Part shown: positions 1-64,000 of the stretch, one piece after another
How the letters are laid out: every line of letters starts with the position of its first letter
How positions within the stretch are numbered: the stretch's first letter is position 1
Assembly (NCBI RefSeq): GCF_050320075.1
Contig: NZ_CP190018.1
DNA from: Escherichia coli
GTDB taxonomy: Bacteria > Pseudomonadota > Gammaproteobacteria > Enterobacterales > Enterobacteriaceae
Strand: one strand, 5' to 3'
DNA: 64,000 nucleotides
Made by a program: the position numbers and the translations under genes
The notes under the pieces: model-generated
What the model was told of the DNA's origin: nothing
Databases searched by the model: none
Seen by the model: the letters and a program-made list of their open reading frames with translations, nothing else

Positions 1-95
1 CGTTGAGATTTTGCCTGCGGACGTCCTGGATACTTTTCATTTTCTGGAAAATCGCCTCATATATGAATCAGTAGATGATTCAATTTAAAGCAATA

Positions 96-158
96 TTACC
101 CAACAGGTAAATGCACCTCATGGGTAACTATCCTTGATTTTTGTTACCTTATGGGTGA
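96..158. promoter_or_regulatory. Operator cluster: three TTACC-N5-GGTAA type palindromes (96-110 perfect; 113-127 and 144-158 degenerate) upstream of Cro-like gene
   Basis: Read directly: TTACCCAACAGGTAA, GCACCTCATGGGTAA, TTACCTTATGGGTGA, spaced like a lambdoid OR region. Confidence 0.6.
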
Positions 159-194
159 ATATTTATTATCTGAAATAAATATCAGGCAATAGCT

Positions 195-425
195 ATGAGC
201 GATAACGGACATTTCGATTTCAAAAAGCACTGGCTTGCACTTACTCCGGATGAGCGTGAAGCCTTCGCACAGGAAGCCGGAACGACGAGTCACTATATCC
301 AGACTCACTTAACAGGTAAGCGCAAAATGCCAGGTAAAGTATTGATGAATGGGCTTTTTAAAGCCTGTAAAACAAGACAATGGCTGCGCTCAAAAGCAGA
401 ACTGGCATACTTCTTCTACTCATGA
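195..425 (+). CDS. Cro/CI-type helix-turn-helix regulator (Cro-like)
   Basis: 76 aa ORF; HTH-like segment AFAQEAGTTSHYIQTHLTGKRKMP; sits directly downstream of the operator cluster and upstream of the replication genes. Confidence 0.6.
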   Translation: MSDNGHFDFKKHWLALTPDEREAFAQEAGTTSHYIQTHLTGKRKMPGKVLMNGLFKACKTRQWLRSKAELAYFFYS

Positions 426-446
426 TATCCAGCTACAACCCTCTGT

Positions 447-470
447 AGACCGCCACCCGGCGGTCTTTTC
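447..470 (+). terminator. Rho-independent terminator after Cro-like gene
   Basis: Hairpin AGACCGCC-ACCC-GGCGGTCT followed by TTTT. Confidence 0.6.
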
Positions 471-480
471 ATATCTATTC

Positions 481-495
481 GTACCTCAAAGGTAA
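481..495. promoter_or_regulatory. Operator-like palindrome GTACC-TCAAA-GGTAA
   Basis: One-mismatch copy of the TTACC-N5-GGTAA motif, intergenic, followed by TAATAA. Confidence 0.5.
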
Positions 496-539
496 TAAAA
501 AACCAAATATGGTTGATATTTTTTTTGTGTCAGCACAAA

Positions 540-776
540 ATGACCGTAATCCCAATACTAATAACAGGGCTTACCATGGAAATCATTACACGTATTGATG
601 CCGCAAAGCGCGGACTTAAACGCTACTACACCGGAAAAACATGTAAGCACGGACATGACAGTGAACGCTGGGTTTACAACGGACACTGTGTTGAGTGCAC
701 CATGGAATCAAACCGTCGTATCAGGGCAGAGATTAAGCAGATCATGATTAATTCCTCCCCACAACATTCAAGCTGA
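540..776 (+). CDS. Hypothetical small Cys/His-rich (possible zinc-ribbon) protein; start uncertain (TTG 513, ATG 540 or ATG 576)
   Basis: ORF with CKHGHDSERWVYNGHCVEC segment; occupies the position between cro and the replication genes. Confidence 0.4.
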   Translation: MTVIPILITGLTMEIITRIDAAKRGLKRYYTGKTCKHGHDSERWVYNGHCVECTMESNRRIRAEIKQIMINSSPQHSS

Positions 777-791
777 TAGCGGAGATTAATC

Positions 792-1607
792 ATGAGCAGA
801 CATGCAACAGATTGGGCCTGGGAGACAGATCCAGGTAGCTCATCATTAAAGCTCATACTGCTCTCGATGGCTGACAGAGCCGATGAATATAACCTCTGCT
901 ACCCCAGCATAGAACGCCTCGTTAAAGACACTTGCCTGAATAAAAAAACCGTGCAGGCCGGGCTTATATCGCTCATGAAAATGGGGCTTATTTCAGATAC
1001 CGGAGAGAGAAAGGGAGCGACAAAAAGAGTGCGGGTTTTCTCTCTTAATATAACCAAAAACGGGAACATTAAAGGCAACCGGGAAGGGGGTAATGAACCC
1101 GAAATCGGTAATGTTACCGAAAACGGGAATATACCCAAAAACGGGATGTTGAATGATCCCAAAAACGGGATGTTGAATGATCCCAAAAACGGGATCCAGA
1201 ACCAGTCATATAACCAGTCATTTAACCAAGAGAGGGAGAGCAGGACAAAAAGCGGGGATTCTGTGCCTCATGACCCCGGAGCAAACAACGCCGTGATGAA
1301 TAACTTTGTTCCTCCTGGTGGGCCAGGGCAATTAGGCAAATTTGTCATGCATGAACAATGGCAGCCATCAGATGACTTTCTTCGGAAAAGCTCATTGCAG
1401 GGGATCTACCTGGACAGTCTGCCAACGGCACAGGAACTTGCAGAGTTCAGAATTTACTGGATGGCTGAGGGTAAGGCATACCATCAGGCACAGTGGGAGC
1501 AGAAGCTGGCAAGGCGGCTGCAGATTAGCAGACAGAAGCAATCAACATTACCTGATAACAACGTTCCGCACTGGAACAGCCCTGAAGCATGGGAGGATTT
1601 CTTGTGA
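792..1607 (+). CDS. Replication initiator, lambda O-like (N-terminal winged-helix DNA-binding domain, iterons inside the gene)
   Basis: 271 aa; GGAG RBS; repeated peptide PKNGMLND encoded by tandem DNA repeats; immediately followed by the P-like gene. Confidence 0.7.
   Translation: MSRHATDWAWETDPGSSSLKLILLSMADRADEYNLCYPSIERLVKDTCLNKKTVQAGLISLMKMGLISDTGERKGATKRVRVFSLNITKNGNIKGNREGGNEPEIGNVTENGNIPKNGMLNDPKNGMLNDPKNGIQNQSYNQSFNQERESRTKSGDSVPHDPGANNAVMNNFVPPGGPGQLGKFVMHEQWQPSDDFLRKSSLQGIYLDSLPTAQELAEFRIYWMAEGKAYHQAQWEQKLARRLQISRQKQSTLPDNNVPHWNSPEAWEDFL
1054..1200. repeat. Iteron array (probable phage origin): two perfect 24-bp units CCCAAAAACGGGATGTTGAATGAT (1134-1157, 1158-1181), a third truncated unit (1182-1200), and degenerate copies at 1054-1068 and 1116-1130
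   Basis: Direct tandem repeats read in the sequence, followed by the short direct repeat ACCAGTCATATAACCAGTCATTTAACC. Confidence 0.7.
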
Positions 1608-2389
1608 ACAACGTTTTTACCGCGATACAAAACCGTGACGGAGAAGCCCTTTCTCGCATGTCAGGTTATGAGCATCAGTACGTCAACAATGACAATGTGG
1701 TGAACATGTCAGCAGAGAGGCTTGTTGATGCCCTTTTTAAACAGCTGAAACAACTGTTTCCGGCGGCAGTGGTAACCAACCTGAAGACGCCAGAGCAGGA
1801 AGTTGCTGCAAAACAGCAGTGGATTGCTGCGTTTGCCGAAGGGGGGATCCGAACCCGTGAACAGGTTTCTGCTGGTATGCGCCACGCCCGCGCCAGTGAA
1901 TCTCCGTTCTGGCCGTCTCCAGGGCAATTTATCAAGTGGTGCAAAGACAGCAAGATGGTTCTTGGCGTCACCATTGACGATGTGATGGCGGAGTTTCACC
2001 GGTACAGCAAGGAAAAAAGTTTATATCCTGGTGGTCCCGAAAGATTCCCGTGGCGACATCCGGTTATGTACTGGGTCGTATGTGATACCCGCCGTGCAAT
2101 GTATCAGCGCCAGCTTAGCGAGATTGAGGTTGAGAAACACGCACGCAGGCTGCTCGATGATTGGGCGAAAAAGGTGGCTTCCGGACAGCAGATACCCGAT
2201 CCGGTGATCAGCATACAGGCAAAGCCAGAGCCCATGAGTACGCCTCCGGACACAGGGAGAGACGTTTACCATCCACCAGGGCGAAGTTTCGGGTGCATGC
2301 CTAACGCCGCCACCCTTGGGGGAATAACACCGGCGCAGTGGCTGATGGAGGAATACAGGCGGGGAAAGGCGGCAGGATTTATCAAGTAA
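1589..2389 (+). CDS. Replication protein P-like (DnaB helicase loader); start 1589 or GTG 1605
   Basis: Matches my recollection of lambda P, e.g. QQWIAAFAEGGIRTREQVSAGMRHARASESPFWPSPGQFIKWCKD versus lambda RQWVLAFRENGITTMEQVNAGMRVARRQNRPFLPSPGQFVAWCRE. Confidence 0.8.
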   Translation: MGGFLVNNVFTAIQNRDGEALSRMSGYEHQYVNNDNVVNMSAERLVDALFKQLKQLFPAAVVTNLKTPEQEVAAKQQWIAAFAEGGIRTREQVSAGMRHARASESPFWPSPGQFIKWCKDSKMVLGVTIDDVMAEFHRYSKEKSLYPGGPERFPWRHPVMYWVVCDTRRAMYQRQLSEIEVEKHARRLLDDWAKKVASGQQIPDPVISIQAKPEPMSTPPDTGRDVYHPPGRSFGCMPNAATLGGITPAQWLMEEYRRGKAAGFIK

Positions 2390-2426
2390 TACCAGCGCGA
2401 TAGCGCATTTTTTTACGTCTATATGA

Positions 2427-2503
2427 TTACCTGGAAGGTAATAAAATGTTCTAATCTCTATTGATTTCATGTCTTATGTGGTTTTTAATTACCTAAGGGG
2501 TAA
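2427..2503. promoter_or_regulatory. Two operator-like palindromes (2427-2441 TTACCTGGAAGGTAA; 2489-2503 TTACCTAAGGGGTAA) flanking a promoter region; the second abuts the start codon at 2507
   Basis: Perfect TTACC-N5-GGTAA copies read in the sequence. Confidence 0.6.
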
Positions 2504-2506
2504 ATC

Positions 2507-2854
2507 ATGAGAAAACAGATACAGGCTCTTGGTCGACTCAAAACAGGCCAGATGAACAAAACAGAATCTGCGTATTGCCAGCACCTTGAGCTGCGTAAAC
2601 GTGCAGGGGAAATCGCCTGGTATCGATTCGAGGGTATCAAGCTGCGGTTAGCTAATAACACGTTCTATACGCCCGATTTCGCTGTGATGCTCGCCACCGG
2701 CGAGATGGAGCTGCACGAAGTGAAAGGGGGATTCTGGACCGATGACGCCAGAGTGAAAACCAAAGTCGCCGCAGATCAGTATCCGTTCCGAATCATCGGG
2801 GTAACGGTTAAACCAAAGAAAGCAGGTGGTGGCTGGAACATCGAAGAGTTCTGA
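2507..2854 (+). CDS. DUF1064-like protein (putative PD-(D/E)XK-type nuclease of phage replication modules)
   Basis: 115 aa; motif YTPDFAV...ELHEVKGG resembles the DUF1064 signature as recalled. Confidence 0.5.
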   Translation: MRKQIQALGRLKTGQMNKTESAYCQHLELRKRAGEIAWYRFEGIKLRLANNTFYTPDFAVMLATGEMELHEVKGGFWTDDARVKTKVAADQYPFRIIGVTVKPKKAGGGWNIEEF

Positions 2855-2915
2855 ATCGACGATCTATTTAGTTATCAATGTAATCAATAAGTTATGTGGA
2901 TAAGCGAGGGTAAAG

Positions 2916-3482
2916 ATGGAAAGTAATATCAAAGGGTTAGTTGCCGCCGGGCATGAGATGGCTTCGGAACTGAAAGCAGAATGTGGTGCCGTTGATATGC
3001 GCAGTGTGGCAAAGCTGATCAGCGATTTGGCAACGCAACTGGAAGTGCAACTGGTGCGTGCTAATGCGCTGGCGGCGGAGAGTGCGGCAATGCATGAAAC
3101 TATTGAAGCCGTTCGGAGTGTTGCGGATAACTCCAGTGGAATTGCCGGATGGCATTTGAATGGCGATATCGCTACATGGGAAGAGATTCTTCCTGAAATT
3201 AACGATATCGAAACTCCAGCCACCGATGCTTTCCTGGCTGAAATTCGTGCGGAAGCACGCAACGAGGGGATTAACTATACCGCCAGCCGTCTTGCTGCTG
3301 CGTTCAATCACGGATTTATCAATAAATCTTTGCGTGAAGTTTTCGACGTTACACGCATGATTTTGTCAGCGAAAGAAGAGTTGGCTAATGAACCGCATCC
3401 GATTGATGGCCTGTCCGGTGAATATGCGGAGAAATCCCTTGAAGAATGGGCGGAACAGATTCGCAAAGGAGGCAAGCAGTGA
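2916..3482 (+). CDS. Hypothetical phage protein (nin-like region)
   Basis: 188 aa ORF, same strand, compact spacing. Confidence 0.5.
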   Translation: MESNIKGLVAAGHEMASELKAECGAVDMRSVAKLISDLATQLEVQLVRANALAAESAAMHETIEAVRSVADNSSGIAGWHLNGDIATWEEILPEINDIETPATDAFLAEIRAEARNEGINYTASRLAAAFNHGFINKSLREVFDVTRMILSAKEELANEPHPIDGLSGEYAEKSLEEWAEQIRKGGKQ

Positions 3483-3778
3483 GTGTATATCTTATTGATA
3501 AACGTCGACGTGGGCAACAAATACCACCTGTAGGAATTCCGAATCACACATGGTTTTGCGTACTTGATATCGATGGTATGGATGCGTTGGTTGACACTCG
3601 TCATTACTGCGATACCGCAACAGCTACTCCGGCGAAAGCAAAGAAAATGGCTGCTCTGATAGAAAACTGGACTCCACCTGATGGTTGGTGCAATGGGAAT
3701 GATCGAGATTGGCATGAAAAAATGAAGGGCTATATCTGCGATTTCTTACGTAAATGCAACGGATTCAGGGTGATGTGA
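3480..3778 (+). CDS. Hypothetical phage protein (GTG start)
   Basis: ORF overlapping the previous stop; start placement uncertain. Confidence 0.4.
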
Positions 3779-3779
3779 C

Positions 3780-4337
3780 ATGAACAAGATTGACTATCAG
3801 GCACTGCGTGAGGCGGCAGAGAAGGCAACGTGGGGAGACTGGGACTCATATAAACCACACCGTGGCGCACGTGGTTATGAGGTCCGACTAAGTAGTCAGG
3901 CCATTGCGCAACACGTTCTGAAAAACAACGCTGAATTTATTGCTGCCTTTAATCCAAAGATTGCTTTGGCACTACTGGATGAACGGGAAAGGAACCAGCA
4001 ATACATCAAATCCCGCGACCAGGAGAACGAGGATATTGCACTAACGGTAGGGAAGTTGCGCGTTGAGCTGGAAGCAGCAAAATCAAAACTCAACGAGCAG
4101 CGTGAGTATTACGAAGGTGTTATCTCTGATGGGAGTAAGCGCATAGCAGAGTTAGAAAGTGGTTCTCAGGCACAAAAGTTAGTTGAAGCAATCATTGTTG
4201 CGATAGAAAACGAACAGGAACGTCTTTTTGATGAAGATTACCTAATGGATTCGAAAGAATGCATTGACGTAATTCGTGAAGAAGTAAAGCGATGGGATGA
4301 TTCCCGCGCCGCTGGCATTGGCATCAAAGGAGAGTGA
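3780..4337 (+). CDS. ead/Ea22-like family protein
   Basis: 185 aa; N-terminus MNKIDYQALREAAEKATWGDWDSY resembles the lambdoid Ea22-like N-terminal signature; coiled-coil middle. Confidence 0.55.
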   Translation: MNKIDYQALREAAEKATWGDWDSYKPHRGARGYEVRLSSQAIAQHVLKNNAEFIAAFNPKIALALLDERERNQQYIKSRDQENEDIALTVGKLRVELEAAKSKLNEQREYYEGVISDGSKRIAELESGSQAQKLVEAIIVAIENEQERLFDEDYLMDSKECIDVIREEVKRWDDSRAAGIGIKGE

Positions 4338-4338
4338 T

Positions 4339-4602
4339 ATGGCAACTTTGACAAAAAAAGAACAAGCATGGTTGAGCGAATTACAGGACGTTCTTGATCG
4401 CTGCCCATCACCGAAAAAAATTGGTTTTTACACCATTGGCGATAAAAGCATTTACCTGTATGACCTGCGCCGCATGGATGAAATCATGGAGGCTCTTGAT
4501 AATCGTTCGTCAATGGATTGGTGTGTTGCTGTTCATGATATGAATGCCGGATTTGATGAAAAGATTTTATTCCCCTCATCAGTTGAAAGTACAGCAGGAT
4601 AA
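4339..4602 (+). CDS. Hypothetical phage protein
   Basis: ATG 4339 preceded by GGAGAG; 87 aa. Confidence 0.45.
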   Translation: MATLTKKEQAWLSELQDVLDRCPSPKKIGFYTIGDKSIYLYDLRRMDEIMEALDNRSSMDWCVAVHDMNAGFDEKILFPSSVESTAG

Positions 4603-4612
4603 GGACTAACAC

Positions 4613-5542
4613 ATGACCACTATTACCAAAGAGCGACTGCTGACAATCAGGCAGTGGCGCGAAACATACGGACCTGGTAGCAACGTTGTACTGCCAGCAG
4701 AAGAAGCGGAAGAACTGGCACGAATTGCTCTGGCATCGCTGGAGCAGAATGTACTATCGGGCAACTCTCCGCTTATTCCTGGTGAAGTGTTGTCCGCAAT
4801 CCGGGAGGTTGCCAGGATTCGTGCCGATTTCGATGATTTTGACGGTGACAGGCGAGGTATCGGTGATTGTCTGGATGAGGCCGAGCAAGAGCTTATCGTT
4901 ACCATTAACAAATATGCCAGTCAGTTGGCAGCAGAACCGATAGCGACTAATGACGTTCGAGAGCAGCAGACAGCCGTTCCGCCAGTTCCGGAAATACAGG
5001 ATGATGTCGCGCAAGCAATTGAAAATCTCAAGCAGAAGTTAGTGGAATGCAATCGCTATAACTACTGCGCAGATGCAGTTAAAGGCGTAGAGGATGCCTG
5101 CCATGCTGCCATGCTTCATAGTGCCGAACCTGCAAGTAATCATGAAGAGTTGCCGCTTGATTATCTCCAAGGTCAAAAAGATGGTCTTGAATGGGCTGCG
5201 CAGCTTGCAGAAGCAAATCACCCACAAACTGGCGACTGGCTTTACGATGACCCGCTGGAGGTGGCTAAAGCTATCAGAAAAGGTCCTGACATGCCCGAAT
5301 TCGATGGACCAACTCCGGCAACTCCGGATGGTTGGATAAGCTGTAGTGAGCGAATGCCGAACGATAAACAGTATGTTTGGTGTTGGGGTAAGTCTTACGG
5401 CTGGACTGAGTGCGATACCTTCGAAGGGTATTACGATTGGTCGAGAAACAAATGGTGGGCAGTTACTGACGATGGGGAAGAACCGGCATCGAAAGTAACC
5501 CACTGGATGCCGCTACCAGAACCGCCGCAGGAGGTGAAGTGA
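4613..5542 (+). CDS. DUF551 domain protein (nin-region type)
   Basis: 309 aa; C-terminal Trp-rich segment WCWGKSYGWTECDTFEGYYDWSRNKWWAV...THWMPLPEPP resembles DUF551. Confidence 0.55.
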   Translation: MTTITKERLLTIRQWRETYGPGSNVVLPAEEAEELARIALASLEQNVLSGNSPLIPGEVLSAIREVARIRADFDDFDGDRRGIGDCLDEAEQELIVTINKYASQLAAEPIATNDVREQQTAVPPVPEIQDDVAQAIENLKQKLVECNRYNYCADAVKGVEDACHAAMLHSAEPASNHEELPLDYLQGQKDGLEWAAQLAEANHPQTGDWLYDDPLEVAKAIRKGPDMPEFDGPTPATPDGWISCSERMPNDKQYVWCWGKSYGWTECDTFEGYYDWSRNKWWAVTDDGEEPASKVTHWMPLPEPPQEVK

Positions 5543-5548
5543 TGAACA

Positions 5549-5671
5549 AGTGCAACGCTCTGCTTTATGCCATGGTGATTGGTTTCGGCCTGGTTGCTGG
5601 TATCCGGGTTTATATTACCTGGGAGTCATTAATCAATCTGGCGTGGAGTGCGATTCGTGGCTAAATCCCCC
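5549..5671 (+). CDS. Small hydrophobic peptide, 40 aa (MNKCNALLYAMVIGFGLVAGIRVYITWESLINLAWSAIRG); not in the ORF track
   Basis: ATG 5549 preceded by strong SD GGAGGTGA; single predicted TM helix; translated by hand. Confidence 0.35.
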
Positions 5672-5995
5672 GCAGAACGCAAAGCCGCGCAGCGCGCTCG
5701 GCAGTCCGCCGCCGGTGAGCGCAAAATTGAACTGGTGCTGGATAAGCAGGAGCAGGAAATGCTGGAGCGTAACTGTGCCACGCGTCGCCCCGGGCGTGCG
5801 CCTTACGAATTTGGGGAGTATATAGCGTTACTGATCCGCCAGGATGATGCACGCGTGCGCGGGCGTATAAAATCGATTAGCAGAAAACGTTGCGGTAAGT
5901 GCGGCGAGAAAGTTCCCGTTAATTCATGCCCGTGTAATGGTGACTCGCAATGCTGGGTGACTAAAGGCTGGCATGAAACGAAATTAATAGTGTGA
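5657..5995 (+). CDS. Hypothetical protein with C-terminal Cys cluster (CGKCGEKVPVNSCPCNGDSQC); possible regulator
   Basis: ORF 5648..5995, likely GTG start at 5657; stop TGA lies inside the GTGACATGTCAC palindrome. Confidence 0.4.
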   Translation: MAKSPAERKAAQRARQSAAGERKIELVLDKQEQEMLERNCATRRPGRAPYEFGEYIALLIRQDDARVRGRIKSISRKRCGKCGEKVPVNSCPCNGDSQCWVTKGWHETKLIV

Positions 5996-6003
5996 CATGT
6001 CAC
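5992..6003. repeat. Perfect 12-bp palindrome GTGACATGTCAC (copy 1)
   Basis: Read directly; overlaps the stop codon at 5993-5995 and precedes the terminator at 6045. Confidence 0.9.
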
Positions 6004-6044
6004 GAGTAGATTATGCATGATGAATTTGATGGGTTTTGAATACT

Positions 6045-6070
6045 GCCGCCAACTATGGCGGCTTTATTTT
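6045..6070 (+). terminator. Rho-independent terminator
   Basis: Hairpin GCCGCC-AACTAT-GGCGGC followed by TTTATTTT. Confidence 0.6.
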
Positions 6071-6081
6071 GCATGGTACTA

Positions 6082-6114
6082 TTACCACAACGGTAACAAT
6101 TACCATGGTGGTTA
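6082..6114. promoter_or_regulatory. Operator-like palindromes at 6082-6096 (TTACCACAACGGTAA) and 6100-6114 (TTACCATGGTGGTTA, degenerate) upstream of terminase genes
   Basis: Read directly; they lie inside the over-extended track ORF 6036..6710. Confidence 0.55.
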
Positions 6115-6710
6115 TGATGCCTGCTGAACCTAAAACCTATAAACGCAAATCAACGCAATTTAAGCCACTAACCGCAATGCAGGAGGCTTATTGCCAGTCA
6201 TACATCAAAACGCCTGAAAACCAGACTCAGGCAGCGATTAACGCAGGATTCTCCCCAAATACAGCGGCAGTTAAAGCCAGTGTCATGATGCGCGATGAAC
6301 GCATTCAAAAACGGATTGCCGAGTTGATGGAGGAGCGCAACAAACGAATGCGCGTCAGTGCCGATTACGTTCTCATGCGCCTGGTGGAGATCGACCAGAT
6401 GGACGTGATTGATATCCTCAATGACGATGGGAGCCTTAAGCCAATCCGCGAGTGGCCGAAAATCTGGCGCACTACGCTTAGTGGCTTTGATCTGTCATCG
6501 ACCATCATGAACATGAACGAGGATTCGATAGAGACAATTCTCAAAAAAATTAAATGGCCTGACAAGGTGAAGAACCTCGAACTGATTGGTAAGCACGTCG
6601 ACGTCAATGCATTCAAAGAACGCCTGGATGTTAATGTGAATGTGACAATTGCTGATCGCATAGCGGCAGCCAGGAAGCGACTCAAAGAACGTCAGGATGG
6701 TAATCAGTGA
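6114..6710 (+). CDS. Terminase small subunit (start trimmed from track ORF 6036; true start 6105-6117 uncertain)
   Basis: Segment LTAMQEAYCQSYIKTPENQTQAAINAGFSPNTAAVKASVMMRDERIQKRIAEL resembles the terminase small-subunit DNA-binding domain; directly upstream of the large subunit. Confidence 0.6.
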   Translation: MMPAEPKTYKRKSTQFKPLTAMQEAYCQSYIKTPENQTQAAINAGFSPNTAAVKASVMMRDERIQKRIAELMEERNKRMRVSADYVLMRLVEIDQMDVIDILNDDGSLKPIREWPKIWRTTLSGFDLSSTIMNMNEDSIETILKKIKWPDKVKNLELIGKHVDVNAFKERLDVNVNVTIADRIAAARKRLKERQDGNQ

Positions 6711-8182
6711 CAGATACAGCGTTATCTCCTGAAGAGCAGTTGATCGAGGATATTGCAGGGTTCACTCACGATCCGCTTGGCTATGCCCTCTATGCGTTCC
6801 CGTGGGGGGAAGAGGGGACTGAACTGGCACATGCTACCGGCCCACGTCAGTGGCAGGCTGATGCGTTCCGAGAGATACGTGATCACCTGCAGAATCCAGA
6901 GACGCGCTATCAGCCGCTTATGCTGGCACGCGCTTCTGGTCACGGTATTGGTAAATCCGCATTCATCTCAATGCTGATCAACTGGGGCATGTCCACTTGC
7001 GAGGATTGTAAGGTCGTGGTGACCGCCAACACCGACAACCAGCTACGAACGAAGACCTGGCCGGAAATTATCAAGTGGTCGAACCTTGCTATCACGAAAG
7101 ACTGGTTTACCTGTACCGCTACTGCGATGTACAGCAATGATCCTGGGCACGACAAGCGGTGGCGAGCTGACGCAATCCCCTGGTCTGAGCACAACACTGA
7201 GGCATTCGCCGGACTACACAACGAGCGCAAACGCATCATCGTGGTATTCGATGAAGCGTCGAACATTGCGGATCTGGTGTGGGAAGTTGCTGAGGGTGCG
7301 CTTACGGACGAAGACACTGAGATTATCTGGGTGGCGTTCGGAAACCCTACACGTAATACCGGGCGTTTTCGCGAATGTTTCCGCAAATACAAACACCGCT
7401 GGAAAACTGCGCAGATTGACAGCCGGACGGTGGAAGGTACTAACAAACAGCAGTTGCAGAAATGGGTTGATGACTACGGGGAAGACAGCGACTTCGTTAA
7501 AATCCGTGTGCGCGGCATATTCCCTGATGCATCTGAATTGCAGTTTATCCCTACCGGTCTTACTGATGAGGCAATGAAACGGGTGGTAACCGCTGCGCAG
7601 GTTGCACATGCTCCGGTGATAATCGGCGTTGACCCGGCATACTCCGGAGTTGATGACGCTGTGATATACCTGCGGCAGGGGCTGCACAGTAAGGTGCTGT
7701 GGACTGGCAACAAGACCACTGACGATCTGATAATGGCGAAGCGTATCGCTGACTTTGAAGACCAGTACCAGGCTGACGCAGTGTTCATCGACTTCGGTTA
7801 CGGAACTGGTCTGAAGTCAATCGGTGACGGCTGGGGTCGTACATGGCAACTTGTTCCGTTCGGTGGCGCGTCTACTGACCCGCAGATGCTCAACAAGCGT
7901 GGGGAGATGTTCAACTCATGCAAGACATGGCTGAGGCTGGGCGGGATGCTGGATGACCAGGAAACAGCAGACGACCTGTCGACGGCAGAGTACAAAGTTC
8001 GCGTGGACGGTAAAATCGTTATCGAACCGAAGGAAGATATCAAGGAGCGGCTTGGGCGTTCGCCGGGTAAAGGCGATGCGCTACTGCTGACGTTTGCGTT
8101 CCCTGTGTCTAAGCGTCTGCGAATTCCCGGGCAGCAGAACCAGCAAGGCAAGGCCATTACAGATTACGATCCCTATGCTTAA
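6707..8182 (+). CDS. Terminase large subunit
   Basis: 491 aa; P-loop-like ASGHGIGKSAF; overlaps the small-subunit stop; typical size and position. Confidence 0.8.
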   Translation: MTDTALSPEEQLIEDIAGFTHDPLGYALYAFPWGEEGTELAHATGPRQWQADAFREIRDHLQNPETRYQPLMLARASGHGIGKSAFISMLINWGMSTCEDCKVVVTANTDNQLRTKTWPEIIKWSNLAITKDWFTCTATAMYSNDPGHDKRWRADAIPWSEHNTEAFAGLHNERKRIIVVFDEASNIADLVWEVAEGALTDEDTEIIWVAFGNPTRNTGRFRECFRKYKHRWKTAQIDSRTVEGTNKQQLQKWVDDYGEDSDFVKIRVRGIFPDASELQFIPTGLTDEAMKRVVTAAQVAHAPVIIGVDPAYSGVDDAVIYLRQGLHSKVLWTGNKTTDDLIMAKRIADFEDQYQADAVFIDFGYGTGLKSIGDGWGRTWQLVPFGGASTDPQMLNKRGEMFNSCKTWLRLGGMLDDQETADDLSTAEYKVRVDGKIVIEPKEDIKERLGRSPGKGDALLLTFAFPVSKRLRIPGQQNQQGKAITDYDPYA

Positions 8183-8232
8183 TCCGTTAGCGGGGATAAT
8201 GACGGAGATATCCTCTGGTGAGGATAAAACAA

Positions 8233-8259
8233 AGCCAGCTCATCGGCTGGCTGTTTGTG
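8233..8259. terminator. Bidirectional terminator hairpin
   Basis: AGCCAGC-TCATCG-GCTGGCT flanked by T-rich runs on both strands; ends + strand terminase transcription and the minus-strand gene 8273..8644. Confidence 0.6.
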
Positions 8260-8268
8260 ACATGTCAC
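8257..8268. repeat. Perfect 12-bp palindrome GTGACATGTCAC (copy 2)
   Basis: Read directly; between the stop of minus gene 8273..8644 and the terminator hairpin. Confidence 0.9.
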
Positions 8269-8272
8269 GGTG

Positions 8273-8644
8273 TTATTGCTCGCTTAACTTCTGCTTCAGC
8301 AAGTAACCTTCAAGCATCCAGATTTTGTTTACAGCATTCTGCCGGGCAATCTTCCGACCAATTTCCGCATCAAAGTTTTCCGGGCTTGCACAGGCGCTCT
8401 CTCCGGTGACGGTGAAGCCGTTGCGCAGCACCAGAACGCAGAACGTCAGCAGAGAAAGTGATTCGTGCGGCTGGTAGTTTACCTCTCCGCCAGTATGTTT
8501 CGCTTTTATGGCTACGCCAAAGACACCATCTTCTGCTGTGAAATATGCCTCCTGAGCAATAATGCTCTCGATATGGTCTGGCGTAACGCGCGGCGCGGCT
8601 AAACCTTTAGCCTGAATTTCAGATTCAATGTCTTTGTCACTCAT
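8273..8644 (-). CDS. Hypothetical protein, opposite strand (moron-like)
   Basis: 123 aa ORF on the minus strand between terminase and the tRNA, with its own terminator; family not recognised. Confidence 0.5.
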   Translation of the reverse strand: MSDKDIESEIQAKGLAAPRVTPDHIESIIAQEAYFTAEDGVFGVAIKAKHTGGEVNYQPHESLSLLTFCVLVLRNGFTVTGESACASPENFDAEIGRKIARQNAVNKIWMLEGYLLKQKLSEQ

Positions 8645-8761
8645 AGTCTAATCTCACCTTAAAAAAATGCCCGGCGAACCGGGCGAACTGGAAGCAATGA
8701 GTTATGCCTTCCGTGGCTGTACTGGTTTACAGCATGAAGTCATCGCAATGGCGTCCTGCTG

Positions 8762-8803
8762 TAAAAAGGGCGGTGATAGTCCTTCAAGGGAAACCATCAC
8801 CGC
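8762..8803 (-). terminator. Possible terminator downstream of the phage tRNA
   Basis: Imperfect hairpin GGCGGTGAT...ATCACCGCC followed on the minus strand by CTTTTTA. Confidence 0.4.
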
Positions 8804-8847
8804 CAAGCACCTGGAACTTCTGGCATCACGGTCCTTAGGCGTGATTC

Positions 8848-8924
8848 TGGCGTGGCATGCAGGATTCGAACCTGCGACCAACCGCTTAGAAGGCGGTTGC
8901 TCTGTCCAACTGAGCTAATGCCAC
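8848..8924 (-). tRNA. tRNA-Arg (anticodon UCU, reads AGA), phage-borne
   Basis: Hand-folded cloverleaf: 7-bp acceptor stem GTGGCAT/ATGCCAC, D-stem GCTC/GAGC, anticodon stem ACCGC/GCGGT with loop CUUCUAA, T-arm GCAGG-TTCGAAT-CCTGC, encoded 3' CCA. Confidence 0.9.
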
Positions 8925-9247
8925 AACGCTGAGAGCACTTAGCCTGTTAAGTGCGCCACACTTTGTCGCAGCTCCATAAATGCTCTCATCGTTGTACCCT
9001 CGTCTCTTCCGAGGCGTCACACCGAATCGCCGGGATGGTGAATCCCCGTGCGCGGAATAAAACCGCTCGACTTGCACATTCCGGCTACCTGGTTCGTTTG
9101 CCCGAGCAAGGGAGGGTGCCCCTTAAACGTATCCAGACCGCTATCGGCGCATGTGCCATACGCCGTACTGCTCAAAATAAAAGCTCACTCCACCTGTTCA
9201 ATTTAACGACAAGCCAGTCAGGTTAATAACCGGAATGAACCATTTAC

Positions 9248-9262
9248 TTACCTGAAAGGTAA
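9248..9262. promoter_or_regulatory. Operator-like palindrome TTACCTGAAAGGTAA upstream of the portal operon
   Basis: Perfect copy of the motif, followed by TAATAA. Confidence 0.6.
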
Positions 9263-9352
9263 TAATTCGTGCGTTAAATGTCAACTACCTACGATAAATA
9301 AATCATATGTGGTTAAATTGGTAATAATTTAATTGCGTACGGAGTCATTGAT

Positions 9353-9559
9353 ATGTGCATGGGTAGCTCACCATCAGTGCCTGCAACACCAGAAGTTCAG
9401 GCAGCACCACAGGAGCAGGATGCCGCCGTTGTTGATGCCCGCGACGAAGAAACACGTCGCCGTCGCGCTGCTGCTGGTCGTAGTTCTACGCTGCTTACCG
9501 GTTCTCAGGGCGACACATCAACTGCTAATACCAGCGGTAAAACGCTGCTTGGTCAGTAA
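9353..9559 (+). CDS. Small low-complexity protein (68 aa)
   Basis: GGAG RBS; its translation initiation region (CGGAGTCATTGA + ATG) is nearly identical to that of the portal gene. Confidence 0.45.
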   Translation: MCMGSSPSVPATPEVQAAPQEQDAAVVDARDEETRRRRAAAGRSSTLLTGSQGDTSTANTSGKTLLGQ

Positions 9560-9573
9560 CCGGAGTCATTGAA

Positions 9574-11253
9574 ATGGCGGAAACAACTAAAGAGCGATTG
9601 AGCAAACAGTTCGCACAACTTGAAAGCGAGCGTCAGTCGTTCGAGCCGCACTGGCGCGAGTTGAGTGATTACATCAACCCGCGTGGTTCCCGCTTTCTGA
9701 CTTCTGAGGCCAACCGTAACGATCGGCGCAATACACACATTATTGATTCGACCGGGACTATGGCGGCGCGCACTCTCGCCAGCGGCATGATGTCAGGCAT
9801 CACAAGCCCCGCGCGTCCGTGGTTTCGCCTGGCTACGCCAGATCCTGAAATGATGGATTATGGCCCTGTTAAGTTGTGGCTTGAGGCGGTGCAGAACCGC
9901 ATGAACGATATGTTCAATAAGTCGAATCTCTATCAGTCGCTGCCGCAGTTATACGGAAGCCTCGGCACATACAGCACCGGTGCAATGGCGGTACTGGAGG
10001 ATGATGAGGACATCATTCGCACAATGCCATTCCCGATAGGCAGTTACTACCTGGCTAACTCACCTCGTGGCAGTGTTGACACCTGTTTTCGCAAGTTCTC
10101 TATGACTGTTCGTCAGCTTGTTCAGGAGTTCGGGCTAAATAACGTCAGCGAATCCGTAAAAAGCATGTGGGAAAGCGGCATCTACGAGAAGTGGATTGAC
10201 GTGATGCATTCGGTTTACCCGAACATTGACCGCGATACATCGAAGCTGGATAGCAAGAACAAGCCATTCAAATCGGTTTATTACGAGGTTGGTGGCGATA
10301 ACGACAAGTTGTTGCGTGAGTCCGGATTCGATGAGTTTCCAATTATGGCTCCGCGCTGGGAAGTTAACGGTGAAGATGTTTATGGATCATCATGCCCGGG
10401 CATGCTGGCGCTTGGACCTGTTAAGGCATTGCAGCTTCTCCAGAAGCGCAAGTCGCAGTTGATTGATAAAGCCACCAATCCGCCGATGGTTGCTCCGACT
10501 TCCCTCAAGAATCAGCGCGCCTCCCTTCTTCCTGGCGACATCACGTATATCGATCAGATTACTGGTCAGGATGGCTTCAGGCCTGCTTATCTGGTTAACC
10601 CCAGTACAGCAGATTTGGTGGCAGACATTCAGGACACTCGTCAAATCATTAACAGCGCCTACTTTGTCGATCTGTTCATGATGTTGCAGAACATCAATAC
10701 CCGCTCGATGCCTGTTGAAGCGGTGATCGAAATGAAAGAAGAAAAACTTCTGATGTTGGGGCCGGTTCTGGAGCGTCTGAACGACGAATGTCTTAATCCT
10801 CTCATTGACCGCGCTTTCTCGATGATGGTGCGTAAAAACATGCTGCCGCCACCGCCTGACGCGATGGAAGGCATGCCCCTGAAGGTCGAATACATTTCCG
10901 TCATGGCTCAGGCGCAGAAGTCTATCGGCCTGTCCAGTCTGGCGTCCACGGTTAACTTCATTGGTCAACTTGCGCAAGCGAAACCAGAAGCTCTCGACAA
11001 ACTCAACGTTGATCAGGCGATCGATGCATTCGCTGATATGTCCGGAGTGTCTCCAACCGTCATTGTTCCGCAGGAACAGGTTGAGCAGGCTCGCCAGCAA
11101 CGGGCACAGCAGCAACAGCAGCAACAAATGATGGCGATGGGGATGGCGGCGGCACAGGGGGCCAAGACGCTAAGCGAAGCTAAAACTTCGGATCCGAGTG
11201 TTTTGTCAGCTATGGCGAATGCAGTTAGTGGTCAGGGTGGGCAATCACAATGA
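9574..11253 (+). CDS. Portal protein
   Basis: 559 aa, immediately after the terminase region; size and position typical. Confidence 0.7.
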   Translation: MAETTKERLSKQFAQLESERQSFEPHWRELSDYINPRGSRFLTSEANRNDRRNTHIIDSTGTMAARTLASGMMSGITSPARPWFRLATPDPEMMDYGPVKLWLEAVQNRMNDMFNKSNLYQSLPQLYGSLGTYSTGAMAVLEDDEDIIRTMPFPIGSYYLANSPRGSVDTCFRKFSMTVRQLVQEFGLNNVSESVKSMWESGIYEKWIDVMHSVYPNIDRDTSKLDSKNKPFKSVYYEVGGDNDKLLRESGFDEFPIMAPRWEVNGEDVYGSSCPGMLALGPVKALQLLQKRKSQLIDKATNPPMVAPTSLKNQRASLLPGDITYIDQITGQDGFRPAYLVNPSTADLVADIQDTRQIINSAYFVDLFMMLQNINTRSMPVEAVIEMKEEKLLMLGPVLERLNDECLNPLIDRAFSMMVRKNMLPPPPDAMEGMPLKVEYISVMAQAQKSIGLSSLASTVNFIGQLAQAKPEALDKLNVDQAIDAFADMSGVSPTVIVPQEQVEQARQQRAQQQQQQQMMAMGMAAAQGAKTLSEAKTSDPSVLSAMANAVSGQGGQSQ

Positions 11254-11546
11254 CAGATTACGAAGACGATCAACTGAAAGAAGAAAACGCCCGTAAGCAA
11301 CGTGACATGGCACAGCGTGAAATTGATGACATTCGCTTTGTCATGAGCTGTGAACAGGGGCGTCGGGTTGTCTGGTCGGTACTGGAGAAAGGCCGTGTGT
11401 TTTCCGCTATCTCGCCGATGGACGCTATGGCAATGGCATTTAATGAGGGGCAACGCAATCTGGCGCTGGAACTGTTTCAGCGCGTTATGGCGCATTGCCC
11501 TGAACAGTATTTGAAGATGGCCAAAGAGGCCAGTGAACAGGAGTGA
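11250..11546 (+). CDS. Hypothetical head-morphogenesis protein
   Basis: 98 aa ORF overlapping the portal stop. Confidence 0.45.
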   Translation: MTDYEDDQLKEENARKQRDMAQREIDDIRFVMSCEQGRRVVWSVLEKGRVFSAISPMDAMAMAFNEGQRNLALELFQRVMAHCPEQYLKMAKEASEQE

Positions 11547-11548
11547 TC

Positions 11549-12244
11549 ATGAATTTATTTGAGCGTTTGCTGTATAGCCGTCTTTGCAATGAGCAACCAG
11601 TCGATGGTGGAGCAGCTCCGGCTGCGTCAGAACCGTCAGCGCCTGCAGGTGATAACCCTGCTCCAGTTGGTGATCCATCACAACAGGAAGGTGATAAGCC
11701 ACAACCTGTTGCTGATGGCGATAAACCTGCTGATGACAAAAAGCCTGAAAACGATAAGCAGGATGAAAAAAAGGACGGCGATAAACCAGAGGGTGCGCCT
11801 GAGAAGTACGAGTTTCAGGCTGCCGAAGGCGTAGAGCTGGATACAGAAGCGTTGAAGGAGTTCGAGCCGGTGGCGCGAGAACTTAACCTGACCAACGAGC
11901 AAGCGCAAAAGCTGGTTGATGCTTATCCGAAAATTCTGGCAGGTGTTCAGCAGCGCCAGGCAGAAGCCTGGCAGAAAACAACCGAGCAGTGGGCTGCGGA
12001 TGTAAAAGCTGACAAAGAAATCGGTGGCGACAAGTTGATTTCTAACCTTAGCGCCGCACAGCGTGCGCTTGACCAGTTCGGGACACCTGAACTCAAAGAA
12101 TATCTGAACACCACCGGGCTGGGTAATCACCCTGATCTGGTCAAAACGTTCGTGAAAATCGGAAAGGCTATGTCTGAAGATGGCATGGTCACCGGTGGTA
12201 ATGAAGGCCAGCGTAGTGCGGCCGAAGTGCTCTATGGCAAATAA
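11549..12244 (+). CDS. Scaffold-like protein (acidic, Pro/Asp/Lys-rich N-terminus)
   Basis: Low-complexity acidic region with GDKP repeats; position between portal and capsid. Confidence 0.5.
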   Translation: MNLFERLLYSRLCNEQPVDGGAAPAASEPSAPAGDNPAPVGDPSQQEGDKPQPVADGDKPADDKKPENDKQDEKKDGDKPEGAPEKYEFQAAEGVELDTEALKEFEPVARELNLTNEQAQKLVDAYPKILAGVQQRQAEAWQKTTEQWAADVKADKEIGGDKLISNLSAAQRALDQFGTPELKEYLNTTGLGNHPDLVKTFVKIGKAMSEDGMVTGGNEGQRSAAEVLYGK

Positions 12245-12258
12245 GAGAGGAGATAACA

Positions 12259-13245
12259 ATGTCTGTTAAAGGCTTAACTGCGCTAACGCTGGCTGACTGG
12301 GGTAAGCGCGTCGATCCAAATGGGAAAGTCGATAAGATTATCGAGCTTCTCAATCAAACTAACCCAATTCTTCAGGATATGCCTTTTGTTGAAGGAAACC
12401 TTCCTACCGGACACCGAACCACCATTCGTTCTGGTTTACCTTCTGCTACCTGGCGTTTGCTGAACTATGGCGTACAGCCAAGCAAATCAACCACAGTGCA
12501 GGTCACCGATTCCATTGGCATGCTGGAAACCTATGCTGAAGTCGATAAGTCTCTGGCTGATCTGAACGGTAATACTGCCGAATTCCGTCTGTCTGAAGAC
12601 CGAGCATTTATTGAAGCGATGAATCAGGCGATGGCGCAGACACTGTTTTACGGTGATTCCAGCGTTAACCCTCAGCAGTTTATGGGACTGTCCTCCCGCT
12701 ATTCCAGCCTGTCTGCGGGTAATGCTCAGAACATCATTGATGCTGGTGGCACGGGTACAGATAACACTTCAATCTGGTTAGTGGTGTGGGGCGAAAACAC
12801 CGTGCATGGCATCTTCCCGAAAGGACAGAAGGCTGGCATTCAGATGGAAGATAAAGGCCAGGTGACACTGGAAGATGCTAAAGGCGGCAAGTACGAAGGT
12901 TATCGTACCCATTATAAGTGGGACAACGGGCTGACATTACGTGACTGGCGCTATGTAGTTCGTATCGCAAACATTGATGTCAGTAATCTTGACGCTCCTT
13001 CTACTGCCGCGAATATCGCAAAACTGATGATTCGTGCCCTTCATCGAATCCCAAATCGTGGGATGGGACGTCCTGTTTTCTACATGAACAGAACCATTAA
13101 CGAAGTGCTTGACCTGCAATCTCTGGAGAAGAGTTCTCTGGCGATCAGCGTGAAAGAGACAGAAGGCGAATGGTGGACAGCACTTCGTGGTGTGCCGATT
13201 CGTGAAACTGACGCACTTCTGGAAACAGAAGCCCGCGTGGTGTAA
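12259..13245 (+). CDS. Major capsid protein
   Basis: 328 aa; strong RBS GAGAGGAG; position after the scaffold-like gene. Confidence 0.65.
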   Translation: MSVKGLTALTLADWGKRVDPNGKVDKIIELLNQTNPILQDMPFVEGNLPTGHRTTIRSGLPSATWRLLNYGVQPSKSTTVQVTDSIGMLETYAEVDKSLADLNGNTAEFRLSEDRAFIEAMNQAMAQTLFYGDSSVNPQQFMGLSSRYSSLSAGNAQNIIDAGGTGTDNTSIWLVVWGENTVHGIFPKGQKAGIQMEDKGQVTLEDAKGGKYEGYRTHYKWDNGLTLRDWRYVVRIANIDVSNLDAPSTAANIAKLMIRALHRIPNRGMGRPVFYMNRTINEVLDLQSLEKSSLAISVKETEGEWWTALRGVPIRETDALLETEARVV

Positions 13246-13296
13246 CGCCTGTTATTAACCTGTGGGCCGCAACAGGCCCACTAATGGAGAAAGAAG

Positions 13297-13734
13297 ATGA
13301 TCACCGACAAACTGTTGATGTTCTCCGAAGCACAGGCGGTAACTGATACCGCGGCTTCTACTGACGTAATCGATCTCGGTCCAATTGACGGAAACCGTCG
13401 CGATATCGGTGTGGGTTACCCGCTTGAGTTTTGGGTGCTGGTTAACGAAGCCGCCACGGCAAGTGGTGAGGCAACTGTAAACATCCAGTTGCAGACGAGT
13501 GAGAATAACAGCTCATGGTCCACTATTTATGATAGTGGCGCACTGGCAAAGGCCACCCTGACAGCAGGTAAGCGAGTTGTTTCTGCAAAGGTGCCTGCCG
13601 GTGTTCAGCGATATCTGCGTGTTAACTACTCCGTCGCAACTGGCCCACTAACGGCTGGCAAATTCACTGCGGGTATCAATCTTGATGTTGATGCCAATAC
13701 GCCGTATCCGATCCGCTCAAAAGTAACTGGTTAA
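13297..13734 (+). CDS. Hypothetical virion protein (possible capsid decoration)
   Basis: 145 aa, GGAGAAAG RBS, directly after the capsid gene. Confidence 0.45.
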   Translation: MITDKLLMFSEAQAVTDTAASTDVIDLGPIDGNRRDIGVGYPLEFWVLVNEAATASGEATVNIQLQTSENNSSWSTIYDSGALAKATLTAGKRVVSAKVPAGVQRYLRVNYSVATGPLTAGKFTAGINLDVDANTPYPIRSKVTG

Positions 13735-13744
13735 GGTGATATTG

Positions 13745-14080
13745 ATGTCAGGTGAGAAACCAAGATACCGCGTTCTGCGCCTCTCTCATATCCATAACAC
13801 TCTGTGGCCGGAGGGGGCAGAAATCGAATACGAAGGTGAGCCTGGTAGCGCACTGGAACCTGTTAACGATGCAGCCAGACAGGCAAAAGCAAAAGTTGCA
13901 GGAAAGGTGTCAATGGCAGCAACCAGCACCAAAATCATCAACGATGTGTCAGATGATGGTGAACTGGATAAGCTCCGTGAAGAGTACGAATTGCTCTTTA
14001 ACGAGAAGCCACACCATAACGCCAAAGCCGAAACGCTCCGCGAGAAGATCGCAGATAAGCGTAAAGAACTGGGCGTGTAA
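13745..14080 (+). CDS. Hypothetical protein
   Basis: ORF 13736..14080 with ATG at 13745. Confidence 0.4.
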   Translation: MSGEKPRYRVLRLSHIHNTLWPEGAEIEYEGEPGSALEPVNDAARQAKAKVAGKVSMAATSTKIINDVSDDGELDKLREEYELLFNEKPHHNAKAETLREKIADKRKELGV

Positions 14081-14136
14081 GCCTCGCGAATCAGACAAGG
14101 GGCTTCGGCCCCTTTATTGCAGGAGTATAGAAACTT

Positions 14137-14742
14137 ATGGCCTCTGTAGTAGAGATCTGCAATCGTGCGCTGTCCAATATTGGCAACAGCCGCAGTATTA
14201 ACAGCCTGACGGAAGCCAGCAAGGAAGCGGGGGAATGTTCGCTGCACTTTGAGGCCTGCCGTGATGCTGTGCTTTCTGATTTTGACTGGAACTTTGCTAC
14301 CAAACGCGTGGCGCTTGCAGATACGAGCAATCCACCGCCTGACTGGGAATATGCGTACCAGTACCCGTCCGATTGTCTGCGCATTACTGAAATTATGCTT
14401 CCTGGTGTACGCAATCCAACAGCAGCAATGCGCGTTCAGTACGAAGTTGGTGCAGACACCAACGGAACAGGAAAGTTGATCTACACAGACCAGCCGCAGG
14501 CATGGCTCAAGTATGTATCTCGCGTTTCAGATGTGAACATGTTTGATGCCATTTTTATGGAGGCGTTGGCCTGGCGTCTTGCGGCAGCCATTAACATGGC
14601 GCTGACTGGGAATGCAGACCTCGGTACGTTTGCCCTCAATATGTACAATCGCGTGATTCTTAGTGCTGGCTCGCATAGCCAGAATGAATCACAGGAACCA
14701 CAGCCACCGGTTGACGAGTTTACCATTGCGAGGTTGTCCTGA
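14137..14742 (+). CDS. Hypothetical virion/connector protein
   Basis: 201 aa, preceded by a hairpin at ~14097-14118. Confidence 0.45.
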   Translation: MASVVEICNRALSNIGNSRSINSLTEASKEAGECSLHFEACRDAVLSDFDWNFATKRVALADTSNPPPDWEYAYQYPSDCLRITEIMLPGVRNPTAAMRVQYEVGADTNGTGKLIYTDQPQAWLKYVSRVSDVNMFDAIFMEALAWRLAAAINMALTGNADLGTFALNMYNRVILSAGSHSQNESQEPQPPVDEFTIARLS

Positions 14743-17213
14743 TGGCTATCAGTTGGATCCAGCCCAGCTTTGCCGGTGGTGAGATTGGACCGTCGTTGTA
14801 CGGACGTATCGACATGGCGAAGTACCAGGTGGCATTGCGCAAGTGCGATAACTTTATCGTGCGGCAGTATGGCGGCGTTGAGAATCGACCAGGTACGCGT
14901 TTTGTCGGTGCCGCAAAATACCCAAATCGGAAATGCCGCCTGATCCCGTTCCAGTTCTCGACGGTTCAGACCTATGCTCTGGAGTTCGGACACCAGTACA
15001 TGCGCGTTATCAAAGATGGTGCGTTGGTGCTGAACAGCAGCAATGTTATTTATGAAATTGCCACGCCATATACTGAAGCCGATCTGTTCCGAATTAAATT
15101 CACGCAAAGCGCCGACGTGCTTACGCTGGTTCACCCGGCATACCCGCCGAAAGAGTTGCGCCGCTACGCGCATGACAACTGGCAACTGGTTGATGTGGTA
15201 ACGAAGAACGGGCCATTTGAAGATATCAATATTGACGAGTCAGTGACGGTTTATGCCAGCGCCAGCACCGGGACAATTACGTTAACGGCAAGCGCCTCTA
15301 TTTTTGGCGCGGAGCAGGTAGGCAAATTGTTCTATCTGGAACAGCCTGCAGTGGATTCAGTGCCGGTATGGGAAACCAGTAAGAGTACGTCGATTGGCGA
15401 TATTCGCCGTGCAGACAGTAATTACTATCGCGCCGTTACAGCAGGCAAAACAGGCACTTTGCGCCCTTCGCATACAGAAGGCACATCATGGGATGGCTGG
15501 GGCGGCTCCGGTGATGATGATACTGGCATTGAGTGGGAGTATCTGCACAGTGGTTTTGGCATTGCCCGTATCACTGCTGTAAACGGCACTACTGCAACTG
15601 CCGAGGTGATTTCCTATATCCCTTCGCAGGTCGTTGGCGAGGATAATGCCAGCTATAAATGGGCTAAATATGCCTGGAACAGTGTTAATGGTTATCCTGG
15701 CACTGTTGTTTATTATCAACAACGTCTTTACTTCGCCGCATCGACTGCGTTCCCTCAGACTATCTGGGCCAGCCGTACCGGGGATTATAAGGATTTTGGC
15801 AAAAGCAATCCTACGCAGGATGACGACAGAATTATCTACACCTATGCCGGGCGTCAGGTTAATGAGATCCGCCACCTGATTGATGTTGGTTCGCTGGTGG
15901 CGCTGACTTCCGGAGGTGAGTACGTCATCACCGGCGACCAGAACAAAGTGTTAACCCCATCATCATTTGCATTCAGCTCTCAGGGATCAAATGGCTCAAG
16001 CAACGTCCCACCAATTGCTGTGGCGAATATTGCTCTGTTCGTCCAGGAGAAAGGCAGTGTTGTCCGTGATCTGGCCTACTCATTCGATGTTGACGGCTAT
16101 CAGGGGAACGACCTTACTATCCTTGCCAATCATCTTTTTCAGAAGCACAGCATTGTTGACTGGTGCTTCTCTATTGTCCCTTACTCCAGCGCCTTCTGCA
16201 TTCGTGATGACGGTAAATTACTGGTGATGACCTATTTGCGTGATCAACAGGTTTTTGCATGGGCACCACAGTCCAGTACCGGAAAATATGAAAGCACATG
16301 CAGTATCAGCGAAGGCAATGAAGATGCGGTGTATTTCGTCGTTAACCGAACCGTTAACGGGCAAACAGTGAGATACATCGAGCGGCTGTCCAGCCGTTTA
16401 TTTACCAGCGATGAAGATGCTTTCTTTGTTGATTCTGGCCTTAGCTATGATGGAAGAAATACGTCTGACAGAACGATGACCATCACTGGTGGTTCTGGCG
16501 AATGGGATTATCGCGCGGAATATACAATCAGTGTTTCTGGTGGTGCGTACTTCACCAGTAGTGATGTCGGCGCGCAACTACAGTTCCCTTATGCCGGAAC
16601 TGATCCTGATACTGGCGATGAAGTGTCAAAGGAATTACGTTGCGACATTATTTCTGTAACCAGCAATACCGCTGTAGTGGTTCGTGCCAACAGGAACGTC
16701 CCGCCATCCCTCAGGAATACGGCCACCACGAACTGGCAGATGGCGCGCCGGACATTTGGAGGCCTGTCTCATCTTGAAGGACAGACCGTAAACATTCTTT
16801 CTGATGCGAATGTTGAGCCACAGAAAGTTGTTTCCGGAGGTGCCGTCACACTGGAATCTCCGGGGGCTGTAGTGCACATCGGCCTGCCAATAACTGCTGA
16901 ATTCGAAACACTGGATATCAACATTAACGGACAGGAAACGCTGCTGGACAAAAAACAGGTGATCCCCTCCGTTACTCTGGTTGTGAATGCCAGTCGCGGC
17001 ATCTGGGCGACTACGCCCGGCGGTAAATGGTACGAATATCCACAGCGTGAATTCGAGTTCTACGATGATCCTGTTGATGATGCTACCGGAAAAGTAGAAG
17101 TGAAACTGGACAGTAACTGGGGCAAAAACGGACGTGTAAAAATCCGTCAGCTTGACCCGTTGCCGCTGTCTGTTCTTGCCGTTATTCCTCGCCTTACTGT
17201 TGGGGGATTCTGA
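14742..17213 (+). CDS. Large structural protein (putative tail hub/tube)
   Basis: 823 aa, translationally coupled. Confidence 0.45.
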   Translation: MAISWIQPSFAGGEIGPSLYGRIDMAKYQVALRKCDNFIVRQYGGVENRPGTRFVGAAKYPNRKCRLIPFQFSTVQTYALEFGHQYMRVIKDGALVLNSSNVIYEIATPYTEADLFRIKFTQSADVLTLVHPAYPPKELRRYAHDNWQLVDVVTKNGPFEDINIDESVTVYASASTGTITLTASASIFGAEQVGKLFYLEQPAVDSVPVWETSKSTSIGDIRRADSNYYRAVTAGKTGTLRPSHTEGTSWDGWGGSGDDDTGIEWEYLHSGFGIARITAVNGTTATAEVISYIPSQVVGEDNASYKWAKYAWNSVNGYPGTVVYYQQRLYFAASTAFPQTIWASRTGDYKDFGKSNPTQDDDRIIYTYAGRQVNEIRHLIDVGSLVALTSGGEYVITGDQNKVLTPSSFAFSSQGSNGSSNVPPIAVANIALFVQEKGSVVRDLAYSFDVDGYQGNDLTILANHLFQKHSIVDWCFSIVPYSSAFCIRDDGKLLVMTYLRDQQVFAWAPQSSTGKYESTCSISEGNEDAVYFVVNRTVNGQTVRYIERLSSRLFTSDEDAFFVDSGLSYDGRNTSDRTMTITGGSGEWDYRAEYTISVSGGAYFTSSDVGAQLQFPYAGTDPDTGDEVSKELRCDIISVTSNTAVVVRANRNVPPSLRNTATTNWQMARRTFGGLSHLEGQTVNILSDANVEPQKVVSGGAVTLESPGAVVHIGLPITAEFETLDININGQETLLDKKQVIPSVTLVVNASRGIWATTPGGKWYEYPQREFEFYDDPVDDATGKVEVKLDSNWGKNGRVKIRQLDPLPLSVLAVIPRLTVGGF

Positions 17214-17677
17214 TGATCGATGTTCAAATTATTCCCGCTACCGAAGAGCATCTTCAGATGATTTTGCCGGATGTTCGTCAGGCTGATATTGACGAACTGT
17301 ATGCGGTATCACTGATGACTACCGAAGATGCGCTGCGTGTTGGTCTGCGTACTGCGACTATGGCCTGGTCAGGATTTGCGAACGGAGAACTGGTAACCAT
17401 GTTTGGTGTATCTCCGGCGTCAATGATCGGTGGCAATGGTACGCCCTGGCTGGTCGGAACCAGCCGTATTGAAAAATATCAGAAGACATTTCTTCGCCAC
17501 TGCCGCCCTGTATTGCAGCAGATGCTGGCAGTTTATCCGCGCCTGGAAAACTACGTCGACGAGCGAAACCATGTTGCCAAAGCATGGCTGCACTGGCTTG
17601 GATTCAGGCTTGAAGAAGCCGCGCCTTATGGTGCTCTTGGTCTTAATTTCCACAGATTTCACATGGAGAGAAAATAA
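17213..17677 (+). CDS. Hypothetical virion protein
   Basis: 154 aa, coupled. Confidence 0.45.
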   Translation: MIDVQIIPATEEHLQMILPDVRQADIDELYAVSLMTTEDALRVGLRTATMAWSGFANGELVTMFGVSPASMIGGNGTPWLVGTSRIEKYQKTFLRHCRPVLQQMLAVYPRLENYVDERNHVAKAWLHWLGFRLEEAAPYGALGLNFHRFHMERK

Positions 17678-18222
17678 TGTGCGATCCGGTTATTGCTGGT
17701 GGCGCAATGCTCGCCATGAGTGGCATTCAGGCATACACCCAGTACCAACAGGGAAAGTATGCCTCGAAGGTTGCAGAAGCGAACGCAGATATAGCCACAG
17801 CTCAGGCAAATGATGCAATAAACAGAGGTAACGCTGAAGCTGAGCAACGGCGCAGAGAGACCCGACAGCGGCTTGGTACACAGGCGGCGACAATGGGGGC
17901 TACCGGCGCTGATTTATCTACAGGTAACGCGCTGGATATATTTGGTGACACTGCTCAGTTTGGCGCTCTTGATTCGCTAACGACGGTGAATAACGCGCAA
18001 CGCGAGGCTTACGGTTATCAGGTTCAGGCTGCCAACTATAAAGCAGAAGCCAGATCAGCCCGTAAACAGGGGAATGTGGGAGCAGCAACAACATTGCTCA
18101 CTGCGCCTCTGAAGGCATACGGTGCGTACCAGATGTTTGGTGGGACGTGGAGTCCGTTTACTCAAAGCACTCCTGCGCCAATCGGGGCAGCAGCAGGAAC
18201 CAGATTACCCGGAGGATTATAA
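17677..18222 (+). CDS. Hypothetical internal virion protein
   Basis: 181 aa, Ala/Gly/Gln-rich. Confidence 0.45.
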   Translation: MCDPVIAGGAMLAMSGIQAYTQYQQGKYASKVAEANADIATAQANDAINRGNAEAEQRRRETRQRLGTQAATMGATGADLSTGNALDIFGDTAQFGALDSLTTVNNAQREAYGYQVQAANYKAEARSARKQGNVGAATTLLTAPLKAYGAYQMFGGTWSPFTQSTPAPIGAAAGTRLPGGL

Positions 18223-20843
18223 TGCCAGTCGTACCAACAGTATCCGGACGTCAGGTTGAGAGCCGTGGAGTTCAGTCAGCAGGCTTGCAGATGTTTTCTC
18301 AGCCAGGTATTGGTGATGCTTTTGTTCTGGCAGGGGCAGAGGCTATTGATGTTCTGGGTCAGGCAAAACAGCGTGCCAATATTGCCTTGGTTCAGGAGGC
18401 ATCCCTTAAACTCAGTCAGACAGGCAGCGATCTGCTGAATAACCCTGAAACAGGTTTGCTTAACCTGAAAGGGAAAAATGCTATTGGAAAAGGTCAGGAG
18501 TATACGCAGCAGTTTGATGCTCAGGTCGAACAACTGGCTATGTCGCTGCCGGATGAACAGGCTCGTAATGCTTTCATGCAGCAGGCGCAGCAGCAGCGCA
18601 TTCAGTTCACTACGCAGGCCGGGAGGTACGAAATAGGACAGGTTCGCCAGTATGAGGCGGATATGCAGGATGCGACACTAAAAAACCTATCGATGCAGTT
18701 CCGTAACCCGACAATGGCAAACCAGGCAGGATTGAAGGCATATCATAGCATCATCGCTTACGGAGAAGCCCACGGCCAGAGTCAGGAAGAGATCGAACAG
18801 AACTGGGTTTCGTGGCGCGAGAATGCCGCGAACGGTGCGGCGGAGGCGTGGTATGTGCCGATGTATCAACAGATGATGGGTCCGAACGGCAAGATTGAGG
18901 TAACCGATACACCGAGTGAGGCGCAGTTATTCTCTGCAATAATCTGGCAGGAGAGTGGCGGAAATCAGTACGGAAAGGACGGAACACCTCTGGTGTCGCC
19001 AAAAGGCGCTGTTGGCGTAGCGCAGGTGACGGAAGATACTGGCCCCGAAGCTGCCCGCCTTGCTGGCGTGCCGTGGGACCGCGATAAATGGTTGAATGAC
19101 CCGCGCTATAATGCCCGCTTGGGGCAAGCTTATTTCGGCGCGCAGATGAAGAAATACGACAATAACCCGGTTCTGGCAGTAGCTGCCTATAACGCTGGCC
19201 CAGGAAAGGTTGACGGCTGGATTAAACAGATTGGCGATCCGCGCACAGGCGAAGTCAGTAACGCCCAGTTTGCCGCAGCTATCCCATACGACGAGACGCG
19301 CAATTATGTGGCAAAAGTAACTGGCAGTGCTGGAGCTATTCCTGGATCTGCGACGATGGAAAACCTCATCGCACAGCCATTCTGGAACGCCATGAGTCCG
19401 GACAAAAAGTCGCAGATGATGAGCAAGGTTGCTGGCATGTACGACATGCAGGCTTCAGCCGGTCGCGTTGCGCTACAGAGTCGAATGCAGGACGACCTAT
19501 CCAAAATTGAGGCCGGTAAGCAGGTGACGCCTATTTCAGCGCACGAATGGGCCGCCGTTATGCCGCTTCAGGCAGCGCCTGCCGAGCGCCTGCAGATGGA
19601 AAAAACCTTCCAGCAATACCAGCAGGCAATGACGCTACAACCTGTTTATCAGACCATTATGCAGGGCAACGTCCAGCAGGGTACCGCCGCCGTGCAGGCA
19701 ATGGCACCGCAGGAAAACGACCCTGACTTTAAATACAAAGCAGAGCTTTATGCATCGGCAAAGGTCAAGCTTGGGCAGGTACTGAAGGCGCGGGAAGCGG
19801 ATCCGGGGGCATGGCTGCAACAAAACTCTCCGGTTGTGCAGGCTGCATTCCAGCAGTACCTGAATGACCCTTCATCTGGTGAATACCTAGTTTCCCGCAT
19901 ACAGTCTGAAAAAGACCGCCTGGGGATAATGAGCAAAAAAGTTTTACCGGAGTCCATGGTCAACGACGTACTGCAGCGTATTGACAACACGCAGGAATCT
20001 AGCGTAAAGGCCATTCAGTCGGTGGCGCAGTCGTTCGGCAAATACTCGGATCAGGTGATGCGGCAGGTGCAAAATAAAGCATTCCCAGCTTTAAAGGTTG
20101 TAATGTCTACAGAAAACCAACGGGCAGCAGATGCGTTGTGGCAAATACGGAATGTACCTACTTCTGATTTGAGATCTGGTTTGGATAAAAACCAGGCAGA
20201 CAGTGCAGACTCATCGTGGACAGATCAATTTAAAGATTTTTCTTCAACTCTTATTCCTCAGAGAAATGGTGCTGAAAACTGGACTATTTATAACGAGCAG
20301 GGAAAACGCTTGACCTACAACTACATGCAGCGCGGAATGTCGGCGTCTGATGCAGCAAAACAGGCGTATCAGGACCTTCTCGGCGAGCAGTACCAGACCA
20401 ATGGCACTTGGCGGCTACCTAATCGTGCAGGGGTAGATATTCGTGACGTTAACGATGGTGCCAATGCGTATCTGAAAAACCTGTCAGCAGATCAGATTAT
20501 GCCGCTTATTGGTGACCCAAGGCTACCTGATGAGGTCAACCGTGAGCAGAGTATCTCCCGCATTCGTGATAATGCGCAGTGGGTTACCAACAGCGACGAA
20601 ACAGGACTTACCCTGATGCTCAACGGGCTGATCGTCAACGGTGCCGACGGCAACTCGATTACGGTGACGTTCAACGATCTGGCGAAACTGGGAACAACCA
20701 ACCGATCAGTATGGAACCGCATTACCAAGTTCATTGATACTCCGGTGAAATATACTCCCGGACAGTCTAAGGAATACAGCGCAGAAAGTCAGCGCGACAA
20801 CCTGATTAACATTTTCCAGAACGGCCAGCAATCAGGACGATAA
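18222..20843 (+). CDS. Ejection/internal virion protein with lytic transglycosylase (SLT-like) domain; start moved to ATG 18222
   Basis: GGAGG RBS before MPVVPTV; region AIIWQESGGNQYG...VGVAQVTEDTG...AYNAGPGKV resembles the SLT active-site region. Confidence 0.65.
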   Translation: MPVVPTVSGRQVESRGVQSAGLQMFSQPGIGDAFVLAGAEAIDVLGQAKQRANIALVQEASLKLSQTGSDLLNNPETGLLNLKGKNAIGKGQEYTQQFDAQVEQLAMSLPDEQARNAFMQQAQQQRIQFTTQAGRYEIGQVRQYEADMQDATLKNLSMQFRNPTMANQAGLKAYHSIIAYGEAHGQSQEEIEQNWVSWRENAANGAAEAWYVPMYQQMMGPNGKIEVTDTPSEAQLFSAIIWQESGGNQYGKDGTPLVSPKGAVGVAQVTEDTGPEAARLAGVPWDRDKWLNDPRYNARLGQAYFGAQMKKYDNNPVLAVAAYNAGPGKVDGWIKQIGDPRTGEVSNAQFAAAIPYDETRNYVAKVTGSAGAIPGSATMENLIAQPFWNAMSPDKKSQMMSKVAGMYDMQASAGRVALQSRMQDDLSKIEAGKQVTPISAHEWAAVMPLQAAPAERLQMEKTFQQYQQAMTLQPVYQTIMQGNVQQGTAAVQAMAPQENDPDFKYKAELYASAKVKLGQVLKAREADPGAWLQQNSPVVQAAFQQYLNDPSSGEYLVSRIQSEKDRLGIMSKKVLPESMVNDVLQRIDNTQESSVKAIQSVAQSFGKYSDQVMRQVQNKAFPALKVVMSTENQRAADALWQIRNVPTSDLRSGLDKNQADSADSSWTDQFKDFSSTLIPQRNGAENWTIYNEQGKRLTYNYMQRGMSASDAAKQAYQDLLGEQYQTNGTWRLPNRAGVDIRDVNDGANAYLKNLSADQIMPLIGDPRLPDEVNREQSISRIRDNAQWVTNSDETGLTLMLNGLIVNGADGNSITVTFNDLAKLGTTNRSVWNRITKFIDTPVKYTPGQSKEYSAESQRDNLINIFQNGQQSGR

Positions 20844-20844
20844 C

Positions 20845-22542
20845 ATGCCAATTTACACAGATGATCCGGGACAGGGCATTAACCAGCCAATTGGCAACGC
20901 GCCAGCAGGGCTTGGCGAATCGCTGCTTTCTTCCCTTAAGCAGGGATTTGAAGAGGGGCCGGTCATGTCCGGCTACCGCTTTGCGCAGGTCGACTCGCTG
21001 GCGAATGACCCAAACTCTACAGTTATCAGTAAGCAGGACGCAGATGAGCTCCTGAAGCAGTACGGCGTAAAGAGCATAAACGTGCCAGATTCTGGCGTTA
21101 CGCAGGCTTTTCTCGATCATGTTATTGCCGAACGCAAAGATTCTCTGGCACGCCAGCAGATTGCGATGTCGGCACCGAGCGGGTGGGTAGCCACGCCGCT
21201 TAATTTCGCAGCCAGCCTAGCTGGTTCAATGGCAGATCCTGGTAACGTGGCGCTGGCGCTGGTTCCGTTCGCTGGAGAAGCAAAGGCAGCTTCTGTGCTT
21301 GGCCGATTTGGCGAGCGATTTGTTGCGGGTGCACGCATGGGGGCAGCGCAGGCGGTGGTGACCGTGCCGTTTACCGGGCTGGCAGCGGCGGCGGAAGGTG
21401 ACGACTTCACCTATAGCAACGCGTTGGAAAGTACTTTCTTTAACACGATGGCTGGCGGTCTAATGCATGCCGGCGGCGGCCTTATCGCCGATATCGTGCG
21501 ACCGCGTCGCGTTCCCGATGCTGCAACGGGAGAGTCCCCGGCGTTTTCTGGCGATGCGCAGCCAACCCCGGTGATAACGCCTGACAACATTCCGGCGGGC
21601 GTGAATATCCCTGAGGTTGGCGCTAACGCAGATCTGGCGGCGGCCATTTCCAGTGAAGCGGAGAGCTACGCATACAGCCGGGCTTATGACGACGTGGTTC
21701 CTGACTATATGGCGCGCCAGCAGGAGTTACAGAGCGGACAGATCGGTAACGTTGCCGACCTGCGTGCCGAGCTTGCGGCTAATCAACGTCATGCTGACTC
21801 GCTTGATGCGACTCTGCAGCAGCGCACCAAAAAGTATCAGGGGCAGCGGATGAAGTTTAAGGATGCGCGCTCTAGGGCACTGAAAGAGATTCAGGCCGAG
21901 AAAGACGCCATCGCTGCACGCAATCAGGAGATCAACACATCGCTGGAGCAGAACGCGACAGCAGAGCAGGCGCGCTGGCACCAGTCTCAGATTTCCCGCG
22001 GCGAGATCCCCGACGACCTGAAAGTCACCATTTCCGAGCGTGCGCAGCAGATCCTGGACGGCATGCAGATGTCGCCGATCGCTGGCGCAGTTCGCACTGC
22101 CGCAAGCGCCATCAGGGATGCTGACTGGAGCGTGAACCAGCAGGCGTATCGCGCTGCGCTGGCACACATGATGGAAGGACGTAGCCCAGATGTTGAGCCC
22201 TTCTATGAACTGCACAAATCGGCACTGCGTGAACGCGCCATCCATCGCATACAGAACCCGGCACGGCAGGTTGATGAAACGGCTCGCCCAGTAAGCGAAA
22301 CAGCCGATCGGGTTTATCAAGAAACGCAAAAGGCAGATCATGAAATTACCGCTGCCGCTGCAGACCTTGATAACGAGCTCAACCTGAGTAACGCCCTGCT
22401 TGACGATATCGCTGTCGATAACCCTGATCTTGCGACCACGTTGCGCCAGAAACTCAATGATATTCGTGCCGACGCCAGCGACAATAGCATGAGCAACGCT
22501 TTCCGGGCATTTGCCGCCTGTATGATTAACCGGGGGATGTGA
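20845..22542 (+). CDS. Putative ejection/internal virion protein
   Basis: 565 aa, Ala-rich, coupled. Confidence 0.45.
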   Translation: MPIYTDDPGQGINQPIGNAPAGLGESLLSSLKQGFEEGPVMSGYRFAQVDSLANDPNSTVISKQDADELLKQYGVKSINVPDSGVTQAFLDHVIAERKDSLARQQIAMSAPSGWVATPLNFAASLAGSMADPGNVALALVPFAGEAKAASVLGRFGERFVAGARMGAAQAVVTVPFTGLAAAAEGDDFTYSNALESTFFNTMAGGLMHAGGGLIADIVRPRRVPDAATGESPAFSGDAQPTPVITPDNIPAGVNIPEVGANADLAAAISSEAESYAYSRAYDDVVPDYMARQQELQSGQIGNVADLRAELAANQRHADSLDATLQQRTKKYQGQRMKFKDARSRALKEIQAEKDAIAARNQEINTSLEQNATAEQARWHQSQISRGEIPDDLKVTISERAQQILDGMQMSPIAGAVRTAASAIRDADWSVNQQAYRAALAHMMEGRSPDVEPFYELHKSALRERAIHRIQNPARQVDETARPVSETADRVYQETQKADHEITAAAADLDNELNLSNALLDDIAVDNPDLATTLRQKLNDIRADASDNSMSNAFRAFAACMINRGM

Positions 22543-25091
22543 TGGCAGCAAACGAATTTTTGACGCAGTGCGAGCGCAGTGTAAATGCTGCCGCTGGTCG
22601 CGAGCTTTCTTCCGATGAGATGGAGTCGCTGGTGCGTGACATGAACGACACCACTAGGCGAATTCTGGCGACCAATGAGGCGCTGTCTCTGGAAGAGGCC
22701 GCGATGCGCGCAGCGGAAGAACTGAGCAATGCCGATATGCTGGCAAAACAGATTGAGTCCCGCAATAAGGCAATCAACACCCGTATTGCCGCACAACGAC
22801 TTAGAGAGCTTCGTACTATCTGGAAAGACCGCCCGGATATCGGGCTTGAAGCAATGCTGGTTGGCCGCAACGATGCGCGTACCGGCGCCCGCCGGTCGGT
22901 ATCTTCGGAGGTGGCGCAACTGCGCGGCAAGTATCATTCCGGTATCAACTACGATTTTGACCGTGCCGGGCTGGTGCAATTCATCGCCAGCGGCAGCAAT
23001 GACAGGGAAATTGCCGATGCAATGTGGCGCATAGGGCGCGGGCAGTCAACTGACGGTATGACAAGGCAATCCGTAAGCGCTGCACAAATCATCATGAAAT
23101 GGCAGGAAACTGCGCACATTGATGAGAACCGCGCCGGGGCATGGATACGCAAAGAGCCGGGCTATATAGTGCGCCAGTCACACGACATCATGAAGATCCG
23201 CGCCGCAGGTTATGAAGCATGGCGAAATGCTATTCTCCCGCGCCTTGATGAGCGCACTTTTGACGGCGTGGCTGACCGCGAGCAGTTCATGCGTAACATT
23301 TATAACGGGCTGGCTTCCGGCGTGCATCTTACATCTGAAAAGCCCGATTGGATGAATGGCTTTAAGGGATCGGCGAACGCAGCTAAACGCGCCAGCCAAG
23401 AGCGAATTTTGCACTTCAAAGATGGTATCTCGTGGCACGAGTACAACCAGCAATTCGGCACCGGCAGCCTGCGAGAGGCGCTGTTTGGTGGCTTAAACAG
23501 CGCTGCCCGCACAACGGGCATGATGCGCGTACTGGGCACTAACCCACAGAACATGTTTAAGTACCTGACGGACACCATTGCTGAAGATATCAGCAAATCC
23601 GGAAGACCGGCAGCGTTGGCTGACTACATGACGAAGGTGCGTCGCATTAACCGTACCGTAATGCCGCAGGTTGACGGCTCGCTAAATATTCCTGGCAGCG
23701 TAGGCTGGGCCAATGCGTCGGCGGCTGTACGCGGCTGGTTGCGTATGAGCCAGCTTGGTGGCGCGGTAATCTCATCGTTTAACGACGTGCCTATCGCCGC
23801 TACCGAGATGCGCTACCAAGGGCAGAATTTTATGCAGGCGTTGCTTGGTGCTATGAGAGGCCGCTTCACGCGTTACAACAGCGCGGAGCAGAAAGAGATC
23901 CTTTCCTCTATCGGAGTTTATTCCGACTCCATGACGCAGGAAATCATCCGGCGTATATCTGGTGATGACACGCTGAATGGAAAACTTGGTCGCGCGCAGC
24001 AGCTTTTCTTTAAGTACAACCTCATGAACTTCTGGACCGAGAGCGGTCGCAACAGCAACGCCATGATGATAACCAACTGGCTTGCAAAGAATGCTGACCA
24101 GCCTCATGCGCGGCTACCGGAAGACCTGCGACGCGTGCTGGATCTGCACGGTATTGGCGAACGTGAGTGGGAAATTTTTCGCAACATGGACATGGCCGAT
24201 AGCGAAGGTCGTAAGTTCATGACGACCAGCGGCATCCGCGGCGTGCCTGACGAAGTGATTGCCGGTTATGTAGAGAGTAAGGGGATCAAGCCAACGCAGC
24301 GCGCTATCGCTGACGCACGCGATCAATTGGAAGGGCAGTTGCGCGGCTACATCCTTGACCGCCTGAATATCGCCATGTCAGAGCCTGGCGATCGCACGCA
24401 GGCGTTTATGAAGATGGGCACGGTGCCAGGAACGGTGGCTGGGGAAGCAATACGATTCGCTGGTCAGTACAAATCGTTCACTGCAAGCTTCATGCAGAAC
24501 GTACTAGGACGCGAAGTATTCGGGCGTGGTTATATTCCTGCTGGGCTTGGTGAGTCGAAAACCGGATCGCTGACGAATGCTCTGCTGCGTAACGGGAAGG
24601 GGGCTTTCCTTGGTGCTGCAAACCTCTTTGTCTGGGCGACTATGTTTGGTTATATCTCCATGCAGTCAAAACTCATGCTGAAAGGGCAAACACCACGCCC
24701 GGCAGATGCCAAGACGTTTCTCGCAGCCGCATCTCAGGGGGGCGGTCTTGGCATCTTGGGTGACTTCATGTTTGGCGAGGTCAACCGCATGGGGGCCGGG
24801 CCGGTTACGTCGCTAATGGGACCGGCAGCATCGAACGCTGACAGCATTATCACGCTGCTCCAGCAGACCACGAGAGGGGATGCAGATTTGGGTGACTGGT
24901 ATCGCACGGCACTTGACAATACGCCATTCCTCAACGTGTTCTGGCTTCGTACGGCGATGAATGGTTTAATATTGAACCGGATACAAGATGCCCTTGACCC
25001 AGGCTCTCTTGAGCGTTATCAGCGCCGTGTTGAGCGTGAGCAGGGTAACGAATTTCTGATCCCACCATCGCAGTTCATGCTAGGGAAGTAA
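22539..25091 (+). CDS. Putative ejection/internal virion protein
   Basis: 850 aa, coupled. Confidence 0.45.
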   Translation: MMAANEFLTQCERSVNAAAGRELSSDEMESLVRDMNDTTRRILATNEALSLEEAAMRAAEELSNADMLAKQIESRNKAINTRIAAQRLRELRTIWKDRPDIGLEAMLVGRNDARTGARRSVSSEVAQLRGKYHSGINYDFDRAGLVQFIASGSNDREIADAMWRIGRGQSTDGMTRQSVSAAQIIMKWQETAHIDENRAGAWIRKEPGYIVRQSHDIMKIRAAGYEAWRNAILPRLDERTFDGVADREQFMRNIYNGLASGVHLTSEKPDWMNGFKGSANAAKRASQERILHFKDGISWHEYNQQFGTGSLREALFGGLNSAARTTGMMRVLGTNPQNMFKYLTDTIAEDISKSGRPAALADYMTKVRRINRTVMPQVDGSLNIPGSVGWANASAAVRGWLRMSQLGGAVISSFNDVPIAATEMRYQGQNFMQALLGAMRGRFTRYNSAEQKEILSSIGVYSDSMTQEIIRRISGDDTLNGKLGRAQQLFFKYNLMNFWTESGRNSNAMMITNWLAKNADQPHARLPEDLRRVLDLHGIGEREWEIFRNMDMADSEGRKFMTTSGIRGVPDEVIAGYVESKGIKPTQRAIADARDQLEGQLRGYILDRLNIAMSEPGDRTQAFMKMGTVPGTVAGEAIRFAGQYKSFTASFMQNVLGREVFGRGYIPAGLGESKTGSLTNALLRNGKGAFLGAANLFVWATMFGYISMQSKLMLKGQTPRPADAKTFLAAASQGGGLGILGDFMFGEVNRMGAGPVTSLMGPAASNADSIITLLQQTTRGDADLGDWYRTALDNTPFLNVFWLRTAMNGLILNRIQDALDPGSLERYQRRVEREQGNEFLIPPSQFMLGK

Positions 25092-25092
25092 T

Positions 25093-25464
25093 ATGAACAG
25101 AATTATATTAATGATTATTCTTATGCTTTTAGCTGTAAAATCTTTTGCAGATACTACCTCACCGTTAATGATTCAGCCTAAAAATGGGGAAACACTGGAG
25201 GACTCTAAAAAGCATACAATGGAATATTTTGGATGTATAAAAGGGCAGGCCGTAAAATACGCTAAGACAGGAGAAAGTGTTGATTCTATATCCAAAGCTT
25301 CGGTTGTGTCATGCGAGTCGTACATACAAAAGATTGCTGAATCAAATATATACTATTTAAATTCCTCTCAAGACGGTAAGCGGAAATTTATTGGAAGGCT
25401 TAAATCAGATGGTGAAAATTTAGCAACGAAATTTGCTATGGATGAAAAGCTAAAAAATAAATAG
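25093..25464 (+). CDS. AT-rich moron: small secreted/periplasmic protein (signal peptide MNRIILMIILMLLAVKSFA)
   Basis: 123 aa; visibly lower GC than flanking genes; N-terminal signal-peptide-like segment. Confidence 0.55.
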   Translation: MNRIILMIILMLLAVKSFADTTSPLMIQPKNGETLEDSKKHTMEYFGCIKGQAVKYAKTGESVDSISKASVVSCESYIQKIAESNIYYLNSSQDGKRKFIGRLKSDGENLATKFAMDEKLKNK

Positions 25465-25471
25465 GTGACAC

Positions 25472-25768
25472 ATGCAAGCGATAGGATTCATTGTTTATAT
25501 CGTCGTTGGTCTTTTTCAGTTGGCAGCAATTATGGCTGGGCTTGAATCATGGTGGGGATTGCACTGGATAATTGCAGCCCCCATTGCTTTCATCGTGAGC
25601 TATATTCCATTTGTTGGAGCGATTGTTGGTATGGTTGGTGCTGTGGATGTATGGCGGTGGGAGTGGTGGCAGGCTGGCCTTCTCTTCTTTGGTGGGATCA
25701 TCTTTGCTATTGTCTGCGGTGGAATGTCATCATTTTTCGAACGGCTATCATTCAGAAAAGGAACGTGA
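25472..25768 (+). CDS. Small integral membrane protein (about 3 TM helices)
   Basis: 98 aa, hydrophobic segments; stop TGA inside the GTGACATGTCAC palindrome. Confidence 0.55.
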   Translation: MQAIGFIVYIVVGLFQLAAIMAGLESWWGLHWIIAAPIAFIVSYIPFVGAIVGMVGAVDVWRWEWWQAGLLFFGGIIFAIVCGGMSSFFERLSFRKGT

Positions 25769-25776
25769 CATGTCAC
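25765..25776. repeat. Perfect 12-bp palindrome GTGACATGTCAC (copy 3)
   Basis: Read directly; overlaps stop 25766-25768; followed by a terminator. Confidence 0.9.
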
Positions 25777-25800
25777 AGGCCGCTTTCGCGGCCTTGTTTT
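25777..25800 (+). terminator. Rho-independent terminator
   Basis: AGGCCGC-TTTC-GCGGCCT followed by TGTTTT. Confidence 0.65.
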
Positions 25801-25961
25801 TAACGAATGCCACCGCCACCCGGGCGGGAATCCGCAGAACGCCCACCGCAGCGGGAGCCGTCAGCGGCAGTATCGCTGTCGTGCTGACAACGACCGGCAA
25901 AGGCCTGAGTTGAAGCTACCAGAGACAACAAAACGAACAGTGCAGCAAATGCTTTTTTCAT
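25800..25961 (-). CDS. Candidate small secreted peptide, 53 aa (signal peptide MKKAFAALFVLLSLVASTQAFA + 31-aa Gly/Ser/Asp-rich part with 2 Cys)
   Basis: Internal ATG of track ORF 25800..26033; sigma70-like promoter on the minus strand (TTGACG 26002-25997, 16-nt spacer, TATAGA 25980-25975); weak RBS. Confidence 0.3.
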   Translation of the reverse strand: MKKAFAALFVLLSLVASTQAFAGRCQHDSDTAADGSRCGGRSADSRPGGGGIR

Positions 25962-26030
25962 TGTGAAATTTCCATCTATAAGCCACCTCAATGTGGCGTC
26001 AATGAGTGTAGCACTGACTTTTGTTTCGTC

Positions 26031-26054
26031 CACAAAAAAGCCCGCAGCGCGGGC
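26031..26054 (-). terminator. Rho-independent terminator ending the minus-strand accessory operon
   Basis: GCCCGC-AGC-GCGGGC immediately after stop 26055-26057, followed on the minus strand by CTTTTTTGT. Confidence 0.7.
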
Positions 26055-26603
26055 TTACTTTTCTTCAGGTTTGTTGTCTTCAGATTTCTTCTTGATGCTT
26101 GGTTTTTGTCTAAGAACGAAAATACCAGCCACTGCAACAACTGTACCGATCACTGTGCCAGCTAGAACTTCATGACCTGTTAAACCTAATAATGTTGCAC
26201 AAGCTACTGTAAAAATAGTTGCACTCAGGCCAAACCACTGCCCACGTTTATCTCTATTAATAGCCCCGTCAAGTGCCTTTTCCTCCATTTTCTGGCGGTG
26301 AGCAAACTCCTTCTCCGTCAGCTGGAAGATGCGTTCGGGGGCATCAGGTAAAATATCCTGATACCCGCGAAGCAGATAGGGGGGAGGAAGCGGACCCTGA
26401 AACGCATGGTGAGCGACAACTATCTCCTGAATTTCAGGGCGATCAAGAACTCTTGTGAAGGCATCTGGGTGTTGAATGATCTCGTTACTTAGCCCTTCCT
26501 CAACTTCCTCGAACTCAGTTTCTTCGTTATCACTTGGTTGCCCAATAGATTTTTGCATATTTGTCGAAGGACATTCCTTTAGCTTCTGGTTTTCCTCTTG
26601 CAT
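26055..26603 (-). CDS. Membrane protein: acidic N-terminal soluble domain plus C-terminal TM helices (possibly DUF2335-like)
   Basis: 182 aa; hydrophobic stretch WFGLSATIFTVACATLLGLTGHEVLAGTVIGTVVAVAGIFVL near the C-terminus; start 26603 or 26558. Confidence 0.5.
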   Translation of the reverse strand: MQEENQKLKECPSTNMQKSIGQPSDNEETEFEEVEEGLSNEIIQHPDAFTRVLDRPEIQEIVVAHHAFQGPLPPPYLLRGYQDILPDAPERIFQLTEKEFAHRQKMEEKALDGAINRDKRGQWFGLSATIFTVACATLLGLTGHEVLAGTVIGTVVAVAGIFVLRQKPSIKKKSEDNKPEEK

Positions 26604-26856
26604 TTGAGTTTTTCCCTGTCACTATTGCCCATTTTCCGCCAGCAGGCGCTGCAATTTTTTTTCCGTTCTTTACTATATATTCAGCATAAACACGATTTTC
26701 TGACCGTCTGAGATCGTCTCCGACCATATTCATGTCTCTTGATATAACTTTGACGACAGAGTCTCGGTTTAAAGCCTTGGCATAGTTGGAGCCAGGAACG
26801 ATACCCAAAGGGGTGCCAGACTCTATAGCCAGCTCCTTGACATATCTTCTGCTCAT
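26530..26856 (-). CDS. Hypothetical small protein (108 aa from ATG 26856)
   Basis: GAGG RBS before MSRRYVKELA; overlaps the 5' end of the downstream membrane-protein ORF. Confidence 0.45.
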   Translation of the reverse strand: MSRRYVKELAIESGTPLGIVPGSNYAKALNRDSVVKVISRDMNMVGDDLRRSENRVYAEYIVKNGKKIAAPAGGKWAIVTGKNSNARGKPEAKGMSFDKYAKIYWATK

Positions 26857-26977
26857 ATGAACCTCAACCAATCGACTTTACCAATCGGGTAATTTTAAAC
26901 ATGAGTATAATGCTTTTAACTGCAACGAGTGTAAACAATTATTGATAATTGTAGGCACATCCCTGTGCCGCCGCCCG

Positions 26978-27664
26978 TCAGAAGAACCCTGCTTTGTCGT
27001 TGATGTACTCCGCGTGCGTCTGGATATCACGCAGGCATTTACTCACACCGACGATGTAGCAGAACATGGTGGTCAACTCCGCCGCCGCGCCCGATACGTC
27101 GTGCCCGTCGTCCTGTAACTGGTTCAGCAAATTCATCAGCAGTGAGTTCTCCGTCAGGCCGAGAACACCAGACGGCGAATGAATCAGGCTACGGTAGCCG
27201 GGCTTCAGTGGGGCGCTGTAGGTTTTGTTCTCTATCTTCATTGCCTGCATCACTGCTGATGCTGTGGCGTTGGCTACCTGGTCGGCAACCATCTTTATGC
27301 GTTCTTCCTGCGGGAGCGAGTTTTTAATGTAACTTCCGGTGCGGCGGATCTGAGGAAGAACCTCACCTGTAACCCATTTGCGAAAGCGGTAGGGGATAGT
27401 GCCTGGTGTTACTGCATCGCGGCAGCGGAGGATCAGTGTGTAGAGGCCTGACTCGTTGATAATATTGGTTTCGCCTTGACGGCCTAAGTTAAATTTAGCC
27501 CTTTCATCATCATCAAGAGATTTTATTGACATAGTGGGGTTTGTCAGTTGAAGAGCTTTAATAACGTCTTTGGCAACAAACCAAGGATTTCCATCAATAA
27601 CAATGGCTCGAATGGTTGCTTCTGATTCAAAATGAAAAACAGATGGGGTTACGTTAGCAGTCAT
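26978..27664 (-). CDS. Bro-N domain antirepressor-like protein (start trimmed to ATG 27664)
   Basis: N-terminal FHFESEATIRAIVIDGNPWFVAKDVIKAL...NIINESGLYTLILRCRDA resembles Bro-N; SD AAGGTGA before ATG 27664. Confidence 0.6.
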   Translation of the reverse strand: MTANVTPSVFHFESEATIRAIVIDGNPWFVAKDVIKALQLTNPTMSIKSLDDDERAKFNLGRQGETNIINESGLYTLILRCRDAVTPGTIPYRFRKWVTGEVLPQIRRTGSYIKNSLPQEERIKMVADQVANATASAVMQAMKIENKTYSAPLKPGYRSLIHSPSGVLGLTENSLLMNLLNQLQDDGHDVSGAAAELTTMFCYIVGVSKCLRDIQTHAEYINDKAGFF

Positions 27665-27932
27665 AGTGATCACCTTTGTAGTTAGGTTAATCACCACTAC
27701 CGACGCCAATCGGTTGGTGGTGAACTGTGCAGGGTTGGCGTAACCGGCTACAAAGGACCCGGCGCACCTTTCGGTGCCCCCACACAGCCCACCATAGAAT
27801 AGGTGCGCTTTACACATAAAAAAAACCGCTTATGCGGCATATGTGCCTCTGTAGTAACTCGGGACGCCAATCCCGGCACTGGATTTTGCCAGTGCCCGAT
27901 TACTATGGCACAAGAGGAGTGCGTTGTAAATT

Positions 27933-27947
27933 TACCGCAAAGGTAAA
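27933..27947. promoter_or_regulatory. Operator-like palindrome TTACCGCAAAGGTAA upstream of the Bro-N gene
   Basis: Perfect copy, intergenic. Confidence 0.6.
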
Positions 27948-27977
27948 TATAAGCACTCCACTTGGCAATTGCAAACC

Positions 27978-28235
27978 TTATCTGGTTTGTTTTCGTAATT
28001 GTTCGGCACAATAGTCGAGATGTGTTTGCAGATCCCGCATAGACATCTGTGAGCTGGTGACGTAGTTAATCAGTGCAGTCAGTTCGGCAAGTGGGCCATC
28101 GACATTAAATCCATCCTTATCGAGATCCCGGAGTAATTTCATCAAGTGCGATCCCTCCACCAGTGACCTGACGCCTCCCGGCGTGTGAATCCTTTCGGTA
28201 AATCCGTCTTCCAGTGGATAGTGATACTGCTGCAT
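27978..28235 (-). CDS. Small protein paralogous to the C-terminal domain of the adjacent Bro-N protein
   Basis: HTPGGVRSLVEGSHLMKLLRDLDKDGFNVDGPLAELTALINYV...MRDLQTHLDY aligns with Bro-N C-terminus HSPSGVLGLTENSLLMNLLNQLQDDGHDVSGAAAELTTMFCYI...LRDIQTHAEY. Confidence 0.5.
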   Translation of the reverse strand: MQQYHYPLEDGFTERIHTPGGVRSLVEGSHLMKLLRDLDKDGFNVDGPLAELTALINYVTSSQMSMRDLQTHLDYCAEQLRKQTR

Positions 28236-28312
28236 CTTAATCTTCTCCATGCAATAACTGTATATTTATACAGTATCAAATAATTTGTTTGCTATCCAGC
28301 ACGTTTTGCAAA

Positions 28313-28327
28313 TTACCTGAAAGGTAA
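28313..28327. promoter_or_regulatory. Operator-like palindrome TTACCTGAAAGGTAA in the divergent region before the tailspike gene
   Basis: Perfect copy; identical to the copy at 9248. Confidence 0.6.
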
Positions 28328-28431
28328 TATCTATTCATATTCACAGTCTTTCTATCCATATATGGTTTTTTGGGTAATAGAATAACCAGATATGCGGCGC
28401 AACGGGTGCTGCGACTATCTGGAGATTTAAC

Positions 28432-31275
28432 ATGACGGTCTCAACCGAAGTTGACCACAACGAATACACAGGTAACGGCGTTACGACATCGTTTCCGTAT
28501 ACTTTTCGAATTTTCAGAAAATCAGACCTGGTTGTTCAGGTGTCTGACCTGAACGGGAACGTAACAGAATTGGTTCTGGATACCGGTTATACGGTAACTG
28601 GGGCGGGCACTTATAGTGGCGGTTCAGTGGTTCTGCCGTCTCCGCTTGCTGCTGGCTGGCGAATTACGATAGATCGTGTGCTTGATGTAGTGCAGGAGAC
28701 AGACCTCCGCAATCAGGGAAAGTTTTTCCCCGAAGTGCATGAAGATGCCTTTGACTACCTGACGATGCTGATCCAGCAATGTTTTGGGTGGTTCAGACGT
28801 GCATTGATGAAGCCCTCTCTGCTTGCAAAATATTACGATGCAAAGCAAAACAGAATTTCTAACCTTGCAGATCCATCACTTGAGCAGGACGCTGTAAATA
28901 ATCGCTCAATGCGTAATTATGTCGATGCTGCAATCGCCGGAGTTGTTGGTGGTTTTGGTTGGTTTATTCAGTATGGTTCTGGGGCAGTATATCGCACCTT
29001 CCAGGACAAGATGCGAGATGAAATAAATGTTCATGATTATGGTGCTATAGGTGATGGAAATTATCACCCGCTTTCTGAACGTTATTCATCGTTGGCTGCT
29101 GCGCAGCAACAATATCCATTTGCTACTTCCCTTGGTCAGTCTATTGACTGGGCTGCAATACAGGCAGCGATCAATGCCTCACAAGGCAGAAAGGTAAAAT
29201 TATTAGCAAAAACATACATTTCTACTGATGGATTCACTGGCGTTGATGGTCTTTGTTTAATTGGTGAAGGTGCTACCCCTTTTTACCTTAACTTTCAGGA
29301 CATTCCATACACCAACAATGGTGGTACTGACATTCTTTTCTATGGTACAGGCCAAAAGAACAGAAGCATTTATGGTATTTCGGATATGCAGCCATCCGGT
29401 GGTGTGAGGACAGATCCTGATTTAGGCGTGACTCATGCATTAACCAATATGACGAATGGAGACGCCAGCACTTCGGCGGCTGCAACCCCTCGAGCAGTAA
29501 GCGCTGGCTTATACCTTGAGCATTGCAAAGGCTGGCAAATTGAGGGAATCCGATTTGCTCCATATTTTAACGGGGTCGAATCATATACAGACCAGACTAA
29601 CTTAGGGCTGGCTGATGAATGGGATATCGGAATTCTCATCAATAGTTCTTATGATGGTGTAATGCGCGATGTTCGCGCGGTTGGGCACTGGCGAGTTGCT
29701 GGCCTGGCTGTGTTTGCAGGCGAAAATCCTTTCAACACAGGCGCGTCATCTTCATGTGAACGAAACAGATTTTTTTCCTGTCAGTTTAATGGAAAGTCTG
29801 GCGTTCTTATTCGCGGCGGGGATGCCTACCGGTGTACAGCAGTAACAGCTGACACTGTCGAAATTCCATGGCACGATTCAAACCCGTTCCGGCATACCGG
29901 TGGGGTATTTCTTGGGGCCTTTGGTGGCGCAACCTCTGCAAGCTATACCTATACCAGCGCAACGGTTACCGGTGATAAGCTGACGCTCCACGGAGTAAGC
30001 CCTAACCCTTTATCGAATGGTATGACAACATCTTCAGGGGTGTATACCGGTAGAAGTTATGGGTTCCAGGGTACGCAATTCTTTGGTTGTTACTTTGGCG
30101 GCCTTGAGCATCAGACTAACCGAGTGGCTACAGACCCGGCGCTTACCTCACCATTCCCTACGTCGTCAAAACCTGTCGAAATTTCAGGTGTTCCGGCAGG
30201 AAATATCAGGTTCTATGGTTGTACGCACATGACCCGGGAAGACTGTGTGTGGATGATCCATAACGCCTCAAATATCTACGACTTCGGAGGCTATTTTGAG
30301 GCCAAGCGAGCGATCACTGCTACTGGCGGCGGCTCGCGCATGGTAGCCATCGGTAATTGGCCTGATTACACCCCGACTGCAGAATCACCATATCCGTTTG
30401 GTACGGTCAGTAACATAAATATGTTCGGTTCGCAGGCTCTTAATTTCGTTGATATGTACCCTGTAGTTGCCCGTTCTACAGGTGTAACGCGCTTTACCTC
30501 CGGGATGTGGGATTGTAAGACCCTCTATAGCTCCGAGGCATTTCAGGATCTTGCTGACACCAACAACTATGTAATAAAGGGTTTACGAAACGAAAGCATA
30601 AGGTTCGAGGACGGAGCCGGCGGCCATCTTATGACCATGCAGAATATTGGCAATCTCCTGCTTGGTAAGCGCGCCAGATTTAACACCTCAACAGAGGATC
30701 GTTATCAGTTCTATCGACTCGATGGAACAACCATTTTCTTATCCCTCGATGGCACGATGTCCACGCCAGTAATGACTCTGGATGGAAACTTTGTCCCTGC
30801 AGTTGCCAATACAAGGTTGGTCGGAACTGCGGCCAAGCCCTTCTCGGGAGGTAATACCCAGACAGCTTATAACATCACTTCTGACCGGAACTACAAAACT
30901 GACTTTGGTGAAATTCCTGACGCCGTTCTGGATGCATGGGAATTGGTGCAGTATTCACAATATAAACTCAGGGATGCAGTTGCGTTGAAGGGGGAAGGCG
31001 CCAGATTACATGTCGGTGTTGTTGCACAGCAGGTGAAAGAGGCATTTGAATCAGTAGGGGTCGATCCTTTTGCATATGGCGTACTGTGCTACGACGAATG
31101 GTCTGGTCAGGAAGAAGTTATTGAGGACGGTGTCATTACGCAGCAAAAAGTGGAAGCAGGGAAGCGTTACAGTGTGCGCTACGAAGAGGCATATGCAATA
31201 GAGTCCGCCTTGCTTCGGAGAACTCATACCAGATTGGAGCAGCGCTTATCTTCTCTTGAAGAAAAATCAAAATAG
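28432..31275 (+). CDS. Tailspike/tail fibre protein with C-terminal intramolecular chaperone (peptidase S74-like) domain
   Basis: 947 aa; GGAG RBS; N-terminal virion-binding-like region; C-terminal region containing SDRNYK and GVVAQQVKEAFESVG resembles autocleaving chaperone domains. Confidence 0.7.
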   Translation: MTVSTEVDHNEYTGNGVTTSFPYTFRIFRKSDLVVQVSDLNGNVTELVLDTGYTVTGAGTYSGGSVVLPSPLAAGWRITIDRVLDVVQETDLRNQGKFFPEVHEDAFDYLTMLIQQCFGWFRRALMKPSLLAKYYDAKQNRISNLADPSLEQDAVNNRSMRNYVDAAIAGVVGGFGWFIQYGSGAVYRTFQDKMRDEINVHDYGAIGDGNYHPLSERYSSLAAAQQQYPFATSLGQSIDWAAIQAAINASQGRKVKLLAKTYISTDGFTGVDGLCLIGEGATPFYLNFQDIPYTNNGGTDILFYGTGQKNRSIYGISDMQPSGGVRTDPDLGVTHALTNMTNGDASTSAAATPRAVSAGLYLEHCKGWQIEGIRFAPYFNGVESYTDQTNLGLADEWDIGILINSSYDGVMRDVRAVGHWRVAGLAVFAGENPFNTGASSSCERNRFFSCQFNGKSGVLIRGGDAYRCTAVTADTVEIPWHDSNPFRHTGGVFLGAFGGATSASYTYTSATVTGDKLTLHGVSPNPLSNGMTTSSGVYTGRSYGFQGTQFFGCYFGGLEHQTNRVATDPALTSPFPTSSKPVEISGVPAGNIRFYGCTHMTREDCVWMIHNASNIYDFGGYFEAKRAITATGGGSRMVAIGNWPDYTPTAESPYPFGTVSNINMFGSQALNFVDMYPVVARSTGVTRFTSGMWDCKTLYSSEAFQDLADTNNYVIKGLRNESIRFEDGAGGHLMTMQNIGNLLLGKRARFNTSTEDRYQFYRLDGTTIFLSLDGTMSTPVMTLDGNFVPAVANTRLVGTAAKPFSGGNTQTAYNITSDRNYKTDFGEIPDAVLDAWELVQYSQYKLRDAVALKGEGARLHVGVVAQQVKEAFESVGVDPFAYGVLCYDEWSGQEEVIEDGVITQQKVEAGKRYSVRYEEAYAIESALLRRTHTRLEQRLSSLEEKSK

Positions 31276-31366
31276 GGGATGGTAATAATTATCCGTATAT
31301 GGTTTATTGTGTATGATGAACTCACCAACTAAGGGGGTTCTTTATGCACAATAAACGGTGGTCATC

Positions 31367-31771
31367 ATGTCGCACTCGTTAACTACGGAGTCGCTAAATC
31401 AGGGGCTTAGCCTGAGCGCGCTGGTTTCCGTATTGGCAGGTGTGCCGCCAGAAGTGGCTTTAGGGGCGCTGGCCGGTGCGGTAATTTTTGTTACCTCTGC
31501 GGTCGAGTACCCCATAAAGCGGCGTTTACTTCTGGCGTTCCTCAGCTTCTTCTGCGGCCTTCTTTTTTATAAACCAGCAGCATCAATTCTTATCGGCATC
31601 GCCAGCCTGATCCCTACTATCACGCAGGACTCTTTTGAAAAAGGGATTGTTTTCTCTGCTGGCGCATTCGTGTCAGCAATTGTTGCTGTGCGTATTGGTA
31701 TATGGCTCTACCACCGTTCCGATAATCCACGCGAGTTAATTCCGGGGAGAAAAGACGATGGTAACGCATGA
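31367..31771 (+). CDS. Holin-like membrane protein
   Basis: About 135 aa, several hydrophobic helices, first gene of the lysis cassette. Confidence 0.45.
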   Translation: MSHSLTTESLNQGLSLSALVSVLAGVPPEVALGALAGAVIFVTSAVEYPIKRRLLLAFLSFFCGLLFYKPAASILIGIASLIPTITQDSFEKGIVFSAGAFVSAIVAVRIGIWLYHRSDNPRELIPGRKDDGNA

Positions 31772-32066
31772 GTTTTTTTTGCTTATCACCAATGCAGTTA
31801 TTTGTACTGGCATAGCAATTCGCGTTGTCACATTCCGGCGTAACGGATCTCAATATCGAAGATTGGGGGGATGGCTTGCTTATTTCCTGATTGTCGCTGC
31901 GGCAAGTATTCCTGTTCGTGTCGTCTATGCAATCTGGTTACGCACGCCAATGGCTGTGGATTTATCCGAGGTCATTATCAATGCTGTCATGCTTGCTGCG
32001 GTTATTAAAACGCGCGGTAACGTCGTTCAGATTTTCAAAATAACGAGGTCTAAACATGGAGATTAA
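31758..32066 (+). CDS. Second small membrane protein (holin/antiholin-like)
   Basis: 102 aa, 2-3 hydrophobic helices, overlaps its neighbours. Confidence 0.4.
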
Positions 32067-32685
32067 ACAATTCCAGCGAGCTGCTGATATTAGTGAGGCG
32101 CTGACCGCCCGATGGTTCTCGCATATAACTTCTGCGATGAAAGAGTTTGGTATTAGCAAAGCAGAAGATCAGGCTATGTTTATTGCTCAGGTCGGGCATG
32201 AGTCTGGTGGCTTCACCAGGTTGCAGGAGAATTTCAATTACAGCGTCACCGGACTGGCTAACTTCGTTCGTGCCGGTCGTCTCACTCAGGGACAGGCCAA
32301 CGCACTGGGTCGCCGTGCTGGTGAACCGCCATTACCACTCGAGCGCCAGCGCGCGATCGCAAATCTGGTGTACAGCAAACGCATGGGTAACAATGCTCCT
32401 GGCGATGGATGGAACTACCGTGGGCGCGGACTTATCCAGATTACCGGTTTGAATAACTATCGTGACTGTGGAAACGGCCTTAATGCTGACCTGCTGGAGA
32501 GTCCTGAACTGCTGGCGCAGGACGAATACGCGGCTCGTAGCGCGGCGTGGTTCTTCTCCAGCAAAGGCTGCATGAAGTATACCGGAGATATTGCACGTGT
32601 AACTCTGATTATCAATGGTGGCCGGAACGGCATCGACGACCGGCGCGCGCGGTACATCACTGCCAGTAAGGTGCTGGCTGTATGA
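32056..32685 (+). CDS. Endolysin, glycoside hydrolase family 19 (chitinase-like lysozyme)
   Basis: 209 aa; [12 protein letters not shown] and [13 protein letters not shown] segments resemble the GH19 catalytic region; GAGG RBS. Confidence 0.7.
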
Positions 32686-33164
32686 TCTTGGCATTCGCAA
32701 AAGCATACTGGAAACAGTTGGTTATCATGGCGATGATTGCTGTTCTGGTCATATCAGGAGTTGTAGTCTGGAATGCACACGGCAGTCGTCAGTACGATGC
32801 CGGGTATGCGCAGGCGGAAGAAGACCGCAAAGACGAAGAAGACAAATTTCGTCAGTACTACGAACAGGAGAAAGTGACCAATGAACGTGAAGCGCAGCAG
32901 AGGATCGATCAGGCGCGCAGTGATGCTCTTGATGCTGCCGCTCGCGCTGGCAGGTTGCAGCAACAGCTCGTTGCCATCCGTGAGCAGCTCAGGCAGTATA
33001 ACGCCATTGTCGGCGCTGGGACGTCAGCCGCAGACACCGGAGTTTTGCTTGCCGACGTGCTCAGCAAATCTCTCGAGAGAAACAGACAACTGGCAGAGTA
33101 TGCTGACCGGGCAGCCGAAGCAGGAAGAGTCTGCGAAAAACAGTATGACACCCTGACCAGATAG
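32682..33164 (+). CDS. Rz-like inner-membrane spanin (i-spanin)
   Basis: 160 aa; N-terminal TM helix then coiled coil; start overlaps the endolysin stop. Confidence 0.6.
32923..33156 (+). CDS. Rz1-like outer-membrane lipoprotein spanin (o-spanin), embedded in Rz in the +1 frame
   Basis: [12 protein letters not shown] lipobox followed by a Pro/Ser-rich short protein, wholly inside the Rz gene. Confidence 0.6.
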   Translation: MLLMLPLALAGCSNSSLPSVSSSGSITPLSALGRQPQTPEFCLPTCSANLSRETDNWQSMLTGQPKQEESAKNSMTP

Positions 33165-33314
33165 CATGGCATTTTCATGGCACTGATTTCCTGTGACGGT
33201 ATATAAAACGGTACGAGGAAAATTTGGTTTTGGAAAAGTGTTATCACTCAATTGGTTATGGTGTCCGTAAATAATTGAGTGGGAATGATTTTGATCCCTG
33301 CACTATGAATGAAC

Positions 33315-33345
33315 AAAACCCTCTGTTACTACAGAGGGTTTTTTA
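33315..33345. terminator. Bidirectional rho-independent terminator (host yfgI 3' end; limit of prophage transcription)
   Basis: CCCTCTGT-TACT-ACAGAGGG flanked by A-run and T-run. Confidence 0.7.
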
Positions 33346-33382
33346 TCTTCAAGAATTATAGGCTTGAAGTTACTTACATCGA

Positions 33383-33922
33383 TTAATTAAACCAGCTGTC
33401 CGATTTGTTCTCTTCTGCTTTGCCCACGCTTTTCATCAGATCGCGACCGCCCTCAGTCATATTCCTGTTTGCGTCAGCTTCAGATTGCACCACATCGGTT
33501 TGCGCAGCTTTGTGCTTCAGTTCCTGATCGATAAATTCGTTTTCTCGCTTAACGCGGGCTTCTTCTTTCGCCAGCGCCAGTTTTTGTTTCTGAATCTCTA
33601 AGCTGCGTAGCTCATCTTCATAACTTTGATCGCGTTTTTTGTCCGCAGTGGCTTCGGCGTCCAGTTTATCCTGACGAGCTTTCTTATTTGCCGCTGCCGT
33701 TGCCGCTCTTTTGTTAGCGGCGGCCTGGGCGTTTGCGCGACGTTGCTTCTCTTGCTGGATTTCCCTGTTGCGCTCCGCGACCCATTCGTCATGCTGCCTT
33801 TGCTCTTCATTTTTACCTTGCTGTTCCGCTTCTGCGACAGCAGAGAGTTGATCCTGCAATGATGAGGCGATAGCCGGATAGCTTAAGGAGGTTAAGATGG
33901 CGCAAAGAAAAACTTTCTTCAT
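33383..33922 (-). CDS. yfgI: YfgI, secreted protein
   Basis: 179 aa with signal peptide and coiled-coil; matches E. coli YfgI in size and context. Confidence 0.75.
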   Translation of the reverse strand: MKKVFLCAILTSLSYPAIASSLQDQLSAVAEAEQQGKNEEQRQHDEWVAERNREIQQEKQRRANAQAAANKRAATAAANKKARQDKLDAEATADKKRDQSYEDELRSLEIQKQKLALAKEEARVKRENEFIDQELKHKAAQTDVVQSEADANRNMTEGGRDLMKSVGKAEENKSDSWFN

Positions 33923-33937
33923 GACTCCTCCTGATCA

Positions 33938-34456
33938 TTAGCTCTTTTCAGGACATTTCGTATTTGGCTGAATACGCGTTTCGTTATACGTCGTGGTAAT
34001 AACAACGGCTAAACCTGTCGTAAACTGGCACTCTTTACCCACCTGGGTAGAGGTATACACTTTGGTGCCTTCCTTATACGTTAGAGAAACACCTTCCACT
34101 AAGGTTTTATCATTCACCATAGAACCCGCTGCCGCGCCAACAGCTCCGCCGCCAACTGCACCTGCCGTCGTTCCGGAATTGCTGCCAGACCCCACGTTGT
34201 GGCCGATTACACCGCCAGCGACTGCACCAATAAGCGCGCCGAAGGCTTGTGCGTTCCGTTTATTTTGGGAGTTGTCTACGGCAACTTTTGCGGGAAGAAT
34301 GGAAATAATATTAACGGTTTTAGTTTCTTGTTTGGTATTCAGTTGATCGGTTTGATAAACATCGGCGGCATGATCATCAGCATTTGACTGGCATCCTGCC
34401 AGAGTGAATGACGCTAACATTGCCACAGGCAGAAGACATTTTTTAAATTTCATCAC
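33938..34456 (-). CDS. yfgH: YfgH, glycine-zipper outer-membrane lipoprotein
   Basis: 172 aa; lipobox LAGC; Gly-rich GAVAGGVIGHNVGSG segment. Confidence 0.75.
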   Translation of the reverse strand: MMKFKKCLLPVAMLASFTLAGCQSNADDHAADVYQTDQLNTKQETKTVNIISILPAKVAVDNSQNKRNAQAFGALIGAVAGGVIGHNVGSGSNSGTTAGAVGGGAVGAAAGSMVNDKTLVEGVSLTYKEGTKVYTSTQVGKECQFTTGLAVVITTTYNETRIQPNTKCPEKS

Positions 34457-34766
34457 TATTCCTTGTTATACACATTACTAAAAATAAGACATTTAAGATC
34501 ATCAAAAGAAGAAAGTAAATGTATTGCGTATAAAGGAATAGATTAAATTTATTAAAATTCATGTGGGAAATAATTTATAAAAATACATCATTAAAATATA
34601 TGTATTAATTTTATATTTATTTCGCAGCCAAACAGGATAAACATCTGTCAGGACAAAGACGTAAAATTTAAGATGAAAGAATATCTGCCGCTTTGATAAT
34701 CCCAAAGAGCAAAAGCATCCGACAGCGAGGTGCCGTTATGTTCTGTGAAAGTGGAGAAGGTAACCG

Positions 34767-34958
34767 CTAACGTTGTACCGGTGATTCGACGGAGAGTGTG
34801 GATTGCTGAGCTTCTTTTTTGCTCTGATGGTGCTGCCATGCACCGACGGACGAGTAGATAAAACGGCCAAAGAAGAAGATAAAGCTGATGAGCAGTACGA
34901 TACGGGTCATGCGACTGTTAAATCGGTGTCGTTTTCGCATACTGGTTGCCTGACTCAC
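34767..34958 (-). CDS. yfgG: YfgG small membrane protein
   Basis: 63 aa, one TM helix; conserved position upstream of pdeF. Confidence 0.65.
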   Translation of the reverse strand: MSQATSMRKRHRFNSRMTRIVLLISFIFFFGRFIYSSVGAWQHHQSKKEAQQSTLSVESPVQR

Positions 34959-35309
34959 AAAAGGTTCCTTGAAGTATGTCCCACGCTGTGGACGGTACTT
35001 ACATTAAGGCACAACAGGACAAAATGGTCAATTCTTCGTTATGTAAAAAAGCGTCAGTGGATACATATTTTAATGTTATGGAAGTTAATTTAATTATTTA
35101 CAATGATGATGTAATAATGATGAATTAACATGATAAACGTAATAATTCATTAATCAGGGTTATTTTGTTTGATATATATCAATTGGAACTTTCATATGAC
35201 ACTTAGAATCAATGCTCTCTATAGTGATGAATAATCATCATTCGAAGTCAGGTGGGATGCCTGTCTGAATACACCTCCTTCAGGATGTGGGGGATTCTGC
35301 TGAGCATCT

Positions 35310-37553
35310 ATGAAACTGAATGCAACTTATATAAAAATACGTGATAAATGGTGGGGGCTTCCGCTGTTCCTGCCTTCTTTAATCTTGCCCATTTTCGCCC
35401 ACATTAATACTTTCGCGCATATTTCTTCCGGTGAGGTTTTTCTCTTTTATCTGCCTCTGGCTCTGATGATCAGCATGATGATGTTTTTCAGCTGGGCGGC
35501 ATTGCCAGGGATCGCCTTAGGGATTTTTGTCCGCAAATATGCAGAGCTGGGTTTTTACGAAACGCTCTCATTAACGGCTAATTTTATTATCATTATCATT
35601 CTCTGTTGGGGCGGTTACAGGGTCTTTACTCCCCGGCGTAACAACGTTTCACATGGTGATACCCGTTTAATTTCCCAGCGTATATTCTGGCAGATTGTGT
35701 TTCCTGCAACGCTGTTTCTGATACTTTTCCAGTTTGCTGCGTTTGTAGGATTACTGGCGAGCAGAGAAAATCTGGTCGGCGTCATGCCTTTTAACCTCGG
35801 GACCTTAATCAATTATCAGGCCTTACTGGTGGGCAATCTGATTGGTGTCCCGCTGTGCTACTTCATCATTCGTGTAGTGCGAAATCCGTTTTATTTACGT
35901 AGTTATTATTCGCAATTAAAACAGCAGGTTGATGTCAAATTCACCAAAAAAGAGTTCGCACTCTGGCTACTGGCATTAGGTGCGTTGTTGTTGCTGTTAT
36001 GCATGCCGTTAAATGAAAAAAGCACAATTTTTAGCACCAATTATACCTTGTCATTATTGCTGCCCCTGATGATGTGGGGAGCCATGCGCTATGGTTATAA
36101 GCTGATTTCGCTGCTCTGGGCGGTCGTGTTGATGATCAGCATCCACAGCTATCAAAATTACATTCCCATTTATCCTGGCTATACCACGCAGCTGACCATA
36201 ACCTCCTCCAGTTATCTGGTATTCTCTTTTATTGTCAATTATATGGCTGTACTGGCAACCCGTCAGAGAGCGGTAGTCAGACGCATTCAGCGGCTTGCGT
36301 ATGTGGACCCGGTGGTTCATCTGCCAAATGTTCGCGCCCTGAATCGCGCGTTGCGTGATGCCCCCTGGTCTGCGCTTTGTTATTTACGCATCCCTGGCAT
36401 GGAAATGCTGGTTAAAAACTATGGCATCATGCTACGGATTCAATACAAGCAAAAACTTTCTCACTGGCTGTCACCATTGCTGGAACCGGGTGAAGATGTT
36501 TATCAGCTATCGGGTAACGATCTCGCGCTGCGACTGAATACAGAATCGCACCAGGAGCGCATTACCGCACTGGATAGCCATCTCAAGCAATTTCGTTTCT
36601 TTTGGGATGGAATGCCGATGCAACCGCAGATTGGCGTCAGTTACTGCTATGTGCGCTCGCCAGTGAATCATATCTACTTACTGCTGGGAGAGCTAAATAC
36701 GGTCGCCGAACTTTCCATCGTGACCAACGCCCCAGAAAATATGCAGCGTCGCGGGGCAATGTATTTGCAACGCGAATTGAAAGATAAAGTCGCGATGATG
36801 AATCGGCTACAGCAGGCGCTGGAACACAACCATTTTTTCCTGATGGCCCAGCCGATTACCGGTATGCGTGGCGATGTCTACCATGAAATTCTTCTGCGTA
36901 TGAAAGGTGAGAATGATGAACTGATCAGCCCCGACAGCTTCTTGCCGGTCGCGCACGAATTTGGTTTATCGTCGAGTATCGACATGTGGGTCATTGAGCA
37001 TACGCTGCAATTTATGGCTGAAAACAGAGCGAAGATGCCCGCTCACCGTTTTGCGATTAATCTGTCGCCAACCTCGGTATGTCAGGCTCGTTTTCCCGTT
37101 GAAGTCAGTCAGCTGCTGGCTAAATATCAAATTGAAGCGTGGCAACTTATTTTTGAAGTCACCGAAAGTAATGCTCTGACAAATGTTAAGCAGGCGCAAA
37201 TCACCTTGCAGCATCTTCAGGAATTAGGCTGCCAGATTGCGATTGATGATTTCGGCACCGGCTATGCCAGCTATGCGCGGCTTAAAAATGTGAATGCCGA
37301 TTTGCTTAAAATTGACGGCAGTTTTATCCGCAATATTGTGTCAAATAGTCTGGATTATCAGATAGTGGCGTCGATTTGCCACCTGGCGCGAATGAAGAAA
37401 ATGCGGGTAGTGGCAGAGTACGTTGAAAACGAAGAGATCCGCGAGGCGGTGCTCTCTTTGGGGATCGATTATATGCAGGGTTATCTTATTGGTAAGCCGC
37501 AACCGTTAATTGATACGCTGAATGAAATCGAACCCATTCGCGAAAGTGCCTGA
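35310..37553 (+). CDS. pdeF: c-di-GMP phosphodiesterase PdeF (YfgF): membrane domain plus degenerate GGDEF and EAL domains
   Basis: 747 aa; N-terminal multi-TM region, C-terminal EAL-like region; context beside ppx. Confidence 0.8.
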   Translation: MKLNATYIKIRDKWWGLPLFLPSLILPIFAHINTFAHISSGEVFLFYLPLALMISMMMFFSWAALPGIALGIFVRKYAELGFYETLSLTANFIIIIILCWGGYRVFTPRRNNVSHGDTRLISQRIFWQIVFPATLFLILFQFAAFVGLLASRENLVGVMPFNLGTLINYQALLVGNLIGVPLCYFIIRVVRNPFYLRSYYSQLKQQVDVKFTKKEFALWLLALGALLLLLCMPLNEKSTIFSTNYTLSLLLPLMMWGAMRYGYKLISLLWAVVLMISIHSYQNYIPIYPGYTTQLTITSSSYLVFSFIVNYMAVLATRQRAVVRRIQRLAYVDPVVHLPNVRALNRALRDAPWSALCYLRIPGMEMLVKNYGIMLRIQYKQKLSHWLSPLLEPGEDVYQLSGNDLALRLNTESHQERITALDSHLKQFRFFWDGMPMQPQIGVSYCYVRSPVNHIYLLLGELNTVAELSIVTNAPENMQRRGAMYLQRELKDKVAMMNRLQQALEHNHFFLMAQPITGMRGDVYHEILLRMKGENDELISPDSFLPVAHEFGLSSSIDMWVIEHTLQFMAENRAKMPAHRFAINLSPTSVCQARFPVEVSQLLAKYQIEAWQLIFEVTESNALTNVKQAQITLQHLQELGCQIAIDDFGTGYASYARLKNVNADLLKIDGSFIRNIVSNSLDYQIVASICHLARMKKMRVVAEYVENEEIREAVLSLGIDYMQGYLIGKPQPLIDTLNEIEPIRESA

Positions 37554-37558
37554 ATAAT

Positions 37559-37585
37559 GCGGGCCGACATTTCTCGTCGGCCCGC
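37559..37585. terminator. Bidirectional hairpin between convergent pdeF and ppx
   Basis: GCGGGCCGAC-ATTTCTC-GTCGGCCCGC; no strong T-tract. Confidence 0.5.
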
Positions 37586-37591
37586 AAAGCA

Positions 37592-41204
<3,613 letters not shown>

Positions 41205-41331
41205 TACCACTTTTACTCCGTTTTATTCACGGGACACTGCCTGGATATTATGGCGAGCAATATTGGCAGATGTCCAACTATGCCAGAAAAGGGGGAAAAA
41301 AACTGCTGGAGCTTGCGATTTACAGGTGAAT

Positions 41332-41358
41332 TGAAAAACGCCAGCGGCAGAGCTGGCG
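41332..41358 (-). terminator. Rho-independent terminator after purN
   Basis: CGCCAGC-GGCAGA-GCTGGCG followed on the minus strand by TTTTT. Confidence 0.6.
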
Positions 41359-41374
41359 CTTTAACTACGGGGCA

Positions 41375-42012
41375 TTACTCGTCGGCAGCGTAGCCCTGCG
41401 GCGGCAGACGTTGACCATCCAGCCACGCGGCGTTTTCGTGCATTTTCAGACGACCATCGGCAAACCAGCTAATCACCAGTGGATAAATAGCGTGTTCCTG
41501 GGTTTGCACGCGGGCGGTGATGTCATCCTCCGTATCACCAGCAAATACCGGGACTTTCGCCTGTAAAATAACCGGGCCACCGTCCAGTTCATCGGTGACG
41601 AAATGCACCGATGTACCGTGCTCTTCATCGCCATTTTCCAGCGCCTGACGATGGGTGTGTAATCCGGGATATTTCGGCAGCAGAGAAGGGTGAATGTTCA
41701 GCAAACGCCCGGCATAGTGGGAGACAATCGCCGGGCTGAGAATGCGCATAAAACCAGCCAGTACGACCACATCGGGTGCGTACATGTCGATTTCATGAAT
41801 CAACTCCCGGTCATAGGCTTCACGACTGTCAAACGCGCTGGCGATGAGCGTATGCGTTGCAATACCCGCCTGGCGGGCGCGTTCAAGGCCGAACGCGTCG
41901 GCCTTATTGCTGAAAACTGCCCGTACGGTGCCTTTAATTTTATTGGTTTTGCAGGCGTCAATAATTGCCTGCAAATTACTTCCGTTGCCGGAAATAAGCA
42001 CCACAATATTCA

Positions 42013-42013
<1 letters not shown>
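41375..42013 (-). CDS. purN: Phosphoribosylglycinamide formyltransferase
   Basis: 212 aa starting MNIVVLISGNGSNLQAII; overlaps purM stop. Confidence 0.9.
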
Positions 42014-43068
<1,055 letters not shown>

Positions 43069-43113
43069 TTACTTGCGGTAGAAAAATAAAATTCGGCGCA
43101 ATTCTAACAGGGA

Positions 43114-43129
43114 AAGCAAACGTTTGCGA
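43114..43129. promoter_or_regulatory. PurR operator (pur box) in the purM / upp divergent region
   Basis: AAGCAAACGTTTGCGA read directly; matches the PurR box palindrome. Confidence 0.7.
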
Positions 43130-43374
43130 GACTGCTTTACACAACCTTTTTGCACGTCTTTTCCCCAGGCGCGCGGCGAAAGAATACTTGTACCAGGGCA
43201 AAGGATCGTTTTCGGATGGAATAATCTTCTTCTATAACCATTTGAATATAAAATAACTTTATCTCAAACCGTTATCATTTTGACTAAAGTCAACGAAAAT
43301 AATATTGCCGCCTTGAAGAAAGGAGGTATAATCCGTCGATTTTTTTTGTGGCTGCCCCTCAAAGGAGAAAGAGT

Positions 43375-44001
43375 ATGAAGATCGTGGAAGTCAAACACCC
43401 ACTCGTCAAACACAAGCTGGGACTGATGCGTGAGCAAGATATCAGCACCAAGCGCTTTCGCGAACTCGCTTCCGAAGTGGGTAGCCTGCTGACTTACGAA
43501 GCGACCGCCGACCTCGAAACGGAAAAAGTAACTATCGAAGGCTGGAACGGCCCGGTAGAAATCGACCAGATCAAAGGTAAGAAAATTACCGTTGTGCCAA
43601 TTCTGCGTGCGGGTCTGGGGATGATGGACGGTGTGCTGGAAAACGTTCCGAGCGCGCGCATCAGCGTCGTCGGTATGTACCGTAATGAAGAAACGCTGGA
43701 GCCGGTACCGTACTTCCAGAAACTGGTTTCTAACATCGATGAGCGTATGGCGCTGATCGTTGACCCAATGCTGGCAACCGGTGGTTCCGTTATCGCGACC
43801 ATCGACCTGCTGAAAAAAGCGGGCTGCAGCAGCATCAAAGTTCTGGTGCTGGTAGCTGCGCCAGAAGGTATCGCAGCGCTGGAAAAAGCGCACCCGGACG
43901 TCGAACTGTATACTGCATCAATTGACCAGGGACTGAACGAGCACGGATACATTATTCCGGGCCTCGGCGATGCCGGTGACAAAATCTTTGGTACGAAATA
44001 A
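43375..44001 (+). CDS. upp: Uracil phosphoribosyltransferase
   Basis: 208 aa from [20 protein letters not shown]. Confidence 0.9.
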
Positions 44002-44018
44002 AGAATAAAAATAATTAA

Positions 44019-44047
44019 AGCCGACTTTAAGAGTCGGCTTTTTTTTG
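44019..44047 (+). terminator. Hairpin plus T8 between upp and uraA (terminator/attenuator)
   Basis: AGCCGACT-TTAAG-AGTCGGCT followed by TTTTTTTT. Confidence 0.6.
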
Positions 44048-44086
44048 AGTAAAGCGCCTATAACACATAATACAGAGGATAATACT

Positions 44087-45376
44087 ATGACGCGCCGTGC
44101 TATCGGGGTGAGTGAAAGACCGCCACTTTTACAGACAATCCCGCTTAGTTTGCAACATTTGTTCGCCATGTTTGGTGCAACCGTCCTGGTGCCCGTCTTA
44201 TTTCATATTAACCCGGCGACTGTACTGTTATTTAACGGTATAGGAACACTGCTGTATCTCTTCATCTGTAAAGGGAAAATTCCGGCTTATCTTGGTTCCA
44301 GCTTTGCCTTTATTTCACCGGTATTGTTACTGTTGCCGTTGGGGTATGAAGTCGCGCTGGGCGGCTTTATTATGTGCGGCGTGCTGTTCTGCCTGGTTTC
44401 TTTTATCGTGAAGAAAGCGGGGACCGGCTGGCTGGACGTGCTGTTTCCACCTGCGGCAATGGGCGCAATCGTTGCCGTCATCGGTCTGGAGCTGGCGGGC
44501 GTAGCTGCCGGTATGGCAGGTTTACTCCCGGCTGAAGGGCAAACTCCAGACTCCAAAACCATCATCATCTCCATTACCACCCTGGCGGTTACGGTTTTAG
44601 GTTCCGTGCTGTTTCGTGGTTTCCTGGCAATTATCCCGATTTTAATTGGCGTGCTGGTGGGCTACGCGCTCTCTTTCGCAATGGGAATTGTCGATACCAC
44701 GCCGATTATTAATGCTCACTGGTTTGCGCTGCCAACTCTCTATACGCCGCGCTTCGAGTGGTTTGCCATTCTGACTATTCTGCCAGCGGCGTTAGTGGTT
44801 ATTGCCGAACACGTAGGGCACCTGGTGGTAACGGCTAATATCGTCAAAAAAGATCTGCTGCGCGATCCAGGTCTGCACCGTTCGATGTTTGCTAACGGCT
44901 TGTCGACCGTGATCTCCGGCTTCTTTGGCTCCACGCCAAATACCACCTACGGGGAAAACATTGGCGTGATGGCGATCACCCGTGTTTACAGTACCTGGGT
45001 TATCGGCGGGGCGGCGATTTTCGCTATCCTGCTTTCCTGCGTCGGTAAACTGGCTGCTGCTATCCAGATGATCCCATTGCCGGTGATGGGCGGCGTTTCG
45101 CTGCTGCTTTATGGTGTCATCGGTGCTTCCGGTATTCGTGTTTTGATCGAATCGAAAGTGGATTACAACAAAGCACAGAACCTGATCCTGACTTCCGTGA
45201 TTTTGATCATCGGTGTCAGTGGCGCGAAGGTAAACATCGGCGCGGCGGAGCTGAAAGGTATGGCGCTGGCGACCATCGTCGGTATCGGCTTAAGTTTGAT
45301 CTTCAAACTGATTAGTGTGCTGCGCCCTGAAGAAGTGGTGCTGGACGCAGAAGACGCGGATATAACAGACAAATAA
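44087..45376 (+). CDS. uraA: Uracil permease
   Basis: 429 aa from [28 protein letters not shown]; multi-TM. Confidence 0.9.
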
Positions 45377-45470
45377 TGTACCGACCGGGCAGTGTTGCTG
45401 CCCGGTTCAAACATCATGGGATTCTGTGGTAAACTTCTCGCGATTTTGTGAAATCCTGGTTGAGGTATCT

Positions 45471-46172
45471 CTGAACACACCGGCACAGCTCTCTTTGCCA
45501 CTTTATCTTCCTGACGACGAAACCTTTGCAAGTTTCTGGCCGGGGGATAACTCCTCTTTACTGGCCGCGCTGCAAAACGTGCTGCGTCAGGAACATAGCG
45601 GTTACATCTATCTCTGGGCACGCGAAGGCGCGGGGCGCAGCCATCTGCTGCACGCGGCTTGCGCGGAATTGTCGCAGCGTGGCGATGCGGTGGGCTATGT
45701 CCCGCTGGATAAACGCACCTGGTTTGTTCCGGAAGTGCTCGACGGTATGGAGCATTTGTCGCTGGTCTGTATCGACAACATTGAGTGTATTGCAGGCGAT
45801 GAGTTGTGGGAGATGGCGATTTTCGATCTCTACAATCGAATTCTGGAATCGGGCAAAACACGGTTGTTAATCACCGGCGATCGTCCACCGCGGCAGTTGA
45901 ATCTGGGATTACCGGATCTCGCGTCGCGTCTCGACTGGGGGCAGATCTACAAATTGCAGCCACTTTCTGATGAAGATAAGTTGCAGGCGCTACAGTTACG
46001 CGCGCGTTTGCGTGGTTTTGAACTGCCGGAAGATGTGGGGCGTTTCTTGTTGAAGCGGCTCGACAGAGAGATGCGCACGTTATTTATGACGTTGGATCAG
46101 TTGGATCGTGCGTCGATTACCGCGCAACGTAAGCTGACCATTCCGTTTGTGAAAGAAATTCTGAAACTGTAG
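45471..46172 (+). CDS. hda: DnaA-inactivating protein Hda (CTG start at 45471 assumed; track ORF begins 45426)
   Basis: AAA+ DnaA-like sequence; conserved uraA-hda context; start per K-12 reannotation, from memory. Confidence 0.75.
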
Positions 46173-46184
46173 ACAAGACGTTTA

Positions 46185-46248
46185 TTGTCGGATGCGCACC
46201 CATAGTATTCGTCGGCCGGATAAGACGCGGCAAGCGTCGCATCCGGCA
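46185..46248. repeat. REP (repetitive extragenic palindromic) element(s)
   Basis: GTCGGATGCGCACCC...GCCGGATAAGACGCGGCAAGCGTCGCATCCGGC, the typical E. coli REP consensus. Confidence 0.65.
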
Positions 46249-46277
46249 ATGTGCTTCAACTAGCGATGGAGCACTTC

Positions 46278-46637
46278 TTAACCCACGATTTCCAGCACCT
46301 GCTCCGGTGGACGACCAATTCGCGCTTTGCCATTCGCGACCACAATCGGGCGCTCCATTAGCTTCGGATTATCCACCATTGCCTGAATCAGCGCCTCTTC
46401 GCTAAGCGAACTGTCAGCCAGGTTCAGTTCTTTATAAAGATCCTCTTTCTGGCGCATCAATTCACGAGCGCTATTCATCCCCAGCATTTTCAGCAAATCA
46501 CGCAGCGTTGCCGCATCGGCGGGTGTCTCAAGGTAGAGCACCACTTCTGGCTCCACGCCGTTTTCTTTCAGCAGGTTCAGCGTTTCCCGGCTCTTTGAAC
46601 AGCGTGGGTTATGGTAGATTTTTACCTGTTTGGTCAT
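46278..46637 (-). CDS. yfgD: ArsC-family reductase YfgD
   Basis: 119 aa; N-terminal MTKQVKIYHNPRCSKSRETL with CxxS motif. Confidence 0.8.
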   Translation of the reverse strand: MTKQVKIYHNPRCSKSRETLNLLKENGVEPEVVLYLETPADAATLRDLLKMLGMNSARELMRQKEDLYKELNLADSSLSEEALIQAMVDNPKLMERPIVVANGKARIGRPPEQVLEIVG

Positions 46638-46657
46638 TGTTCTTCCTTTAATGCGAA

Positions 46658-48121
46658 TTACATCTTGGTATAAGGCTTAAAGCGTTCCTGCAGCTGGCGC
46701 AACTGGTCGATGCGCGCATCGTAACGTGCTTGTTGCAGGCTGCCTAATTTCACCTGCGAACTGGCGCTACTCAACAAGGAAATAGCCTGATCGAGTCGCC
46801 CGGCGAGCGCATAACCTTCTGCTCGCGCAGCCAGTTCCTGATCGCGGTTATTTAGCGCGGCTTCCGCCTGTGCCAGCAAATCCCAGCCGTTGCTGTCATC
46901 TTTATTATTAAAGGTGTAGCGATTCAGAATATTGGCCGCTTCTTGTGGTTGACCGCCTTGCAGATAAGCGTTCGCCAGGTTGAGCTGCAACACCGGATTG
47001 GTGCGTAAATCACGGGCATTTTTCAGACGATTGATAGCGTCATTGGCTTTGTTTTGCCCAAGATCGATATCAGTAGCCAGATCGAGATACCATGCGTTGC
47101 CAGGTTCTGCCGCCAGTAACGGTTGCAGCGTTTTACGCGCCTCGTCGTATTTATTGGCTTCCATCGCCTGTAAAGCACGACCATATTGTGCTGCTCGTTG
47201 CTGACGAACGTTTCCTTTCGCCCATTCATCCAGCAAATCACTGGTGAGCTGGTTACGTCCGGAATTATACATCCCCAGTGTGCGCGCTTTCGCCAGATAG
47301 AAATCTTCCGACGACTGCACCACCATCGGACGCATCTGATTAGCACGGTTGCGGGCATCTGCCAGACGACTTTCCGGCAACGGGTGAGTCAATAAAATTT
47401 CCGGCGGACGCGAGGAGTAACGCGCCTGATCGAGCAATTTTTCGAGGAAGGTCGGCATCGCCTGCGGATCGAATCCCGAGCGTTGCAGCACCTGAATACC
47501 AATGCGGTCCGCTTCCTGTTCATTTTGCTGGGTGAAACTGATCATCCCCTGGCGCGTTCCCGCCAGTGTACCGGTCAGCGCAGCCATCCCCGCCTGCGGA
47601 CTGGCCATCGCCAGTAAAATAGAACCTAATGCGCCGACCCAGGTCAGCGGCGCGCTGCGCTGCTGATCTTCCATCGCTCGCGCCAGGTGACGTTGGGTGA
47701 CGTGGGAGATTTCGTGCGCCATAACTGAAGCCAGTTGACTTTCGTTATCGGAATAACGGAACAGGGCAGAGTGCAGCACCACGTTGCCGCCAAAGAAAGC
47801 AAAGGCGTTAATTTCGTCGTTGTTGATCAGAAAGAAATGAAACGGTGTCTTAACCGAATTGGCATGCGAAACCAGACGCATACCCAGCGAATTAATATAT
47901 TGCGTTAACAGCGGGTCATTAATTAACGGCGCGCTGCCGCGTAGCTGGCGGACATAATAGTCGCCCATCTGCATTTCCTGGCCAATGGAAAGCGTGCTTC
48001 CTGCGGAGGTTCCCATATCCGGCAAGGTGTCTGCGCTGTCGGCAAACGCCGGGGCTACCTGACCAATGGTCATAGCAGCAATGAGGGTTGCAACCAGGTT
48101 TTTTTTCAACTGCCTGAACAT
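46658..48121 (-). CDS. bepA: Periplasmic beta-barrel assembly-enhancing protease BepA (YfgC), M48 peptidase with TPR repeats
   Basis: 487 aa; signal peptide; HEISH zinc motif; TPR-like C-terminus. Confidence 0.85.
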
Positions 48122-48333
48122 AACCTCTATCCTGTATTTCTGAAGATAGTCATTTGACCGATACTGTGAAATATCGTTCCCACCGCGCCGCCTTTGAGTG
48201 TAACGGCGAAGATTAGCCCACTCAAATGACTTTTCAGTTTCCTGAATCCGTCATAAAAAGCGAAGTCTTTTTTGTGACATTTCGATACAATTGCGGATCG
48301 CAATCCCGCTCTTGAGGTTCAGGGAAGGTCTTT

Positions 48334-49395
48334 ATGCTCGAAATGTTGATGCAATGGTATCGCCGCCGTTTTAGCGACCCGGAAGCGATTGCCTTGCTGG
48401 TTATTTTAGTTGCCGGATTTGGCATTATCTTTTTCTTTAGTGGCCTGCTTGCTCCGTTGCTGGTGGCTATTGTGCTGGCCTATTTGCTGGAATGGCCAAC
48501 CGTGCGCCTGCAATCTATTGGCTGCTCCCGCCGCTGGGCGACGTCGATTGTATTGGTGGTTTTCGTCGGTATATTGCTACTGATGGCGTTCGTGGTATTG
48601 CCTATCGCCTGGCAGCAGGGCATCTACTTAATTCGCGATATGCCGGGGATGCTCAATAAGCTTTCTGACTTTGCCGCCACGTTGCCGCGCCGCTATCCGG
48701 CGTTGATGGATGCGGGCATTATTGATGCAATGGCCGAAAATATGCGCAGTCGGATGCTGACCATGGGCGATTCGGTGGTGAAAATTTCCCTCGCCTCGCT
48801 GGTCGGTTTGCTGACCATTGCCGTCTATCTGGTGCTGGTACCATTGATGGTCTTCTTCCTGCTAAAAGACAAAGAGCAGATGCTGAACGCCGTTCGCCGG
48901 GTGCTGCCACGTAACCGTGGACTGGCAGGACAGGTGTGGAAGGAGATGAATCAACAAATCACCAACTATATCCGCGGCAAAGTGCTGGAGATGATCGTGG
49001 TGGGGATCGCCACCTGGCTGGGATTCTTACTCTTCGGGCTGAACTATTCGCTGCTGCTGGCGGTGCTGGTCGGCTTCTCGGTACTTATTCCGTACATTGG
49101 CGCATTTGTGGTGACCATTCCGGTGGTTGGCGTGGCGCTATTCCAGTTTGGTGCTGGCACGGAATTCTGGAGCTGCTTCGCGGTGTATCTGATCATTCAG
49201 GCGCTGGACGGCAACCTGTTAGTACCTGTGTTGTTCTCCGAAGCGGTTAACCTGCATCCGCTGGTCATTATTTTATCGGTGGTGATCTTCGGTGGTTTGT
49301 GGGGATTCTGGGGCGTATTCTTCGCCATTCCGTTGGCGACGCTGATCAAAGCCGTGATTCATGCCTGGCCCGATGGGCAAATCGCGCAAGAATAA
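48334..49395 (+). CDS. perM: Inner-membrane protein PerM (YfgO), AI-2E-family-like
   Basis: 353 aa multi-TM protein; conserved context. Confidence 0.8.
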   Translation: MLEMLMQWYRRRFSDPEAIALLVILVAGFGIIFFFSGLLAPLLVAIVLAYLLEWPTVRLQSIGCSRRWATSIVLVVFVGILLLMAFVVLPIAWQQGIYLIRDMPGMLNKLSDFAATLPRRYPALMDAGIIDAMAENMRSRMLTMGDSVVKISLASLVGLLTIAVYLVLVPLMVFFLLKDKEQMLNAVRRVLPRNRGLAGQVWKEMNQQITNYIRGKVLEMIVVGIATWLGFLLFGLNYSLLLAVLVGFSVLIPYIGAFVVTIPVVGVALFQFGAGTEFWSCFAVYLIIQALDGNLLVPVLFSEAVNLHPLVIILSVVIFGGLWGFWGVFFAIPLATLIKAVIHAWPDGQIAQE

Positions 49396-49399
49396 TCTT

Positions 49400-49434
49400 C
49401 AGCCCGACGAACTGTTTCGCCGGGCTGATTTTTT
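49400..49434 (+). terminator. Rho-independent terminator after perM
   Basis: CAGCCCG...CGGGCTG hairpin followed by ATTTTTT. Confidence 0.6.
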
Positions 49435-50281
49435 AGGGTTCCTGACGTAAATAAATAGCCCGATAACAAATACTCACCAGCACTGCACCGCCGATAATAT
49501 TACCCAGCATCACCGGGAGCAGATTGGCGGTAATAAAATGGCTGACCGTCAGTGCCGGAAAATTGTCTGCGCTACTGTGCGCCAGTTGCCAGAAGGGGGG
49601 AGGGGCGAAATGGCGAATGGCAATGGCGAACGGAATCACAAACAAATTGGCGATACAGTGCTCAAAGCCACTTGCGACAAACAGGGTGATGGGCAAAATC
49701 ATGGCGACGATTTTGTCGCATAATGAACGTCCGCAATAACTCATCCACAGCGCCAGGCAAACCATCACATTGCACATAATGCCGAGGCTGACTGATTCAG
49801 TAAATGTATGATGCATTTTGCCCTCGGCGCAGTGTAAAACCGCGACTCCCCACATCGCGTTTTCACTCATCACCAGCCCGGAAAACCAGATTAACAAACT
49901 GAAACAGGCAATACCTGCCAGATTACCGCAGGCCACCAGAAGTGCATTAATCAGCCATGTTCGCCAGCTAATAACGCCCCGACTTTTTGCCATCACCGTC
50001 ATTACCGACGAGGTGAACAGGCTGGTGCCGCAAACCGCTAGCAAAATAAAGCCGAGTGTAAAGCAAAGGCCGCCCACCAGATGGGTTAATGCCTGTGAAG
50101 ACGGGGCATCGGCGATAACGGAAAGGTAAAAAGTAAATCCAATCGCCATAAACACGCCAGCGGACATCGCCATTAAAAAGACCGATACTTTGCTGCGGGC
50201 AATTTTATGGGCAGCAATCCGTTCAGCGATTGCCGCTTTTCTGGCGCTCAACTGCAAGTCGAAAGAGAGTTTGTTTCTCAT
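49433..50281 (-). CDS. focB: Formate channel FocB
   Basis: 282 aa, formate/nitrite transporter-like membrane protein next to hyfR. Confidence 0.85.
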   Translation of the reverse strand: MRNKLSFDLQLSARKAAIAERIAAHKIARSKVSVFLMAMSAGVFMAIGFTFYLSVIADAPSSQALTHLVGGLCFTLGFILLAVCGTSLFTSSVMTVMAKSRGVISWRTWLINALLVACGNLAGIACFSLLIWFSGLVMSENAMWGVAVLHCAEGKMHHTFTESVSLGIMCNVMVCLALWMSYCGRSLCDKIVAMILPITLFVASGFEHCIANLFVIPFAIAIRHFAPPPFWQLAHSSADNFPALTVSHFITANLLPVMLGNIIGGAVLVSICYRAIYLRQEP

Positions 50282-50302
50282 GCATACTCCTGCAAAAACA
50301 GA

Positions 50303-52318
50303 TTACAACACCTCGCGAACCGAGATCCCCAGCCGCTGCATTCGTGACAGCAGCGTGGTGCGCTTCATCCCTAATCGCGTCGCCGCGCCACGGGGCCCGG
50401 CAACAATGCCATTGGTTTCTCGCAATACCTGAACAATGCGCTGACGTTCTTCTTCGTCATTCTCTGGCGTCGTCGGGTGCAGCAACTGTGCCATTGAACT
50501 GCGAAGCGCTGAATCTTCATTTAGCGTCGGCAGTAAACGGCTTTGTCGGACATTAAGATGTAAATTCAGACTGTTACCGCGAGTCAGTAGTACCGCTCGC
50601 TCAATCACGTTTTCCAGCTCGCGCACGTTGCCCGGCCAATCCCACGACATCAACTGGCGTAGTGCCTCGGTCGGGATGGCGTCAATTGCGCGATTCATAT
50701 GGCGCGCCATTTTTTGCGTGAAATGTTTTGCTAAAAGAGGGATATCTTCCGGACGGTCGCGCAGCGGCGGCAATTCCAGTGGGAAGACATTCAGGCGATA
50801 AAAGAGATCGCTGCGAAACTGGCGATCTTCAACCATTTGCCACAAATCACGGTTGGTGGCGGCAATGACTCTGACATTCACCGGGATCGTTCTACTCCCG
50901 CCGAGACGCTCAATCTCCCGTTCCTGCAATACGCGCAGCAGTTTAGGCTGAAGTTCTAACGGCAGATCGCCAATTTCATCGAGAAACAACGTGCCGCCAT
51001 CGGCAATTTCAAAACGACCACGATGGGTATTAATCGCACCAGTAAATGCCCCTTTGTCATGACCGAATAACTCACTTTCCAGAAGACTGGCGGGGATGGC
51101 AGCGCAGTTGATTTTGACCAGTGGCTTGTCGCGTCGTGGGCTAAGTTGATGGATCGCTCTGGCGATCACCTCTTTGCCGGTTCCGGTTTCACCACAAATC
51201 AACACCGTACTGACGCTCTTCGCCACAATATCTACCTGCTGGAGCAAATCTTCCATTGCCTGGCTTTGATAGATAATGTCACCGACGCCCAGATTCGAAA
51301 GGAGCTGCTCGCTAAGCTGGTGGTTTTCTTGCTGCAAGCTTTCCTGCAAATCGGTCATGCTGCGCCAGGCATCGGCATTGCCAACGGCAATAGCGATGCG
51401 ATCGGCAATATGTTGTAGTAGCTGGCAGTTTTCCTCACTAAAGAGAGTGGAAGAGGTATGCGCCAGCAACAATGCGCCCGGTGTATGGTTGCCAAAGGTG
51501 AGCGGTATCAGGAGCGCAGATTCGCAGCCGTTAGATGCAAGTAAGTGTAATAACGGGTCGCGTTGCCAGAGAAACAGATCGTCTGCACGGTGCGTCAAGG
51601 TCGGTTGTCGGGTTTGTAGCGTTTGTGTCAGCAATACACTTTCGCCAGGCATACAGCGTGGCAGACACGCACAATGTGAGGCAGAAAGATCGCTGCACCA
51701 CAGGCTGAACTTCTCGTTCTTTCGATGATCGCCCAGTACCATACTGACTGAAGCCAGACCGAAAAAATGATGGATCTCACGAGCGACGTCAGCGATCAGA
51801 TCGTCGAGATCAAGATGTGACAACACTGCATTAGTGATATCCACCAGTACCCGATGATGATCGCGATCTTTCTCCAGCAAACGCAGCGCCACCTGCTGTT
51901 CTTCATCATTGAGCCATGATTGCAGAACCGGAGTGATTATGTGTGCCAGCCAGTTAAACAGTGTGCAATCCTGGGGAGTAAAACGGCTGCCGTGAGTGCG
52001 AATAAAGCGTAGCTCCGCCATTCCACTACTGCCGAGAAGGACGGCGTGACGCGAATAATCGACCATCTCACCCTGATACTCTGTTGTTGCCGTCACATCG
52101 CTGCCATCATCATGGTAGCGGTAATAGAAGTTGCTTTTGAGAACATGCAGTTCAATAAGTTGTACCGGGCTGAACGGCGGCGGCAGCGGGATGAAGGCGC
52201 GTAATAAAGACGCCTTGCCGTGTTTCTGCGCTAACCGCTCCGCGAGCATTCCGTTTACCGCTTCAATTGTTATTCCTTGCGGCGGGGCAAACATCGCCTC
52301 GTCTGACATAGCCATCAA
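50303..52318 (-). CDS. hyfR: Sigma54-dependent transcriptional activator HyfR
   Basis: 671 aa; AAA+ sigma54-interaction region with GETGTGKE and GAFTGA; C-terminal HTH. Confidence 0.85.
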
Positions 52319-52344
52319 CAGTCCTTATTAATGAGAAATCCTTC

Positions 52345-52758
52345 TCACGCAATTTTTCTGGCCATCAGATAGATGGCCGGTTCCTGCACAATTTCATCCA
52401 ACAGATGAATGAATTGAATGCTACGCGCCTGCCACGCCGACGTCGCGTCATCTGCCAGTGGCGCGAATGCCCGGGTCAACAGGGCGGTGTGGCTGGCGTC
52501 AATAACAATCTCACCAAAAGTCATCACCCCCAGCATCTTACGTCGGGCTTGCTCCTCTTCGACCAGTGCAAGCCAATCTTCGTATTCCGTCAGTGGGCAG
52601 CGGAAGGCGACATTCAGACAATCAATCACGCCAACGTGATGGCCGATAGCCAACGAGTAATACATTACCTGGGAGCTGTGTTCCGGCATCTCGTCGCTAC
52701 TGGCGATAAATTTTTTTCGCAGCATCCAGAAAACAATTTCCCTGCACTCCTCAGCCAT
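52345..52758 (-). CDS. hyfJ: Hydrogenase-4 component HyfJ
   Basis: 137 aa; position at the operon end. Confidence 0.75.
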
Positions 52759-53509
52759 GTAACCCCCGGAGAACGCGAAAGAGTTGCTGAACGATACTAT
52801 TGAGACGCGGATCGTCGGCTTCGCGCAACCAGGTGTTAACCCGATTTCCTGTGGGATCGTCGCTTAAATGGCGCAGGAGTCGATCGCAAATTTCTCGCCC
52901 TTGACGATAGCCCGCCAGCCGCCTCGCTTCTCGCTCAATGGCGATACGCTGTGATGGCGGGATCTGCGGCCACAGCGGTTGCATGGTCACCCCGGTGGGA
53001 TCGCGATAATCCACCGCGTGAATCTTCTGTTGCAGCAAACCGAGCGCCACGGCGAAACCGTGAATGGTGGCGGCCGGTGTTGGCGGGCAGCCGGGGATCC
53101 AAACATCAATGGGGACAATGGTGTCGCTGCCGCCCCAGACGCTGTAGAGATCGTGGAAAATACCGCCGCCGACACCACACGCGCCGTAGGAAACACAGAT
53201 TTTATGATCGGGGGCAGACTCATATGCCCGAAGTGCAGGCATACGCATCGCCCGGGTGACTGCGCCAGTAAATAACAAAATATCGGCGTGACGCGGTGAT
53301 GAAACAACCTTAATGCCAAAACGTTCTGCGTCGAATACGGGTGTGATGGCGGCAAAAATTTCGATTTCGCAGGCGTTACAGCCGCCGCAATCGACGCGAT
53401 AAACGTAGGCCGAGCGACGGATATCCTGTAGCAAATGCTGCTTCATCTTTTGCGTTTGCTCGTCCAGCGTTATGGGCTGGCTGACATGTTGCGTAAGCAC
53501 TGGACTCAT
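52751..53509 (-). CDS. hyfI: Hydrogenase-4 small subunit HyfI
   Basis: 252 aa; Cys motifs typical of a NuoB-like small subunit. Confidence 0.85.
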
Positions 53510-54051
53510 AGCTGCTCCTTAGCCACCAGCGGTTCATCTGTGTCGTCGTTGATCAGCGTCGCGCGTTGTTTGCATTCCGGGCAGACGCTCGCTTGCGCCC
53601 GCAACATTTCGCGGTTTTGTGGTGCATTTTGTTGCTGTGCCAACAGTTCTGCAGCCAGTGCGACGGTTTTTTGCGGGGCAAACGGGCGTTCGCAACGGCT
53701 GCAACGTTGTAGATGGAACGTCGCGCGGGTATAGAGATCGGCTTTATTGGTGACGGTCAGTTCAAAGTTATTGGTAAGCTGAATGGCTCTGGTCGGGCAC
53801 ACTTCTTCACAACGTCCGCAGTAAATACAACGTCCCAGATAGAGCTGCCAGGTGCGCGTATTTTGCTGGTAGTCGGTCTGGATAGTCAGCGCATTTGCCG
53901 GACAAGCACAGGCGCAGGCACCGCAGGCAATACATTGGCTGGGCATCAGGTCCGGTTTCCCGCGAAAGCCTGGGCTGACCTCCAGTGGTGCGAAGGGATA
54001 TTTCACCGTCGCGGTTCCGGCGCGCATAATAGTTTTCAGTAACTTCAGCAT
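53506..54051 (-). CDS. hyfH: Hydrogenase-4 ferredoxin-like subunit HyfH
   Basis: 181 aa with two CxxCxxCxxxCP motifs. Confidence 0.8.
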
Positions 54052-54060
54052 CTTCTGTCC

Positions 54061-55776
54061 TTACTTCAGCGGCGAACGGTTACGATCAATGCCGTAGCGT
54101 TCGATCTCTTTATACGGCACGATTTTTGACTGGCGCTTGCGCACATCAACCAGCGTCACACGGTCGGTACAGGAGTAGCAGGGATCAAGGCTACCGATAA
54201 TTAGCGGTGCGTCAGAAACGGTATTGCCGCGCAGCATGTAACGCAGCACTGGCCAGTTGGCGTAGGTGGCGGCACGACAGCGCCAGCGGAACAATTTTTG
54301 GTTATCACCGAGCATGCTCCAGTGCACGTCTTCACCACGTGGCGCTTCAACAAAGCCCAGCGCGAATGCGTGAGGTTTATAGCTAAAGCCTTCGGTCAGC
54401 AGTGGGGTATCTGGCATGTTGTCGAGGGCAAATTCCAGCATTGCCAGCGAATCAAACGTCTCTTTGACACGGACCATCACGCGGGAGAAGACATCGCCGC
54501 CGGTAAAGGTAAACAGCGTTTTTGGAATATTGCCGTAGTCGGCGTAGGGGTGATCAAAGCGCAAATCACGGGCAAAACCACTGCCGCGGATCAGCGGCCC
54601 GACAGGGCTATAATCACGGGCGATTTGTCGGTCGAGAATGCCAATGCCCTGAGTGCGTTGTTCCATATTCGGCGTGGCAAGCAGCATCTCTACCAGCTCC
54701 GACACGTCGGCGCGCATCTCGCGCACTAGTTTCAGCGTTTGCAGACGTTGCTCTTTGAGAATATCGCGGCGAACACCACCAATCAGATTCAGACCGTAGG
54801 TTTTACGCGACCCGGTCAGCAATTCCGCCATCGTCATCGACTTTTCCCGCACGCGGAAAAATTGCATAAAGCCGGTATCAAAACCAACAAAATGACAGGA
54901 GAGGCCAAGGTTGAGCAAATGACTGTGCAGCCGTTCGACTTCCAGCAGAATCGAGCGAATAGTATGCGCTCGTTGCGGCACCTCAATCCCCAGTGCATTT
55001 TCAACCGAGTTGGTATAGGCCACACTGTGGGCAAAACCACAAATCCCACACACGCGGTCGGATAAGAAGGTCACTTCGTTGTAGCCCATCCGCGTTTCTG
55101 CCAGTTTCTCCATGCCGCGATGGACATAAAACAGGCGGTAATCAGCATCGACAATTTGCTCGCCATCCACAAACAAGCGGAAGTGACCTGGTTCATCGGA
55201 GGTGATATGCAGCGGGCCGACAGGGATCACCCGCGCATCGCTGTTGCCCTCGTTGATAAACGGATACGTTTCGGTATCAGTCGTCGGTTCTGGGCGCAGT
55301 CGATAATCCATCGCGTCTTTGCGCAGCGGATGCATATCTTCCGGCCAGTCATCGGGCAACACCAGCCGACGCTGATCCGGCAGGCCAACCGGAATCAGCC
55401 CGTACATATCGCGAATTTCTCGCTCGCCCCAGACCGCGGCAGGGACGCGCGGTGTGACTGACGGAAACTCCCGACTGTCGGCATCGACCAGTGCCTTCAC
55501 CACGATCCAGCATTTTTCGGCCCCTTCCATAGAAAGGGCGTAATAAACCGCGTAATGACCGTTAAGTGTCCGCTCGTCGTTGCCAAACAGGACCGGAAGC
55601 CAGCCATCATGTTGATAATAAAGATAATGTACAACGTCAGGCAGCAGATTGATTTTCACCGTAATGGTGACCTGTTCAGGCGTTTGTCGCTCTTCATCCA
55701 GCACCGCGCCGGGGAACTGCGTTTTCAGGGCGGCGAGAATCGCTTCGCCACGATTTGACGATGAATTAACGTTCAC
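54061..55776 (-). CDS. hyfG: Hydrogenase-4 large subunit HyfG (start set to GTG with GGAGAA RBS)
   Basis: NiFe large-subunit-like; N-terminal CGICGFAH motif and C-terminal DPCYSCTDR motif. Confidence 0.85.
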
Positions 55777-57346
55777 TGTGTTTCTCCGAAACAGATGCGG
55801 TGCCTGAAGGCAAAAAATCATGCCAGGTGCTACGTTGTGCAGGCAGGTCGTGCGTCCCTGAGAGGACTATAGTGGAAGCGCCCGCCAGGATCCTGATGAC
55901 AGGTTGTGGAATATGCGTTCCCATCGCCAGCATCATGACCAGCAGAATCACCATTGGCGAGGTGGTCAACCAGCCAAGTTCACCCCGGTTAACGGCCTGC
56001 GGCGGTTTCGCCATTAATACCCGTGCAGCCATCCGTACCAGGCCCGCCAGCACCAGCGTTAACAGCAATAACAGCAGGACGATAAGCAGCAGATGATTAC
56101 GCGCCAGTCCGGCGGTAACGGTCATAAATTCGCTAAGAAAAATGTTGAAGGGCGGCATCCCGGCCAGCGCCAGCGCACCGCCGCCAAACAACACGGCGGT
56201 AAATGGCATGATTTTGAGCATCCCACAGACGACGTTGAGATCGCGCGTGCCGTACTTGAGCAGTACATTGCCGGAACCGCAGAACAACAGCGTTTTGGCC
56301 AGACTGTGGTTTAAGGTGTGCAGCAGCGCGGCAAAAATTCCCAGCGGCCCGCCAATGCCTAACGCCGCCGCGACCAGTCCCATGTTCTCCACGCTGGAGT
56401 ACGCCAGCAGACGCTTAATGTCCCGCTGTACCAGAATGAAAAATGCCGCCACGGCAACCGACAACATGCCGAAGATGAGCAACAACCGGTTGGGGAAATC
56501 GCTGCCGATGGCCTGGCAAATAATGATGTAATAGCGAATAAGCACCAACAGCGCGCAGTTCAGCAATACGGCGGAGAGCAGGGCGCTGACCGGACTCGGC
56601 GCTTCACTGTGAGCATCTGGCAGCCAGGCGTGCATGGGGAATAGCCCGGTTTTGGTGCCAAAGCCAATTAGCACAAACACAAAGGCCAACAGCATTAATG
56701 TTGGGTCAAGCAAGGACGATTGCTTAAGAACCTCGCTCCAGAATATCGCCATTTCTGCCTGCGGCATAACGCTGGCGGCGTTGGCGTATACCAGCACGGT
56801 ACCGAACAGACCAAAAGCGACACCAACAGTACAAATAATGATGTACTTCCATGCAGCTTCCAGCGATGAACGCTGACCGTAAATGCCTACCAGAAACGCC
56901 GAGCTTAAGGTGGTGGCTTCAATTGCCGCCCACATCACAATCAGGTTATTGCTGGTAACAACCAGCAGCATGGTGAACAAAAACAGATGGAAGAAACCGT
57001 AGTAATCGCACAGCGTAACGGGTGAAAGCTCGCCGTGTGCCACTTCATGACGCATGTAGCCAATCGAGTAAACACCGGTGAGAAAGCCAATCACACCAAG
57101 AATGGCGAGGAACAAACCGCCCAGACCATCAATGTGAAGCCACAGTCCCGCAGCGAATATTTCTCCCGCATCAGCGGCAGTTTGGACCACCCACAGTGCC
57201 AGAATCAGCAGCAGTGTGATCCCTAAGCCATGTAGTACTGTCACCGTGCGAGTCGCAGAGTGCCCCCGTTTCCGGCAGGCAAAACAGAGCAGCGAAAAAA
57301 GCAGCGGCGTGAGCAGGAGTAAAGCGAACATCACAGAATAACTCAT
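55766..57346 (-). CDS. hyfF: Hydrogenase-4 membrane subunit HyfF
   Basis: 526 aa multi-TM antiporter-like subunit. Confidence 0.85.
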
Positions 57347-57350
57347 CTCA

Positions 57351-58001
57351 TTATCCCTTCAGCGCGGTCAAGTTATTCACGTCCAGCGTGCCGTGGGTAC
57401 GCCATATTTTTCTTGCCAGTAACACCATCACAATGACGGCGAAGATGGCGTCGGTAGCGATACCTATTTCCACCAGTTCCGGTGCTCGCCAGGCAAGAAG
57501 CGCCAGCACCAGATGGGAGCCGTTTTCCATCAGGCAGTAACCAAAAATTTGCCGCAGGATATTGCGCTGGCTGACAATGCACAGCAGGCCAAGCAGAAAA
57601 TGACCTAACGCCACCGCCAGCGCCGGTTTCAGCCCGGTAGCCATCGGTAGCTTCACGGGCTGAACGACAAATGCGCAAAGCAGGACAATTAACGCCGCGA
57701 GCAGTGTCATCATTGCCGGACCGAATAACGCTTTTTCCGGGATGTTCTGGGGAATATTTCGTGCAGCGTAAGTCATGATTAACGGTACCAGCAGCACTTT
57801 GGTGATAAAGGCGCTGGCGGACCAGATCAGCAGTTGCTCTGCGACGAACAGGCACGAGAGGGTGGCGAAAATAGACACCAGCACCAGCGACTGGCAGGCG
57901 TAAAATCCGCATGACAGGCGATAGCTTTTGACGCTAATCACAAACAGCGATGTCAGCATCATCAGTCCCGCCAGATTATTTACGATCATAGAACCGGTCA
58001 T
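57351..58001 (-). CDS. hyfE: Hydrogenase-4 membrane subunit HyfE
   Basis: 216 aa multi-TM. Confidence 0.8.
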
Positions 58002-58012
58002 TCATCATCTCC

Positions 58013-59452
58013 TTACTGCAACCAGGTCGCGGCGATTACGCTGGAAATCAGCGACATCACAATCAGTACAATCAACACCAGGCGCATTGATCCTGGCAGC
58101 GGTGCGGCATCGGCGACGGCCTCGCTCGGTTTGCCAGGCACGACGCGACCAAACCAGCGAATAAACCAGGCGAAACTGGCGACCGATTCAATCATCAGCA
58201 GAATCATGGCGGGCAGCAGGATCCAGTACTCCACTGACAACGCAAAACCGGCGGCAAACAGCGGGAATTTACTGAAGAAGCCGTTGAACGGCGGTACGCC
58301 GGTAATCGCCAGCGCTGCCACGCAGAAACCCACGCCTGGCAACGGCAGGGTGTGCAATACGCCACGCAGACGCGGCAACAAGCGCGTGCCGCAGCTGTAA
58401 CTCAGCGCACCTGCTACAAGGAAAAATAGGCTTTTAGCGAACGCGTGGTTGACGATGTAGGCGATGCTGCCCTCCAGCGCCAGCCGCGAGCCGAAGATGG
58501 AGAGCGACAAGCCGAAAAACATCCAGCCAAGTTGAGTGATGGTCGACCAGGCCAGCAACCGCTTCATATCCTGCTGTGGCAAATACATCAGGAAGCCATA
58601 AAGAATGGTGACCAGTGCCATAACCATGCCAACGCCGCCAATCACATGCGGGATATTGCCGCCGTCGATAATGGCGCGGGCAAAAATGTAAACGCCCACT
58701 TTCACCATCGATGCGGCGTGGAGATAGGCGCTGATCGGTGTTGGCGCTTCCATTGCATCCGGTAGCCACGCTTGCATCGGTAGCTGGGCCGATTTCCCCC
58801 ACGCGGCAAACAGGATGCCACCATAAACCAGATAGCGTGCGTCGCCGTGTAACTCGCTCATCGCGCTGAGCGCGAACGTTCCGGTCTGCAAAAACAGCGT
58901 GGCGGCGGCAAGATACAACCCCAACGAACCGATATGAGTGATAAGCAACGCTTTTAGTGCTGAACGCTGCGCTTTATCGCTCTGGTAATAACTGATCAAC
59001 GCCCAGGAGCAGCCGCCCGTAATTTCAAAAAACAACAACTGACCGAGCAGCGTCGAGGAGAGTACCAGTCCCGCCATCGCGCCGATAAAAACCAGCAAAA
59101 ATGCGTAATAACGATTCGTGCCGTTATGCGGGTGTTCGCGATTTTTATCCGTCAGATAACCCGTGGAGTAGATCGTGACCAGCAAACCGAGAAACACCAC
59201 CACAAACAGAATCAGCGTACTCACGCGATCAATGACCAGGCCAAACAACGCCACACCCCCCACGTTGACCAACGTCAACGTGACGGCAACTTTATCGGCC
59301 TGATAAAACGCGGAGATCAGTGACAACATGCACAGCGTGGTCAGCGCGGCGAACAAAACCCCCCATTCGGCGGCCCGACGTTGTGGCGAAAACGAAACGA
59401 CCAGTGCGCCGATAAAAGGCAGCAATAACGTCGTCAGAGCAAGATTTTCCAT
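58013..59452 (-). CDS. hyfD: Hydrogenase-4 membrane subunit HyfD
   Basis: 479 aa antiporter-like. Confidence 0.85.
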   Translation of the reverse strand: MENLALTTLLLPFIGALVVSFSPQRRAAEWGVLFAALTTLCMLSLISAFYQADKVAVTLTLVNVGGVALFGLVIDRVSTLILFVVVFLGLLVTIYSTGYLTDKNREHPHNGTNRYYAFLLVFIGAMAGLVLSSTLLGQLLFFEITGGCSWALISYYQSDKAQRSALKALLITHIGSLGLYLAAATLFLQTGTFALSAMSELHGDARYLVYGGILFAAWGKSAQLPMQAWLPDAMEAPTPISAYLHAASMVKVGVYIFARAIIDGGNIPHVIGGVGMVMALVTILYGFLMYLPQQDMKRLLAWSTITQLGWMFFGLSLSIFGSRLALEGSIAYIVNHAFAKSLFFLVAGALSYSCGTRLLPRLRGVLHTLPLPGVGFCVAALAITGVPPFNGFFSKFPLFAAGFALSVEYWILLPAMILLMIESVASFAWFIRWFGRVVPGKPSEAVADAAPLPGSMRLVLIVLIVMSLISSVIAATWLQ

Positions 59453-59468
59453 ATTCCGTCAGTGCTCC

Positions 59469-60416
59469 TTACAGACCGGTTAACCAGAAGACCCATGCAA
59501 GCGCAGCAAGGCTGAAGCCAAGCCAGGTCACATGGTGAATGAGTAAAAATCGCCCGCGTGCCAGCGTGTTTTCTGCGATTGAGGCCAGTACAAAAATCAG
59601 CAAAACCTTGAGCAGCGTAACGACAAGTGAAGTCAGCAGGCAGGCGAGAGAAAGCTCTTGCGCGCGCCCAAAGGGCAGAAACAGGGCCACAAACAGTGAT
59701 GCCATCACGACCTGTTTCAGCCCCAGCCCCAACTTCGCCAGCGCCAGCCCGGCACCGGAATATTCGGTCAGCGGGCCTTCCTGTAATTCCTGTTCTGCTT
59801 CAGCAACATCAAAGGGAATTTTTCCCATCTCAATGAAGCAGGCAAAACCACAGGCCAGTAACGCCAGTACGGTGGTTAGCGGCGAGTTCCAGCCCGTCGC
59901 CAGCGTCTTGCTGATCATCTCGATATGCGTGGAATCCGCTATCAGCGCCAATACCAGCAGTGAGAGAATGAGCATGGGTTCGACCAGAATGCCGAGCGTC
60001 AACTCGCGACTGGCACCGACTCCCGCAAACGGGCTTCCGGTATCCAGCCCGGAAAGAGCAAAGAAAAAATGAAACAGGGCAAGAAGATAGATAAGGGTGA
60101 TCAGATCGCCGCCGCCCGCAAAAGGGGAAACAGTAATAAATAGTGGCAGGGCCATCGCCAGCACCAGCATGCTGCTGATTAATACCCACGGCATCAGGCG
60201 GAACATCAGACCTGAAGATGTCGGCGCAACTTCCTGGCGTTTAAACAGTTTGTGGATATCGCGATAATCCTGCCAGAACCCCGGTCCGCGACGGGAGTGC
60301 ATTCGCGCGCGTATCTGCCGGGAAATCCCCGTAAAAAGCGGGGTTAGCACCAGCAGAGTCACGGCCTGTGCTAACGCAAAAATGACCAGATATCCGTCGC
60401 AAAGAGTTTGTCTCAT
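59469..60416 (-). CDS. hyfC: Hydrogenase-4 membrane subunit HyfC (NuoH-like)
   Basis: Start set at MRQTLCDGYLVIFALAQ; multi-TM. Confidence 0.8.
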   Translation of the reverse strand: MRQTLCDGYLVIFALAQAVTLLVLTPLFTGISRQIRARMHSRRGPGFWQDYRDIHKLFKRQEVAPTSSGLMFRLMPWVLISSMLVLAMALPLFITVSPFAGGGDLITLIYLLALFHFFFALSGLDTGSPFAGVGASRELTLGILVEPMLILSLLVLALIADSTHIEMISKTLATGWNSPLTTVLALLACGFACFIEMGKIPFDVAEAEQELQEGPLTEYSGAGLALAKLGLGLKQVVMASLFVALFLPFGRAQELSLACLLTSLVVTLLKVLLIFVLASIAENTLARGRFLLIHHVTWLGFSLAALAWVFWLTGL

Positions 60417-60426
60417 GGTGATTTCC

Positions 60427-62445
60427 TTAGACGGCAATAGCGATTAGCAGCACAACCAGTGCGGCGACCACATACAGGCAATAGAGACGAAAGTCGCCAC
60501 TTTGCAGATGCTGTATTTCTTTGGCCAGCCGTTGGGTGGCGCTCACGATGGGGCGGATCACCCGCTCATCCCAGAAGGGTTCTGTGCTCTGAGCCCTGGC
60601 GGTGACGTGCGCAAGACCTTTGTTCAGCCTCAGCGTAGGGTCGAGCTGTTGTCGTAGACGAAATAGCGCACAAAAGACCACACGCAGCGGCTGCATCACG
60701 CCATTGCCTGACGGGGCCATCGCATGTTCCCAGCCGTAGCCGCATGCCCAGGCATCTCCAGTGCGACGAAACGCTGCGCGGCGCGAACGACACCACAGCC
60801 AGTAAAGGCCAGGCAGCAAAGGCATCGCCAGTAGTAACAGCAACAGTAATGAGGGAGTGACCCGTGTATGAAACGTGCCGGGTACAAGTGCTATTCCGCT
60901 GGTGACAGTGACGGGAGGGGTATTGGTAAACGCATGGGCAATGTGCATTATCTTCGGTGCCAGCCAACTGGCACTAAGCGCAATGAATACGCAGAGTGCC
61001 GCGAGCAGTAGCATGGCGACGATCATCGTATTTGGCACTTCCTGTGCCTCTTCAGCGTGTGTACTGCGCGGCGCGCCACAGAAAGTAATACCGTACATTT
61101 TGACGAAGCACATTACTGCCAGCCCACCAGTGACTGCCAGCATCACCATAGCAATAGGACCCGCAAGTTGTAGCGCTACGGCTTCCACACGACTTAGTGA
61201 GAACAGCGACTGCCAGGTGTACCATTCGCTGATAAAACCATTCAGCGGAGGAATGGCTGATATCGCGAGGCAACCAATCAGGCATGCTGCGGCTGTCCAC
61301 GGCATCCGTTTCGCCAGTGCCCCCATTTTTTCCATGTCGTGGGTATGCAAACGCGAAATAATCGCACCCGCGCCGAGAAACAGCAGCCCTTTGAACAGCG
61401 CATGGTTGAGCAGATGAAACAGCGCGCCGAGCAGTCCAACAACGGTGAGCAGCGGGTCGTGCAGTGACAGACCGACCATCGCCACACCGACCGCCAGCAA
61501 AATAATGCCGACGTTTTCGACGGTGCTCCAGGCCAGCAGCCGTTTGATATCCTGTTCCGCCAGCGCATACAGCACGCCCAGGAGCGCGGAGATTGCGCCG
61601 ATCGCCATCACCAGAATGCCCCACCACAGCGGCAAACCCGTTTGCGCCAGCAGATCAATCGCTACTTTCAGGATGCCGAAAATACCGATTTTGACCATTA
61701 CGCCAGACATCAACGCCGAAGCGTGCGATGGTGCGGCAGGGTGAGCGCGTGGCAACCAGCTGTGCAACGGCATCATCCCGGCTTTCGCGCCAAAACCGAA
61801 AAAGGCCAGCAGGAACACCGCCGACGCCAGCCCCGGAGAAAGTGAAAGCGTGCGGAAACTGGCAAAATCGAGGCTGCCGCTTTCGCGCCCCATCAGCAAG
61901 AAGGCGATCATAATCAGCACCGATCCGGCGTGGGCGATAAAAAAGTAGAGCATGCCAGCGTTGATCGACGTTTTATCCTGCCTGGCAATGACCAGAAACC
62001 AGGAAGACAGCGACATCATTTCAAACAGCACGATGAACCAAAAAGCGTTGTCCATCACCAGCAGGGCAACCATCGATGCGATGAAAAGATTCATAAAGAA
62101 GCCCATCGCCGCCGCGCCTTTACCCTCGTATTCGCGCATATAAGTCAATGAATAGAGCGAACAAACCACCACCAGCAAGGAGATAACCATCACCATAAAT
62201 GCCGAGAGGCTATCCATTCGCAGTGTTAAATCGGCAAAGTCAAAAGGCGTGGCAAAACGGGCGACTAAAGTTACGCCTGCATGTAATTGCGTAATTCCGC
62301 TGATGATGCCAATCACGCCACCCACCAGCGATGTGATGCCGGAAAGCTTAATAGCCAGTCTGTCCAGACCGAGTAAAAACAGCGAAGCCAGACTGGCAAA
62401 CAGATAGAGGATCAGTGACCAGGTTAATAATTGCAGGGCATCCAT
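60427..62445 (-). CDS. hyfB: Hydrogenase-4 membrane subunit HyfB
   Basis: 672 aa antiporter-like. Confidence 0.85.
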   Translation of the reverse strand: MDALQLLTWSLILYLFASLASLFLLGLDRLAIKLSGITSLVGGVIGIISGITQLHAGVTLVARFATPFDFADLTLRMDSLSAFMVMVISLLVVVCSLYSLTYMREYEGKGAAAMGFFMNLFIASMVALLVMDNAFWFIVLFEMMSLSSWFLVIARQDKTSINAGMLYFFIAHAGSVLIMIAFLLMGRESGSLDFASFRTLSLSPGLASAVFLLAFFGFGAKAGMMPLHSWLPRAHPAAPSHASALMSGVMVKIGIFGILKVAIDLLAQTGLPLWWGILVMAIGAISALLGVLYALAEQDIKRLLAWSTVENVGIILLAVGVAMVGLSLHDPLLTVVGLLGALFHLLNHALFKGLLFLGAGAIISRLHTHDMEKMGALAKRMPWTAAACLIGCLAISAIPPLNGFISEWYTWQSLFSLSRVEAVALQLAGPIAMVMLAVTGGLAVMCFVKMYGITFCGAPRSTHAEEAQEVPNTMIVAMLLLAALCVFIALSASWLAPKIMHIAHAFTNTPPVTVTSGIALVPGTFHTRVTPSLLLLLLLAMPLLPGLYWLWCRSRRAAFRRTGDAWACGYGWEHAMAPSGNGVMQPLRVVFCALFRLRQQLDPTLRLNKGLAHVTARAQSTEPFWDERVIRPIVSATQRLAKEIQHLQSGDFRLYCLYVVAALVVLLIAIAV

Positions 62446-63062
62446 TAGCGTTGCTCCTGAGTGAGGGAAAGGGGATCCTCCCCGCCATTGGCAAACCAGC
62501 TTGCGGCAAGGCGCTGTTTTTCTTTCATCTGACGTTGCAGGCTATCGTCGGTGATCAGCCGTAACGCCTGATTCGGGCAAGCGCGAACGCAGGCCGGACC
62601 TTCTGGCAAGAAATCACACAGGTCGCATTTCACCGCGACGGTCTGGACACCCGGTTCCCAGCGCAGCAAAGCATGTTGGGTCGGCGCGTTTTCTTCGCCG
62701 TCTTTGAGTGAGCCGTCAGCCTGAAAAACATATTGCGCAGGGGCATTCACCGGACGGCTTCCTGAAGCGCTGATTGCGCCAAATGGGCAGACCACGGCGC
62801 AAAGCTTGCAGCCAATACAGAGGCTTTCGTTGAGTTGGATCGCATCGTCCCTCTGGGAGATGGCATTGACCGGGCAGACCTGCAGGCAAGGGGCTTCCTC
62901 ACAGTGATGACACACGACAGGGGCAGTGAGTGTTGACGTCTTCGCCAGGGCCAGGCGCGGGTGTTGCTGTAAACCTTGCGTTTTATGCACGTCCGAACAG
63001 GCAGCGAGACAGGTATTACATCCTGTACACCACAGTGGTTCGGCCACCACAAAGCGGTTCAT
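62445..63062 (-). CDS. hyfA: Hydrogenase-4 4Fe-4S ferredoxin subunit HyfA (start at MNRFVVAEPLWCTGCNTC)
   Basis: Multiple CxxCxxC ferredoxin motifs; first gene of the operon. Confidence 0.8.
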   Translation of the reverse strand: MNRFVVAEPLWCTGCNTCLAACSDVHKTQGLQQHPRLALAKTSTLTAPVVCHHCEEAPCLQVCPVNAISQRDDAIQLNESLCIGCKLCAVVCPFGAISASGSRPVNAPAQYVFQADGSLKDGEENAPTQHALLRWEPGVQTVAVKCDLCDFLPEGPACVRACPNQALRLITDDSLQRQMKEKQRLAASWFANGGEDPLSLTQEQR

Positions 63063-63103
63063 GTCGGCTCCTTGAAAATGATATGAAACATTGCATTTCA
63101 TAT

Positions 63104-63119
63104 TGCATAAAGGATGCCA
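63104..63119 (-). promoter_or_regulatory. Sigma54 (-24/-12) promoter of the hyf operon
   Basis: Minus-strand sequence TGGCATCCTTTATGCA matches TGGCAC-N5-TTGCA; about 40 bp upstream of hyfA. Confidence 0.6.
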
Positions 63120-63314
63120 GTCTGATTAATTTAATGTATTCAATAAGTTATGAATTAACTGTATTCTGAACGGTACAAAAATGATGGTCATTAACGTTCA
63201 GCAAAAAATGAATTCGACACCCGTGTCGCAGGGGAAAGCGAGAATGTGATCTTGATCACGAGAAGTGAGGTGTGCTGACCGCAAGCGCAGCCAGCACGGA
63301 ATGGAGCAAAGTAA

Positions 63315-63785
63315 TCAGGCGTGTTCTTTCAGCCAGTTCAGCACAACGTCGTGGTGATTGCTGGTTTTGAAATCGTCAAAGACATGTTCGATTTTGCCAT
63401 CAGCGTCAATCAGGAAGCTGATGCGATGAATACCATCGTAGGTTTTGCCCATGAAGGACTTTTCACCCCAGACGCCGAATTGTTCGCACACCTGGTGGTC
63501 CTCATCAGACAGGAGCGTAAAGTTAAGCAGCTCTTTTTCCGCAAAACGGGAGAGTTTTTCGGGTTTATCGGTGCTGATACCCAGCACATCAACGCCCGCT
63601 TTTTTCAACTCATCCATGTTATCGCGTAAGCCGCAGGCCTGTACGGTACAGCCGGGGGTCATGGCTTTCGGGTAGAAATAAACCAGAACACGCTGTCCCT
63701 GGAAGTCGGTCAAATTAACTTGTTCTCCGTCTTGATCCGGCAAGCTAAATTTCGGTGCGATATCACCGGCTTTCAGTGGATTCAT
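63315..63785 (-). CDS. bcp: Thiol peroxidase / bacterioferritin comigratory protein (peroxiredoxin)
   Basis: 156 aa; peroxiredoxin motif PGCT; conserved bcp-hyfA context. Confidence 0.9.
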   Translation of the reverse strand: MNPLKAGDIAPKFSLPDQDGEQVNLTDFQGQRVLVYFYPKAMTPGCTVQACGLRDNMDELKKAGVDVLGISTDKPEKLSRFAEKELLNFTLLSDEDHQVCEQFGVWGEKSFMGKTYDGIHRISFLIDADGKIEHVFDDFKTSNHHDVVLNWLKEHA

Positions 63786-64000
63786 TACTTAACTCCATCC
63801 TGTTCATCATGTTGGGAATAATTGACGACGTTAATACTGCCTTGTGCATTGAGTTCTGTACATAGGGCTTTGAACGCTTGCTCAATATTTGCTGCGTCCG
63901 CAGATGCGGGGCTGTGGGCGGTTATCTGAATATGCAACTGCGCAGCCCGTTCATTTTCAGCAGGTTGCGTGCGCGACACCAGCTCCGCAATGTTCATATG
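63785..64000 (-). CDS. gcvR: Glycine cleavage system regulator GcvR, 3' portion only (truncated by window edge)
   Basis: ORF running off the window end, stop overlapping bcp start; K-12 gene order gcvR-bcp-hyfA. Confidence 0.55.
   Translation of the reverse strand, partial: HMNIAELVSRTQPAENERAAQLHIQITAHSPASADAANIEQAFKALCTELNAQGSINVVNYSQHDEQDGVK

Follow-up and report, generated by a model that had tools for sequence, protein, structure and literature searches.

AcrZ, MgrB, SgrT and SidA work by binding larger membrane proteins and modulating them, and GxxxG-type faces of small residues serve the tight packing of one helix against another. Other short hydrophobic α-helical peptides are found on mobile elements, among them Hok/Gef, Ldr, TisB, Ibs and YdfD of Qin, and phages also encode small membrane-helix proteins as holins and antiholins. 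Small membrane proteins of phages have received little study, and several turned out to inhibit host membrane machines with precision. The field of bacterial small membrane proteins was reviewed, including the small toxins of prophages (PMC12648545, section 13), the hydrophobic microproteins of Enterobacteriaceae were surveyed (PMC11188072) and small-gene families were predicted in phage genomes (Fremin et al. 2022, PMC9254267, as cited in PMC11188072).

The window analysed here, a stretch of 64,000 nucleotides of Escherichia coli DNA, holds a prophage with a gene for a hydrophobic peptide of 40 amino acids. The peptide resembles AcrZ, MgrB, MgtS, SgrT and SidA in its size class of 30-50 amino acids, in one predicted transmembrane helix, in small-residue packing motifs and in having no enzymatic domain. 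By analogy, its presumed action would also be the binding of a larger membrane protein. It has no sequence similarity to these proteins; the likeness lies in the working mode, not in the family. Moreover, the peptide is phage-borne and encoded in an early lytic block, whereas the five proteins are chromosomal and stress-regulated. With Hok/Gef, Ldr, TisB, Ibs and YdfD it shares the short hydrophobic helix and the mobile element, but no antisense RNA gene, own promoter or long regulated 5′ UTR was evident at the locus, and its translation appears to be coupled. Unlike holin and antiholin genes, the peptide gene is not located beside an endolysin gene, and its position predicts early rather than late expression. 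The peptide fits the class of conserved small ORFs, often transmembrane and under purifying selection, that was catalogued in the two surveys (PMC9254267, PMC11188072), which list such ORFs without functions. It is an uncharacterised example of a well-known class, the small phage-encoded membrane proteins. The features of the locus are compiled in Table 1.

Table 1. Features of the peptide gene and its prophage surroundings, in window coordinates
Feature	Position	Strand	Evidence or remark
Replication initiator and P-like helicase loader (O/P-like)	792-2389	+	
Ead/Ea22-like and DUF551 accessory genes	2916-5542	+	
Upstream gene, 309 aa, Ea22-like N-terminal part, C-terminal DUF551	4613..5542	+	DUF551 E 2e-17
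Shine-Dalgarno sequence GGAGGTGA	5530..5537	+	Within the final P-Q-E-V-K codons of the upstream gene
Small-protein CDS, 40 aa plus TAA stop	5542..5664	+	PHROG 5525 member; ORF intact in 66/66 loci
Predicted transmembrane core NALLYAMVIGFGLVAGIRV, codons 5-23	5554..5610	+	Hydropathy, invariant columns, distant members, AF2 helix
Amphipathic C-terminal helix (predicted) TWESLINLAWSAIR, codons 26-39, conserved W27/W35	5617..5658	+	Hydrophobic moment, conservation
Downstream 112-aa gene (MAKSPAERKAAQ...), PHROG 536 'transcriptional regulator'	5657..5995	+	PHROG match, EC.W1-9 annotation
Perfect 12-bp palindrome GTGACATGTCAC	5992..6003	.	Overlaps the stop of the 112-aa gene
Gap with palindrome and terminator-like hairpin	5996-6116		Palindrome begins at 5992
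Terminator-like GC hairpin GCCGCCAACTATGGCGGC plus T-run	6045..6071	+	Between regulator gene and terS; first + strand site of this kind in the scan of 3000-7000
terS and terL	from about 6117, to 8182	+	
Tail spike	28432-31275	+	
Two holins, endolysin, spanin	31358-33164	+	

A 40-codon ORF behind a strong ribosome-binding site, missed by a 60-aa ORF cut-off, had been claimed in the original prediction for positions 5549-5671. Both the ORF and the Shine-Dalgarno sequence ahead of its ATG were found, and the 60-aa cut-off had indeed hidden the ORF. Both ends of the interval were displaced by +7: position 5549 reads AGT and is out of frame. The sequence around the gene, ...CCGCAGGAGGTGAAGTGATGAACAAGTGC..., contains the ATG at 5542-5544 and the TAA at 5662-5664, and the product is MNKCNALLYAMVIGFGLVAGIRVYITWESLINLAWSAIRG. 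The GGAGG core is separated from the ATG by 7 nt. An alternative in-frame GTG at 5539 would yield a peptide of 41 amino acids. At the upstream junction, the TGA stop of the preceding gene (5540-5542) shares one base with the ATG, reading TGATG. At the downstream junction, the GTG start of the 112-aa gene precedes the peptide stop by 5 nt, and the two genes overlap by 8 nt (GTGGCTAA). This GTG was accepted as the true start because distant loci have ATG at the same place and the annotation of Escherichia phage EC.W1-9 agrees.

Conservation of the ORF in related loci, which had been proposed as a check, was confirmed at the protein level. A scan of IMG/VR returned 68 peptide loci, of which 66 span the whole ORF and the other two only residues 19-40. 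In all 66 full-cover loci the ORF was intact and preceded by a GGAGG-type Shine-Dalgarno sequence 4-8 nt upstream, also where the upstream genes were unrelated. Eight of the IMG/VR loci carried variants of 45 amino acids with 58-63% identity, in which the core motif was retained. For 24 distinct nucleotide versions, the Nei-Gojobori dN/dS was 0.16 in the peptide's own frame, compared with 0.98 and 2.07 in the other two frames. Variable columns numbered 25, 12 and 37 at first, second and third codon positions. In five pairwise comparisons, 60-90% of the synonymous sites but only 10-26% of the non-synonymous sites were changed (Fisher p 2e-7 to 6e-9, in any case ≤8e-7). The low dN/dS in this frame only, together with the conservation in 66/66 loci, therefore identifies a genuine coding gene, and the ORF is almost certainly real. 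The rival reading would be a chance ORF, and no gene, in a DNA stretch conserved for other reasons; it could appeal to the shortness of the ORF and to close prophages that are near-identical in DNA anyway. This reading is refuted at the sequence level, and its probability is negligible, given substitutions that cluster at third codon positions, dN/dS far below 1 in the own frame alone and the start, Shine-Dalgarno sequence and stop retained throughout the 66 loci. Two loci (L062 and L067) also reached synonymous saturation (pS 0.8-0.9) while the protein was still about 60% identical.

The gene had been described as unannotated, which holds solely under the 60-aa cut-off; entries exist in GenBank and RefSeq, as does a PHROG family. 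The peptide matched PHROG 5525, a family without assigned function, with E 3.1e-29 and residues 1-40 on profile positions 1-40 of 40; weak matches to PHROG 11686 and 4835 likewise concerned function-less families. Under the name 'hypothetical protein', the same CDS is annotated as WYA78225.1 in phage EC.W1-9, as WP_025269968.1 by PGAP in E. coli 98223 and as WP_261629295.1 by PGAP in E. coli FDAARGOS_497, there with 41 aa and 100% identical DNA. Identical or near-identical annotated CDSs were present in the phages EC.W1-9 and phiv142-3 and in about 3% of complete E. coli genomes; at least 80% of the ORF was found in 163 of 5426 of these genomes. Among the E. coli genome matches listed, the CDS under the peptide match was a 'hypothetical protein'. 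Several E. coli genomes carried just half of the ORF. The exact 40-aa sequence occurred on 698 contigs, and one member of its cluster was UniProt A0A0D0LT16_ECOLX.

Relatives were sought in larger protein collections. A word-indexed search of 5.8 billion proteins gave 28 clusters at E ≤ 0.01, 21 of them near-full-length with 78-98% identity. The named clusters came from E. coli, Klebsiella aerogenes and Citrobacter freundii; other Klebsiella species, Raoultella, Pseudescherichia and Salmonella were added by the 90%-identity clusters. An exhaustive profile search of 1.84 billion representatives yielded only 18 matches at E ≤ 1e-3 and no link to a characterised family. These matches were members of the same small family, fragments or fusions, except for one repetitive protein of 2840 aa that was taken as spurious. 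They included three distant members (P0031, P0036 and P0038), which define the core MSK..(L/F)(Y/F)[AS]x(V/I)(I/V)GFGxxxG(I/V/M)[R/H/Q]x(Y/F)IxW. Longer database versions of 58-70 aa (P0002, P0005 and others) were rejected, because gene callers had run the start back into the 3′ end of the preceding gene, which is read in another frame, and the additions were not conserved across contexts. A chimeric ORF of 55 aa (P0035) consisted of the first 20 residues of the peptide and the C-terminal end of a large terminase (…KGDALLLTFAFPV…; compare 8090-8182 in the window) and indicates a deletion remnant in some prophage. Scans of the peptide against Pfam, NCBIfam and PADLOC gave no meaningful match. 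A literature search by sequence, accessions and PHROG identifiers found, within the searchable library, no paper mentioning the peptide and no experimental report on its translation, membrane localisation or phenotype; general searches gave reviews and catalogues. The existence of the gene is already catalogued, and it is without a characterised homologue.

The single transmembrane segment claimed in the original prediction was recovered as one hydrophobic stretch, and the product is probably a single-pass membrane peptide. The best 19-residue Kyte-Doolittle mean was 1.97 for residues 7-25, above the usual threshold of 1.6. AF2 with the family alignment gave one uninterrupted helix for residues 3-39 with pLDDT 89, a model that adds little and is uninformative on function, as almost any such peptide is predicted to be helical. 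Invariant positions in the family alignment were K3, L7, L8, Y9, M11, G14, G16, A19, G20, Y24, W27 and W35. They include the core motif G14-F-G16-x-x-x-G20, and position 22 held a conserved basic or polar residue. Small-residue faces were formed by G16xxxG20 and by A6, [A/S]10 and G14. About 15-18 residues lie between Y9 and the group of R/H22, Y24 and W27, as expected for two membrane interfaces. The predicted helix and these interfacial residues are those of a single-pass (bitopic) membrane protein, whose insertion is predicted from sequence and model. For residues 26-39, the hydrophobic moment was 0.53 and the mean hydrophobicity 0.23. The orientation of the peptide was not callable because the net charge is about +1 on both flanks of the hydrophobic span. 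The conserved residues sit on two opposite helix faces, so that a homo-oligomeric bundle, as in a toxin or pore, would fit as well as a heteromeric complex.

The prophage early region in which the gene had been placed was borne out by replication genes upstream and terminase genes downstream. The peptide gene is the next-to-last of a tightly packed, same-strand rightward early block, shortly ahead of the terminase genes, and 26 kb separate it from the lysis cassette. The scan of 3000-7000 showed no convincing promoter near the peptide gene and no terminator-like site on the + strand before 6045. Upstream conservation across differing upstream genes amounted to only about 17-25 nt, which is too short for a dedicated promoter. 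As no promoter is evident and no terminator precedes 6045, the peptide would be made with the early transcript after induction. The terminator-like hairpin was kept in 95 of 133 loci and is probably where the early block with the peptide gene ends. Its position at the early/late boundary hints at antitermination or activator-dependent late transcription. The 12-bp palindrome was kept in 125 of the 133 regulator-bearing loci, even where the DNA farther downstream differs, and could be an operator or part of a late promoter on which the putative regulator acts. An Rfam scan gave a sub-threshold rseX-like match at 5984-6069, overlapping the hairpin, with 27.8 bits against a gathering score of 50; this match is probably due to chance. 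The mechanical ORF of terS begins at TTG 6036 and traverses the terminator-like hairpin, and the EC.W1-9 homologue (197 aa) corresponds to ATG 6117. ATG 6117 is the more plausible start of terS.

In temperate phages of enterobacteria, the peptide gene is an accessory cassette that the rightward early block may have or lack. Its hosts and elements comprised about 3% of complete E. coli genomes, prophages of Klebsiella, Salmonella, Citrobacter and Raoultella, and P1-like phage-plasmids. In 58 of the 66 peptide loci the 112-aa gene was directly downstream with the same overlap, including relatives at about 60% identity. The putative regulator was far commoner than the peptide, with at least 576 stretches in IMG/VR. 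Among its best 78 readable loci, the peptide was present in 11 and absent in 67; in regulator loci without the peptide, NinX/DUF2591-like or ASCH-like genes ended on the identical ATGGCTAA overlap. Conversely, the peptide was intact without the full regulator in at least eight loci, where the regulator was cut after about 12 codons or absent. These settings included lambdoid nin regions beside DUF1367, RusA and Q genes, one locus with an ASCH-like next gene, one contig beside an integrase and P1-like phage-plasmids with homologues of hot, humD, phd and doc. The most distant peptide relatives were all without the regulator, and among P1-like phage-plasmids, relatives of P0038 were found by tblastn in SJ46 and vB_EcoM-813R1. 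At least 10 different genes preceded the peptide, and most of them ended in ...PQEVK*, the codons that supply the Shine-Dalgarno sequence. Two short junctions recurred between many gene pairs (5526-5544 and 5657-5664; loci L004-L157), namely CAGGAGGTGAAGTGATG, which encodes the '...PQEVK*' tail, and RTGGCTAA. These junctions look like recombination linkers for mosaic accessory modules. Since the peptide and the regulator were each found without the other, an obligate leader role is ruled out and a dedicated partnership is weakened.

The downstream 112-aa protein is a putative regulator, a label taken only from PHROG 536 and RefSeq. Cys 40, 79, 82, 91 and 99 were invariant and C93 nearly so, and its N-terminal half was predicted as helix, extended segment, helix and helix. 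A ribbon-helix-helix domain followed by a Cys-rich domain was suspected from this secondary-structure pattern, was unconfirmed by AF2 and Foldseek and is not claimed. The AF2 model reached a pLDDT of only 62, and searches of Pfam, NCBIfam, PDB sequence profiles and Foldseek against PDB gave no match. The protein is thus best described as an uncharacterised, abundant, putative late regulator. In the FDAARGOS_497 relative (locus L002, 7069-8962; DNA 100% identical over 5450-5750), PGAP calls the DUF551 and 112-aa genes frameshifted or partial pseudogenes, and both are intact in the window. These pseudogenes reflect either strain decay or assembly errors.

Known functional classes were compared with the peptide and its surroundings. 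A type I toxin of the Hok, Ldr, TisB, Ibs or ShoB type was rejected: no Rfam family reached threshold in 4500-6800 that would provide an antisense RNA, and no promoter- or terminator-like site was found on the minus strand near 5400-5800. Nor is the gene a stand-alone unit, with its ATG overlapping the upstream stop and about 20 nt conserved upstream. A holin was rejected on account of the distant lysis cassette and the lack of a holin match in PHROG or Pfam. Membership in a Kil-type family (lambda Kil, KilR, DicB) was dismissed as well; the only Pfam match with E ≤ 1 was DUF4134 (E 0.099, below the cut-off) and the PHROG matches were function-less. A lipoprotein exclusion factor such as Cor or Llp does not fit, as the sole Cys is residue 4 without a preceding signal sequence and the distant members P0031, P0036 and P0038 have no Cys there. 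No PADLOC match at E ≤ 0.1 was obtained for the peptide or four neighbouring proteins, and a known anti-phage defence component was discarded. The original suggestions of a toxin, a Kil-like inhibitor or a regulator were in this way answered negatively for a type I toxin architecture, a holin, a Kil or other Pfam family, a defence component and a leader peptide; toxin and regulatory roles of other kinds are weighed below.

The preferred reading, held with slightly better than even confidence, is a real gene for a 40-aa bitopic inner-membrane modulator, carried as an optional cassette of the early block. The mechanism itself, in which early, coupled translation is followed by glycine-face binding that alters a larger inner-membrane protein, is more tentative and was given somewhat less than an even chance. 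The gene has no dedicated promoter evident and, once the prophage is induced, would probably share a transcript with the replication, Ea22 and DUF551 genes. Translation would probably rely on the strong Shine-Dalgarno sequence and on termination-reinitiation at the upstream stop, and the end of the peptide gene would be coupled likewise to the putative regulator, the last gene before the terminase operon. The peptide would insert as one helix, with residues ~5-23 spanning the membrane, Y9 at one interface and R22, Y24 and W27 at the other; residues 26-39 would form an amphipathic juxtamembrane helix. Its action would be non-enzymatic, the invariant GFGxxxG face packing onto a larger host (or phage) inner-membrane protein and modulating it. 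The benefit is likely a non-essential host-takeover or exclusion advantage in lytic growth.

The main rival is a membrane-damaging or growth-arresting toxin (Kil-, holin- or Hok-like), whose self-assembled bundle would depolarise the membrane or block division and thereby aid host shut-off after induction. The peptide resembles pore-forming peptides in being a short hydrophobic helix whose two faces (A6/A10/G14 and G16/G20) bear small-xxx-small motifs, the strong Shine-Dalgarno sequence suggests abundant synthesis, and the gene, as with other phage kil genes, is dispensable and has a patchy distribution. However, it lies among close-packed genes of the same strand, neither an antisense promoter nor an antisense terminator was seen nearby, no antitoxin RNA of Rfam was matched, the peptide matches no holin or toxin family in PHROG, Pfam or PADLOC, and the phage has two holins of its own 26 kb away. 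An unregulated depolariser made early and at high level would also be expected to harm phage production, and a toxin is considered unlikely. Still less probable is that the peptide is a dedicated partner of the 112-aa protein and, as its membrane tether or anti-regulator, times the early-to-late switch, synthesis of the two being matched through the 8-nt overlap. The shared neighbourhood in 58/66 peptide loci could mean functional partnership rather than shared ancestry, and the conserved palindrome and terminator 3′ of the regulator gene, ahead of terS, would suit a switch. Against such a partnership, the regulator lacks the peptide in 67 of its best 78 loci and has unrelated genes at the same junction, at least eight loci and all of the most distant relatives have an intact peptide but no full regulator, and the overlap sequence is a generic module linker.

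The same junctions could point to a translational-coupling leader (uORF), in which ribosome traverse feeds the weak GTG of the regulator and the peptide itself is irrelevant. That GTG has no obvious Shine-Dalgarno sequence inside the 3′ end of the peptide gene, and overlaps exist at both junctions. Yet purifying selection on amino acids is strong along the whole ORF, invariant residues persist to about 45% identity, the ORF survives ahead of truncated regulators, and in other loci the genes coupled to the regulator from upstream are quite dissimilar. With an association that is not obligate, a leader role was rejected; it is largely refuted on these sequence grounds and very improbable. Returning to the inner-membrane modulator, an extension of this reading would make the peptide the founding member of an uncharacterised family of early phage proteins, whose GFGxxxG transmembrane face would bind one particular machine of the host inner membrane. 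This extension is rather doubtful. Its targets may be a component of the divisome or elongasome, a transporter that phages use as receptor or for entry, or a defence sensor bound to the membrane. If it holds, the peptide would be a transmembrane inhibitor of phage origin that is new itself and has a new target.

At present, the peptide adds one more conserved hypothetical accessory gene, and the understanding of this prophage is unchanged. The family is tiny, easy to synthesise, clearly under selection and present in several enterobacterial genera, and is therefore a cheap candidate for a toxicity or interaction screen. In practice, genes that standard pipelines such as PGAP do call escape notice when ORFs are cut off at 60 aa.

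ATG-initiated ORFs of 30-60 aa with a Shine-Dalgarno 5-mer and a hydrophobic stretch of transmembrane grade numbered two in the window, compared with a mean of 0.1 in first-order Markov random sequences. The second such ORF, at 9420-9572 (+), encodes 50 aa with a Kyte-Doolittle value of 2.38, has a Shine-Dalgarno-like 5-mer and ends just 5′ of the portal gene. The 68-aa gene that relatives have annotated ahead of the portal gene is at another position, so this ORF may be due to chance. Between terL and the portal gene, the prophage also carries a tRNA-Arg gene (anticodon TCT) at 8848-8924 (-), which is annotated in the FDAARGOS_497 relative as well.

What the first reader, a model, noticed from the sequence alone, without database searches (positions are those of the whole stretch)
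5992..25776. Perfect 12-bp palindrome GTGACATGTCAC occurs three times, each between a gene stop and a terminator
Copies at 5992, 8257 and 25765 all lie between a gene's stop codon (overlapping it in two cases) and a rho-independent terminator hairpin, and all three genes are small accessory-looking ORFs. A 12-mer is expected far less than once by chance. It could be a protein-binding site, part of a conserved terminator module, or a junction sequence marking moron insertion or recombination points.
Basis: seen in the sequence. Interest (0 to 1): 0.55.

Follow-up and report, generated by a model that had tools for sequence, protein, structure and literature searches.

The report
Palindromic sites paired with phage protein
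The three identical 12-base palindromes are real and are most likely docking sites for a small DNA-binding protein encoded right beside the first copy, and the same protein-and-site pairing recurs in many unrelated temperate phages, apparently without having been described.

Summary
GTGACATGTCAC occurs exactly three times (5992, 8257, 25765), against 0 expected. All three copies lie in a phiV10/epsilon15-like (Uetakevirus) prophage, window 1 to about 33300.

The site is really a symmetric 14-mer, YGTGACATGTCACR. It is invariant at the same three places in epsilon15 and Tyrion, and at two of the three in phiV10, while the flanks diverge.

The new finding is a pairing. Copy 1 overlaps the stop codon of a 112-aa gene (5657-5995; epsilon15 gp49, N15 gp46, PHROG 536). 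Every phage lineage I sampled for a homolog of this gene alone carries GTGAC-N2-GTCAC sites. These include N15-like, ZF40, AH07, Mu-like, P2-like, a Vibrio phage and others. I counted 31 sites in about 435 kb, against about 0.4 expected, and always with spacer 2. One site often sits at the gene's own end. Mu, lambda, PY54 and host DNA lack the gene and have none.

The protein is predicted to be a ribbon-helix-helix fold plus a zinc knuckle.

So this is most likely a protein-binding site. The terminator adjacency and the mosaic junctions are real here, but they are specific to this genus. The half-sites equal those of matS with one base less of spacing. What the pair does is unknown.

The parts
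5991..6004 (.). Site S1, TGTGACATGTCACG. It contains the TGA stop of the p55 gene.
   Evidence: The palindrome is exact in 75 of the 78 relatives, found by protein alone, whose sequence reaches this point. It is conserved in epsilon15 and Tyrion.
8256..8269 (.). Site S2, TGTGACATGTCACG. It lies between the terminator that follows the large terminase gene and the stop of the minus-strand cargo gene.
   Evidence: Present in roughly 66 of 80 loci with 99-100% identical terminase, with 2 terminator types on one side and at least 8 cargo types on the other; 6 more loci carry a 1-mismatch variant.
25764..25777 (.). Site S3, CGTGACATGTCACA, the reverse complement of the S1/S2 14-mer. It contains the TGA stop of the 98-aa ORF and abuts terminator T3.
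   Evidence: Alignment breakpoints of relatives fall at query positions 162-176, which is the site. Conserved in phiV10, epsilon15 and Tyrion.
5657..5995 (+). Gene for the proposed binding protein, here called p55 (epsilon15 gp49 / phiV10 p55 / N15 gp46 family; PHROG 536). Predicted architecture: N-terminal basic helix, ribbon-helix-helix, Cys4 zinc knuckle, C-terminal helix.
6012..6038 (+). Remnant (MHDEFDGF*) of a 70-aa ORF that in about 23 relatives starts 12 nt after S1. The deletion explains the spacing between S1 and T1 in this window.
6045..6070 (+). Intrinsic terminator T1, at the end of the early-right operon and before the operators and the small terminase gene.
   Evidence: Immunity-type operators at 6081 and 6099.
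8233..8252 (-). Intrinsic terminator T2 for the minus-strand cargo gene. Its hairpin is also met by the terminase transcript.
   Evidence: annotated as a terminator in phiV10.
8273..8644 (-). Gp49-family cargo ORF. It is one of at least 8 alternative ORFs found at this position, and the exchangeable segment runs from the site to about 8650.
   Evidence: The site is 'empty' (33 bp) in L145 and L146.
8669..8684 (-). Minus-strand terminator hairpin that bounds the other side of the cargo cassette, after tRNA-Arg.
25093..25768 (+). Two small ORFs (123 aa, and a 98-aa membrane protein) that fill the variable slot between the last structural gene and S3. phiV10, epsilon15 and Tyrion carry different genes here.
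25777..25802 (+). Intrinsic terminator T3, at the end of the structural operon.
   Evidence: annotated in phiV10 and epsilon15.
11302..11313 (.). Doubtful fourth site, GTGACATGGCAC (1 mismatch), inside a gene.
   Evidence: also present in phiV10 but not in epsilon15. The same variant accompanies a perfect site in a P2-like phage. Function not established.

Best explanation
The three palindromes are the cognate DNA sites of the phage's own small ribbon-helix-helix/zinc-knuckle protein, p55 (gene 5657-5995). p55 is the last gene of the early-right operon.

What is shown by computation:
- The gene and the motif GTGAC-N2-GTCAC travel together across about ten otherwise unrelated temperate-phage backbones.
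- One site is usually welded to the gene's own 3' end.
- The spacing is always 2 bp, and the central two bases vary.
- The protein is predicted to have a DNA-binding ribbon-helix-helix fold.

What is inferred:
- A p55 dimer reads the two GTGAC half-sites, probably with its invariant N-terminal basic helix and its beta-ribbon.

What binding achieves is not known. In this genus every operon starts at an immunity-type operator, and the three sites sit at the downstream ends of three transcription units, flush against their terminators. My working model is therefore a DNA-level 'bookend': p55, made late in the early phase, occupies the operon boundaries. There it either insulates or blocks read-through and convergent transcription, or it ties the boundaries together architecturally, as MatP was proposed to do at matS. 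I cannot separate these two sub-models.

As a by-product, the 14 invariant base pairs next to freely exchangeable DNA serve as short homology patches at which accessory-gene cassettes are swapped.
For: 1. Enrichment.
- There are 3 exact copies in the window against 0.03 expected.
- In sequences chosen by homology or by the protein alone I counted 31 GTGAC-N2-GTCAC sites in about 435 kb, against about 0.4 expected. Spacers 0, 1, 4, 5 and 6 gave zero, and spacer 3 gave one.

2. Controls without the gene.
- Mu, lambda and 30.6 kb of host DNA have no sites.
- PY54, an N15-like phage, has none. That includes the repA position where N15 and a second N15-like phage each have one.

3. Physical linkage to the gene, in different reading-frame relationships.
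- The stop codon lies inside the site in Uetakeviruses, AH07 and N15.
- The site starts 2 nt after the stop in ZF40.
- The site lies inside the coding 3' end, encoding VTGH, in a Mu-like phage.
- The site lies 3 nt before the start codon in L300.

4. Footprint. The site is 100% invariant in window/phiV10/epsilon15/Tyrion at S2 and S3, while 4-33% of flank positions are invariant.

5. Protein.
- The AF2 model has pLDDT 91.5.
- The most conserved residues include the basic N-terminal helix and the Cys pairs.

6. Architecture typical of cooperative protein binding. Sites occur as tandem pairs 23 bp apart centre to centre in two lineages, and 33 bp apart in a third.

7. The sites differ from the immunity operators, ATTACC-N5-GGTAAT.
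Against: - No binding data exist. The link is by co-occurrence and fold prediction only.
- There are exceptions. One p55 homolog (L277, 80% identity) has no site within 4 kb either side. A Yersinia P2-like locus has none in 5 kb. L292 has no site at its own stop.
- Site positions are heterogeneous: operon ends, inside genes, and just upstream of start codons, including the small terminase gene in a Vibrio phage.
- That heterogeneity fits no single transcriptional mechanism and argues against a simple roadblock.
- Several genomes counted belong to one lineage, so the 31 sites are not independent events.
Confidence: 0.6

Rival explanations
1. Terminator module or RNA element. On this reading the palindrome is part of the 3' end of the transcripts and works together with the adjacent hairpin, for example in termination efficiency or RNA stability.
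For: - In this genus the 12-mer sits 0-5 nt upstream of a strong intrinsic terminator in 54 distinct contexts.
- The combined S3+T3 RNA folds somewhat better than shuffles do (z = -2.5).
Against: - The 12-mer alone folds at -1.2 kcal/mol, no better than shuffles.
- Adjacent hairpins differ in sequence while the 12-mer does not.
- S1 lies 22 to about 240 nt from its terminator.
- In ZF40, N15, AH07, Mu-like and Vibrio phages the site is intragenic or upstream of a start codon, with no terminator.
- No Rfam family matches at the sites.
Confidence: 0.05
2. Pure recombination junction. On this reading the sequence exists as a crossover or insertion site for accessory-gene cassettes, either as a site-specific recombination target or as a homology linker, with no regulatory protein involved.
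For: - Breakpoints of relatives cluster at the site.
- At least 8 cargo ORFs sit beside S2 and at least 7 beside S3.
- The same cargo is found joined to two different terminators across the 14-mer: L142 versus L126/L153.
- There is an 'empty' site.
Against: - No recombinase is associated with the sites.
- The cargo's other boundary carries no copy of the motif.
- In ZF40 and N15 the sites lie inside conserved genes, not at mosaic joints.
- The motif follows the p55 gene rather than cargo hot spots.
- Exchange at a short invariant island is expected anyway.
Confidence: 0.1
3. Host-factor site. On this reading a host protein binds the sites, for example MatP, whose matS site has the same half-sites, or another nucleoid protein. 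The neighbouring p55 gene would then be incidental or an antagonist.
For: - matS is GTGAC[AG]N[TC]GTCAC (PMC3603311), which has the identical half-sites.
- All hosts seen are gamma-proteobacteria (Escherichia, Salmonella, Klebsiella, Yersinia, Pectobacterium, Pantoea, Vibrio, Aeromonas). From my own knowledge this group carries MatP.
Against: - The spacer is strictly 2, not 3, in 31 of 31 sites. A 1-bp change shifts and rotates the half-sites relative to each other.
- Prophages avoid true matS (PMC3603311).
- Sites are absent from related phages that lack p55 but infect comparable hosts, PY54 for example.
Confidence: 0.1
4. Loading site for a processive antiterminator. On this reading p55 is a Q- or RfaH-like factor that boards RNA polymerase at the palindrome, just before T1 and T3, so that early and structural transcripts read on into downstream late genes.
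For: - p55 occupies the position of lambda Q: it is the last early gene, just before a terminator and the late genes.
- All three sites precede a terminator in the direction of the upstream gene.
- In some relatives a consensus promoter, TTGACT-17-TATACT, follows S1 by 5 bp.
Against: - Late operons have their own operator-controlled promoters, so read-through is not needed.
- At S2 read-through would make antisense terminase RNA.
- Several p55-bearing phages also encode a Q protein.
- Ribbon-helix-helix proteins are not known antiterminators, to my knowledge.
- No promoter stands out at the sites in the window.
Confidence: 0.1

Closest known systems
MatP / matS of E. coli (Ter macrodomain organiser)
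   Different: matS is 13 bp with a 3-bp spacer, whereas the phage site is 12 bp with a strict 2-bp spacer. There is no sequence similarity to MatP (hhalign probability 0.2%). p55 has a zinc knuckle and no four-helix bundle. The sites are on phage DNA, not in Ter.
Ribbon-helix-helix repressors and their operators (Arc, Mnt, MetJ, CopG, omega, ParD/MazE antitoxins)
   Same: The predicted fold is shared. The targets are short symmetric or repeated sites, sometimes in tandem with helical-turn spacing.
   Different: Those operators overlap the regulated promoter. Here the sites lie at gene 3' ends, inside genes or between genes, and no promoter is evident. p55 adds a Cys4 knuckle and a conserved basic N-terminal helix.
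lacI and its O3 operator (recalled from my own knowledge: Abo et al. 2000)
   Same: A DNA-binding protein whose site lies at the 3' end of its own gene. Binding there truncates the gene's own mRNA and gives tmRNA-mediated autoregulation.
   Different: This is an analogy only and was not tested. p55 sites also occur far from the gene.
Dispersed SopB centromere sites of phage-plasmid N15
   Same: A phage-borne protein with several identical palindromes scattered through the genome, some of them inside genes. My scan recovered them as GGGACC-N2-GGTCCC, seven times in an N15-like locus, one of them 13 nt from a p55-type site.
   Different: The sequence and the protein family (ParB) differ. Uetakeviruses integrate and have no partition ATPase.
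Morons and conserved 'linker/boundary' sequences of mosaic temperate phages
   Same: Single accessory ORFs with their own terminator inserted between backbone genes, and short conserved sequences at the joints.
   Different: Here the joint sequence is one specific 14-mer, used three times per genome and shared with unrelated phages where it is not at a joint.

Membership tests
Ribbon-helix-helix DNA-binding protein with cognate site | The protein has the beta-alpha-alpha ribbon-helix-helix fold. | tested here: met
Ribbon-helix-helix DNA-binding protein with cognate site | The protein binds the site specifically as a dimer or higher oligomer. | not testable with these tools
   Supported only indirectly, by gene-site co-occurrence.
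Ribbon-helix-helix DNA-binding protein with cognate site | The operator overlaps the regulated promoter. | tested here: not met
   No above-chance promoter at S1-S3. Sites in other lineages lie inside genes or at 3' ends.
MatP/matS | 13-bp site GTGAC[AG]N[TC]GTCAC. | tested here: not met
   No such site in the window, even allowing the centre to vary. All phage sites have spacer 2. Consensus taken from PMC3603311.
MatP/matS | The protein is homologous to MatP. | tested here: inconclusive
Intrinsic terminator (the palindrome as part of it) | The sequence forms the GC-rich hairpin or U-tract that causes release. | tested here: not met
   The 12-mer lies outside the hairpins. Its own RNA hairpin is -1.2 kcal/mol.
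Immunity repressor operators of epsilon15-like phages | ATTACC-N5-GGTAAT near promoters. | tested here: not met
   That motif is present elsewhere in the window at 8 sites with 0-1 mismatch and is annotated in epsilon15. It is unrelated to the palindrome.
Integron-type gene cassettes (attC) | An integron integrase, with attC sites at both ends of each cassette. | tested here: not met
   The phage's only integrase annotated in relatives is of the P4/lambda phage type. The other cassette boundary lacks the motif.
Lambda Q/qut-type late antitermination | The binding element lies within a promoter followed by a promoter-proximal pause and a terminator. | tested here: inconclusive
   The terminator is present. 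No promoter is present at S1 in the window, but a consensus promoter follows S1 in some relatives. S2 and S3 do not fit.
CRP site (TGTGA-N6-TCACA; consensus recalled from my own knowledge) | A 6-bp spacer between the TGTGA arms. | tested here: not met
   The sequence shows TGTGA-N4-TCAC[GA].

The most novel reading that the evidence does not exclude
p55 and its GTGAC-N2-GTCAC sites form a phage-borne counterpart of the host MatP/matS system. On this reading a site-specific organiser bridges or marks a few points on the phage chromosome and interferes with, or escapes, host chromosome-handling machinery (MukBEF or other SMC-type complexes, or MatP itself). The sites would be deliberately one base pair 'off' from matS so that the host protein does not read them.
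Probability: 0.12. Interest if true: 0.85.

Novelty: new variant of a known kind. Interest (0 to 1): 0.62.

Why it matters
- A protein family with no Pfam or NCBIfam model, labelled only 'transcriptional regulator' in PHROGs, can now be tied to a precise DNA motif.
- The pairing holds across podo-, sipho- and myovirus-type temperate phages, phage-plasmids and Mu-like transposable phages. That makes the family's function directly testable by EMSA, ChIP, site mutants and gene deletion.
- It explains a recurrent invariant island at the edges of accessory-gene hot spots in epsilon15/phiV10-like prophages. These phages are widespread in E. coli and Salmonella and are used as reporter phages.
- The identity of the half-sites with matS raises the possibility of cross-talk with host chromosome organisation.
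- For annotation, GTGAC-N2-GTCAC can serve as a marker of this module and of cassette boundaries.

Tried and rejected
1. Genome end, pac or cos site. The phiV10 record is cut inside copy 1, which suggested this. The cut is simply after the last gene's stop codon, and N15, ZF40 and AH07 have their sites far from the terminase genes.

2. Polarity of the 14-mer. I first thought it was T...G with variable DNA always on the G side. That fails: L099 is flipped, and ZF40 and epsilon15 S3 are fully symmetric.

3. Promoter. GTGACA resembles a -35 hexamer, but only 9/12 matches occur and they are not above chance. The downstream sequences differ between cargo types.

4. Immunity operator. That is a different motif.

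5. Sequence homology of p55 to MatP. None was found.

6. Pfam, NCBIfam, PDB sequence, PADLOC and BFVD searches of p55. None was informative.

7. Literature.
- No held paper contains the 12-mer.
- The epsilon15 genome paper (PMC2698709) is not held.
- The ZX5 paper does not mention palindromes or terminators.
- A search for N15 gp46 returned one paper, which I did not read.

8. IMG/VR scan of the 14-mer. It returned many unrelated or chance contexts, including coding MRDMSQ starts and arrays of GTGACA repeats in GC-rich contigs. These carry no p55-like ORF in the fetched loci. I did not pursue them.


Full report
**What the window is.** Bases 1-25000 are 100% identical to E. coli YZLc1-3 (NZ_CP123240.1).
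- Annotation shows that window 1 to about 33300 is the right part of a phiV10/epsilon15-like (Uetakevirus) prophage. It runs from the repressor through replication, terminase, structural, tail fibre and lysis genes.
- Host genes follow from yfgI onward. phiV10, typing phages 9 and 10, and TL-2011b are 97-98% identical over the terminase region.

**The observation.** GTGACATGTCAC occurs exactly at 5992, 8257 and 25765, with none in 100 shuffles. All three copies are in the prophage and none is in the 30.6 kb of host DNA.
- Copy 1 contains the TGA stop of a 112/115-aa gene and lies 41 nt before terminator 6045-6062.
- Copy 2 lies between terminator 8233-8252 and the stop (8273) of a minus-strand Gp49-family gene.
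- Copy 3 contains the TGA stop of a 98-aa membrane-protein ORF and touches terminator 25777-25794.
- The unit is a 14-mer, TGTGACATGTCACG, in one orientation twice and the other once. Across relatives its outer bases are symmetric, Y...R.

**Conservation within the genus.** epsilon15 is about 75% identical in DNA, and Tyrion was also chosen only by homology. Each has the exact 12-mer at the same three places. phiV10 has two exact copies and GTGACATGTTAC at the first place.
- In an ungapped four-genome comparison the site is invariant at S2 and S3, while only 4-33% of flank positions are invariant.
- Of 80 IMG/VR loci found through the protein alone, 78 reach the stop codon, and 75 of those carry the exact palindrome there.

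**Terminators and mosaic joints.** In this genus a perfect-stem terminator begins 0-5 nt from the 12-mer in 54 distinct contexts, with at least six different hairpins.
- Among 80 loci with 99-100% identical large terminase, most keep terminator plus palindrome.
- What follows the palindrome is any of at least eight different minus-strand ORFs, each ending within a few bases of the 14-mer.
- Homology resumes at about 8650, the ribosome-binding site of the cargo.
- Two loci have an 'empty' 33-bp site.
- The same cargo is joined to two different terminators across the 14-mer.
- BLAST breakpoints of database phages fall on the palindrome at copies 2 and 3.
- After copy 1, about 23 relatives have a 70-aa ORF starting 12 nt downstream. 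The window keeps only an 8-codon remnant of it.

**The key finding: the site follows a gene.** The gene at copy 1 is called p55 here. It matches PHROG 536 ('transcriptional regulator') but no Pfam, NCBIfam or PDB sequence. Its homologs include epsilon15 gp49, N15 gp46, ZF40 gp22 and AH07 gp31, plus proteins of Yersinia P2-like and Vibrio phages. The family has only 195 clusters at 50% identity.

At the homolog's own gene:
- ZF40 has TGTGACATGTCACA starting 1 nt after the stop (the 12-mer core starts 2 nt after).
- AH07 has its stop inside GTGACCTGTCAC.
- N15 has its stop inside GTGACTGGTCAC.

Whole genomes:

| Phage | GTGAC-N2-GTCAC sites |
|---|---|
| N15 | 3 |
| ZF40 | 3 exact GTGACATGTCAC, two of them inside genes |
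| AH07 | 2 |

I then took distant family members by protein identity only and fetched their contigs:
- An N15-like phage has one site inside repA, at the same distance from the start as in N15.
- A Mu-like phage has one inside the 3' end of the homolog, coding VTGH.
- A P2-like phage has one in an intergenic region.
- Three further lineages have two each, and two of those are tandem pairs 23 bp apart.
- A Vibrio phage (33% protein identity) has three.

In total that is 31 sites in about 435 kb, against about 0.4 expected. Spacers 0, 1, 4, 5 and 6 were never seen, and spacer 3 was seen once.

Mu, lambda, host DNA and the N15-like phage PY54 have no homolog by profile search. They have no site, and PY54 lacks the repA site too.

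Exceptions: L277 has a homolog but no site within 4 kb either side, and two very short loci have none.

Neighbouring genes differ in every lineage (terminase, gp47, gemA, Q, xis), so the homolog is the only common companion.

**The protein.** An alignment of 64 diverse members gave an AlphaFold2 model with pLDDT 91.5.
- It has a basic helix (residues 8-21) and an extended segment (25-31).
- Helices follow at 33-45 and 55-77.
- A Cys-rich knuckle spans residues 82-102.
- A last helix closes the fold.
- The best-conserved residues include the N-terminal basic helix and the cysteines.

This is what one expects of a dimeric protein that reads a short palindrome with invariant half-sites and a free centre.

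**What it is not.**
- It is not the immunity operator, which is ATTACC-N5-GGTAAT. That motif is annotated in epsilon15 and present at eight places in the window, at the starts of operons.
- It is not an RNA family or a meaningful RNA hairpin.
- It is not a promoter.
- It is not matS, which has the same half-sites but a 3-bp spacer.
- It is not a CRP site, because the spacer differs.

**How it may work.**
- Shown: the gene-site pairing, the strict geometry, the fold prediction, and the positions.
- Inferred: a p55 dimer binds the sites.

In Uetakeviruses each operon begins at an immunity-type operator. The three sites sit at the ends of the early-right operon, of the cargo/terminase convergent pair, and of the structural operon. 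A boundary function is therefore attractive, either as an insulating roadblock or as architectural bridging. Sites inside genes, and just upstream of start codons such as the small terminase gene in the Vibrio phage, argue against a simple roadblock. They favour a function that needs only a few occupied points on the chromosome.

My probabilities:
- about 0.6 that these are p55 binding sites;
- within that, roughly equal weight on insulation or roadblock and on architecture or bridging, less on classical regulation or antitermination;
- about 0.1 each for a host-factor site and for a pure recombination site;
- about 0.05 for an RNA or terminator element.

**Novelty.** No held paper contains the 12-mer. 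The family has no curated model. The epsilon15 record annotates many binding sites but not this one. A ribbon-helix-helix protein with a palindromic site is a known kind of thing. What is new:
- a site welded to the gene's own end;
- a few dispersed copies at operon ends;
- invariant half-sites across unrelated phage backbones;
- the one-base-pair difference from matS.

Noticed in passing
window 27713-27895 (-): Rfam matches to C4 antisense RNA (27713-27799) and isrK (27819-27895), just upstream of the BRO-N antirepressor gene (26978-27664). This looks like a P1/N15-like RNA-controlled antirepressor module in this prophage.
   Followed up: no
window 95, 2426, 2488, 6081, 6099, 9247, 26877, 28312: Eight copies (0-1 mismatch) of ATTACC-N5-GGTAAT, the motif annotated as the repressor operator in epsilon15. 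They sit upstream of the terminase, portal and tail-fibre operons. This suggests that the immunity repressor directly controls the late operons.
   Followed up: partly
window 6012-6038: The 8-codon ORF MHDEFDGF* is the remnant of a 70-aa ORF (MPKIRYDLEDMRD...DEFDGL) that is intact in about 23 relatives, directly after site S1.
   Followed up: yes
L027, L042, L067, L078, L091, L105 (IMG/VR relatives), just after S1: In these relatives S1 is followed after 5 bp by a consensus promoter, TTGACT-17-TATACT. Its -10 hexamer overlaps a LexA-box-like CTGT-N8-ACAG, which suggests an SOS-controlled transcript starting next to the site.
   Followed up: no
window 8848-8924 (-) and 8669-8684 (-): A tRNA-Arg gene and its own terminator lie directly upstream of the exchangeable cargo ORF. 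There is no room for a promoter between that terminator and the cargo's ribosome-binding site, so cargo expression seems to need read-through.
   Followed up: no
L307 (Vibrio phage K233 g1) 19491: Besides its three spacer-2 sites, this phage carries one 13-mer, GTGACACCGTCAC, that fits the matS consensus.
   Followed up: no
L306 (phage lambda) 9747 and 19010: Lambda has two GTGAC-N1-GTCAC sites (inside G and lom) against about 0.05 expected, and no p55 homolog. This may be chance.
   Followed up: no
L292 (N15-like contig) 5065-5103: A SopB-type centromere palindrome (GGGACC-N2-GGTCCC, seven copies in the locus) lies 13 nt from the p55-type site inside the repA-like gene.
   Followed up: no
L044, L051, L058, L059, L071, L080, L082, L085, L086, L090, L095 (IMG/VR): Unrelated, mostly GC-rich viral contigs carry dense arrays of GTGACA/TGTCAC-type repeats in both orientations around a match to the 14-mer. 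No p55-like ORF is present in the fetched stretches. This may be another protein with a similar half-site.
   Followed up: partly
window 4613-5542: RefSeq marks three pseudogene fragments here (including a DUF551 C-terminus), although the window has one uninterrupted 309-aa ORF across the same stretch.
   Followed up: no
window 11302-11313; L297 14423-14434: The 1-mismatch variant GTGACATGGCAC lies inside a structural-region gene here and in phiV10. The identical variant sits 33 bp (centre to centre) from a perfect site in a P2-like phage.
   Followed up: partly

Follow-up and report, generated by a model that had tools for sequence, protein, structure and literature searches.

How would a tRNA gene and a small protein gene, both read leftwards, be expressed from within a phage morphogenetic operon that is read rightwards? 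The window, that is, the whole 64,000-nucleotide stretch of E. coli DNA that was analysed, carries at 1-33,290 a prophage of the phiV10 type (Uetakevirus). Between its terminase genes (6036-6710 and 6707-8182, plus strand) and its portal gene (9574-11253, plus strand) lies an accessory unit on the minus strand, at 8233-9201. A first-pass annotation had described here an opposite-strand insert at 8273-8924, comprising a tRNA-Arg(UCU) and a gene for a 123-residue protein. Both elements are real and both are enclosed by plus-strand terminase and portal genes, as described; the proposed extent contains the two of them and leaves out a 171-nt structured RNA (8996-9166) of the same minus-strand unit. 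In the leftward direction, the unit would consist of a putative promoter, the 171-nt leader RNA, a processing hairpin, the tRNA, two tandem terminators, a ribosome-binding site with an acb4-family gene, and a final terminator. Some of this is already on record: annotations of close relatives include the tRNA-Arg, the ORF is recognised as PF13876, and the phiV10 protein appears in a table of the paper on Acb4. What is new is the lack of promoter space before the ORF, the variability of the cargo in this slot, and the unannotated RNA. We consider it somewhat probable that the whole forms a single leftward unit, in which a put-like leader allowing read-through precedes an argU-like tRNA and an Acb4-type sponge.

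The terminators bear most directly on how the ORF can be transcribed. Downstream of the tRNA-Arg, the minus strand has an intrinsic terminator with a 14-bp stem followed by CUUUUU (8769..8804, dG -22.8 kcal/mol) and, from a hairpin scan, a second one, in which GCCCGG-UUCG-CCGGGC is followed by AUUUUUUU (8669..8684). Both stand between the tRNA-Arg and the ORF; from the end of the second it is approximately 25 nt to the start codon. The ribosome-binding site of the acb4-family gene, GGUGAG, is at 8653-8658 on the minus strand, and a consensus scan found no promoter-like site between the second terminator and the ORF. The hairpin scan also gave a minus-strand hairpin 3′ of the ORF, at 8233..8252, which we take as the final terminator of the unit; the same hairpin is annotated in phiV10 as the plus-strand terminator of the terminase operon. 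It had been supposed that the tRNA and the ORF each possess a terminator of their own. Hairpins do follow both, but those of the tRNA are two in tandem and both stand upstream of the ORF; the independence of the two elements is not supported.

Comparison with relatives leads in the same direction. Terminase, tRNA and portal are retained among them and the cargo is exchanged; relatives match the window at 8661-9600 only, which is the leader, tRNA and terminator side and not the ORF. The U-tract of the second terminator ends at approximately 8661, and this is the mosaic joint between a conserved module and a variable cargo. Because no promoter space remains after the second tRNA terminator, and interchangeable cargo follows the same module, the ORF and its counterparts must be expressed by transcription that has passed both terminators. 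The earlier suggestion that the ORF is a moron holds as regards the exchange of cargo among collinear relatives; it does not hold as regards autonomy, no promoter being found directly upstream in the gap of about 25 nt. In relatives the slot is occupied by Acb4 variants, by a Tad2-like protein (Pfam PF11195, E 4e-24; PDB Tad2/AcrIIA7, E 1e-11 to 3e-15), or by proteins without a recognised function, two of which, of 139 and 115 residues, had no match in Pfam and PDB searches. In E. coli PD23, the protein at this position carries the RefSeq annotation ‘DUF2829’. Sponge genes of the Tad2 type (DUF2829/PF11195), as found in anti-defence slots, thus occur at this position in related contigs, whereas the window itself carries acb4 and not tad2.

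The 650-nt gap upstream of the tRNA contains a conserved structured RNA, at 8996-9166 on the minus strand. Covariance model R1 finds it in the window as a single copy (136 bits, E 1e-42). Its helices comprise a hairpin P1, a long-range helix P2 that encloses a variable hairpin, and two further hairpins, P4 and P5; the P4 loop, CACC, pairs with a downstream GGUG to form a pseudoknot, and the P5 loop reads GAAGAGA. In an alignment of 59 sequences, 95.9% of the cells are paired and 14 pairs change on both sides, values reached by none of 500 shuffles, and the slid controls gave 28-43% paired. An exact 19-mer served as the seed of the alignment, so that the apparent conservation is inflated and the taxonomic reach limited. 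The structured RNA is real, with strong support from covariation, and the frequency of G-U pairs identifies the minus strand as its sense strand. Rfam 15 has no match to 8996-9166 (minus strand) at E <= 10, and a scan of the window at gathering thresholds finds only the tRNA; gathering and permissive scans likewise gave no family for the 650-nt gap and none for the leader region of phage cdtI. A literature search covering conserved strings, put-like RNAs and antitermination RNAs of phages found no description of the element.

Between the element and the tRNA, the minimum free energy fold of 9240-8925 (minus strand) contains a long hairpin at 8930..8988, which stops 5 nt short of the 5′ end of the tRNA. 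This segment is kept at 82% in cdtI, mEp460 and Stx2c phages, and the hairpin may be a processing site. On the other side of the element, a consensus tool for sigma-70 promoters found none in the window, and a relaxed scan gave candidates with only 8 of 12 matches. One such candidate, TTGAAC-N16-TATTTT at 9174..9201 (minus strand), is weak and scores too low for the consensus tool to report it; the first base of the RNA element follows 8 nt after the end of its -10 hexamer. We take it as a putative promoter for the minus-strand unit. Some relatives have, at the corresponding position, a sequence that does not resemble a promoter.

The element is widespread. It is present, unannotated, in 1,835 of 5,426 complete E. 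coli genomes (approximately a third), at 2,466 places, P1-type plasmids included, and its hosts are Uetakevirus, P1, lambdoid phages and Lastavirus. A strong terminator follows within 600 nt in 100 of 119 contexts, as against 79 of 592 control windows; P1, SopranoGao and a small number of further contexts have none nearby. The 110 nt upstream contain a sigma-70-like promoter in 29 of 124 contexts, as against 12 of 665 controls, and where there is one, its -10 hexamer ends either 7-9 nt or approximately 50 nt upstream of the element. In cdtI, mEp460, mEp390, Stx2a_WGPS2 and BUCT708, the element immediately follows the repressor gene and heads the pL operon; these phages have no annotated N gene, and their first early-left gene comes after a terminator. 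More generally, in 43 of 122 contexts the 400 nt preceding the element include the 3′ end of an ORF that bears the S24-peptidase motif G[DNE]SM. In P1, the element is located between trnI and ban, in the C1-controlled ban operon. Every locus had exactly one match (100 loci, with flanks of up to approximately 14 kb), and there was no second copy or putR-like partner.

These positions suggest a comparison with put, the antitermination RNA of HK022. By analogy, the leader RNA would render RNA polymerase resistant to terminators, as put RNA does, without any kinship to put. The putL and putR sites of HK022 and the putL-like RNA of HK639 are likewise RNAs at the 5′ end of an early pL operon, with terminators after them and no N gene annotated in the phage; put and the 171-nt element are both portable with no need of a phage protein, and they share short echoes of motif (ACGGCG...CAUGCGUCG). 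Nevertheless, put has approximately 70 nt and two stems, whereas the element has 171 nt, five helices and a pseudoknot; put occurs in two copies, putL and putR, and the element in one per locus; and the element, unlike put, is also found outside lambdoid phages and beside tRNA genes. Read-through at put depends on the zinc-binding domain of the RNA polymerase β′ subunit, whereas for the element the corresponding observation consists of downstream terminators only.

The analogy with put is functional only, because both the covariance model and the HMM of the family miss HK022 putL and the HK639 putL-like RNA. No match between these and the element was obtained with blastn, with nhmmer (two family HMMs) or with cmsearch using R1, the gap having been compared by blastn with 24-31 kb of HK022, and R1 by cmsearch with HK022 and the whole of HK639. 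A match in HK022 (L009, 3928-3913) was rejected as a put homologue, being a chance match inside the nun coding region; putR of HK022 was sought by its similarity to putL and not found. The single copy per locus, the lack of a convincing promoter in the window and the contexts without a nearby terminator count against a put-like reading. Among better known systems, the pR′-tR′ unit of lambda (the ‘6S’ leader) and its pL-nutL-N-tL1 unit likewise place a strong terminator, after a promoter and a short leader, before key genes, with a consequent need for read-through; these units require the phage proteins Q or N, whereas no such protein is associated with the element. We put forward, tentatively and as a possibility that falls somewhat short of an even chance, that the 171-nt RNA represents a new class of protein-independent processive antiterminator, unrelated in sequence to put of HK022 and over twice as long. 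Many lambdoid phages without an annotated N gene would have their pL operon under its control, P1-type phage-plasmids their ban operon, and interchangeable anti-defence genes (Acb4, Tad2 and unknowns) would be driven from a portable ‘leader-tRNA-terminator’ cassette that it controls.

Alternatively, the 171-nt RNA might be a stand-alone, stable non-coding RNA gene that acts in trans, for example as a decoy or sponge or by regulating a host factor. Its transcript, with or without the tRNA, would end at the terminators, and the cargo would then be expressed only by leakage through them. The order of promoter, structured RNA and terminator also fits a stand-alone small-RNA gene. Evidence for such a gene includes the enrichment of this layout across contexts, the single copy of the element, its presumed co-transcription with tRNAs, themselves stable RNAs, and its movement among unrelated phages, which implies that it needs no phage protein. 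However, in lambdoid phages the element stands between pL and the entire early-left operon, with a terminator in between, and a dead-end transcript would silence genes that the phage needs. Furthermore, the cargo genes adjoin the second terminator and leave no promoter space, and the sequence from element to terminator varies across contexts. We regard a stand-alone RNA gene as unlikely, and return to the single unit with a read-through leader in considering the genes that it would express.

The tRNA is the only one that ARAGORN finds in the 64 kb, a tRNA-Arg with anticodon TCT and an encoded CCA end (8848-8924, minus strand); it is argU-like and matches Rfam RF00005 with 73.3 bits (E 4e-14; gathering score 29), so that both programs accept the fold. 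It is identical to E. coli argU at 64 of 77 positions (83%). A chromosomal ‘tRNA-Arg’ match (H55) was rejected as argU, being a different tRNA-Arg that adjoins a tRNA-Asn, and argU was compared separately. The thirteen substitutions are confined to the acceptor and anticodon stems, where they compensate each other pair by pair, and to variable positions in the D-loop and variable loop. The anticodon, the anticodon loop, the D-arm (apart from the D-loop differences), the T-arm, the discriminator base and the CCA end are common to both. The compensatory stem changes fit the divergence of a gene under selection, to judge by sequence comparison. The identity set of ArgRS comprises A20 and C35, with U36, G73 and the CCA end, and the phage tRNA is identical to argU at all of these and in its anticodon, UCU.

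If it works, such an argU-like tRNA would add decoding capacity for AGA and AGG. AGA accounts for 58 of 10,102 codons in prophage ORFs and 20 of 9,524 in flanking host ORFs (5.7 and 2.1 per 1000, a ratio of 2.7; Fisher p = 5e-5), and AGG for 4.95 and 1.78 per 1000, respectively, in gene sets that derive from a crude selection of ORFs. The tailspike gene alone contains 11 AGA codons. The first-pass annotation had proposed that the tRNA supports rare-codon translation or counters tRNA depletion; because AGA is commoner in the prophage than in the flanking host ORFs, the codon-supply part of this is plausible. Other phages carry tRNA-Arg genes, including argN and argO of Stx phages, that likewise provide a rare-codon tRNA, here for an AGA-rich phage; in this case the gene is embedded in a cassette of leader RNA, terminators and cargo, and not placed downstream of Q and pR′.

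The other part, in which the tRNA serves mainly as a spare for a host tRNA-Arg cleaved or depleted by an anticodon nuclease or toxin, is compatible with the single-unit account and seems to us rather improbable as the principal role. Phage T5 has tRNAs that escape PARIS or retron nucleases, and the present tRNA lies in a cassette with anti-defence cargo (Acb4, Tad2-like) and differs from argU at every variable pair of the anticodon and acceptor stems, with the loops kept. However, the anticodon loop, which is the usual target of such nucleases, is identical to that of argU, and codon bias by itself already explains retention of the tRNA. To our knowledge, no E. coli defence nuclease is specific for tRNA-Arg(UCU).

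The ORF (8273-8644, minus strand), earlier described as being of unknown function, can be placed in a family. It matches Pfam PF13876 (formerly ‘Gp49/Sf6 gene 66’) over model positions 1-82 of 82 (E 3.3e-35), and phmmer matches it to the SPO1 Acb4 structure, PDB 9E4W (E 0.007). For an AlphaFold model of the protein (pLDDT 74), the top 13 Foldseek matches in the PDB are all chains of 9E4W, with probability 1.0 and TM 0.61-0.70 on the target. PADLOC and NCBIfam scans of the ORF gave no match, and in PHROGs it matches ‘unknown function’ only. The phiV10 orthologue, from which it differs by one residue, is among the 1,331 Acb4 homologues in Table S3 of bioRxiv 10.1101/2024.12.30.630793. By its sequence and predicted fold, the protein is a member of the PF13876/Acb4 family of anti-CBASS sponges.

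The resemblance to SPO1 Acb4 includes the full-length Pfam match, the predicted fold and a conserved ENFxxEIGR region, at an identity of approximately 23% and with a longer N-terminal part in the present protein (123 residues, as against 97 in the 9E4W chain). The ligand contacts of SPO1 Acb4 are kept in part: F48, F62 and I66 are retained, whereas E49 is replaced by T, V56 by C, Y57 by A, N63 by D and T70 by I, and K36 and K81 fall beyond the aligned stretch. All eight PF13876 homologues tested bound 3′3′-cGAMP, and homologues from phages of Gram-negative hosts differ in specificity (bioRxiv 10.1101/2024.12.30.630793). By analogy, the 123-aa protein would act as an Acb4-type sponge for cyclic dinucleotides of CBASS, such as 3′3′-cGAMP, and so block abortive-infection signalling.

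It could still be held that the locus comprises a codon-compensating tRNA and an unrelated moron without known function, two independent genes with terminators of their own and nothing else in the region. The tRNA, the ORF, the terminators and the AGA/AGG bias are indeed all real; nonetheless, the ORF comes from a family of characterised function and lacks promoter space of its own, and the supposedly ‘empty’ 650-nt gap is filled by a conserved structured RNA, and we consider this very improbable. That the tRNA is a host attB remnant at a prophage end, for which nothing speaks except that phages commonly integrate at tRNA genes, can practically be discounted, because the tRNA, complete and carried also by virion genomes, lies 24 kb from attR, within 8.1 kb that are collinear with phiV10 (97% identity), and the phiV10 match reaches 33290, the end of the attR core ATTGAGTGGGAATGATT (33274-33290). 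The same core has been reported (PMC9782041) for ZX5, a relative whose integration site is guaA.

On their own, the tRNA and the acb4-family gene are ordinary, and what matters is the wiring. A leader RNA, a tRNA-Arg and two terminators form a cassette that is joined, at a fixed point, to interchangeable cargo, some of it anti-defence: Acb4 is an anti-CBASS sponge, a function published in late 2024 (bioRxiv 10.1101/2024.12.30.630793), and Tad2-like proteins are anti-Thoeris sponges. Because the slot also holds Acb4 and Tad2-like proteins, the other proteins found in it (phrog_4846, phrog_3163, the products of ORFs of 99 and 81 residues, and others) are direct candidates for new anti-defence functions. 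In lambdoid phages without an annotated N gene, the element sits where antitermination signals sit. If it does act as an RNA antiterminator, put of HK022 would be its only predecessor among phage systems of this kind, and the element would be far commoner.

The insert is found, as the first-pass annotation had it, between the plus-strand terminase genes (6036-8182) and the portal gene (9574-11253). It lies in a prophage of the phiV10 type that occupies 1-33,290, as judged by blastn against Escherichia phage phiV10, an epsilon15-like Uetakevirus; phiV10 1-8133 aligns with 5996-14129 at 97.3% identity (blastn), and E. coli YZLc1-3 carries the region at 100% identity in its chromosome. The 17-bp att core ATTGAGTGGGAATGATT, published for the related Uetakevirus ZX5, in which attB is the 3' end of guaA (PMC9782041), has a single exact copy at 33274-33290, precisely at the end of the phiV10 match. 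Judged by its sequence, this copy marks the prophage end, and host genes such as ppx (37592-39133) lie beyond it. Elsewhere in the prophage, 18640-26967 has no blastn match to phiV10, with both flanks matching; compared with that phage, a block of internal virion or tail genes seems to have been replaced. Further along, a C4 antisense RNA (27713-27799, minus strand; Rfam, 79.5 bits) adjoins an isrK-like RNA (27819-27895, minus; 74.2 bits) and, with the neighbouring 279-aa ORF (26978-27817, minus), looks like a P1/P7-type antirepressor control region. Over 8100-9300, GC skew becomes negative across the insert and GC content is about the phage average, which fits minus-strand transcription and a composition that is not foreign-looking.

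The tRNA-Arg(UCU) at 8848-8924 (minus) is the single tRNA called by ARAGORN in the 64 kb, and scores 73 bits in Rfam. The possibility that it is a host attB remnant is ruled out, because 24 kb separate it from the prophage end and virion genomes contain it too. It is identical to E. coli argU at 64 of 77 positions; the argU reference used was confirmed at 100% identity in more than 5,300 complete genomes. Of the 13 substitutions, ten compensate each other as pairs in the acceptor and anticodon stems, and three are in the D-loop (20a) and the variable loop; D-arm, T-arm, anticodon loop, discriminator base and the encoded CCA end match argU. Such divergence has the pattern of a working gene, as far as sequence can indicate. 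Supply of the rare AGA codon had been proposed as its role, and this is plausible: on a crude set of non-overlapping ORFs, AGA is used 5.7 times per 1000 codons in the prophage versus 2.1 in the flanking host genes (Fisher p = 5e-5), and AGG 4.95 versus 1.78. The tailspike gene by itself contains 11 AGA codons. Annotations of this tRNA already exist for O157 typing phages 9 and 10, SPN9TCW, SPC32H, ZX5 and RefSeq E. coli genomes. The RefSeq record of phiV10 (NC_007804) carries no tRNA feature; a plus-strand 'hypothetical protein', PhiV10p04 (2672-2923, equivalent to window 8667-8918), covers the tRNA and terminators there and is probably a spurious ORF.

The 123-aa minus-strand ORF is present at 8273-8644, and its description as a protein of unknown function is out of date. 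It matches Pfam PF13876 ('N4 Gp49/Sf6 gene 66') end to end (E 3e-35), and phmmer matched one entry among PDB sequences, 9E4W, the anti-CBASS protein Acb4 of Bacillus phage SPO1 (E 0.007). The top 13 Foldseek matches of its AlphaFold model (pLDDT 74) are all Acb4 chains (probability 1.0, TM 0.61-0.70), the next match having an E value of 0.1. PF13876 has been defined as the Acb4 family, comprising tetrameric sponges of 3'3'-cGAMP and related CBASS signals; all eight homologues tested bound 3'3'-cGAMP and none bound c-di-GMP, and those from Gram-negative phages also bound 3'3'-cAA (bioRxiv 10.1101/2024.12.30.630793). Table S3 of that study includes the epsilon15 protein and that of phiV10, from which the window protein differs at one residue. 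The contact residues known from SPO1 are conserved at F48, F62 and I66 and altered at several other positions. Family membership is solid, and we infer that the window protein acts as a sponge.

Each of the two elements had been credited with its own terminator. Minus-strand terminator-like hairpins do exist, at 8804..8769, 8684..8669 and 8252..8233, but the first two both lie between the tRNA and the ORF, and only the third is behind the ORF. The second, GCCCGG-UUCG-CCGGGC followed by seven U, ends at about 8661, and the acb4 ribosome-binding site (8653-8658, minus) and start codon (8644) follow so closely that a promoter cannot fit between them. Any acb4 mRNA must therefore pass terminator 2, and probably terminator 1 too.

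The end of terminator 2 is also a boundary in comparisons. TL-2011b and similar relatives match the window only from 8661 rightwards, so that conserved module and variable cargo meet exactly there. IMG/VR contigs that carry this module differ in the first ORF behind the terminators, which is an Acb4 variant in some. In otherwise identical modules, acb4 is replaced by a Tad2-like (PF11195/DUF2829) protein: retrieved sequence L128 encodes one of 98 aa behind the tRNA-Arg module (PF11195, E 4e-24; PDB Tad2/AcrIIA7, E 1e-11 to 3e-15), and E. coli PD23 (H36) has a RefSeq-annotated DUF2829 protein in the same slot. Other slot proteins (phrog_4846, phrog_3163 and more) belong to no known family. Pfam and PDB searches gave no match for the cargo of L052 and L060-L062 (139-140 aa), TL-2011b (L047, 115 aa), L131 (99 aa) and L051 and L015 (81 aa); these are candidate anti-defence proteins. 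The slot behaves as a position for exchangeable cargo, which in several relatives consists of anti-defence genes.

The 650 nt that separate the tRNA from the portal operon are poor in ORFs, and 9004-9166 within this gap is about 80% identical to segments of unrelated replicons: the phage-plasmids P1, P7, D6, SJ46 and RCS47, the lambdoid phages cdtI, mEp460, mEp390, Stx2c phages, Stx2a_WGPS2 and BUCT708, Klebsiella phage SopranoGao and other Uetakeviruses. Every match starts sharply at 9166/9165. An invariant 19-mer occurs in at least 120 IMG/VR contigs and in genomes of Citrobacter, Klebsiella, Kosakonia, Phytobacter, Pseudescherichia, Buttiauxella and Candidatus Erwinia dacicola. Among complete RefSeq E. 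coli genomes, the element is present at 2,466 places in 1,835 of 5,426, with 554 places on plasmids. No RefSeq annotation covers it in any row sampled, an Rfam 15 scan gave no match even at E <= 10, and the available literature, searched both by sequence and by kind of element, gave no description. ORFs annotated over it on the opposite strand in some phage records (mEp460 gp36/gp37, cdtI orf40) are probably spurious.

In alignments of 9, 64 and 59 sequences, helices with compensatory changes alternate with conserved single-stranded blocks; the seed was the exact 19-mer, so that invariance at that stretch is built in. A model of five helices and a CACC:GGUG pseudoknot pairs 95.9% of 1,770 cells, with changes on both sides in 14 of 30 pairs (120 cells). 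None of 500 shuffles reached the observed values, and controls slid along the alignment fell to 28-43% paired. Abundant G-U pairs identify the window minus strand as the sense strand, and neighbouring genes in P1 and the lambdoid phages lie on that same strand. A covariance model built on the element finds a single copy in the window (8996-9166, 136 bits) and a single copy in phiV10. Epsilon15 has only the 5' ~88 nt (31 bits; record 2635-2722, L006 1148-1235) and lacks the tRNA; an acb4-like gene is retained there behind one terminator, and three sites are annotated in the same gap of its GenBank record, for 'RNaseIII', IHF and a repressor. In cdtI (L008 ~2310-2500, minus), mEp460 and Stx2c phages, a stretch of about 190 nt, GUGGU...ACCAC, occupies the tRNA position ahead of a terminator; it gave no ARAGORN tRNA call and no Rfam match.

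In the lambdoid phages the repressor gene and pL (TTGACA-16-CATAAT in cdtI, an 11/12 match) immediately precede the element; nutL in lambda and putL in HK022 occupy the same place. The annotations of these phages contain no N gene, and in cdtI a strong hairpin terminator separates the element from the first early-left ORF. More generally, a strong terminator (dG <= -14) follows within 600 nt in 100 of 119 distinct contexts, at a median distance of 229 nt, versus 79 of 592 control windows. Sigma-70-like promoters are found up to 110 nt upstream in 29 of 124 contexts versus 12 of 665 controls, the distance from the end of the -10 hexamer to the element being either 7-9 nt or about 50 nt; in the window there are only weak promoter candidates. 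Upstream of the element, 43 of 122 contexts have an ORF that carries G[DNE]SM, an S24-peptidase motif characteristic of repressors of the cI/LexA type, and stops no more than 400 nt away. The tRNA-Arg(UCU) stands 60-372 nt behind the element in 26 contexts, across several element subtypes, and in P1, where the ban operon is under C1 control, the element stands inside that operon with trnI before it and ban after it. The element thus stands at the head of early or repressor-controlled units and requires no phage protein; in most cases a terminator comes next and genes after that.

This layout matches the logic of processive antitermination known from the put RNAs of HK022 (PMC9378689), and position and context together make terminator read-through a testable hypothesis. 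By that analogy the element may be an antitermination RNA, to which we give a little under an even chance. Relationship to put is not detectable in the sequence: HK022 putL (L009 4311-4240) and the annotated putL-like RNA of HK639 were missed by blastn, nhmmer and the covariance model, and put has two copies, in contrast to one element per locus. A stand-alone small-RNA gene would fit the same layout, and a trans-acting stable RNA is the less probable reading, at around one chance in four; other roles, such as processing or stability, take what likelihood is left.

The first-pass observation was correct but ordinary: the phage tRNA is known, the protein comes from an anti-CBASS family already in print, and part of the functional reading is out of date. 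Of more interest than the tRNA and ORF themselves are their surroundings: a conserved module of leader RNA, tRNA and double terminator, its leader RNA widespread and well supported, fused to interchangeable cargo genes, of which several are anti-defence.

What the first reader, a model, noticed from the sequence alone, without database searches (positions are those of the whole stretch)
9339..9577. Near-identical translation initiation regions for the small gene at 9353 and the portal gene
CGGAGTCATTGA followed by ATG occurs at 9340-9355 and 9561-9576, suggesting a local duplication or a shared translational control element.
Basis: seen in the sequence. Interest (0 to 1): 0.2.

Follow-up and report, generated by a model that had tools for sequence, protein, structure and literature searches.

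The report
Two look-alike ribosome-binding sites in prophage
Two neighbouring genes of an epsilon15/phiV10-type E. coli prophage (a small conserved gene and the portal gene) start with the same 12-base ribosome-binding stretch, but only one sub-lineage of these phages shows this, the match decays there, and nothing points to a special control element, so it is ordinary.

Summary
CGGAGTCATTGA lies at 9340-9351 and 9561-9572. Each copy is followed by one base and then an ATG, giving 15 of 16 identical bases in the same register.

Both ATGs are real starts in the head operon of a Uetakevirus (epsilon15/phiV10-like) prophage:
- 9353 opens the 68-aa epsilon15 gp3 homologue.
- 9574 opens the portal.

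Each site is a GGAG Shine-Dalgarno sequence, an 8-nt spacer and an ATG.

The repeat is only mildly unusual. About 1.5 exact 12-mer pairs within 300 nt are expected per 64 kb. It is the longest in-register match among 2278 start-region pairs in the window, but unrelated pairs reach 9 and 10.

I found 34 distinct site pairs in about 160 related loci. The shared spacer occurs only in two sister clades, phiV10-type and Tyrion-type. Epsilon15, SPN1S and the Klebsiella, Hafnia, Morganella, Proteus and Providencia relatives share at most the GGAG. In the Tyrion clade the portal copy drifts while the gp3 copy stays fixed.

Nothing else supports a special element:
- no similarity beyond the 16 nt;
- no further copies;
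- no complementary partner;
- no conserved RNA structure;
- no Rfam match.

Best reading: two ordinary ribosome-binding sites whose extra identity is a lineage-specific accident, from chance or a tiny copying event. One parallel A/T difference between the clades stays unexplained.

The parts
9340..9351 (+). Repeat copy 1: Shine-Dalgarno GGAG (9341-9344) plus spacer of the gp3-homologue start region. The ATG follows at 9353 after one more base (T, 9352).
   Evidence: The Tyrion record annotates a ribosome-binding site at the homologous place.
9353..9559 (+). 68-aa gene, homologue of epsilon15 gp3 (phrog_831, function unknown). N-terminal Met-Cys is invariant and the arginine run and the C-terminal KTLLGQ are nearly so. 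The model predicts one helix (residues 24-49) and is otherwise low confidence.
   Evidence: Variable columns by codon position are 10/5/53 of 68, which indicates purifying selection. AlphaFold mean pLDDT is 63.5.
9561..9572 (+). Repeat copy 2: Shine-Dalgarno GGAG (9562-9565) plus spacer of the portal start region. It lies in the 14-nt gap after the gp3 stop codon TAA (9557-9559). The ATG follows at 9574 after one more base (A, 9573).
   Evidence: The Tyrion record annotates a ribosome-binding site at the homologous place.
9574..11253 (+). Portal / head-to-tail connector gene (559 aa).
   Evidence: PF12236 at E 5.6e-187. phrog_332. Annotated as portal in RefSeq.
9247..9339 (+). Conserved non-coding leader or promoter-operator region just upstream of copy 1. 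It contains the palindrome TTACCTGAAAGGTAA (9248-9262). The epsilon15 record annotates the homologous site as a repressor-binding site. It also contains a second GGTAATAATT (9320-9329) inside the palindrome TTAAATT-GGTAAT-AATTTAA (9313-9332).
   Evidence: Nearly invariant from 9300 to 9335 across 9 phages. Folds as a hairpin.

Best explanation
These are two ordinary Shine-Dalgarno translation initiation regions. They belong to consecutive genes at the start of the head-morphogenesis operon of an epsilon15/phiV10-like (Uetakevirus) prophage of E. coli.

Each site has a GGAG core, an 8-nt A/U-rich spacer and an ATG. The first serves the conserved 68-aa gp3 homologue and sits just downstream of a conserved operator/promoter region. 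The second lies in the 14-nt gap after the gp3 stop codon. The portal is therefore probably translated both by fresh initiation and by ribosomes that have just finished gp3. This last step is inferred.

The extra 7-8 identical spacer bases are a historical accident in the common ancestor of the phiV10 and Tyrion clades. They arose by chance convergence or by a very short copying event between two sites 221 nt apart. They carry no function of their own and are not kept identical by selection.
For: Both starts are real:
- Portal: PF12236, E 5.6e-187.
- gp3 family: conserved across Enterobacterales, with variation concentrated at third codon positions.
- The Tyrion record annotates ribosome-binding sites at both places.

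Distribution among relatives:
- Of 34 distinct site pairs from about 160 loci, only the phiV10-type and Tyrion-type share the spacer.
- These two types are sister clades on neighbour-joining trees of both gp3 and the portal 5' end.
- Epsilon15, SPN1S, PAT1 and the Klebsiella, Enterobacter BUCT554, Hafnia, Morganella, Proteus and Providencia types share at most GGAG.

Decay of the match:
- In the Tyrion clade the portal copy varies (GGGG or GAGG cores; C to A or T in the spacer), and the gp3 copy does not follow.
- In the phiV10 clade the first base of the portal copy varies among C, A and T.

No sign of anything beyond two start regions:
- No similarity outside the 16 nt.
- No more copies than chance gives.
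- No co-varying complementary sequence.
- Local folds are no more stable than shuffles, with z from -0.3 to +1.0.
- No Rfam family.
- Unrelated gene pairs in the same window reach in-register runs of 9-10.
Against: - The 12-nt run is the maximum of 2278 in-register pairs, and it falls on adjacent genes. Pure chance is somewhat strained.
- Position 12 is A in both copies in the phiV10 clade and T in both copies in the Tyrion clade. The two clades are about 15% diverged in this region. A parallel change is then roughly 20-fold less likely under independent drift than under copying or joint constraint. This is one event only.
- 'GGAGTC' also occurs in the portal sites of other lineages (L013, L167), and 'ATTG' occurs in epsilon15's gp3 site. 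The shared 12-mer therefore looks like a blend of both ancestries, which fits two-way homogenisation as well as chance.
Confidence: 0.78

Rival explanations
1. Concerted evolution. Short-patch copying keeps the two sites alike without any selected function. Possible mechanisms are transient strand misalignment between the two direct repeats during replication, or recombination promoted by the prophage's RecT-type recombinase.
For: - A parallel A/T difference sits at the 3' edge of the repeat in the two sister clades.
- The shared 12-mer looks like a blend of portal-type 'GGAGTC' and gp3-type 'ATTG'.
- In the Tyrion clade GGGG appears ancestral for the portal copy, while Tyrion, L148 and L149 have GGAG, matching gp3.
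- The prophage encodes RecT.
Against: - Most Tyrion-clade members carry 1-2 differences between the copies that have not been erased.
- The evidence rests on one or two events.
- The GGGG-to-GGAG change also simply improves the Shine-Dalgarno sequence.
- Twelve bases is very short for homology-dependent exchange.
Confidence: 0.13
2. Functional matched pair. The identical sequence is selected, either to give gp3 and the portal equal initiation rates (fixed stoichiometry) or as a shared binding site for a translational repressor or small RNA.
For: - The genes are adjacent, the register is identical, and the run is the longest in the window.
- gp3 is always immediately upstream of the portal in every relative, so a functional link between the two proteins is plausible.
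- The parallel change at position 12.
Against: - The match is absent from about 20 related lineages with the same gene pair.
- Identity is lost in most Tyrion-clade members.
- There is no third copy, no complementary partner at a homologous place and no conserved structure.
- Initiation rate also depends on the downstream codons and on coupling, and both differ between the two genes.
Confidence: 0.06
3. Remnant of a larger duplication or of a cassette insertion. On this reading gp3 was inserted together with a duplicated copy of the target ribosome-binding site.
For: The two repeats bracket gp3 exactly, from start region to start region, 221 nt apart.
Against: - gp3 is present at this position in all relatives, including those without the repeat, out to Proteus, Providencia and a Marinobacterium locus.
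- No similarity lies outside the 16 nt.
- No natural precise deletion of gp3 between the repeats was found in IMG/VR (0 matches).
- Among matches in 530 of 5426 complete E. coli genomes, every listed top hit was split in two pieces by gp3.
Confidence: 0.03

Closest known systems
Canonical Shine-Dalgarno translation initiation regions of phage late operons, as annotated in Enterobacter phage Tyrion NC_031077 (gp04 and gp05)
   Same: A GGAG core, an 8-nt spacer and an ATG, placed directly in front of conserved genes. The homologous positions are annotated as ribosome-binding sites in Tyrion.
   Different: Nothing functional. The only peculiarity is that the spacers of two neighbouring sites are identical in this lineage.
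Epsilon15 gp3-gp4 (portal) junction, Salmonella phage epsilon15 NC_004775
   Same: Same gene pair, the same 14-nt gap after the gp3 stop codon, the same conserved leader with annotated repressor, IHF and RNase III sites, and the same CGGAG cores.
   Different: Epsilon15's two spacers are unrelated: CTATTGCT upstream of gp3 and TAGGCAGAG upstream of the portal. The repeat is therefore not a family trait.
Translationally coupled gene pairs (termination-reinitiation across short intergenic gaps; general knowledge)
   Same: The Shine-Dalgarno sequence of the downstream gene lies 2-5 nt after the upstream stop codon. The 14-nt gap is constant in the phage records and most relatives (9-14 nt in others).
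   Different: Coupling has not been shown here. The predicted pairing between the portal start region and gp3 codons 9421-9435 involves bases that are not conserved in Tyrion or epsilon15.
Shared translational operators, e.g. phage T4 RegA targets (from memory, not tested here)
   Same: A short sequence overlapping the start regions of more than one gene.
   Different: Such operators are conserved among relatives and recur at several genes. Here there are only two copies, the match is lineage-restricted, it is decaying, and no candidate binding factor is known.

Membership tests
Shine-Dalgarno translation initiation region | Purine-rich core complementary to the 3' end of 16S rRNA | tested here: met
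   GGAG at 9341-9344 and at 9562-9565.
Shine-Dalgarno translation initiation region | Core 5-10 nt upstream of a start codon | tested here: met
   An 8-nt spacer precedes ATG 9353 and ATG 9574.
Shine-Dalgarno translation initiation region | The start codon opens a genuine, conserved coding sequence | tested here: met
   The portal matches PF12236. In the gp3 family Met-Cys is invariant at the N-terminus, and variable columns by codon position are 10/5/53.
Shine-Dalgarno translation initiation region | Ribosome binding or initiation demonstrated experimentally | not testable with these tools
   Needs toeprinting or ribosome profiling.
Shared translational operator or cis-regulatory RNA element | Conserved in relatives that carry the same genes | tested here: not met
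   The shared spacer occurs in only 2 sister clades of about 22 lineages and decays in the Tyrion clade.
Shared translational operator or cis-regulatory RNA element | Recurs at regulated genes more often than chance | tested here: not met
   With up to 2 mismatches there are 5 matches in the window against 5.28 expected. Only these two precede starts.
Shared translational operator or cis-regulatory RNA element | Conserved or unusually stable RNA structure, or a described RNA family | tested here: not met
   Local folds give z from -0.3 to +1.0. The long-range pairing is not conserved. Rfam finds only the tRNA.
Shared translational operator or cis-regulatory RNA element | A cognate binding protein or antisense RNA | tested here: inconclusive
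   No complementary sequence lies at a homologous position in the window prophage and Tyrion. Protein binding cannot be tested.
Segmental duplication | Similarity extends beyond a short core, or the flanked genes are paralogous | tested here: not met
   No similarity in 30-50 nt flanks. The gp3 and portal N-termini are unrelated.
Uetakevirus (epsilon15-like) head module | Gene order terS, terL, ..., gp3, portal, Bbp19-like, protease/scaffold, GP7-type capsid, cement protein | tested here: met
   Pfam and PHROG hits. RefSeq annotation. gp3 is 100% identical to phiV10 and 88% to epsilon15.
Translationally coupled gene pair | Downstream start lies within a few nt of the upstream stop | tested here: met
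   A 14-nt gap. The Shine-Dalgarno core begins 2 nt after TAA.
Translationally coupled gene pair | Downstream translation depends on upstream translation | not testable with these tools
   Needs a gp3 nonsense mutant with portal expression measured.

The most novel reading that the evidence does not exclude
In the phiV10/Tyrion lineage the gp3 and portal start regions form a deliberately matched pair. On this reading they are kept alike either by selection for a fixed gp3:portal synthesis ratio or by recurrent short-patch copying between direct repeats 221 nt apart. The parallel A/T change at the repeat edge would be its footprint.
Probability: 0.07. Interest if true: 0.3.

Novelty: already known. 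Interest (0 to 1): 0.08.

Why it matters
It matters little. The result tidies up an annotation point: both ATGs (9353 and 9574) are well-supported starts with good ribosome-binding sites. It also shows that the repeat is not a regulatory motif worth searching for elsewhere.

Two modest points may be of use:
- The gp3 family is a small protein with invariant Met-Cys and a near-invariant arginine run. It sits immediately upstream of the portal across Enterobacterales prophages and has no known function.
- If the single parallel substitution reflects templated copying between very short direct repeats, this locus, with hundreds of sequenced copies, could serve as a natural test case.

Tried and rejected
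- **Antisense or anti-Shine-Dalgarno partner.** The complement TCAATGAC occurs once in the prophage, at 6418 inside terS. Tyrion's ACAATGAC occurs at three non-homologous places. Rejected.
- **Long-range pairing as a coupling switch.** The MFE fold of 9300-9640 pairs the portal start region with gp3 codons 9421-9435 (z -2.0). Those bases differ in Tyrion and epsilon15. Rejected as a conserved feature.
- **Local hairpins.** A weak 5-bp hairpin, GUCAU-UGAA-AUGGC, includes the portal AUG in the window and in Tyrion. Its stability is no better than shuffles, and epsilon15 lacks it.
- **Precise deletion of gp3 between the repeats.** There were 0 hits in IMG/VR. In 5426 complete E. coli genomes the listed top hits were all two-piece matches with gp3 in between.
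- **Promoter scan of 8200-9700.** No sigma-70-like site was found, so the transcription start upstream of gp3 remains unassigned.
- **Function of gp3.** There was no Pfam or NCBIfam hit. PDB gave only low-complexity matches. The AlphaFold model has low confidence (pLDDT 63.5, one helix), so no fold search was run.
- **Literature.** Nothing on gp3 or on these start regions was found in the held library.
- **Motif scan of IMG/VR.** The scan for ACGGAGTCATTGBNATG returned 32 contigs. Six carry gp3 (five give a full gp3-portal pair); the other 26 are unrelated chance matches.

Full report
**1. The observation**

The window reads ...TTGCGTA CGGAGTCATTGA T ATG TGC ATG GGT... at 9340-9355. It reads ...CAG TAA C CGGAGTCATTGA A ATG GCG GAA... 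at 9561-9576. The repeat finder reports the same pair: 16 nt, 94% identical, 221 nt apart. The coordinates and the description are right. A direct comparison of 30 nt upstream and 50 nt downstream of both copies shows no further similarity.

**2. What the two ATGs are**

The window is an E. coli chromosome segment. It is 100% identical over the query to NZ_CP123240.1. It carries a prophage that ends near window position 33165, next to yfgI.

The prophage head module reads as follows:
- terS, PF03592
- terL
- a Gp49-family gene and tRNA-Arg(UCU), both on the minus strand
- the 68-aa ORF at 9353-9559
- the portal at 9574-11253 (PF12236, E 5.6e-187)
- a Bbp19-like gene
- protease/scaffold
- GP7-type major capsid protein (PF20911)
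- cement protein

This is the epsilon15/phiV10 (Uetakevirus) layout.

The 68-aa protein is 100% identical to phiV10 p06 and 88% identical to epsilon15 gp3. It belongs to phrog_831, of unknown function.

It is a real gene:
- 146 cluster representatives were found across Enterobacterales.
- Met-Cys at the N-terminus is invariant, and the arginine run and the C-terminal KTLLGQ are nearly so.
- Among nine phages, variable columns fall 10/5/53 on codon positions 1/2/3.

Its structure model has low confidence (pLDDT 63.5) and shows a single helix. It has no Pfam, NCBIfam or PDB relative.

**3. Anatomy of the sites**

Each copy is a GGAG Shine-Dalgarno core, an 8-nt spacer and an ATG.

Copy 1 follows a non-coding block that is almost invariant among relatives (9300-9335). 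That block contains:
- a palindrome homologous to the site annotated as a repressor-binding site in the epsilon15 record (TTACCTGAAAGGTAA, 9248-9262);
- a second GGTAATAATT inside the palindrome TTAAATT-GGTAAT-AATTTAA (9313-9332).

gp3 is therefore the first gene of this operon.

Copy 2 lies in the 14-nt gap after the gp3 stop codon. That gap length is the same in every phage record examined. The arrangement is typical of termination-reinitiation coupling, but coupling is inferred here, not shown.

**4. Is it more than chance?**

As a bare repeat, no. First-order Markov simulations of the window give 1.46 exact 12-mer pairs within 300 nt on average. The window has two other unrelated pairs.

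As a match in register between start regions, it is mildly unusual. Among 2278 pairs of the 68 annotated starts it has the longest identical run (12). Unrelated pairs reach 10 and 9 because Shine-Dalgarno cores are shared. The 12-mer has no additional copies beyond chance, with 5 matches at up to 2 mismatches against 5.28 expected.

**5. Relatives**

I collected the gp3-portal junction from these sources:
- annotated phages;
- one genome per species (18 loci);
- IMG/VR (80 loci, plus 6 Tyrion-type loci);
- exact-protein look-ups of intermediate gp3 variants.

This gave 34 distinct site pairs.

| Lineage | gp3 site | Portal site | Note |
|---|---|---|---|
| phiV10-type, E. coli (about 83 loci) | CGGAGTCATTGA | CGGAGTCATTGA | First base of the portal copy varies among C, A and T |
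| Tyrion-type | ACGGAGTCATTGTT, fixed | ACGG[A/G]GT[C/A/T]ATTGTC, or a GAGG core | Portal copy drifts |
| epsilon15, SPN1S, PAT1 | CGGAGCTATTGCT | CGGAGTAGGCAGAG | Only the core is shared |
| Klebsiella, BUCT554, Pseudocitrobacter, Hafnia, Buttiauxella, Morganella, Proteus, Providencia, others | – | – | At most the core is shared |

Neighbour-joining trees of gp3 and of the first 600 nt of the portal both place the phiV10-type and the Tyrion-type as sisters. The shared spacer therefore arose once, in their common ancestor. It has since been eroding in the portal copy of the Tyrion clade.

**6. Tests of special mechanisms**

- There is no complementary partner at a homologous position in this prophage and Tyrion.
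- The MFE fold of 9300-9640 pairs the portal site with gp3 codons 9421-9435. Those bases are not conserved in Tyrion or epsilon15.
- Folds of 66-nt windows around all six sites (window, Tyrion, epsilon15) are no more stable than shuffles, with z from -0.3 to +1.0. That is expected of open start regions.
- Rfam finds only the tRNA.
- The repeats bracket gp3 exactly, so recombination between them would delete it. No such junction exists in IMG/VR. In complete E. coli genomes the listed top hits were all two-piece matches with gp3 in between. gp3 is therefore retained.

**7. What remains odd**

Position 12 of the repeat is A in both copies in the phiV10 clade and T in both copies in the Tyrion clade. 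The clades are about 15% diverged in this region (318 of 373 identical). A parallel identical change is then roughly 20 times less likely under independent drift than under copying or joint constraint. It is a single event, at the 3' edge of the repeat, in the loop of the weak portal hairpin.

'GGAGTC' is also seen in the portal sites of other lineages, and 'ATTG' in epsilon15's gp3 site. The shared 12-mer therefore looks like a blend of both ancestries. This leaves some room for short-patch copying between the repeats, though not for a selected regulatory element.

**8. Verdict**

The feature is a pair of ordinary ribosome-binding sites whose spacers happen to be identical in one sub-lineage. 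It is a known kind of thing and of low interest.

Noticed in passing
window 1054-1195 (and 1200-1228): There are iteron-like repeats. CCCAAAAACGGGATGTTGAATGAT occurs 2.6 times in tandem at 1134-1195. Further CC(A/G)AAAACGGGA copies lie at 1054 and about 1119. A 12-nt repeat, AACCAGTCATAT, occurs 2.4 times at 1200-1228. All lie inside the DnaT-like/O-like replication gene (792-1607), so this is probably the prophage replication origin.
   Followed up: partly
window 8848-8924 (-): A tRNA-Arg (anticodon UCU) lies inside the prophage, between the Gp49-family gene (8273-8644, minus strand) and gp3. The epsilon15 and Tyrion records annotate no tRNA at this place.
   Followed up: partly
window 9247-9339: The non-coding block upstream of gp3 is strongly conserved. 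It holds the palindrome TTACCTGAAAGGTAA; the epsilon15 record annotates the homologous site as a repressor-binding site. It also holds a second GGTAATAATT inside the palindrome TTAAATT-GGTAAT-AATTTAA. The consensus scan found no sigma-70-like promoter, so the promoter of the head operon is unassigned.
   Followed up: partly
window 9353-9559 (gp3 homologue): This small protein family has invariant N-terminal Met-Cys; its arginine run and C-terminal KTLLGQ are nearly invariant. It always sits immediately upstream of the portal, from E. coli to Proteus and Providencia and in a Marinobacterium locus. It has no known function or structure.
   Followed up: partly
window 9564-9578: A weak 5-bp hairpin, GUCAU-UGAA-AUGGC, encloses the portal start codon. 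The same stem occurs in Tyrion with loop UGUC and is absent in epsilon15. Its stability is not above shuffles.
   Followed up: yes
L020, L153, L154, L156 (Buttiauxella and Hafnia-type prophages), portal start region: The portal site reads GGGCTTATTGAATG or GGGATATTGAATG. It shares ATTGA-ATG with the phiV10-type portal site, although the gp3 site in those loci is unrelated. The history of the portal spacer is therefore ambiguous.
   Followed up: no
window 14339/14602 and 60774/61064: Two other exact 12-mer direct-repeat pairs lie within 300 nt of each other (CTGACTGGGAAT and CTGCGCGGCGCG). They show that such pairs occur by chance in this window.
   Followed up: no

What the first reader, a model, noticed from the sequence alone, without database searches (positions are those of the whole stretch)
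25093..25768. AT-rich moron pair after the ejection-protein genes: secreted protein plus small membrane protein
The first gene is markedly more AT-rich than its neighbours and encodes a signal-peptide protein; the second encodes a 3-TM membrane protein. The pair sits where P22 carries sieA (between ejection-protein genes and the tailspike) and ends with the palindrome/terminator module. This makes it a candidate superinfection-exclusion or lysogenic-conversion cassette, with no recognisable family.
Basis: inference. Interest (0 to 1): 0.6.

Follow-up and report, generated by a model that had tools for sequence, protein, structure and literature searches.

The report
Two small envelope genes ending a prophage's ejection operon
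Two real, conserved small genes (one exported protein, one membrane protein) sit at the end of the DNA-ejection gene block of an E. coli prophage, in a spot where related phages swap unrelated small envelope-protein genes; they are plausible but untested blockers of rival phages, and they are neither a fixed pair nor relatives of the known P22 exclusion gene.

Summary
g1 (25093-25464, 123 aa) has 33.6% GC against 55-58% in its neighbours and a Sec-type signal peptide. g2 (25472-25768, 98 aa) is a predicted 3-TM protein. A 12-bp palindrome and an intrinsic terminator follow. The window is a Uetakevirus (epsilon15/phiV10-like) prophage of E. coli.

The "pair/cassette" reading is only partly right. 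g1 occurs in 6 of 5426 complete E. coli genomes and g2 in 215, and each occurs without the other. g1 starts 1 nt after the last ejection-protein gene, and no promoter was found, so both genes read as the tail of the late operon. P22 sieA, by contrast, is on the opposite strand with its own promoter. g2 shows no similarity to SieA.

In 80 related viral loci, the slot upstream of g2 holds at least five unrelated AT-rich genes, all encoding membrane or secreted proteins. Both genes are under purifying selection (dN/dS about 0.04-0.19). g1 belongs to a tiny unannotated family with two invariant cysteines and a confident helical model that has no informative fold match. g2 is PHROG 3075, of unknown function.

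Best guess (about 0.4): envelope-resident accessory proteins that interfere with DNA entry by related podophages. Function is untested.

The parts
22539..25091 (+). Last large internal-virion/ejection-module gene (850 aa). It is context for the finding: g1 is physically coupled to it.
   Evidence: PHROG 684 'virion structural protein', E 3e-270. In all 18 IMG/VR g1 loci, and in the Klebsiella, Salmonella and metagenome loci, g1-family genes start 1 nt (12 nt in one locus) after such a 727-1129 aa ORF.
25093..25464 (+). g1: 123-aa precursor of a Sec-exported, about 104-aa periplasmic helical protein with two invariant cysteines (C48, C74). AT-rich.
   Evidence: ORF. GC 33.6%. AF2 pLDDT 87.8, helices 35-57, 63-73, 75-83 and 93-121. 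Family alignments. dN/dS 0.10-0.15.
25093..25149 (+). Predicted signal peptide of g1 (residues 1-19, cleavage after SFA).
   Evidence: Hydropathy 2.5-2.6 over residues 1-20. The sequence is variable but its character is conserved in homologues. Some homologues carry a lipobox instead, e.g. P0077 LSAC. Heuristic call, no SignalP.
25458..25471 (+). Conserved junction TAAATAGGTGAC(N)ACATG. It holds the g2 ribosome-binding site and is the mosaic breakpoint between the left (ejection + slot gene) and right (g2 + terminator) modules.
   Evidence: Megablast homology of most relatives begins at query position 559, i.e. window 25458. Alignment with SF-468 and phiv142-3. The same junction follows different upstream genes.
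25472..25768 (+). g2: 98-aa predicted 3-TM inner-membrane protein with a Trp-rich periplasmic loop (VWRWEWWQ) and a basic C-terminus.
   Evidence: PHROG 3075, E 5e-54. Alignment of 26 homologues. AF2 pLDDT 90.2. dN/dS 0.04-0.19.
25765..25776 (.). 12-bp perfect palindrome GTGACATGTCAC that marks the end of the operon.
   Evidence: Three exact copies in the window against 0.17 expected. Present after the last gene of the operon in 76 of 80 g2 loci. In Klebsiella-type loci it comes directly after g1. It also occurs in epsilon15.
25777..25802 (+). Intrinsic terminator (AGGCCGC-TTTC-GCGGCCT plus TGTTTTT) ending the late/ejection operon.
   Evidence: Terminator scan. RNA fold. The homologous site is annotated as a terminator in phiV10 and epsilon15.

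Best explanation
The region is the 3' end of the virion/ejection-protein (late) operon of a Uetakevirus prophage. It carries two independent accessory genes rather than one cassette.

g1 fills an AT-rich, hypervariable slot directly behind the last ejection-protein gene. It encodes a Sec-exported periplasmic helical-bundle protein, probably with one disulfide. g2 belongs to the adjacent, more widespread module and encodes a 3-TM inner-membrane protein. Both are probably transcribed with the late operon and stop at the palindrome/terminator.

Inferred mechanism, not shown: once in the envelope, they interfere with the trans-envelope DNA conduit that incoming related podophages build from their ejection proteins. 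g2 would act at the inner membrane in the manner of P22 SieA. g1 would act in the periplasm in the manner of T4 Spackle. The result would be superinfection exclusion of the infected or induced cell, and of the lysogen if there is basal expression.
For: Shown:
- Gene anatomy and composition.
- Uetakevirus context with internal-virion/SLT genes upstream.
- Purifying selection on both genes.
- Independent distribution of g1 and g2.
- The slot upstream of g2 holds a 57-aa 2-TM ORF (65 of 80 loci), g1-family genes (9), a 103-aa TM protein (4), a 175-aa secreted protein (1) or a 54-aa 2-TM ORF (1). All have 34-37% GC in about 55% GC phages.
- epsilon15 gp18 and phiV10 p21, both small 2-TM proteins, occupy the same place.
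- Distant g1 homologues (about 30-45% identity) and g2 homologues (about 55-60%) keep the same position behind different ejection modules, including a different podovirus type whose locus starts with a gene showing a faint T7_gp14 hit.
- A Cronobacter prophage whose 849-aa gene is 93% identical lacks g1, so g1 is dispensable for that ejection module.

Precedents:
[quoted passage not shown] It blocks the gp16/gp20 conduit (PMC10883804).
- T4 Spackle is a small signal-peptide-bearing periplasmic helical bundle with one disulfide that inhibits the tail lysozyme (PMC7677548).
Against: - No functional data exist.
- There is no homology to SieA, to Spackle or any PDB or viral structure, or to PADLOC defence models.
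- No promoter was found upstream, and g1 is translationally packed against the late operon. Expression in the repressed lysogen, the classic requirement for exclusion, is therefore not indicated.
- Near-identical g2 accompanies different ejection-module types, so there is no sign of target-specific co-evolution.
- Envelope localisation is equally compatible with other roles.
Confidence: 0.4

Rival explanations
1. Lysogenic-conversion or host-fitness morons unrelated to phage exclusion, in the manner of lambda Bor/Lom. The envelope proteins would alter host surface physiology, stress tolerance or virulence.
For: g1 has foreign AT-rich composition and patchy distribution, and its products are envelope-targeted. 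One g1 homologue lies outside a phage structural operon, next to a Rep3 replication gene in Sodalis.
Against: No own promoter was detected, and the genes are embedded in the late operon. Both families keep a fixed position immediately after ejection genes across diverged phages, which points to a phage-cycle role. g2 is independent of tail-fibre or receptor type: endosialidase, P22-tail-like and other fibres are seen.
Confidence: 0.2
2. g2, and perhaps the small TM proteins of the slot, is a holin-like or antiholin-like lysis-timing protein made late in infection.
For: 98 aa, three predicted TM helices, N-out/C-in, charged C-terminal tail. Late-operon placement. Weak Pfam hit to Phage_holin_5_2, E 0.027.
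Against: The Pfam hit is not significant. The phage already has a complete lysis cassette elsewhere, with two holin-family genes and a GH19 endolysin after the tail fibre. g2 is absent from many Uetakeviruses, including phiV10, epsilon15 and Klebsiella prophages.
Confidence: 0.12
3. They are helpers of the phage's own virion assembly or own DNA delivery, for example envelope factors that work with the ejection proteins.
For: Tight physical linkage of g1 to the last ejection gene in every locus. g1 divergence roughly tracks divergence of the ejection module.
Against: A Sec signal peptide and a very hydrophobic 3-TM protein would leave the cytoplasm where virions assemble. There is presence/absence polymorphism next to near-identical ejection modules. 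Unrelated genes substitute in the same slot.
Confidence: 0.08

Closest known systems
P22 SieA (superinfection exclusion, Lederbergvirus)
   Same: It is encoded between the last ejection-protein gene and the tailspike/antirepressor (immI-type) region. It is a small multi-pass inner-membrane protein, like g2.
   Different: There is no sequence similarity (BLASTP E = 19). The cytoplasmic motif FxRYPxEAxxFNK is absent from g2 (read from the sequence). SieA is 162-164 aa against 98 aa for g2. sieA is on the opposite strand with its own promoter, whereas g2 is co-oriented with the late operon and has no detected promoter upstream of it.
T4 Spackle (gp61.3)
   Same: Like g1, it has a signal peptide and is a small periplasmic alpha-helical bundle with a single disulfide. 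Its phage carries a virion-borne muralytic domain; here that is the 898-aa SLT protein.
epsilon15 gp18, phiV10 p21 and the unannotated 57-aa ORF of phiv142-3/SF-468
   Same: Same slot, directly after the last ejection gene and before the palindrome/terminator. All are small envelope-targeted products of unknown function.
   Different: These are unrelated sequences: 2-TM peptides of 46-64 aa, against a secreted 123-aa protein (g1) and a 3-TM 98-aa protein (g2).
Morons of lambdoid phages (Hendrix/Juhala sense)
   Same: Genes present in some relatives and absent in others. g1 has deviant base composition. A terminator lies at the 3' end.
   Different: No dedicated promoter was detected, and g1 starts 1 nt from the upstream stop. 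Expression from the prophage is unknown.

Membership tests
P22 SieA family (types A/B/C) | Sequence homology, including the conserved cytoplasmic motif FxRYPxEAxxFNK | tested here: not met
   BLASTP of g2 against P22 SieA gives E = 19. The motif is not present in the g2 or g1 sequences.
P22 SieA family (types A/B/C) | Gene located between the last ejection-protein gene and the tailspike | tested here: met
P22 SieA family (types A/B/C) | Own promoter and expression from the prophage (in P22 the gene is on the strand opposite the late operon) | tested here: not met
   Both genes are co-oriented with the late operon. The spacing is 1 nt and 7 nt. No + strand promoter-like site lies upstream of either gene. 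Actual expression was not testable.
P22 SieA family (types A/B/C) | Blocks DNA injection by related phages | not testable with these tools
   Needs plating and DNA-entry assays.
T4 Spackle | Sequence or fold homology to Spackle | tested here: not met
T4 Spackle | Exported small helical bundle with a disulfide | tested here: inconclusive
   Predicted only: signal-peptide features, AF2 helical model with pLDDT 87.8, and C48/C74 as the only invariant residues apart from the initiator Met across the extended family.
T4 Spackle | Binds and inhibits the virion muralytic domain | not testable with these tools
   Needs biochemistry with the 898-aa SLT protein.
Moron (extra gene with its own promoter and terminator, expressed from the prophage) | Present or absent among close relatives, with deviant composition | tested here: met
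   g1 is in 6 of 5426 E. coli genomes, with GC 33.6% against about 55%. The slot holds at least 5 alternative genes. For g2 the composition signal is weaker (46.5%).
Moron (extra gene with its own promoter and terminator, expressed from the prophage) | Own promoter upstream | tested here: not met
   The consensus scan found no + strand site upstream of g1 or g2. A weak or non-sigma-70 promoter cannot be excluded.
Class I holins | Significant match to a holin family, and a position next to the endolysin | tested here: not met
   Best Pfam hit is Phage_holin_5_2 at E 0.027. The lysis cassette lies after the tail fibre.
PHROG 3075 (unknown function) | Full-length profile match | tested here: met
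   g2: E 5.4e-54, residues 1-98 against profile positions 1-98.

The most novel reading that the evidence does not exclude
The slot behind the ejection genes of epsilon15-like podophages is a diversifying arsenal of anti-injection proteins. On this reading, the g1 family is a new class of periplasmic inhibitor that binds the ejected internal-virion proteins of incoming relatives, for example their SLT muralytic domain. It would be a Spackle-like mechanism invented independently in temperate podoviruses. g2 would be a minimal analogue of SieA.
Probability: 0.2. Interest if true: 0.6.

Novelty: new member of a known kind. Interest (0 to 1): 0.33.

Why it matters
If the exclusion reading is right, these genes would give a second experimentally tractable example, after P22 SieA, of defence aimed at the poorly understood ejection-protein conduit of short-tailed phages. 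They would also give a set of at least five or six interchangeable small envelope proteins to compare. This matters in practice because Uetakevirus prophages are common in E. coli, Klebsiella and Salmonella, and they could shape susceptibility to therapeutic podophages. If the reading is wrong, the locus is still a clean example of a mosaic, AT-rich accessory slot with unannotated genes. Either way it is not a surprise to specialists.

Tried and rejected
- Family searches for g1 found nothing in Pfam, NCBIfam, PHROGs or PADLOC. The extended alignment scanned member by member also found nothing.
- PDB sequence-profile searches gave only chance hits.
- tblastn of g1 against 50,697 phage records found no match.
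- The exhaustive representative search gave 17 hits. Two of them (P0075, a 2352-aa repeat protein, and P0086) are repeat-driven false positives and were discarded on inspection.
- The search for related loci with the divergent g1 alignment failed because there was no conserved stretch. It was rerun with the closer alignment.
- The epsilon15 annotated repressor operator is ATTACCnnnnnGGTAAT, not the palindrome seen here, so the idea that the palindrome is the repressor operator was rejected.
- A literature search for accessions and locus names of these genes returned nothing. The ZX5 Uetakevirus paper does not discuss them.
- The DUF2335 membrane protein on the minus strand was also compared with SieA and showed no similarity.

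Full report
**1. What is there**

The window region 24900-26100 is 100% identical to the chromosome of E. coli YZLc1-3. It lies in a prophage of the genus Uetakevirus, the epsilon15/phiV10 group; the closest phage records are HEMP4 and phiv142-3.

Upstream on the + strand are tail and internal-virion genes. These include two small internal virion proteins, an 898-aa protein with an SLT lytic-transglycosylase domain, a 565-aa protein and an 850-aa virion structural protein. This is the ejection-protein module.

- g1 (25093-25464, 123 aa) starts 1 nt after the stop of the 850-aa gene.
- g2 (25472-25768, 98 aa) follows 7 nt later.
- Each has its own Shine-Dalgarno sequence.
- The g2 stop codon is embedded in the perfect palindrome GTGACATGTCAC (25765-25776).
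- This runs straight into an intrinsic terminator at 25777-25794 plus a T-run.
- Beyond it, genes run on the minus strand: a 53-aa secreted peptide, a DUF2335 membrane protein, a 108-aa ORF, a BRO-N antirepressor and an 85-aa ORF. The tail fibre then follows on the + strand at 28432.

**2. The observation**

g1 has 33.6% GC (GC3 29.8%) against 55-58% (GC3 60-61%) for the two upstream genes. g2 has 46.5%.

g1 has a textbook Sec signal: MNR, a hydrophobic core, then SFA|D. In homologues this region varies in sequence but keeps its character, while the mature part is highly conserved. g2 is almost entirely hydrophobic. An AF2 model with pLDDT 90.2 gives three membrane-spanning helical segments, a Trp-rich loop (VWRWEWWQ) and a basic C-terminus.

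**3. They are real genes**

Pairwise dN/dS is 0.10-0.15 for g1 and 0.04-0.19 for g2 at unsaturated distances.

The g1 family is tiny. It has 22 clusters in 5.8 billion proteins and about 15 true representatives among 1.84 billion proteins, from enterobacterial genomes where a source is named and otherwise from unnamed assemblies and metagenomes. Across this extended family, down to about 25-30% identity, only the initiator Met and two cysteines (C48, C74) are invariant. Some members carry a lipobox instead of a plain signal peptide (P0077). Both features fit a periplasmic, disulfide-bonded protein.

**4. Not a pair**

| | g1 | g2 |
|---|---|---|
| Complete E. coli genomes (of 5426) | 6 | 215 |
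| Phage records (of 50,697) | 0 | 7 |

- Two of the six g1-bearing E. coli genomes lack g2.
- Klebsiella prophages carry g1 followed directly by the palindrome.
- Of 18 IMG/VR g1 loci, 8 have g2 and 10 do not.
- Nucleotide homology with most relatives begins at window 25458, right after the g1 stop.

So g1 belongs to the left-hand mosaic module, with the 848-850-aa ejection gene. g2 belongs to the right-hand module, with the palindrome/terminator and the 53-aa gene.

**5. A hypervariable slot**

In 80 IMG/VR loci containing g2, the gene between the last ejection gene and g2 is one of the following:

| Gene in the slot | Loci (of 80) |
|---|---|
| Unannotated 57-aa 2-TM ORF | 65 |
| g1-family gene, 123 aa | 7 |
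| Distant g1 homologue, 102 aa | 2 |
| 103-aa TM protein (PHROG 21905) | 4 |
| 175-aa secreted protein | 1 |
| 54-aa 2-TM ORF | 1 |

- The loci are not independent, so these counts are descriptive.
- All of these genes have 34-37% GC.
- epsilon15 gp18 (64 aa, 2 TM) and phiV10 p21 (46 aa, 2 TM) sit in the same place.
- In a Cronobacter prophage whose 849-aa gene is 93% identical to the one here, a 60%-identical g2 homologue sits directly in the g1 position. g1 is therefore dispensable for that ejection module.
- None of the alternative genes has a known function.
- Distant g1 homologues keep both the position (1-12 nt after the last large ORF of different ejection modules) and the low GC of 31-41%.
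- g2 homologues also follow the last internal-virion gene in a different Salmonella podovirus type.

**6. Comparison with sieA**

In P22, sieA lies between gene 16 and the immI/tailspike region, but on the opposite strand and with its own promoter. SieA is a 162-164-aa inner-membrane protein with a conserved cytoplasmic motif. It blocks the gp16/gp20 conduit (PMC10883804).

Here both genes are co-oriented with the late operon, there is no room for a promoter, and no + strand promoter-like site was found upstream of either gene. g2 shows no similarity to SieA. The analogy is therefore positional and topological only.

T4 Spackle is a signal-peptide-bearing helical bundle with one disulfide that inhibits the tail lysozyme (PMC7677548). 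It is a functional model for g1, but there is no sequence or fold relationship.

**7. Interpretation**

The anatomy is secure. These are two independent, selected, envelope-targeted accessory genes at the end of the late operon, and one of them sits in an AT-rich swap slot. The mechanism is inferred.

The combination of a fixed position next to the ejection genes, envelope localisation, rapid replacement by unrelated envelope proteins and the SieA/Spackle precedents makes interference with DNA entry of related phages the most likely role (about 0.4).

Rival explanations are host-directed lysogenic conversion (0.2), a holin-like lysis-timing role for g2 (0.12) and a helper of the phage's own assembly or delivery (0.08).

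The main weakness of the exclusion model is the lack of any sign of prophage expression. If the genes are late-only, they would protect the infected or induced cell rather than the lysogen.

**8. Verdict**

This is a new, uncharacterised member of a known kind (phage accessory envelope proteins, or morons). It is of moderate interest.

Noticed in passing
window 5992-6003, 8257-8268, 25765-25776 (exact); 11302-11313 (1 mismatch, inside an ORF): The 12-bp perfect palindrome GTGACATGTCAC occurs 3 times exactly, against 0.17 matches (exact or with one mismatch) expected. One copy lies just upstream of the small-terminase gene. One lies right after the terminator behind the large-terminase gene. 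One lies at the end of the ejection operon. The last two positions are conserved in epsilon15 (2142-2153, and after gp18). In Cronobacter the palindrome lies 3 nt past the stop codon, so it is not a coding constraint. It is not the annotated epsilon15 repressor operator. It is a candidate protein-binding or mosaic-boundary element at junctions of convergent transcription.
   Followed up: partly
window 27713-27908, minus strand: Rfam finds a C4 antisense RNA (79.5 bits, above gathering) and isrK (74.2 bits, above gathering), plus the a1/b1 C4 target at 44.3 bits, just under its gathering score of 46.7. All lie immediately upstream of the BRO-N antirepressor gene. The minus-strand block between g2 and the tail fibre is therefore a P1/P7-type immI (c4-ant) antirepressor operon.
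   Followed up: no
window 25800-25961, minus strand: A 53-aa ORF (MKKAFAALFVLLSLVASTQAFA...) has a signal peptide and a 31-aa Cys-containing mature peptide. It matches PHROG 3117 and PHROG 14503 'membrane associated protein'. It converges on the same terminator. This DNA segment is more widespread than g2 and may account for many of the 539 E. coli genomes that matched the 1.2-kb query.
   Followed up: no
window 26038-26603, minus strand: A DUF2335 membrane protein (182 aa, PHROG 3996 'membrane protein, moron') overlaps a 108-113-aa ORF (PHROG 10654). A bidirectional terminator lies at 26038-26056. These genes have the sieA-like orientation but show no similarity to SieA.
   Followed up: partly
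L003 4830-5003 (E. coli SF-468); the same ORF in phiv142-3 (L002) and 65 IMG/VR loci: A conserved 57-aa 2-TM ORF with a good Shine-Dalgarno sequence lies between the last ejection gene and g2. It is not annotated in RefSeq or GenBank. In phiv142-3 the g2 gene is instead annotated with an N-terminal extension (118 aa, Orf12).
   Followed up: partly
window 25283-25312 and 25111-25139, minus strand: There are antisense sigma-70-like promoter matches inside AT-rich g1, the first at 10 of 12 positions. These may be spurious intragenic promoters typical of AT-rich acquired DNA.
   Followed up: no
window 25093-25464 versus 22539-25091: Synonymous divergence of g1 between the E. coli and Klebsiella/Salmonella prophages (dS about 0.65-0.76) is less than half that of the adjacent 850-aa gene (dS about 1.6). 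The low GC persists in homologues that are only 30-45% identical. This suggests selection on the AT-rich nucleotide or codon composition itself.
   Followed up: partly
L008 6001-6369 (Sodalis sp. contig): A 61%-identical g1 homologue lies next to a Rep3 replication-initiator gene and RecT/DUF3799 genes rather than behind ejection genes. The family therefore also travels in another, possibly plasmid-like, mobile-element context.
   Followed up: no
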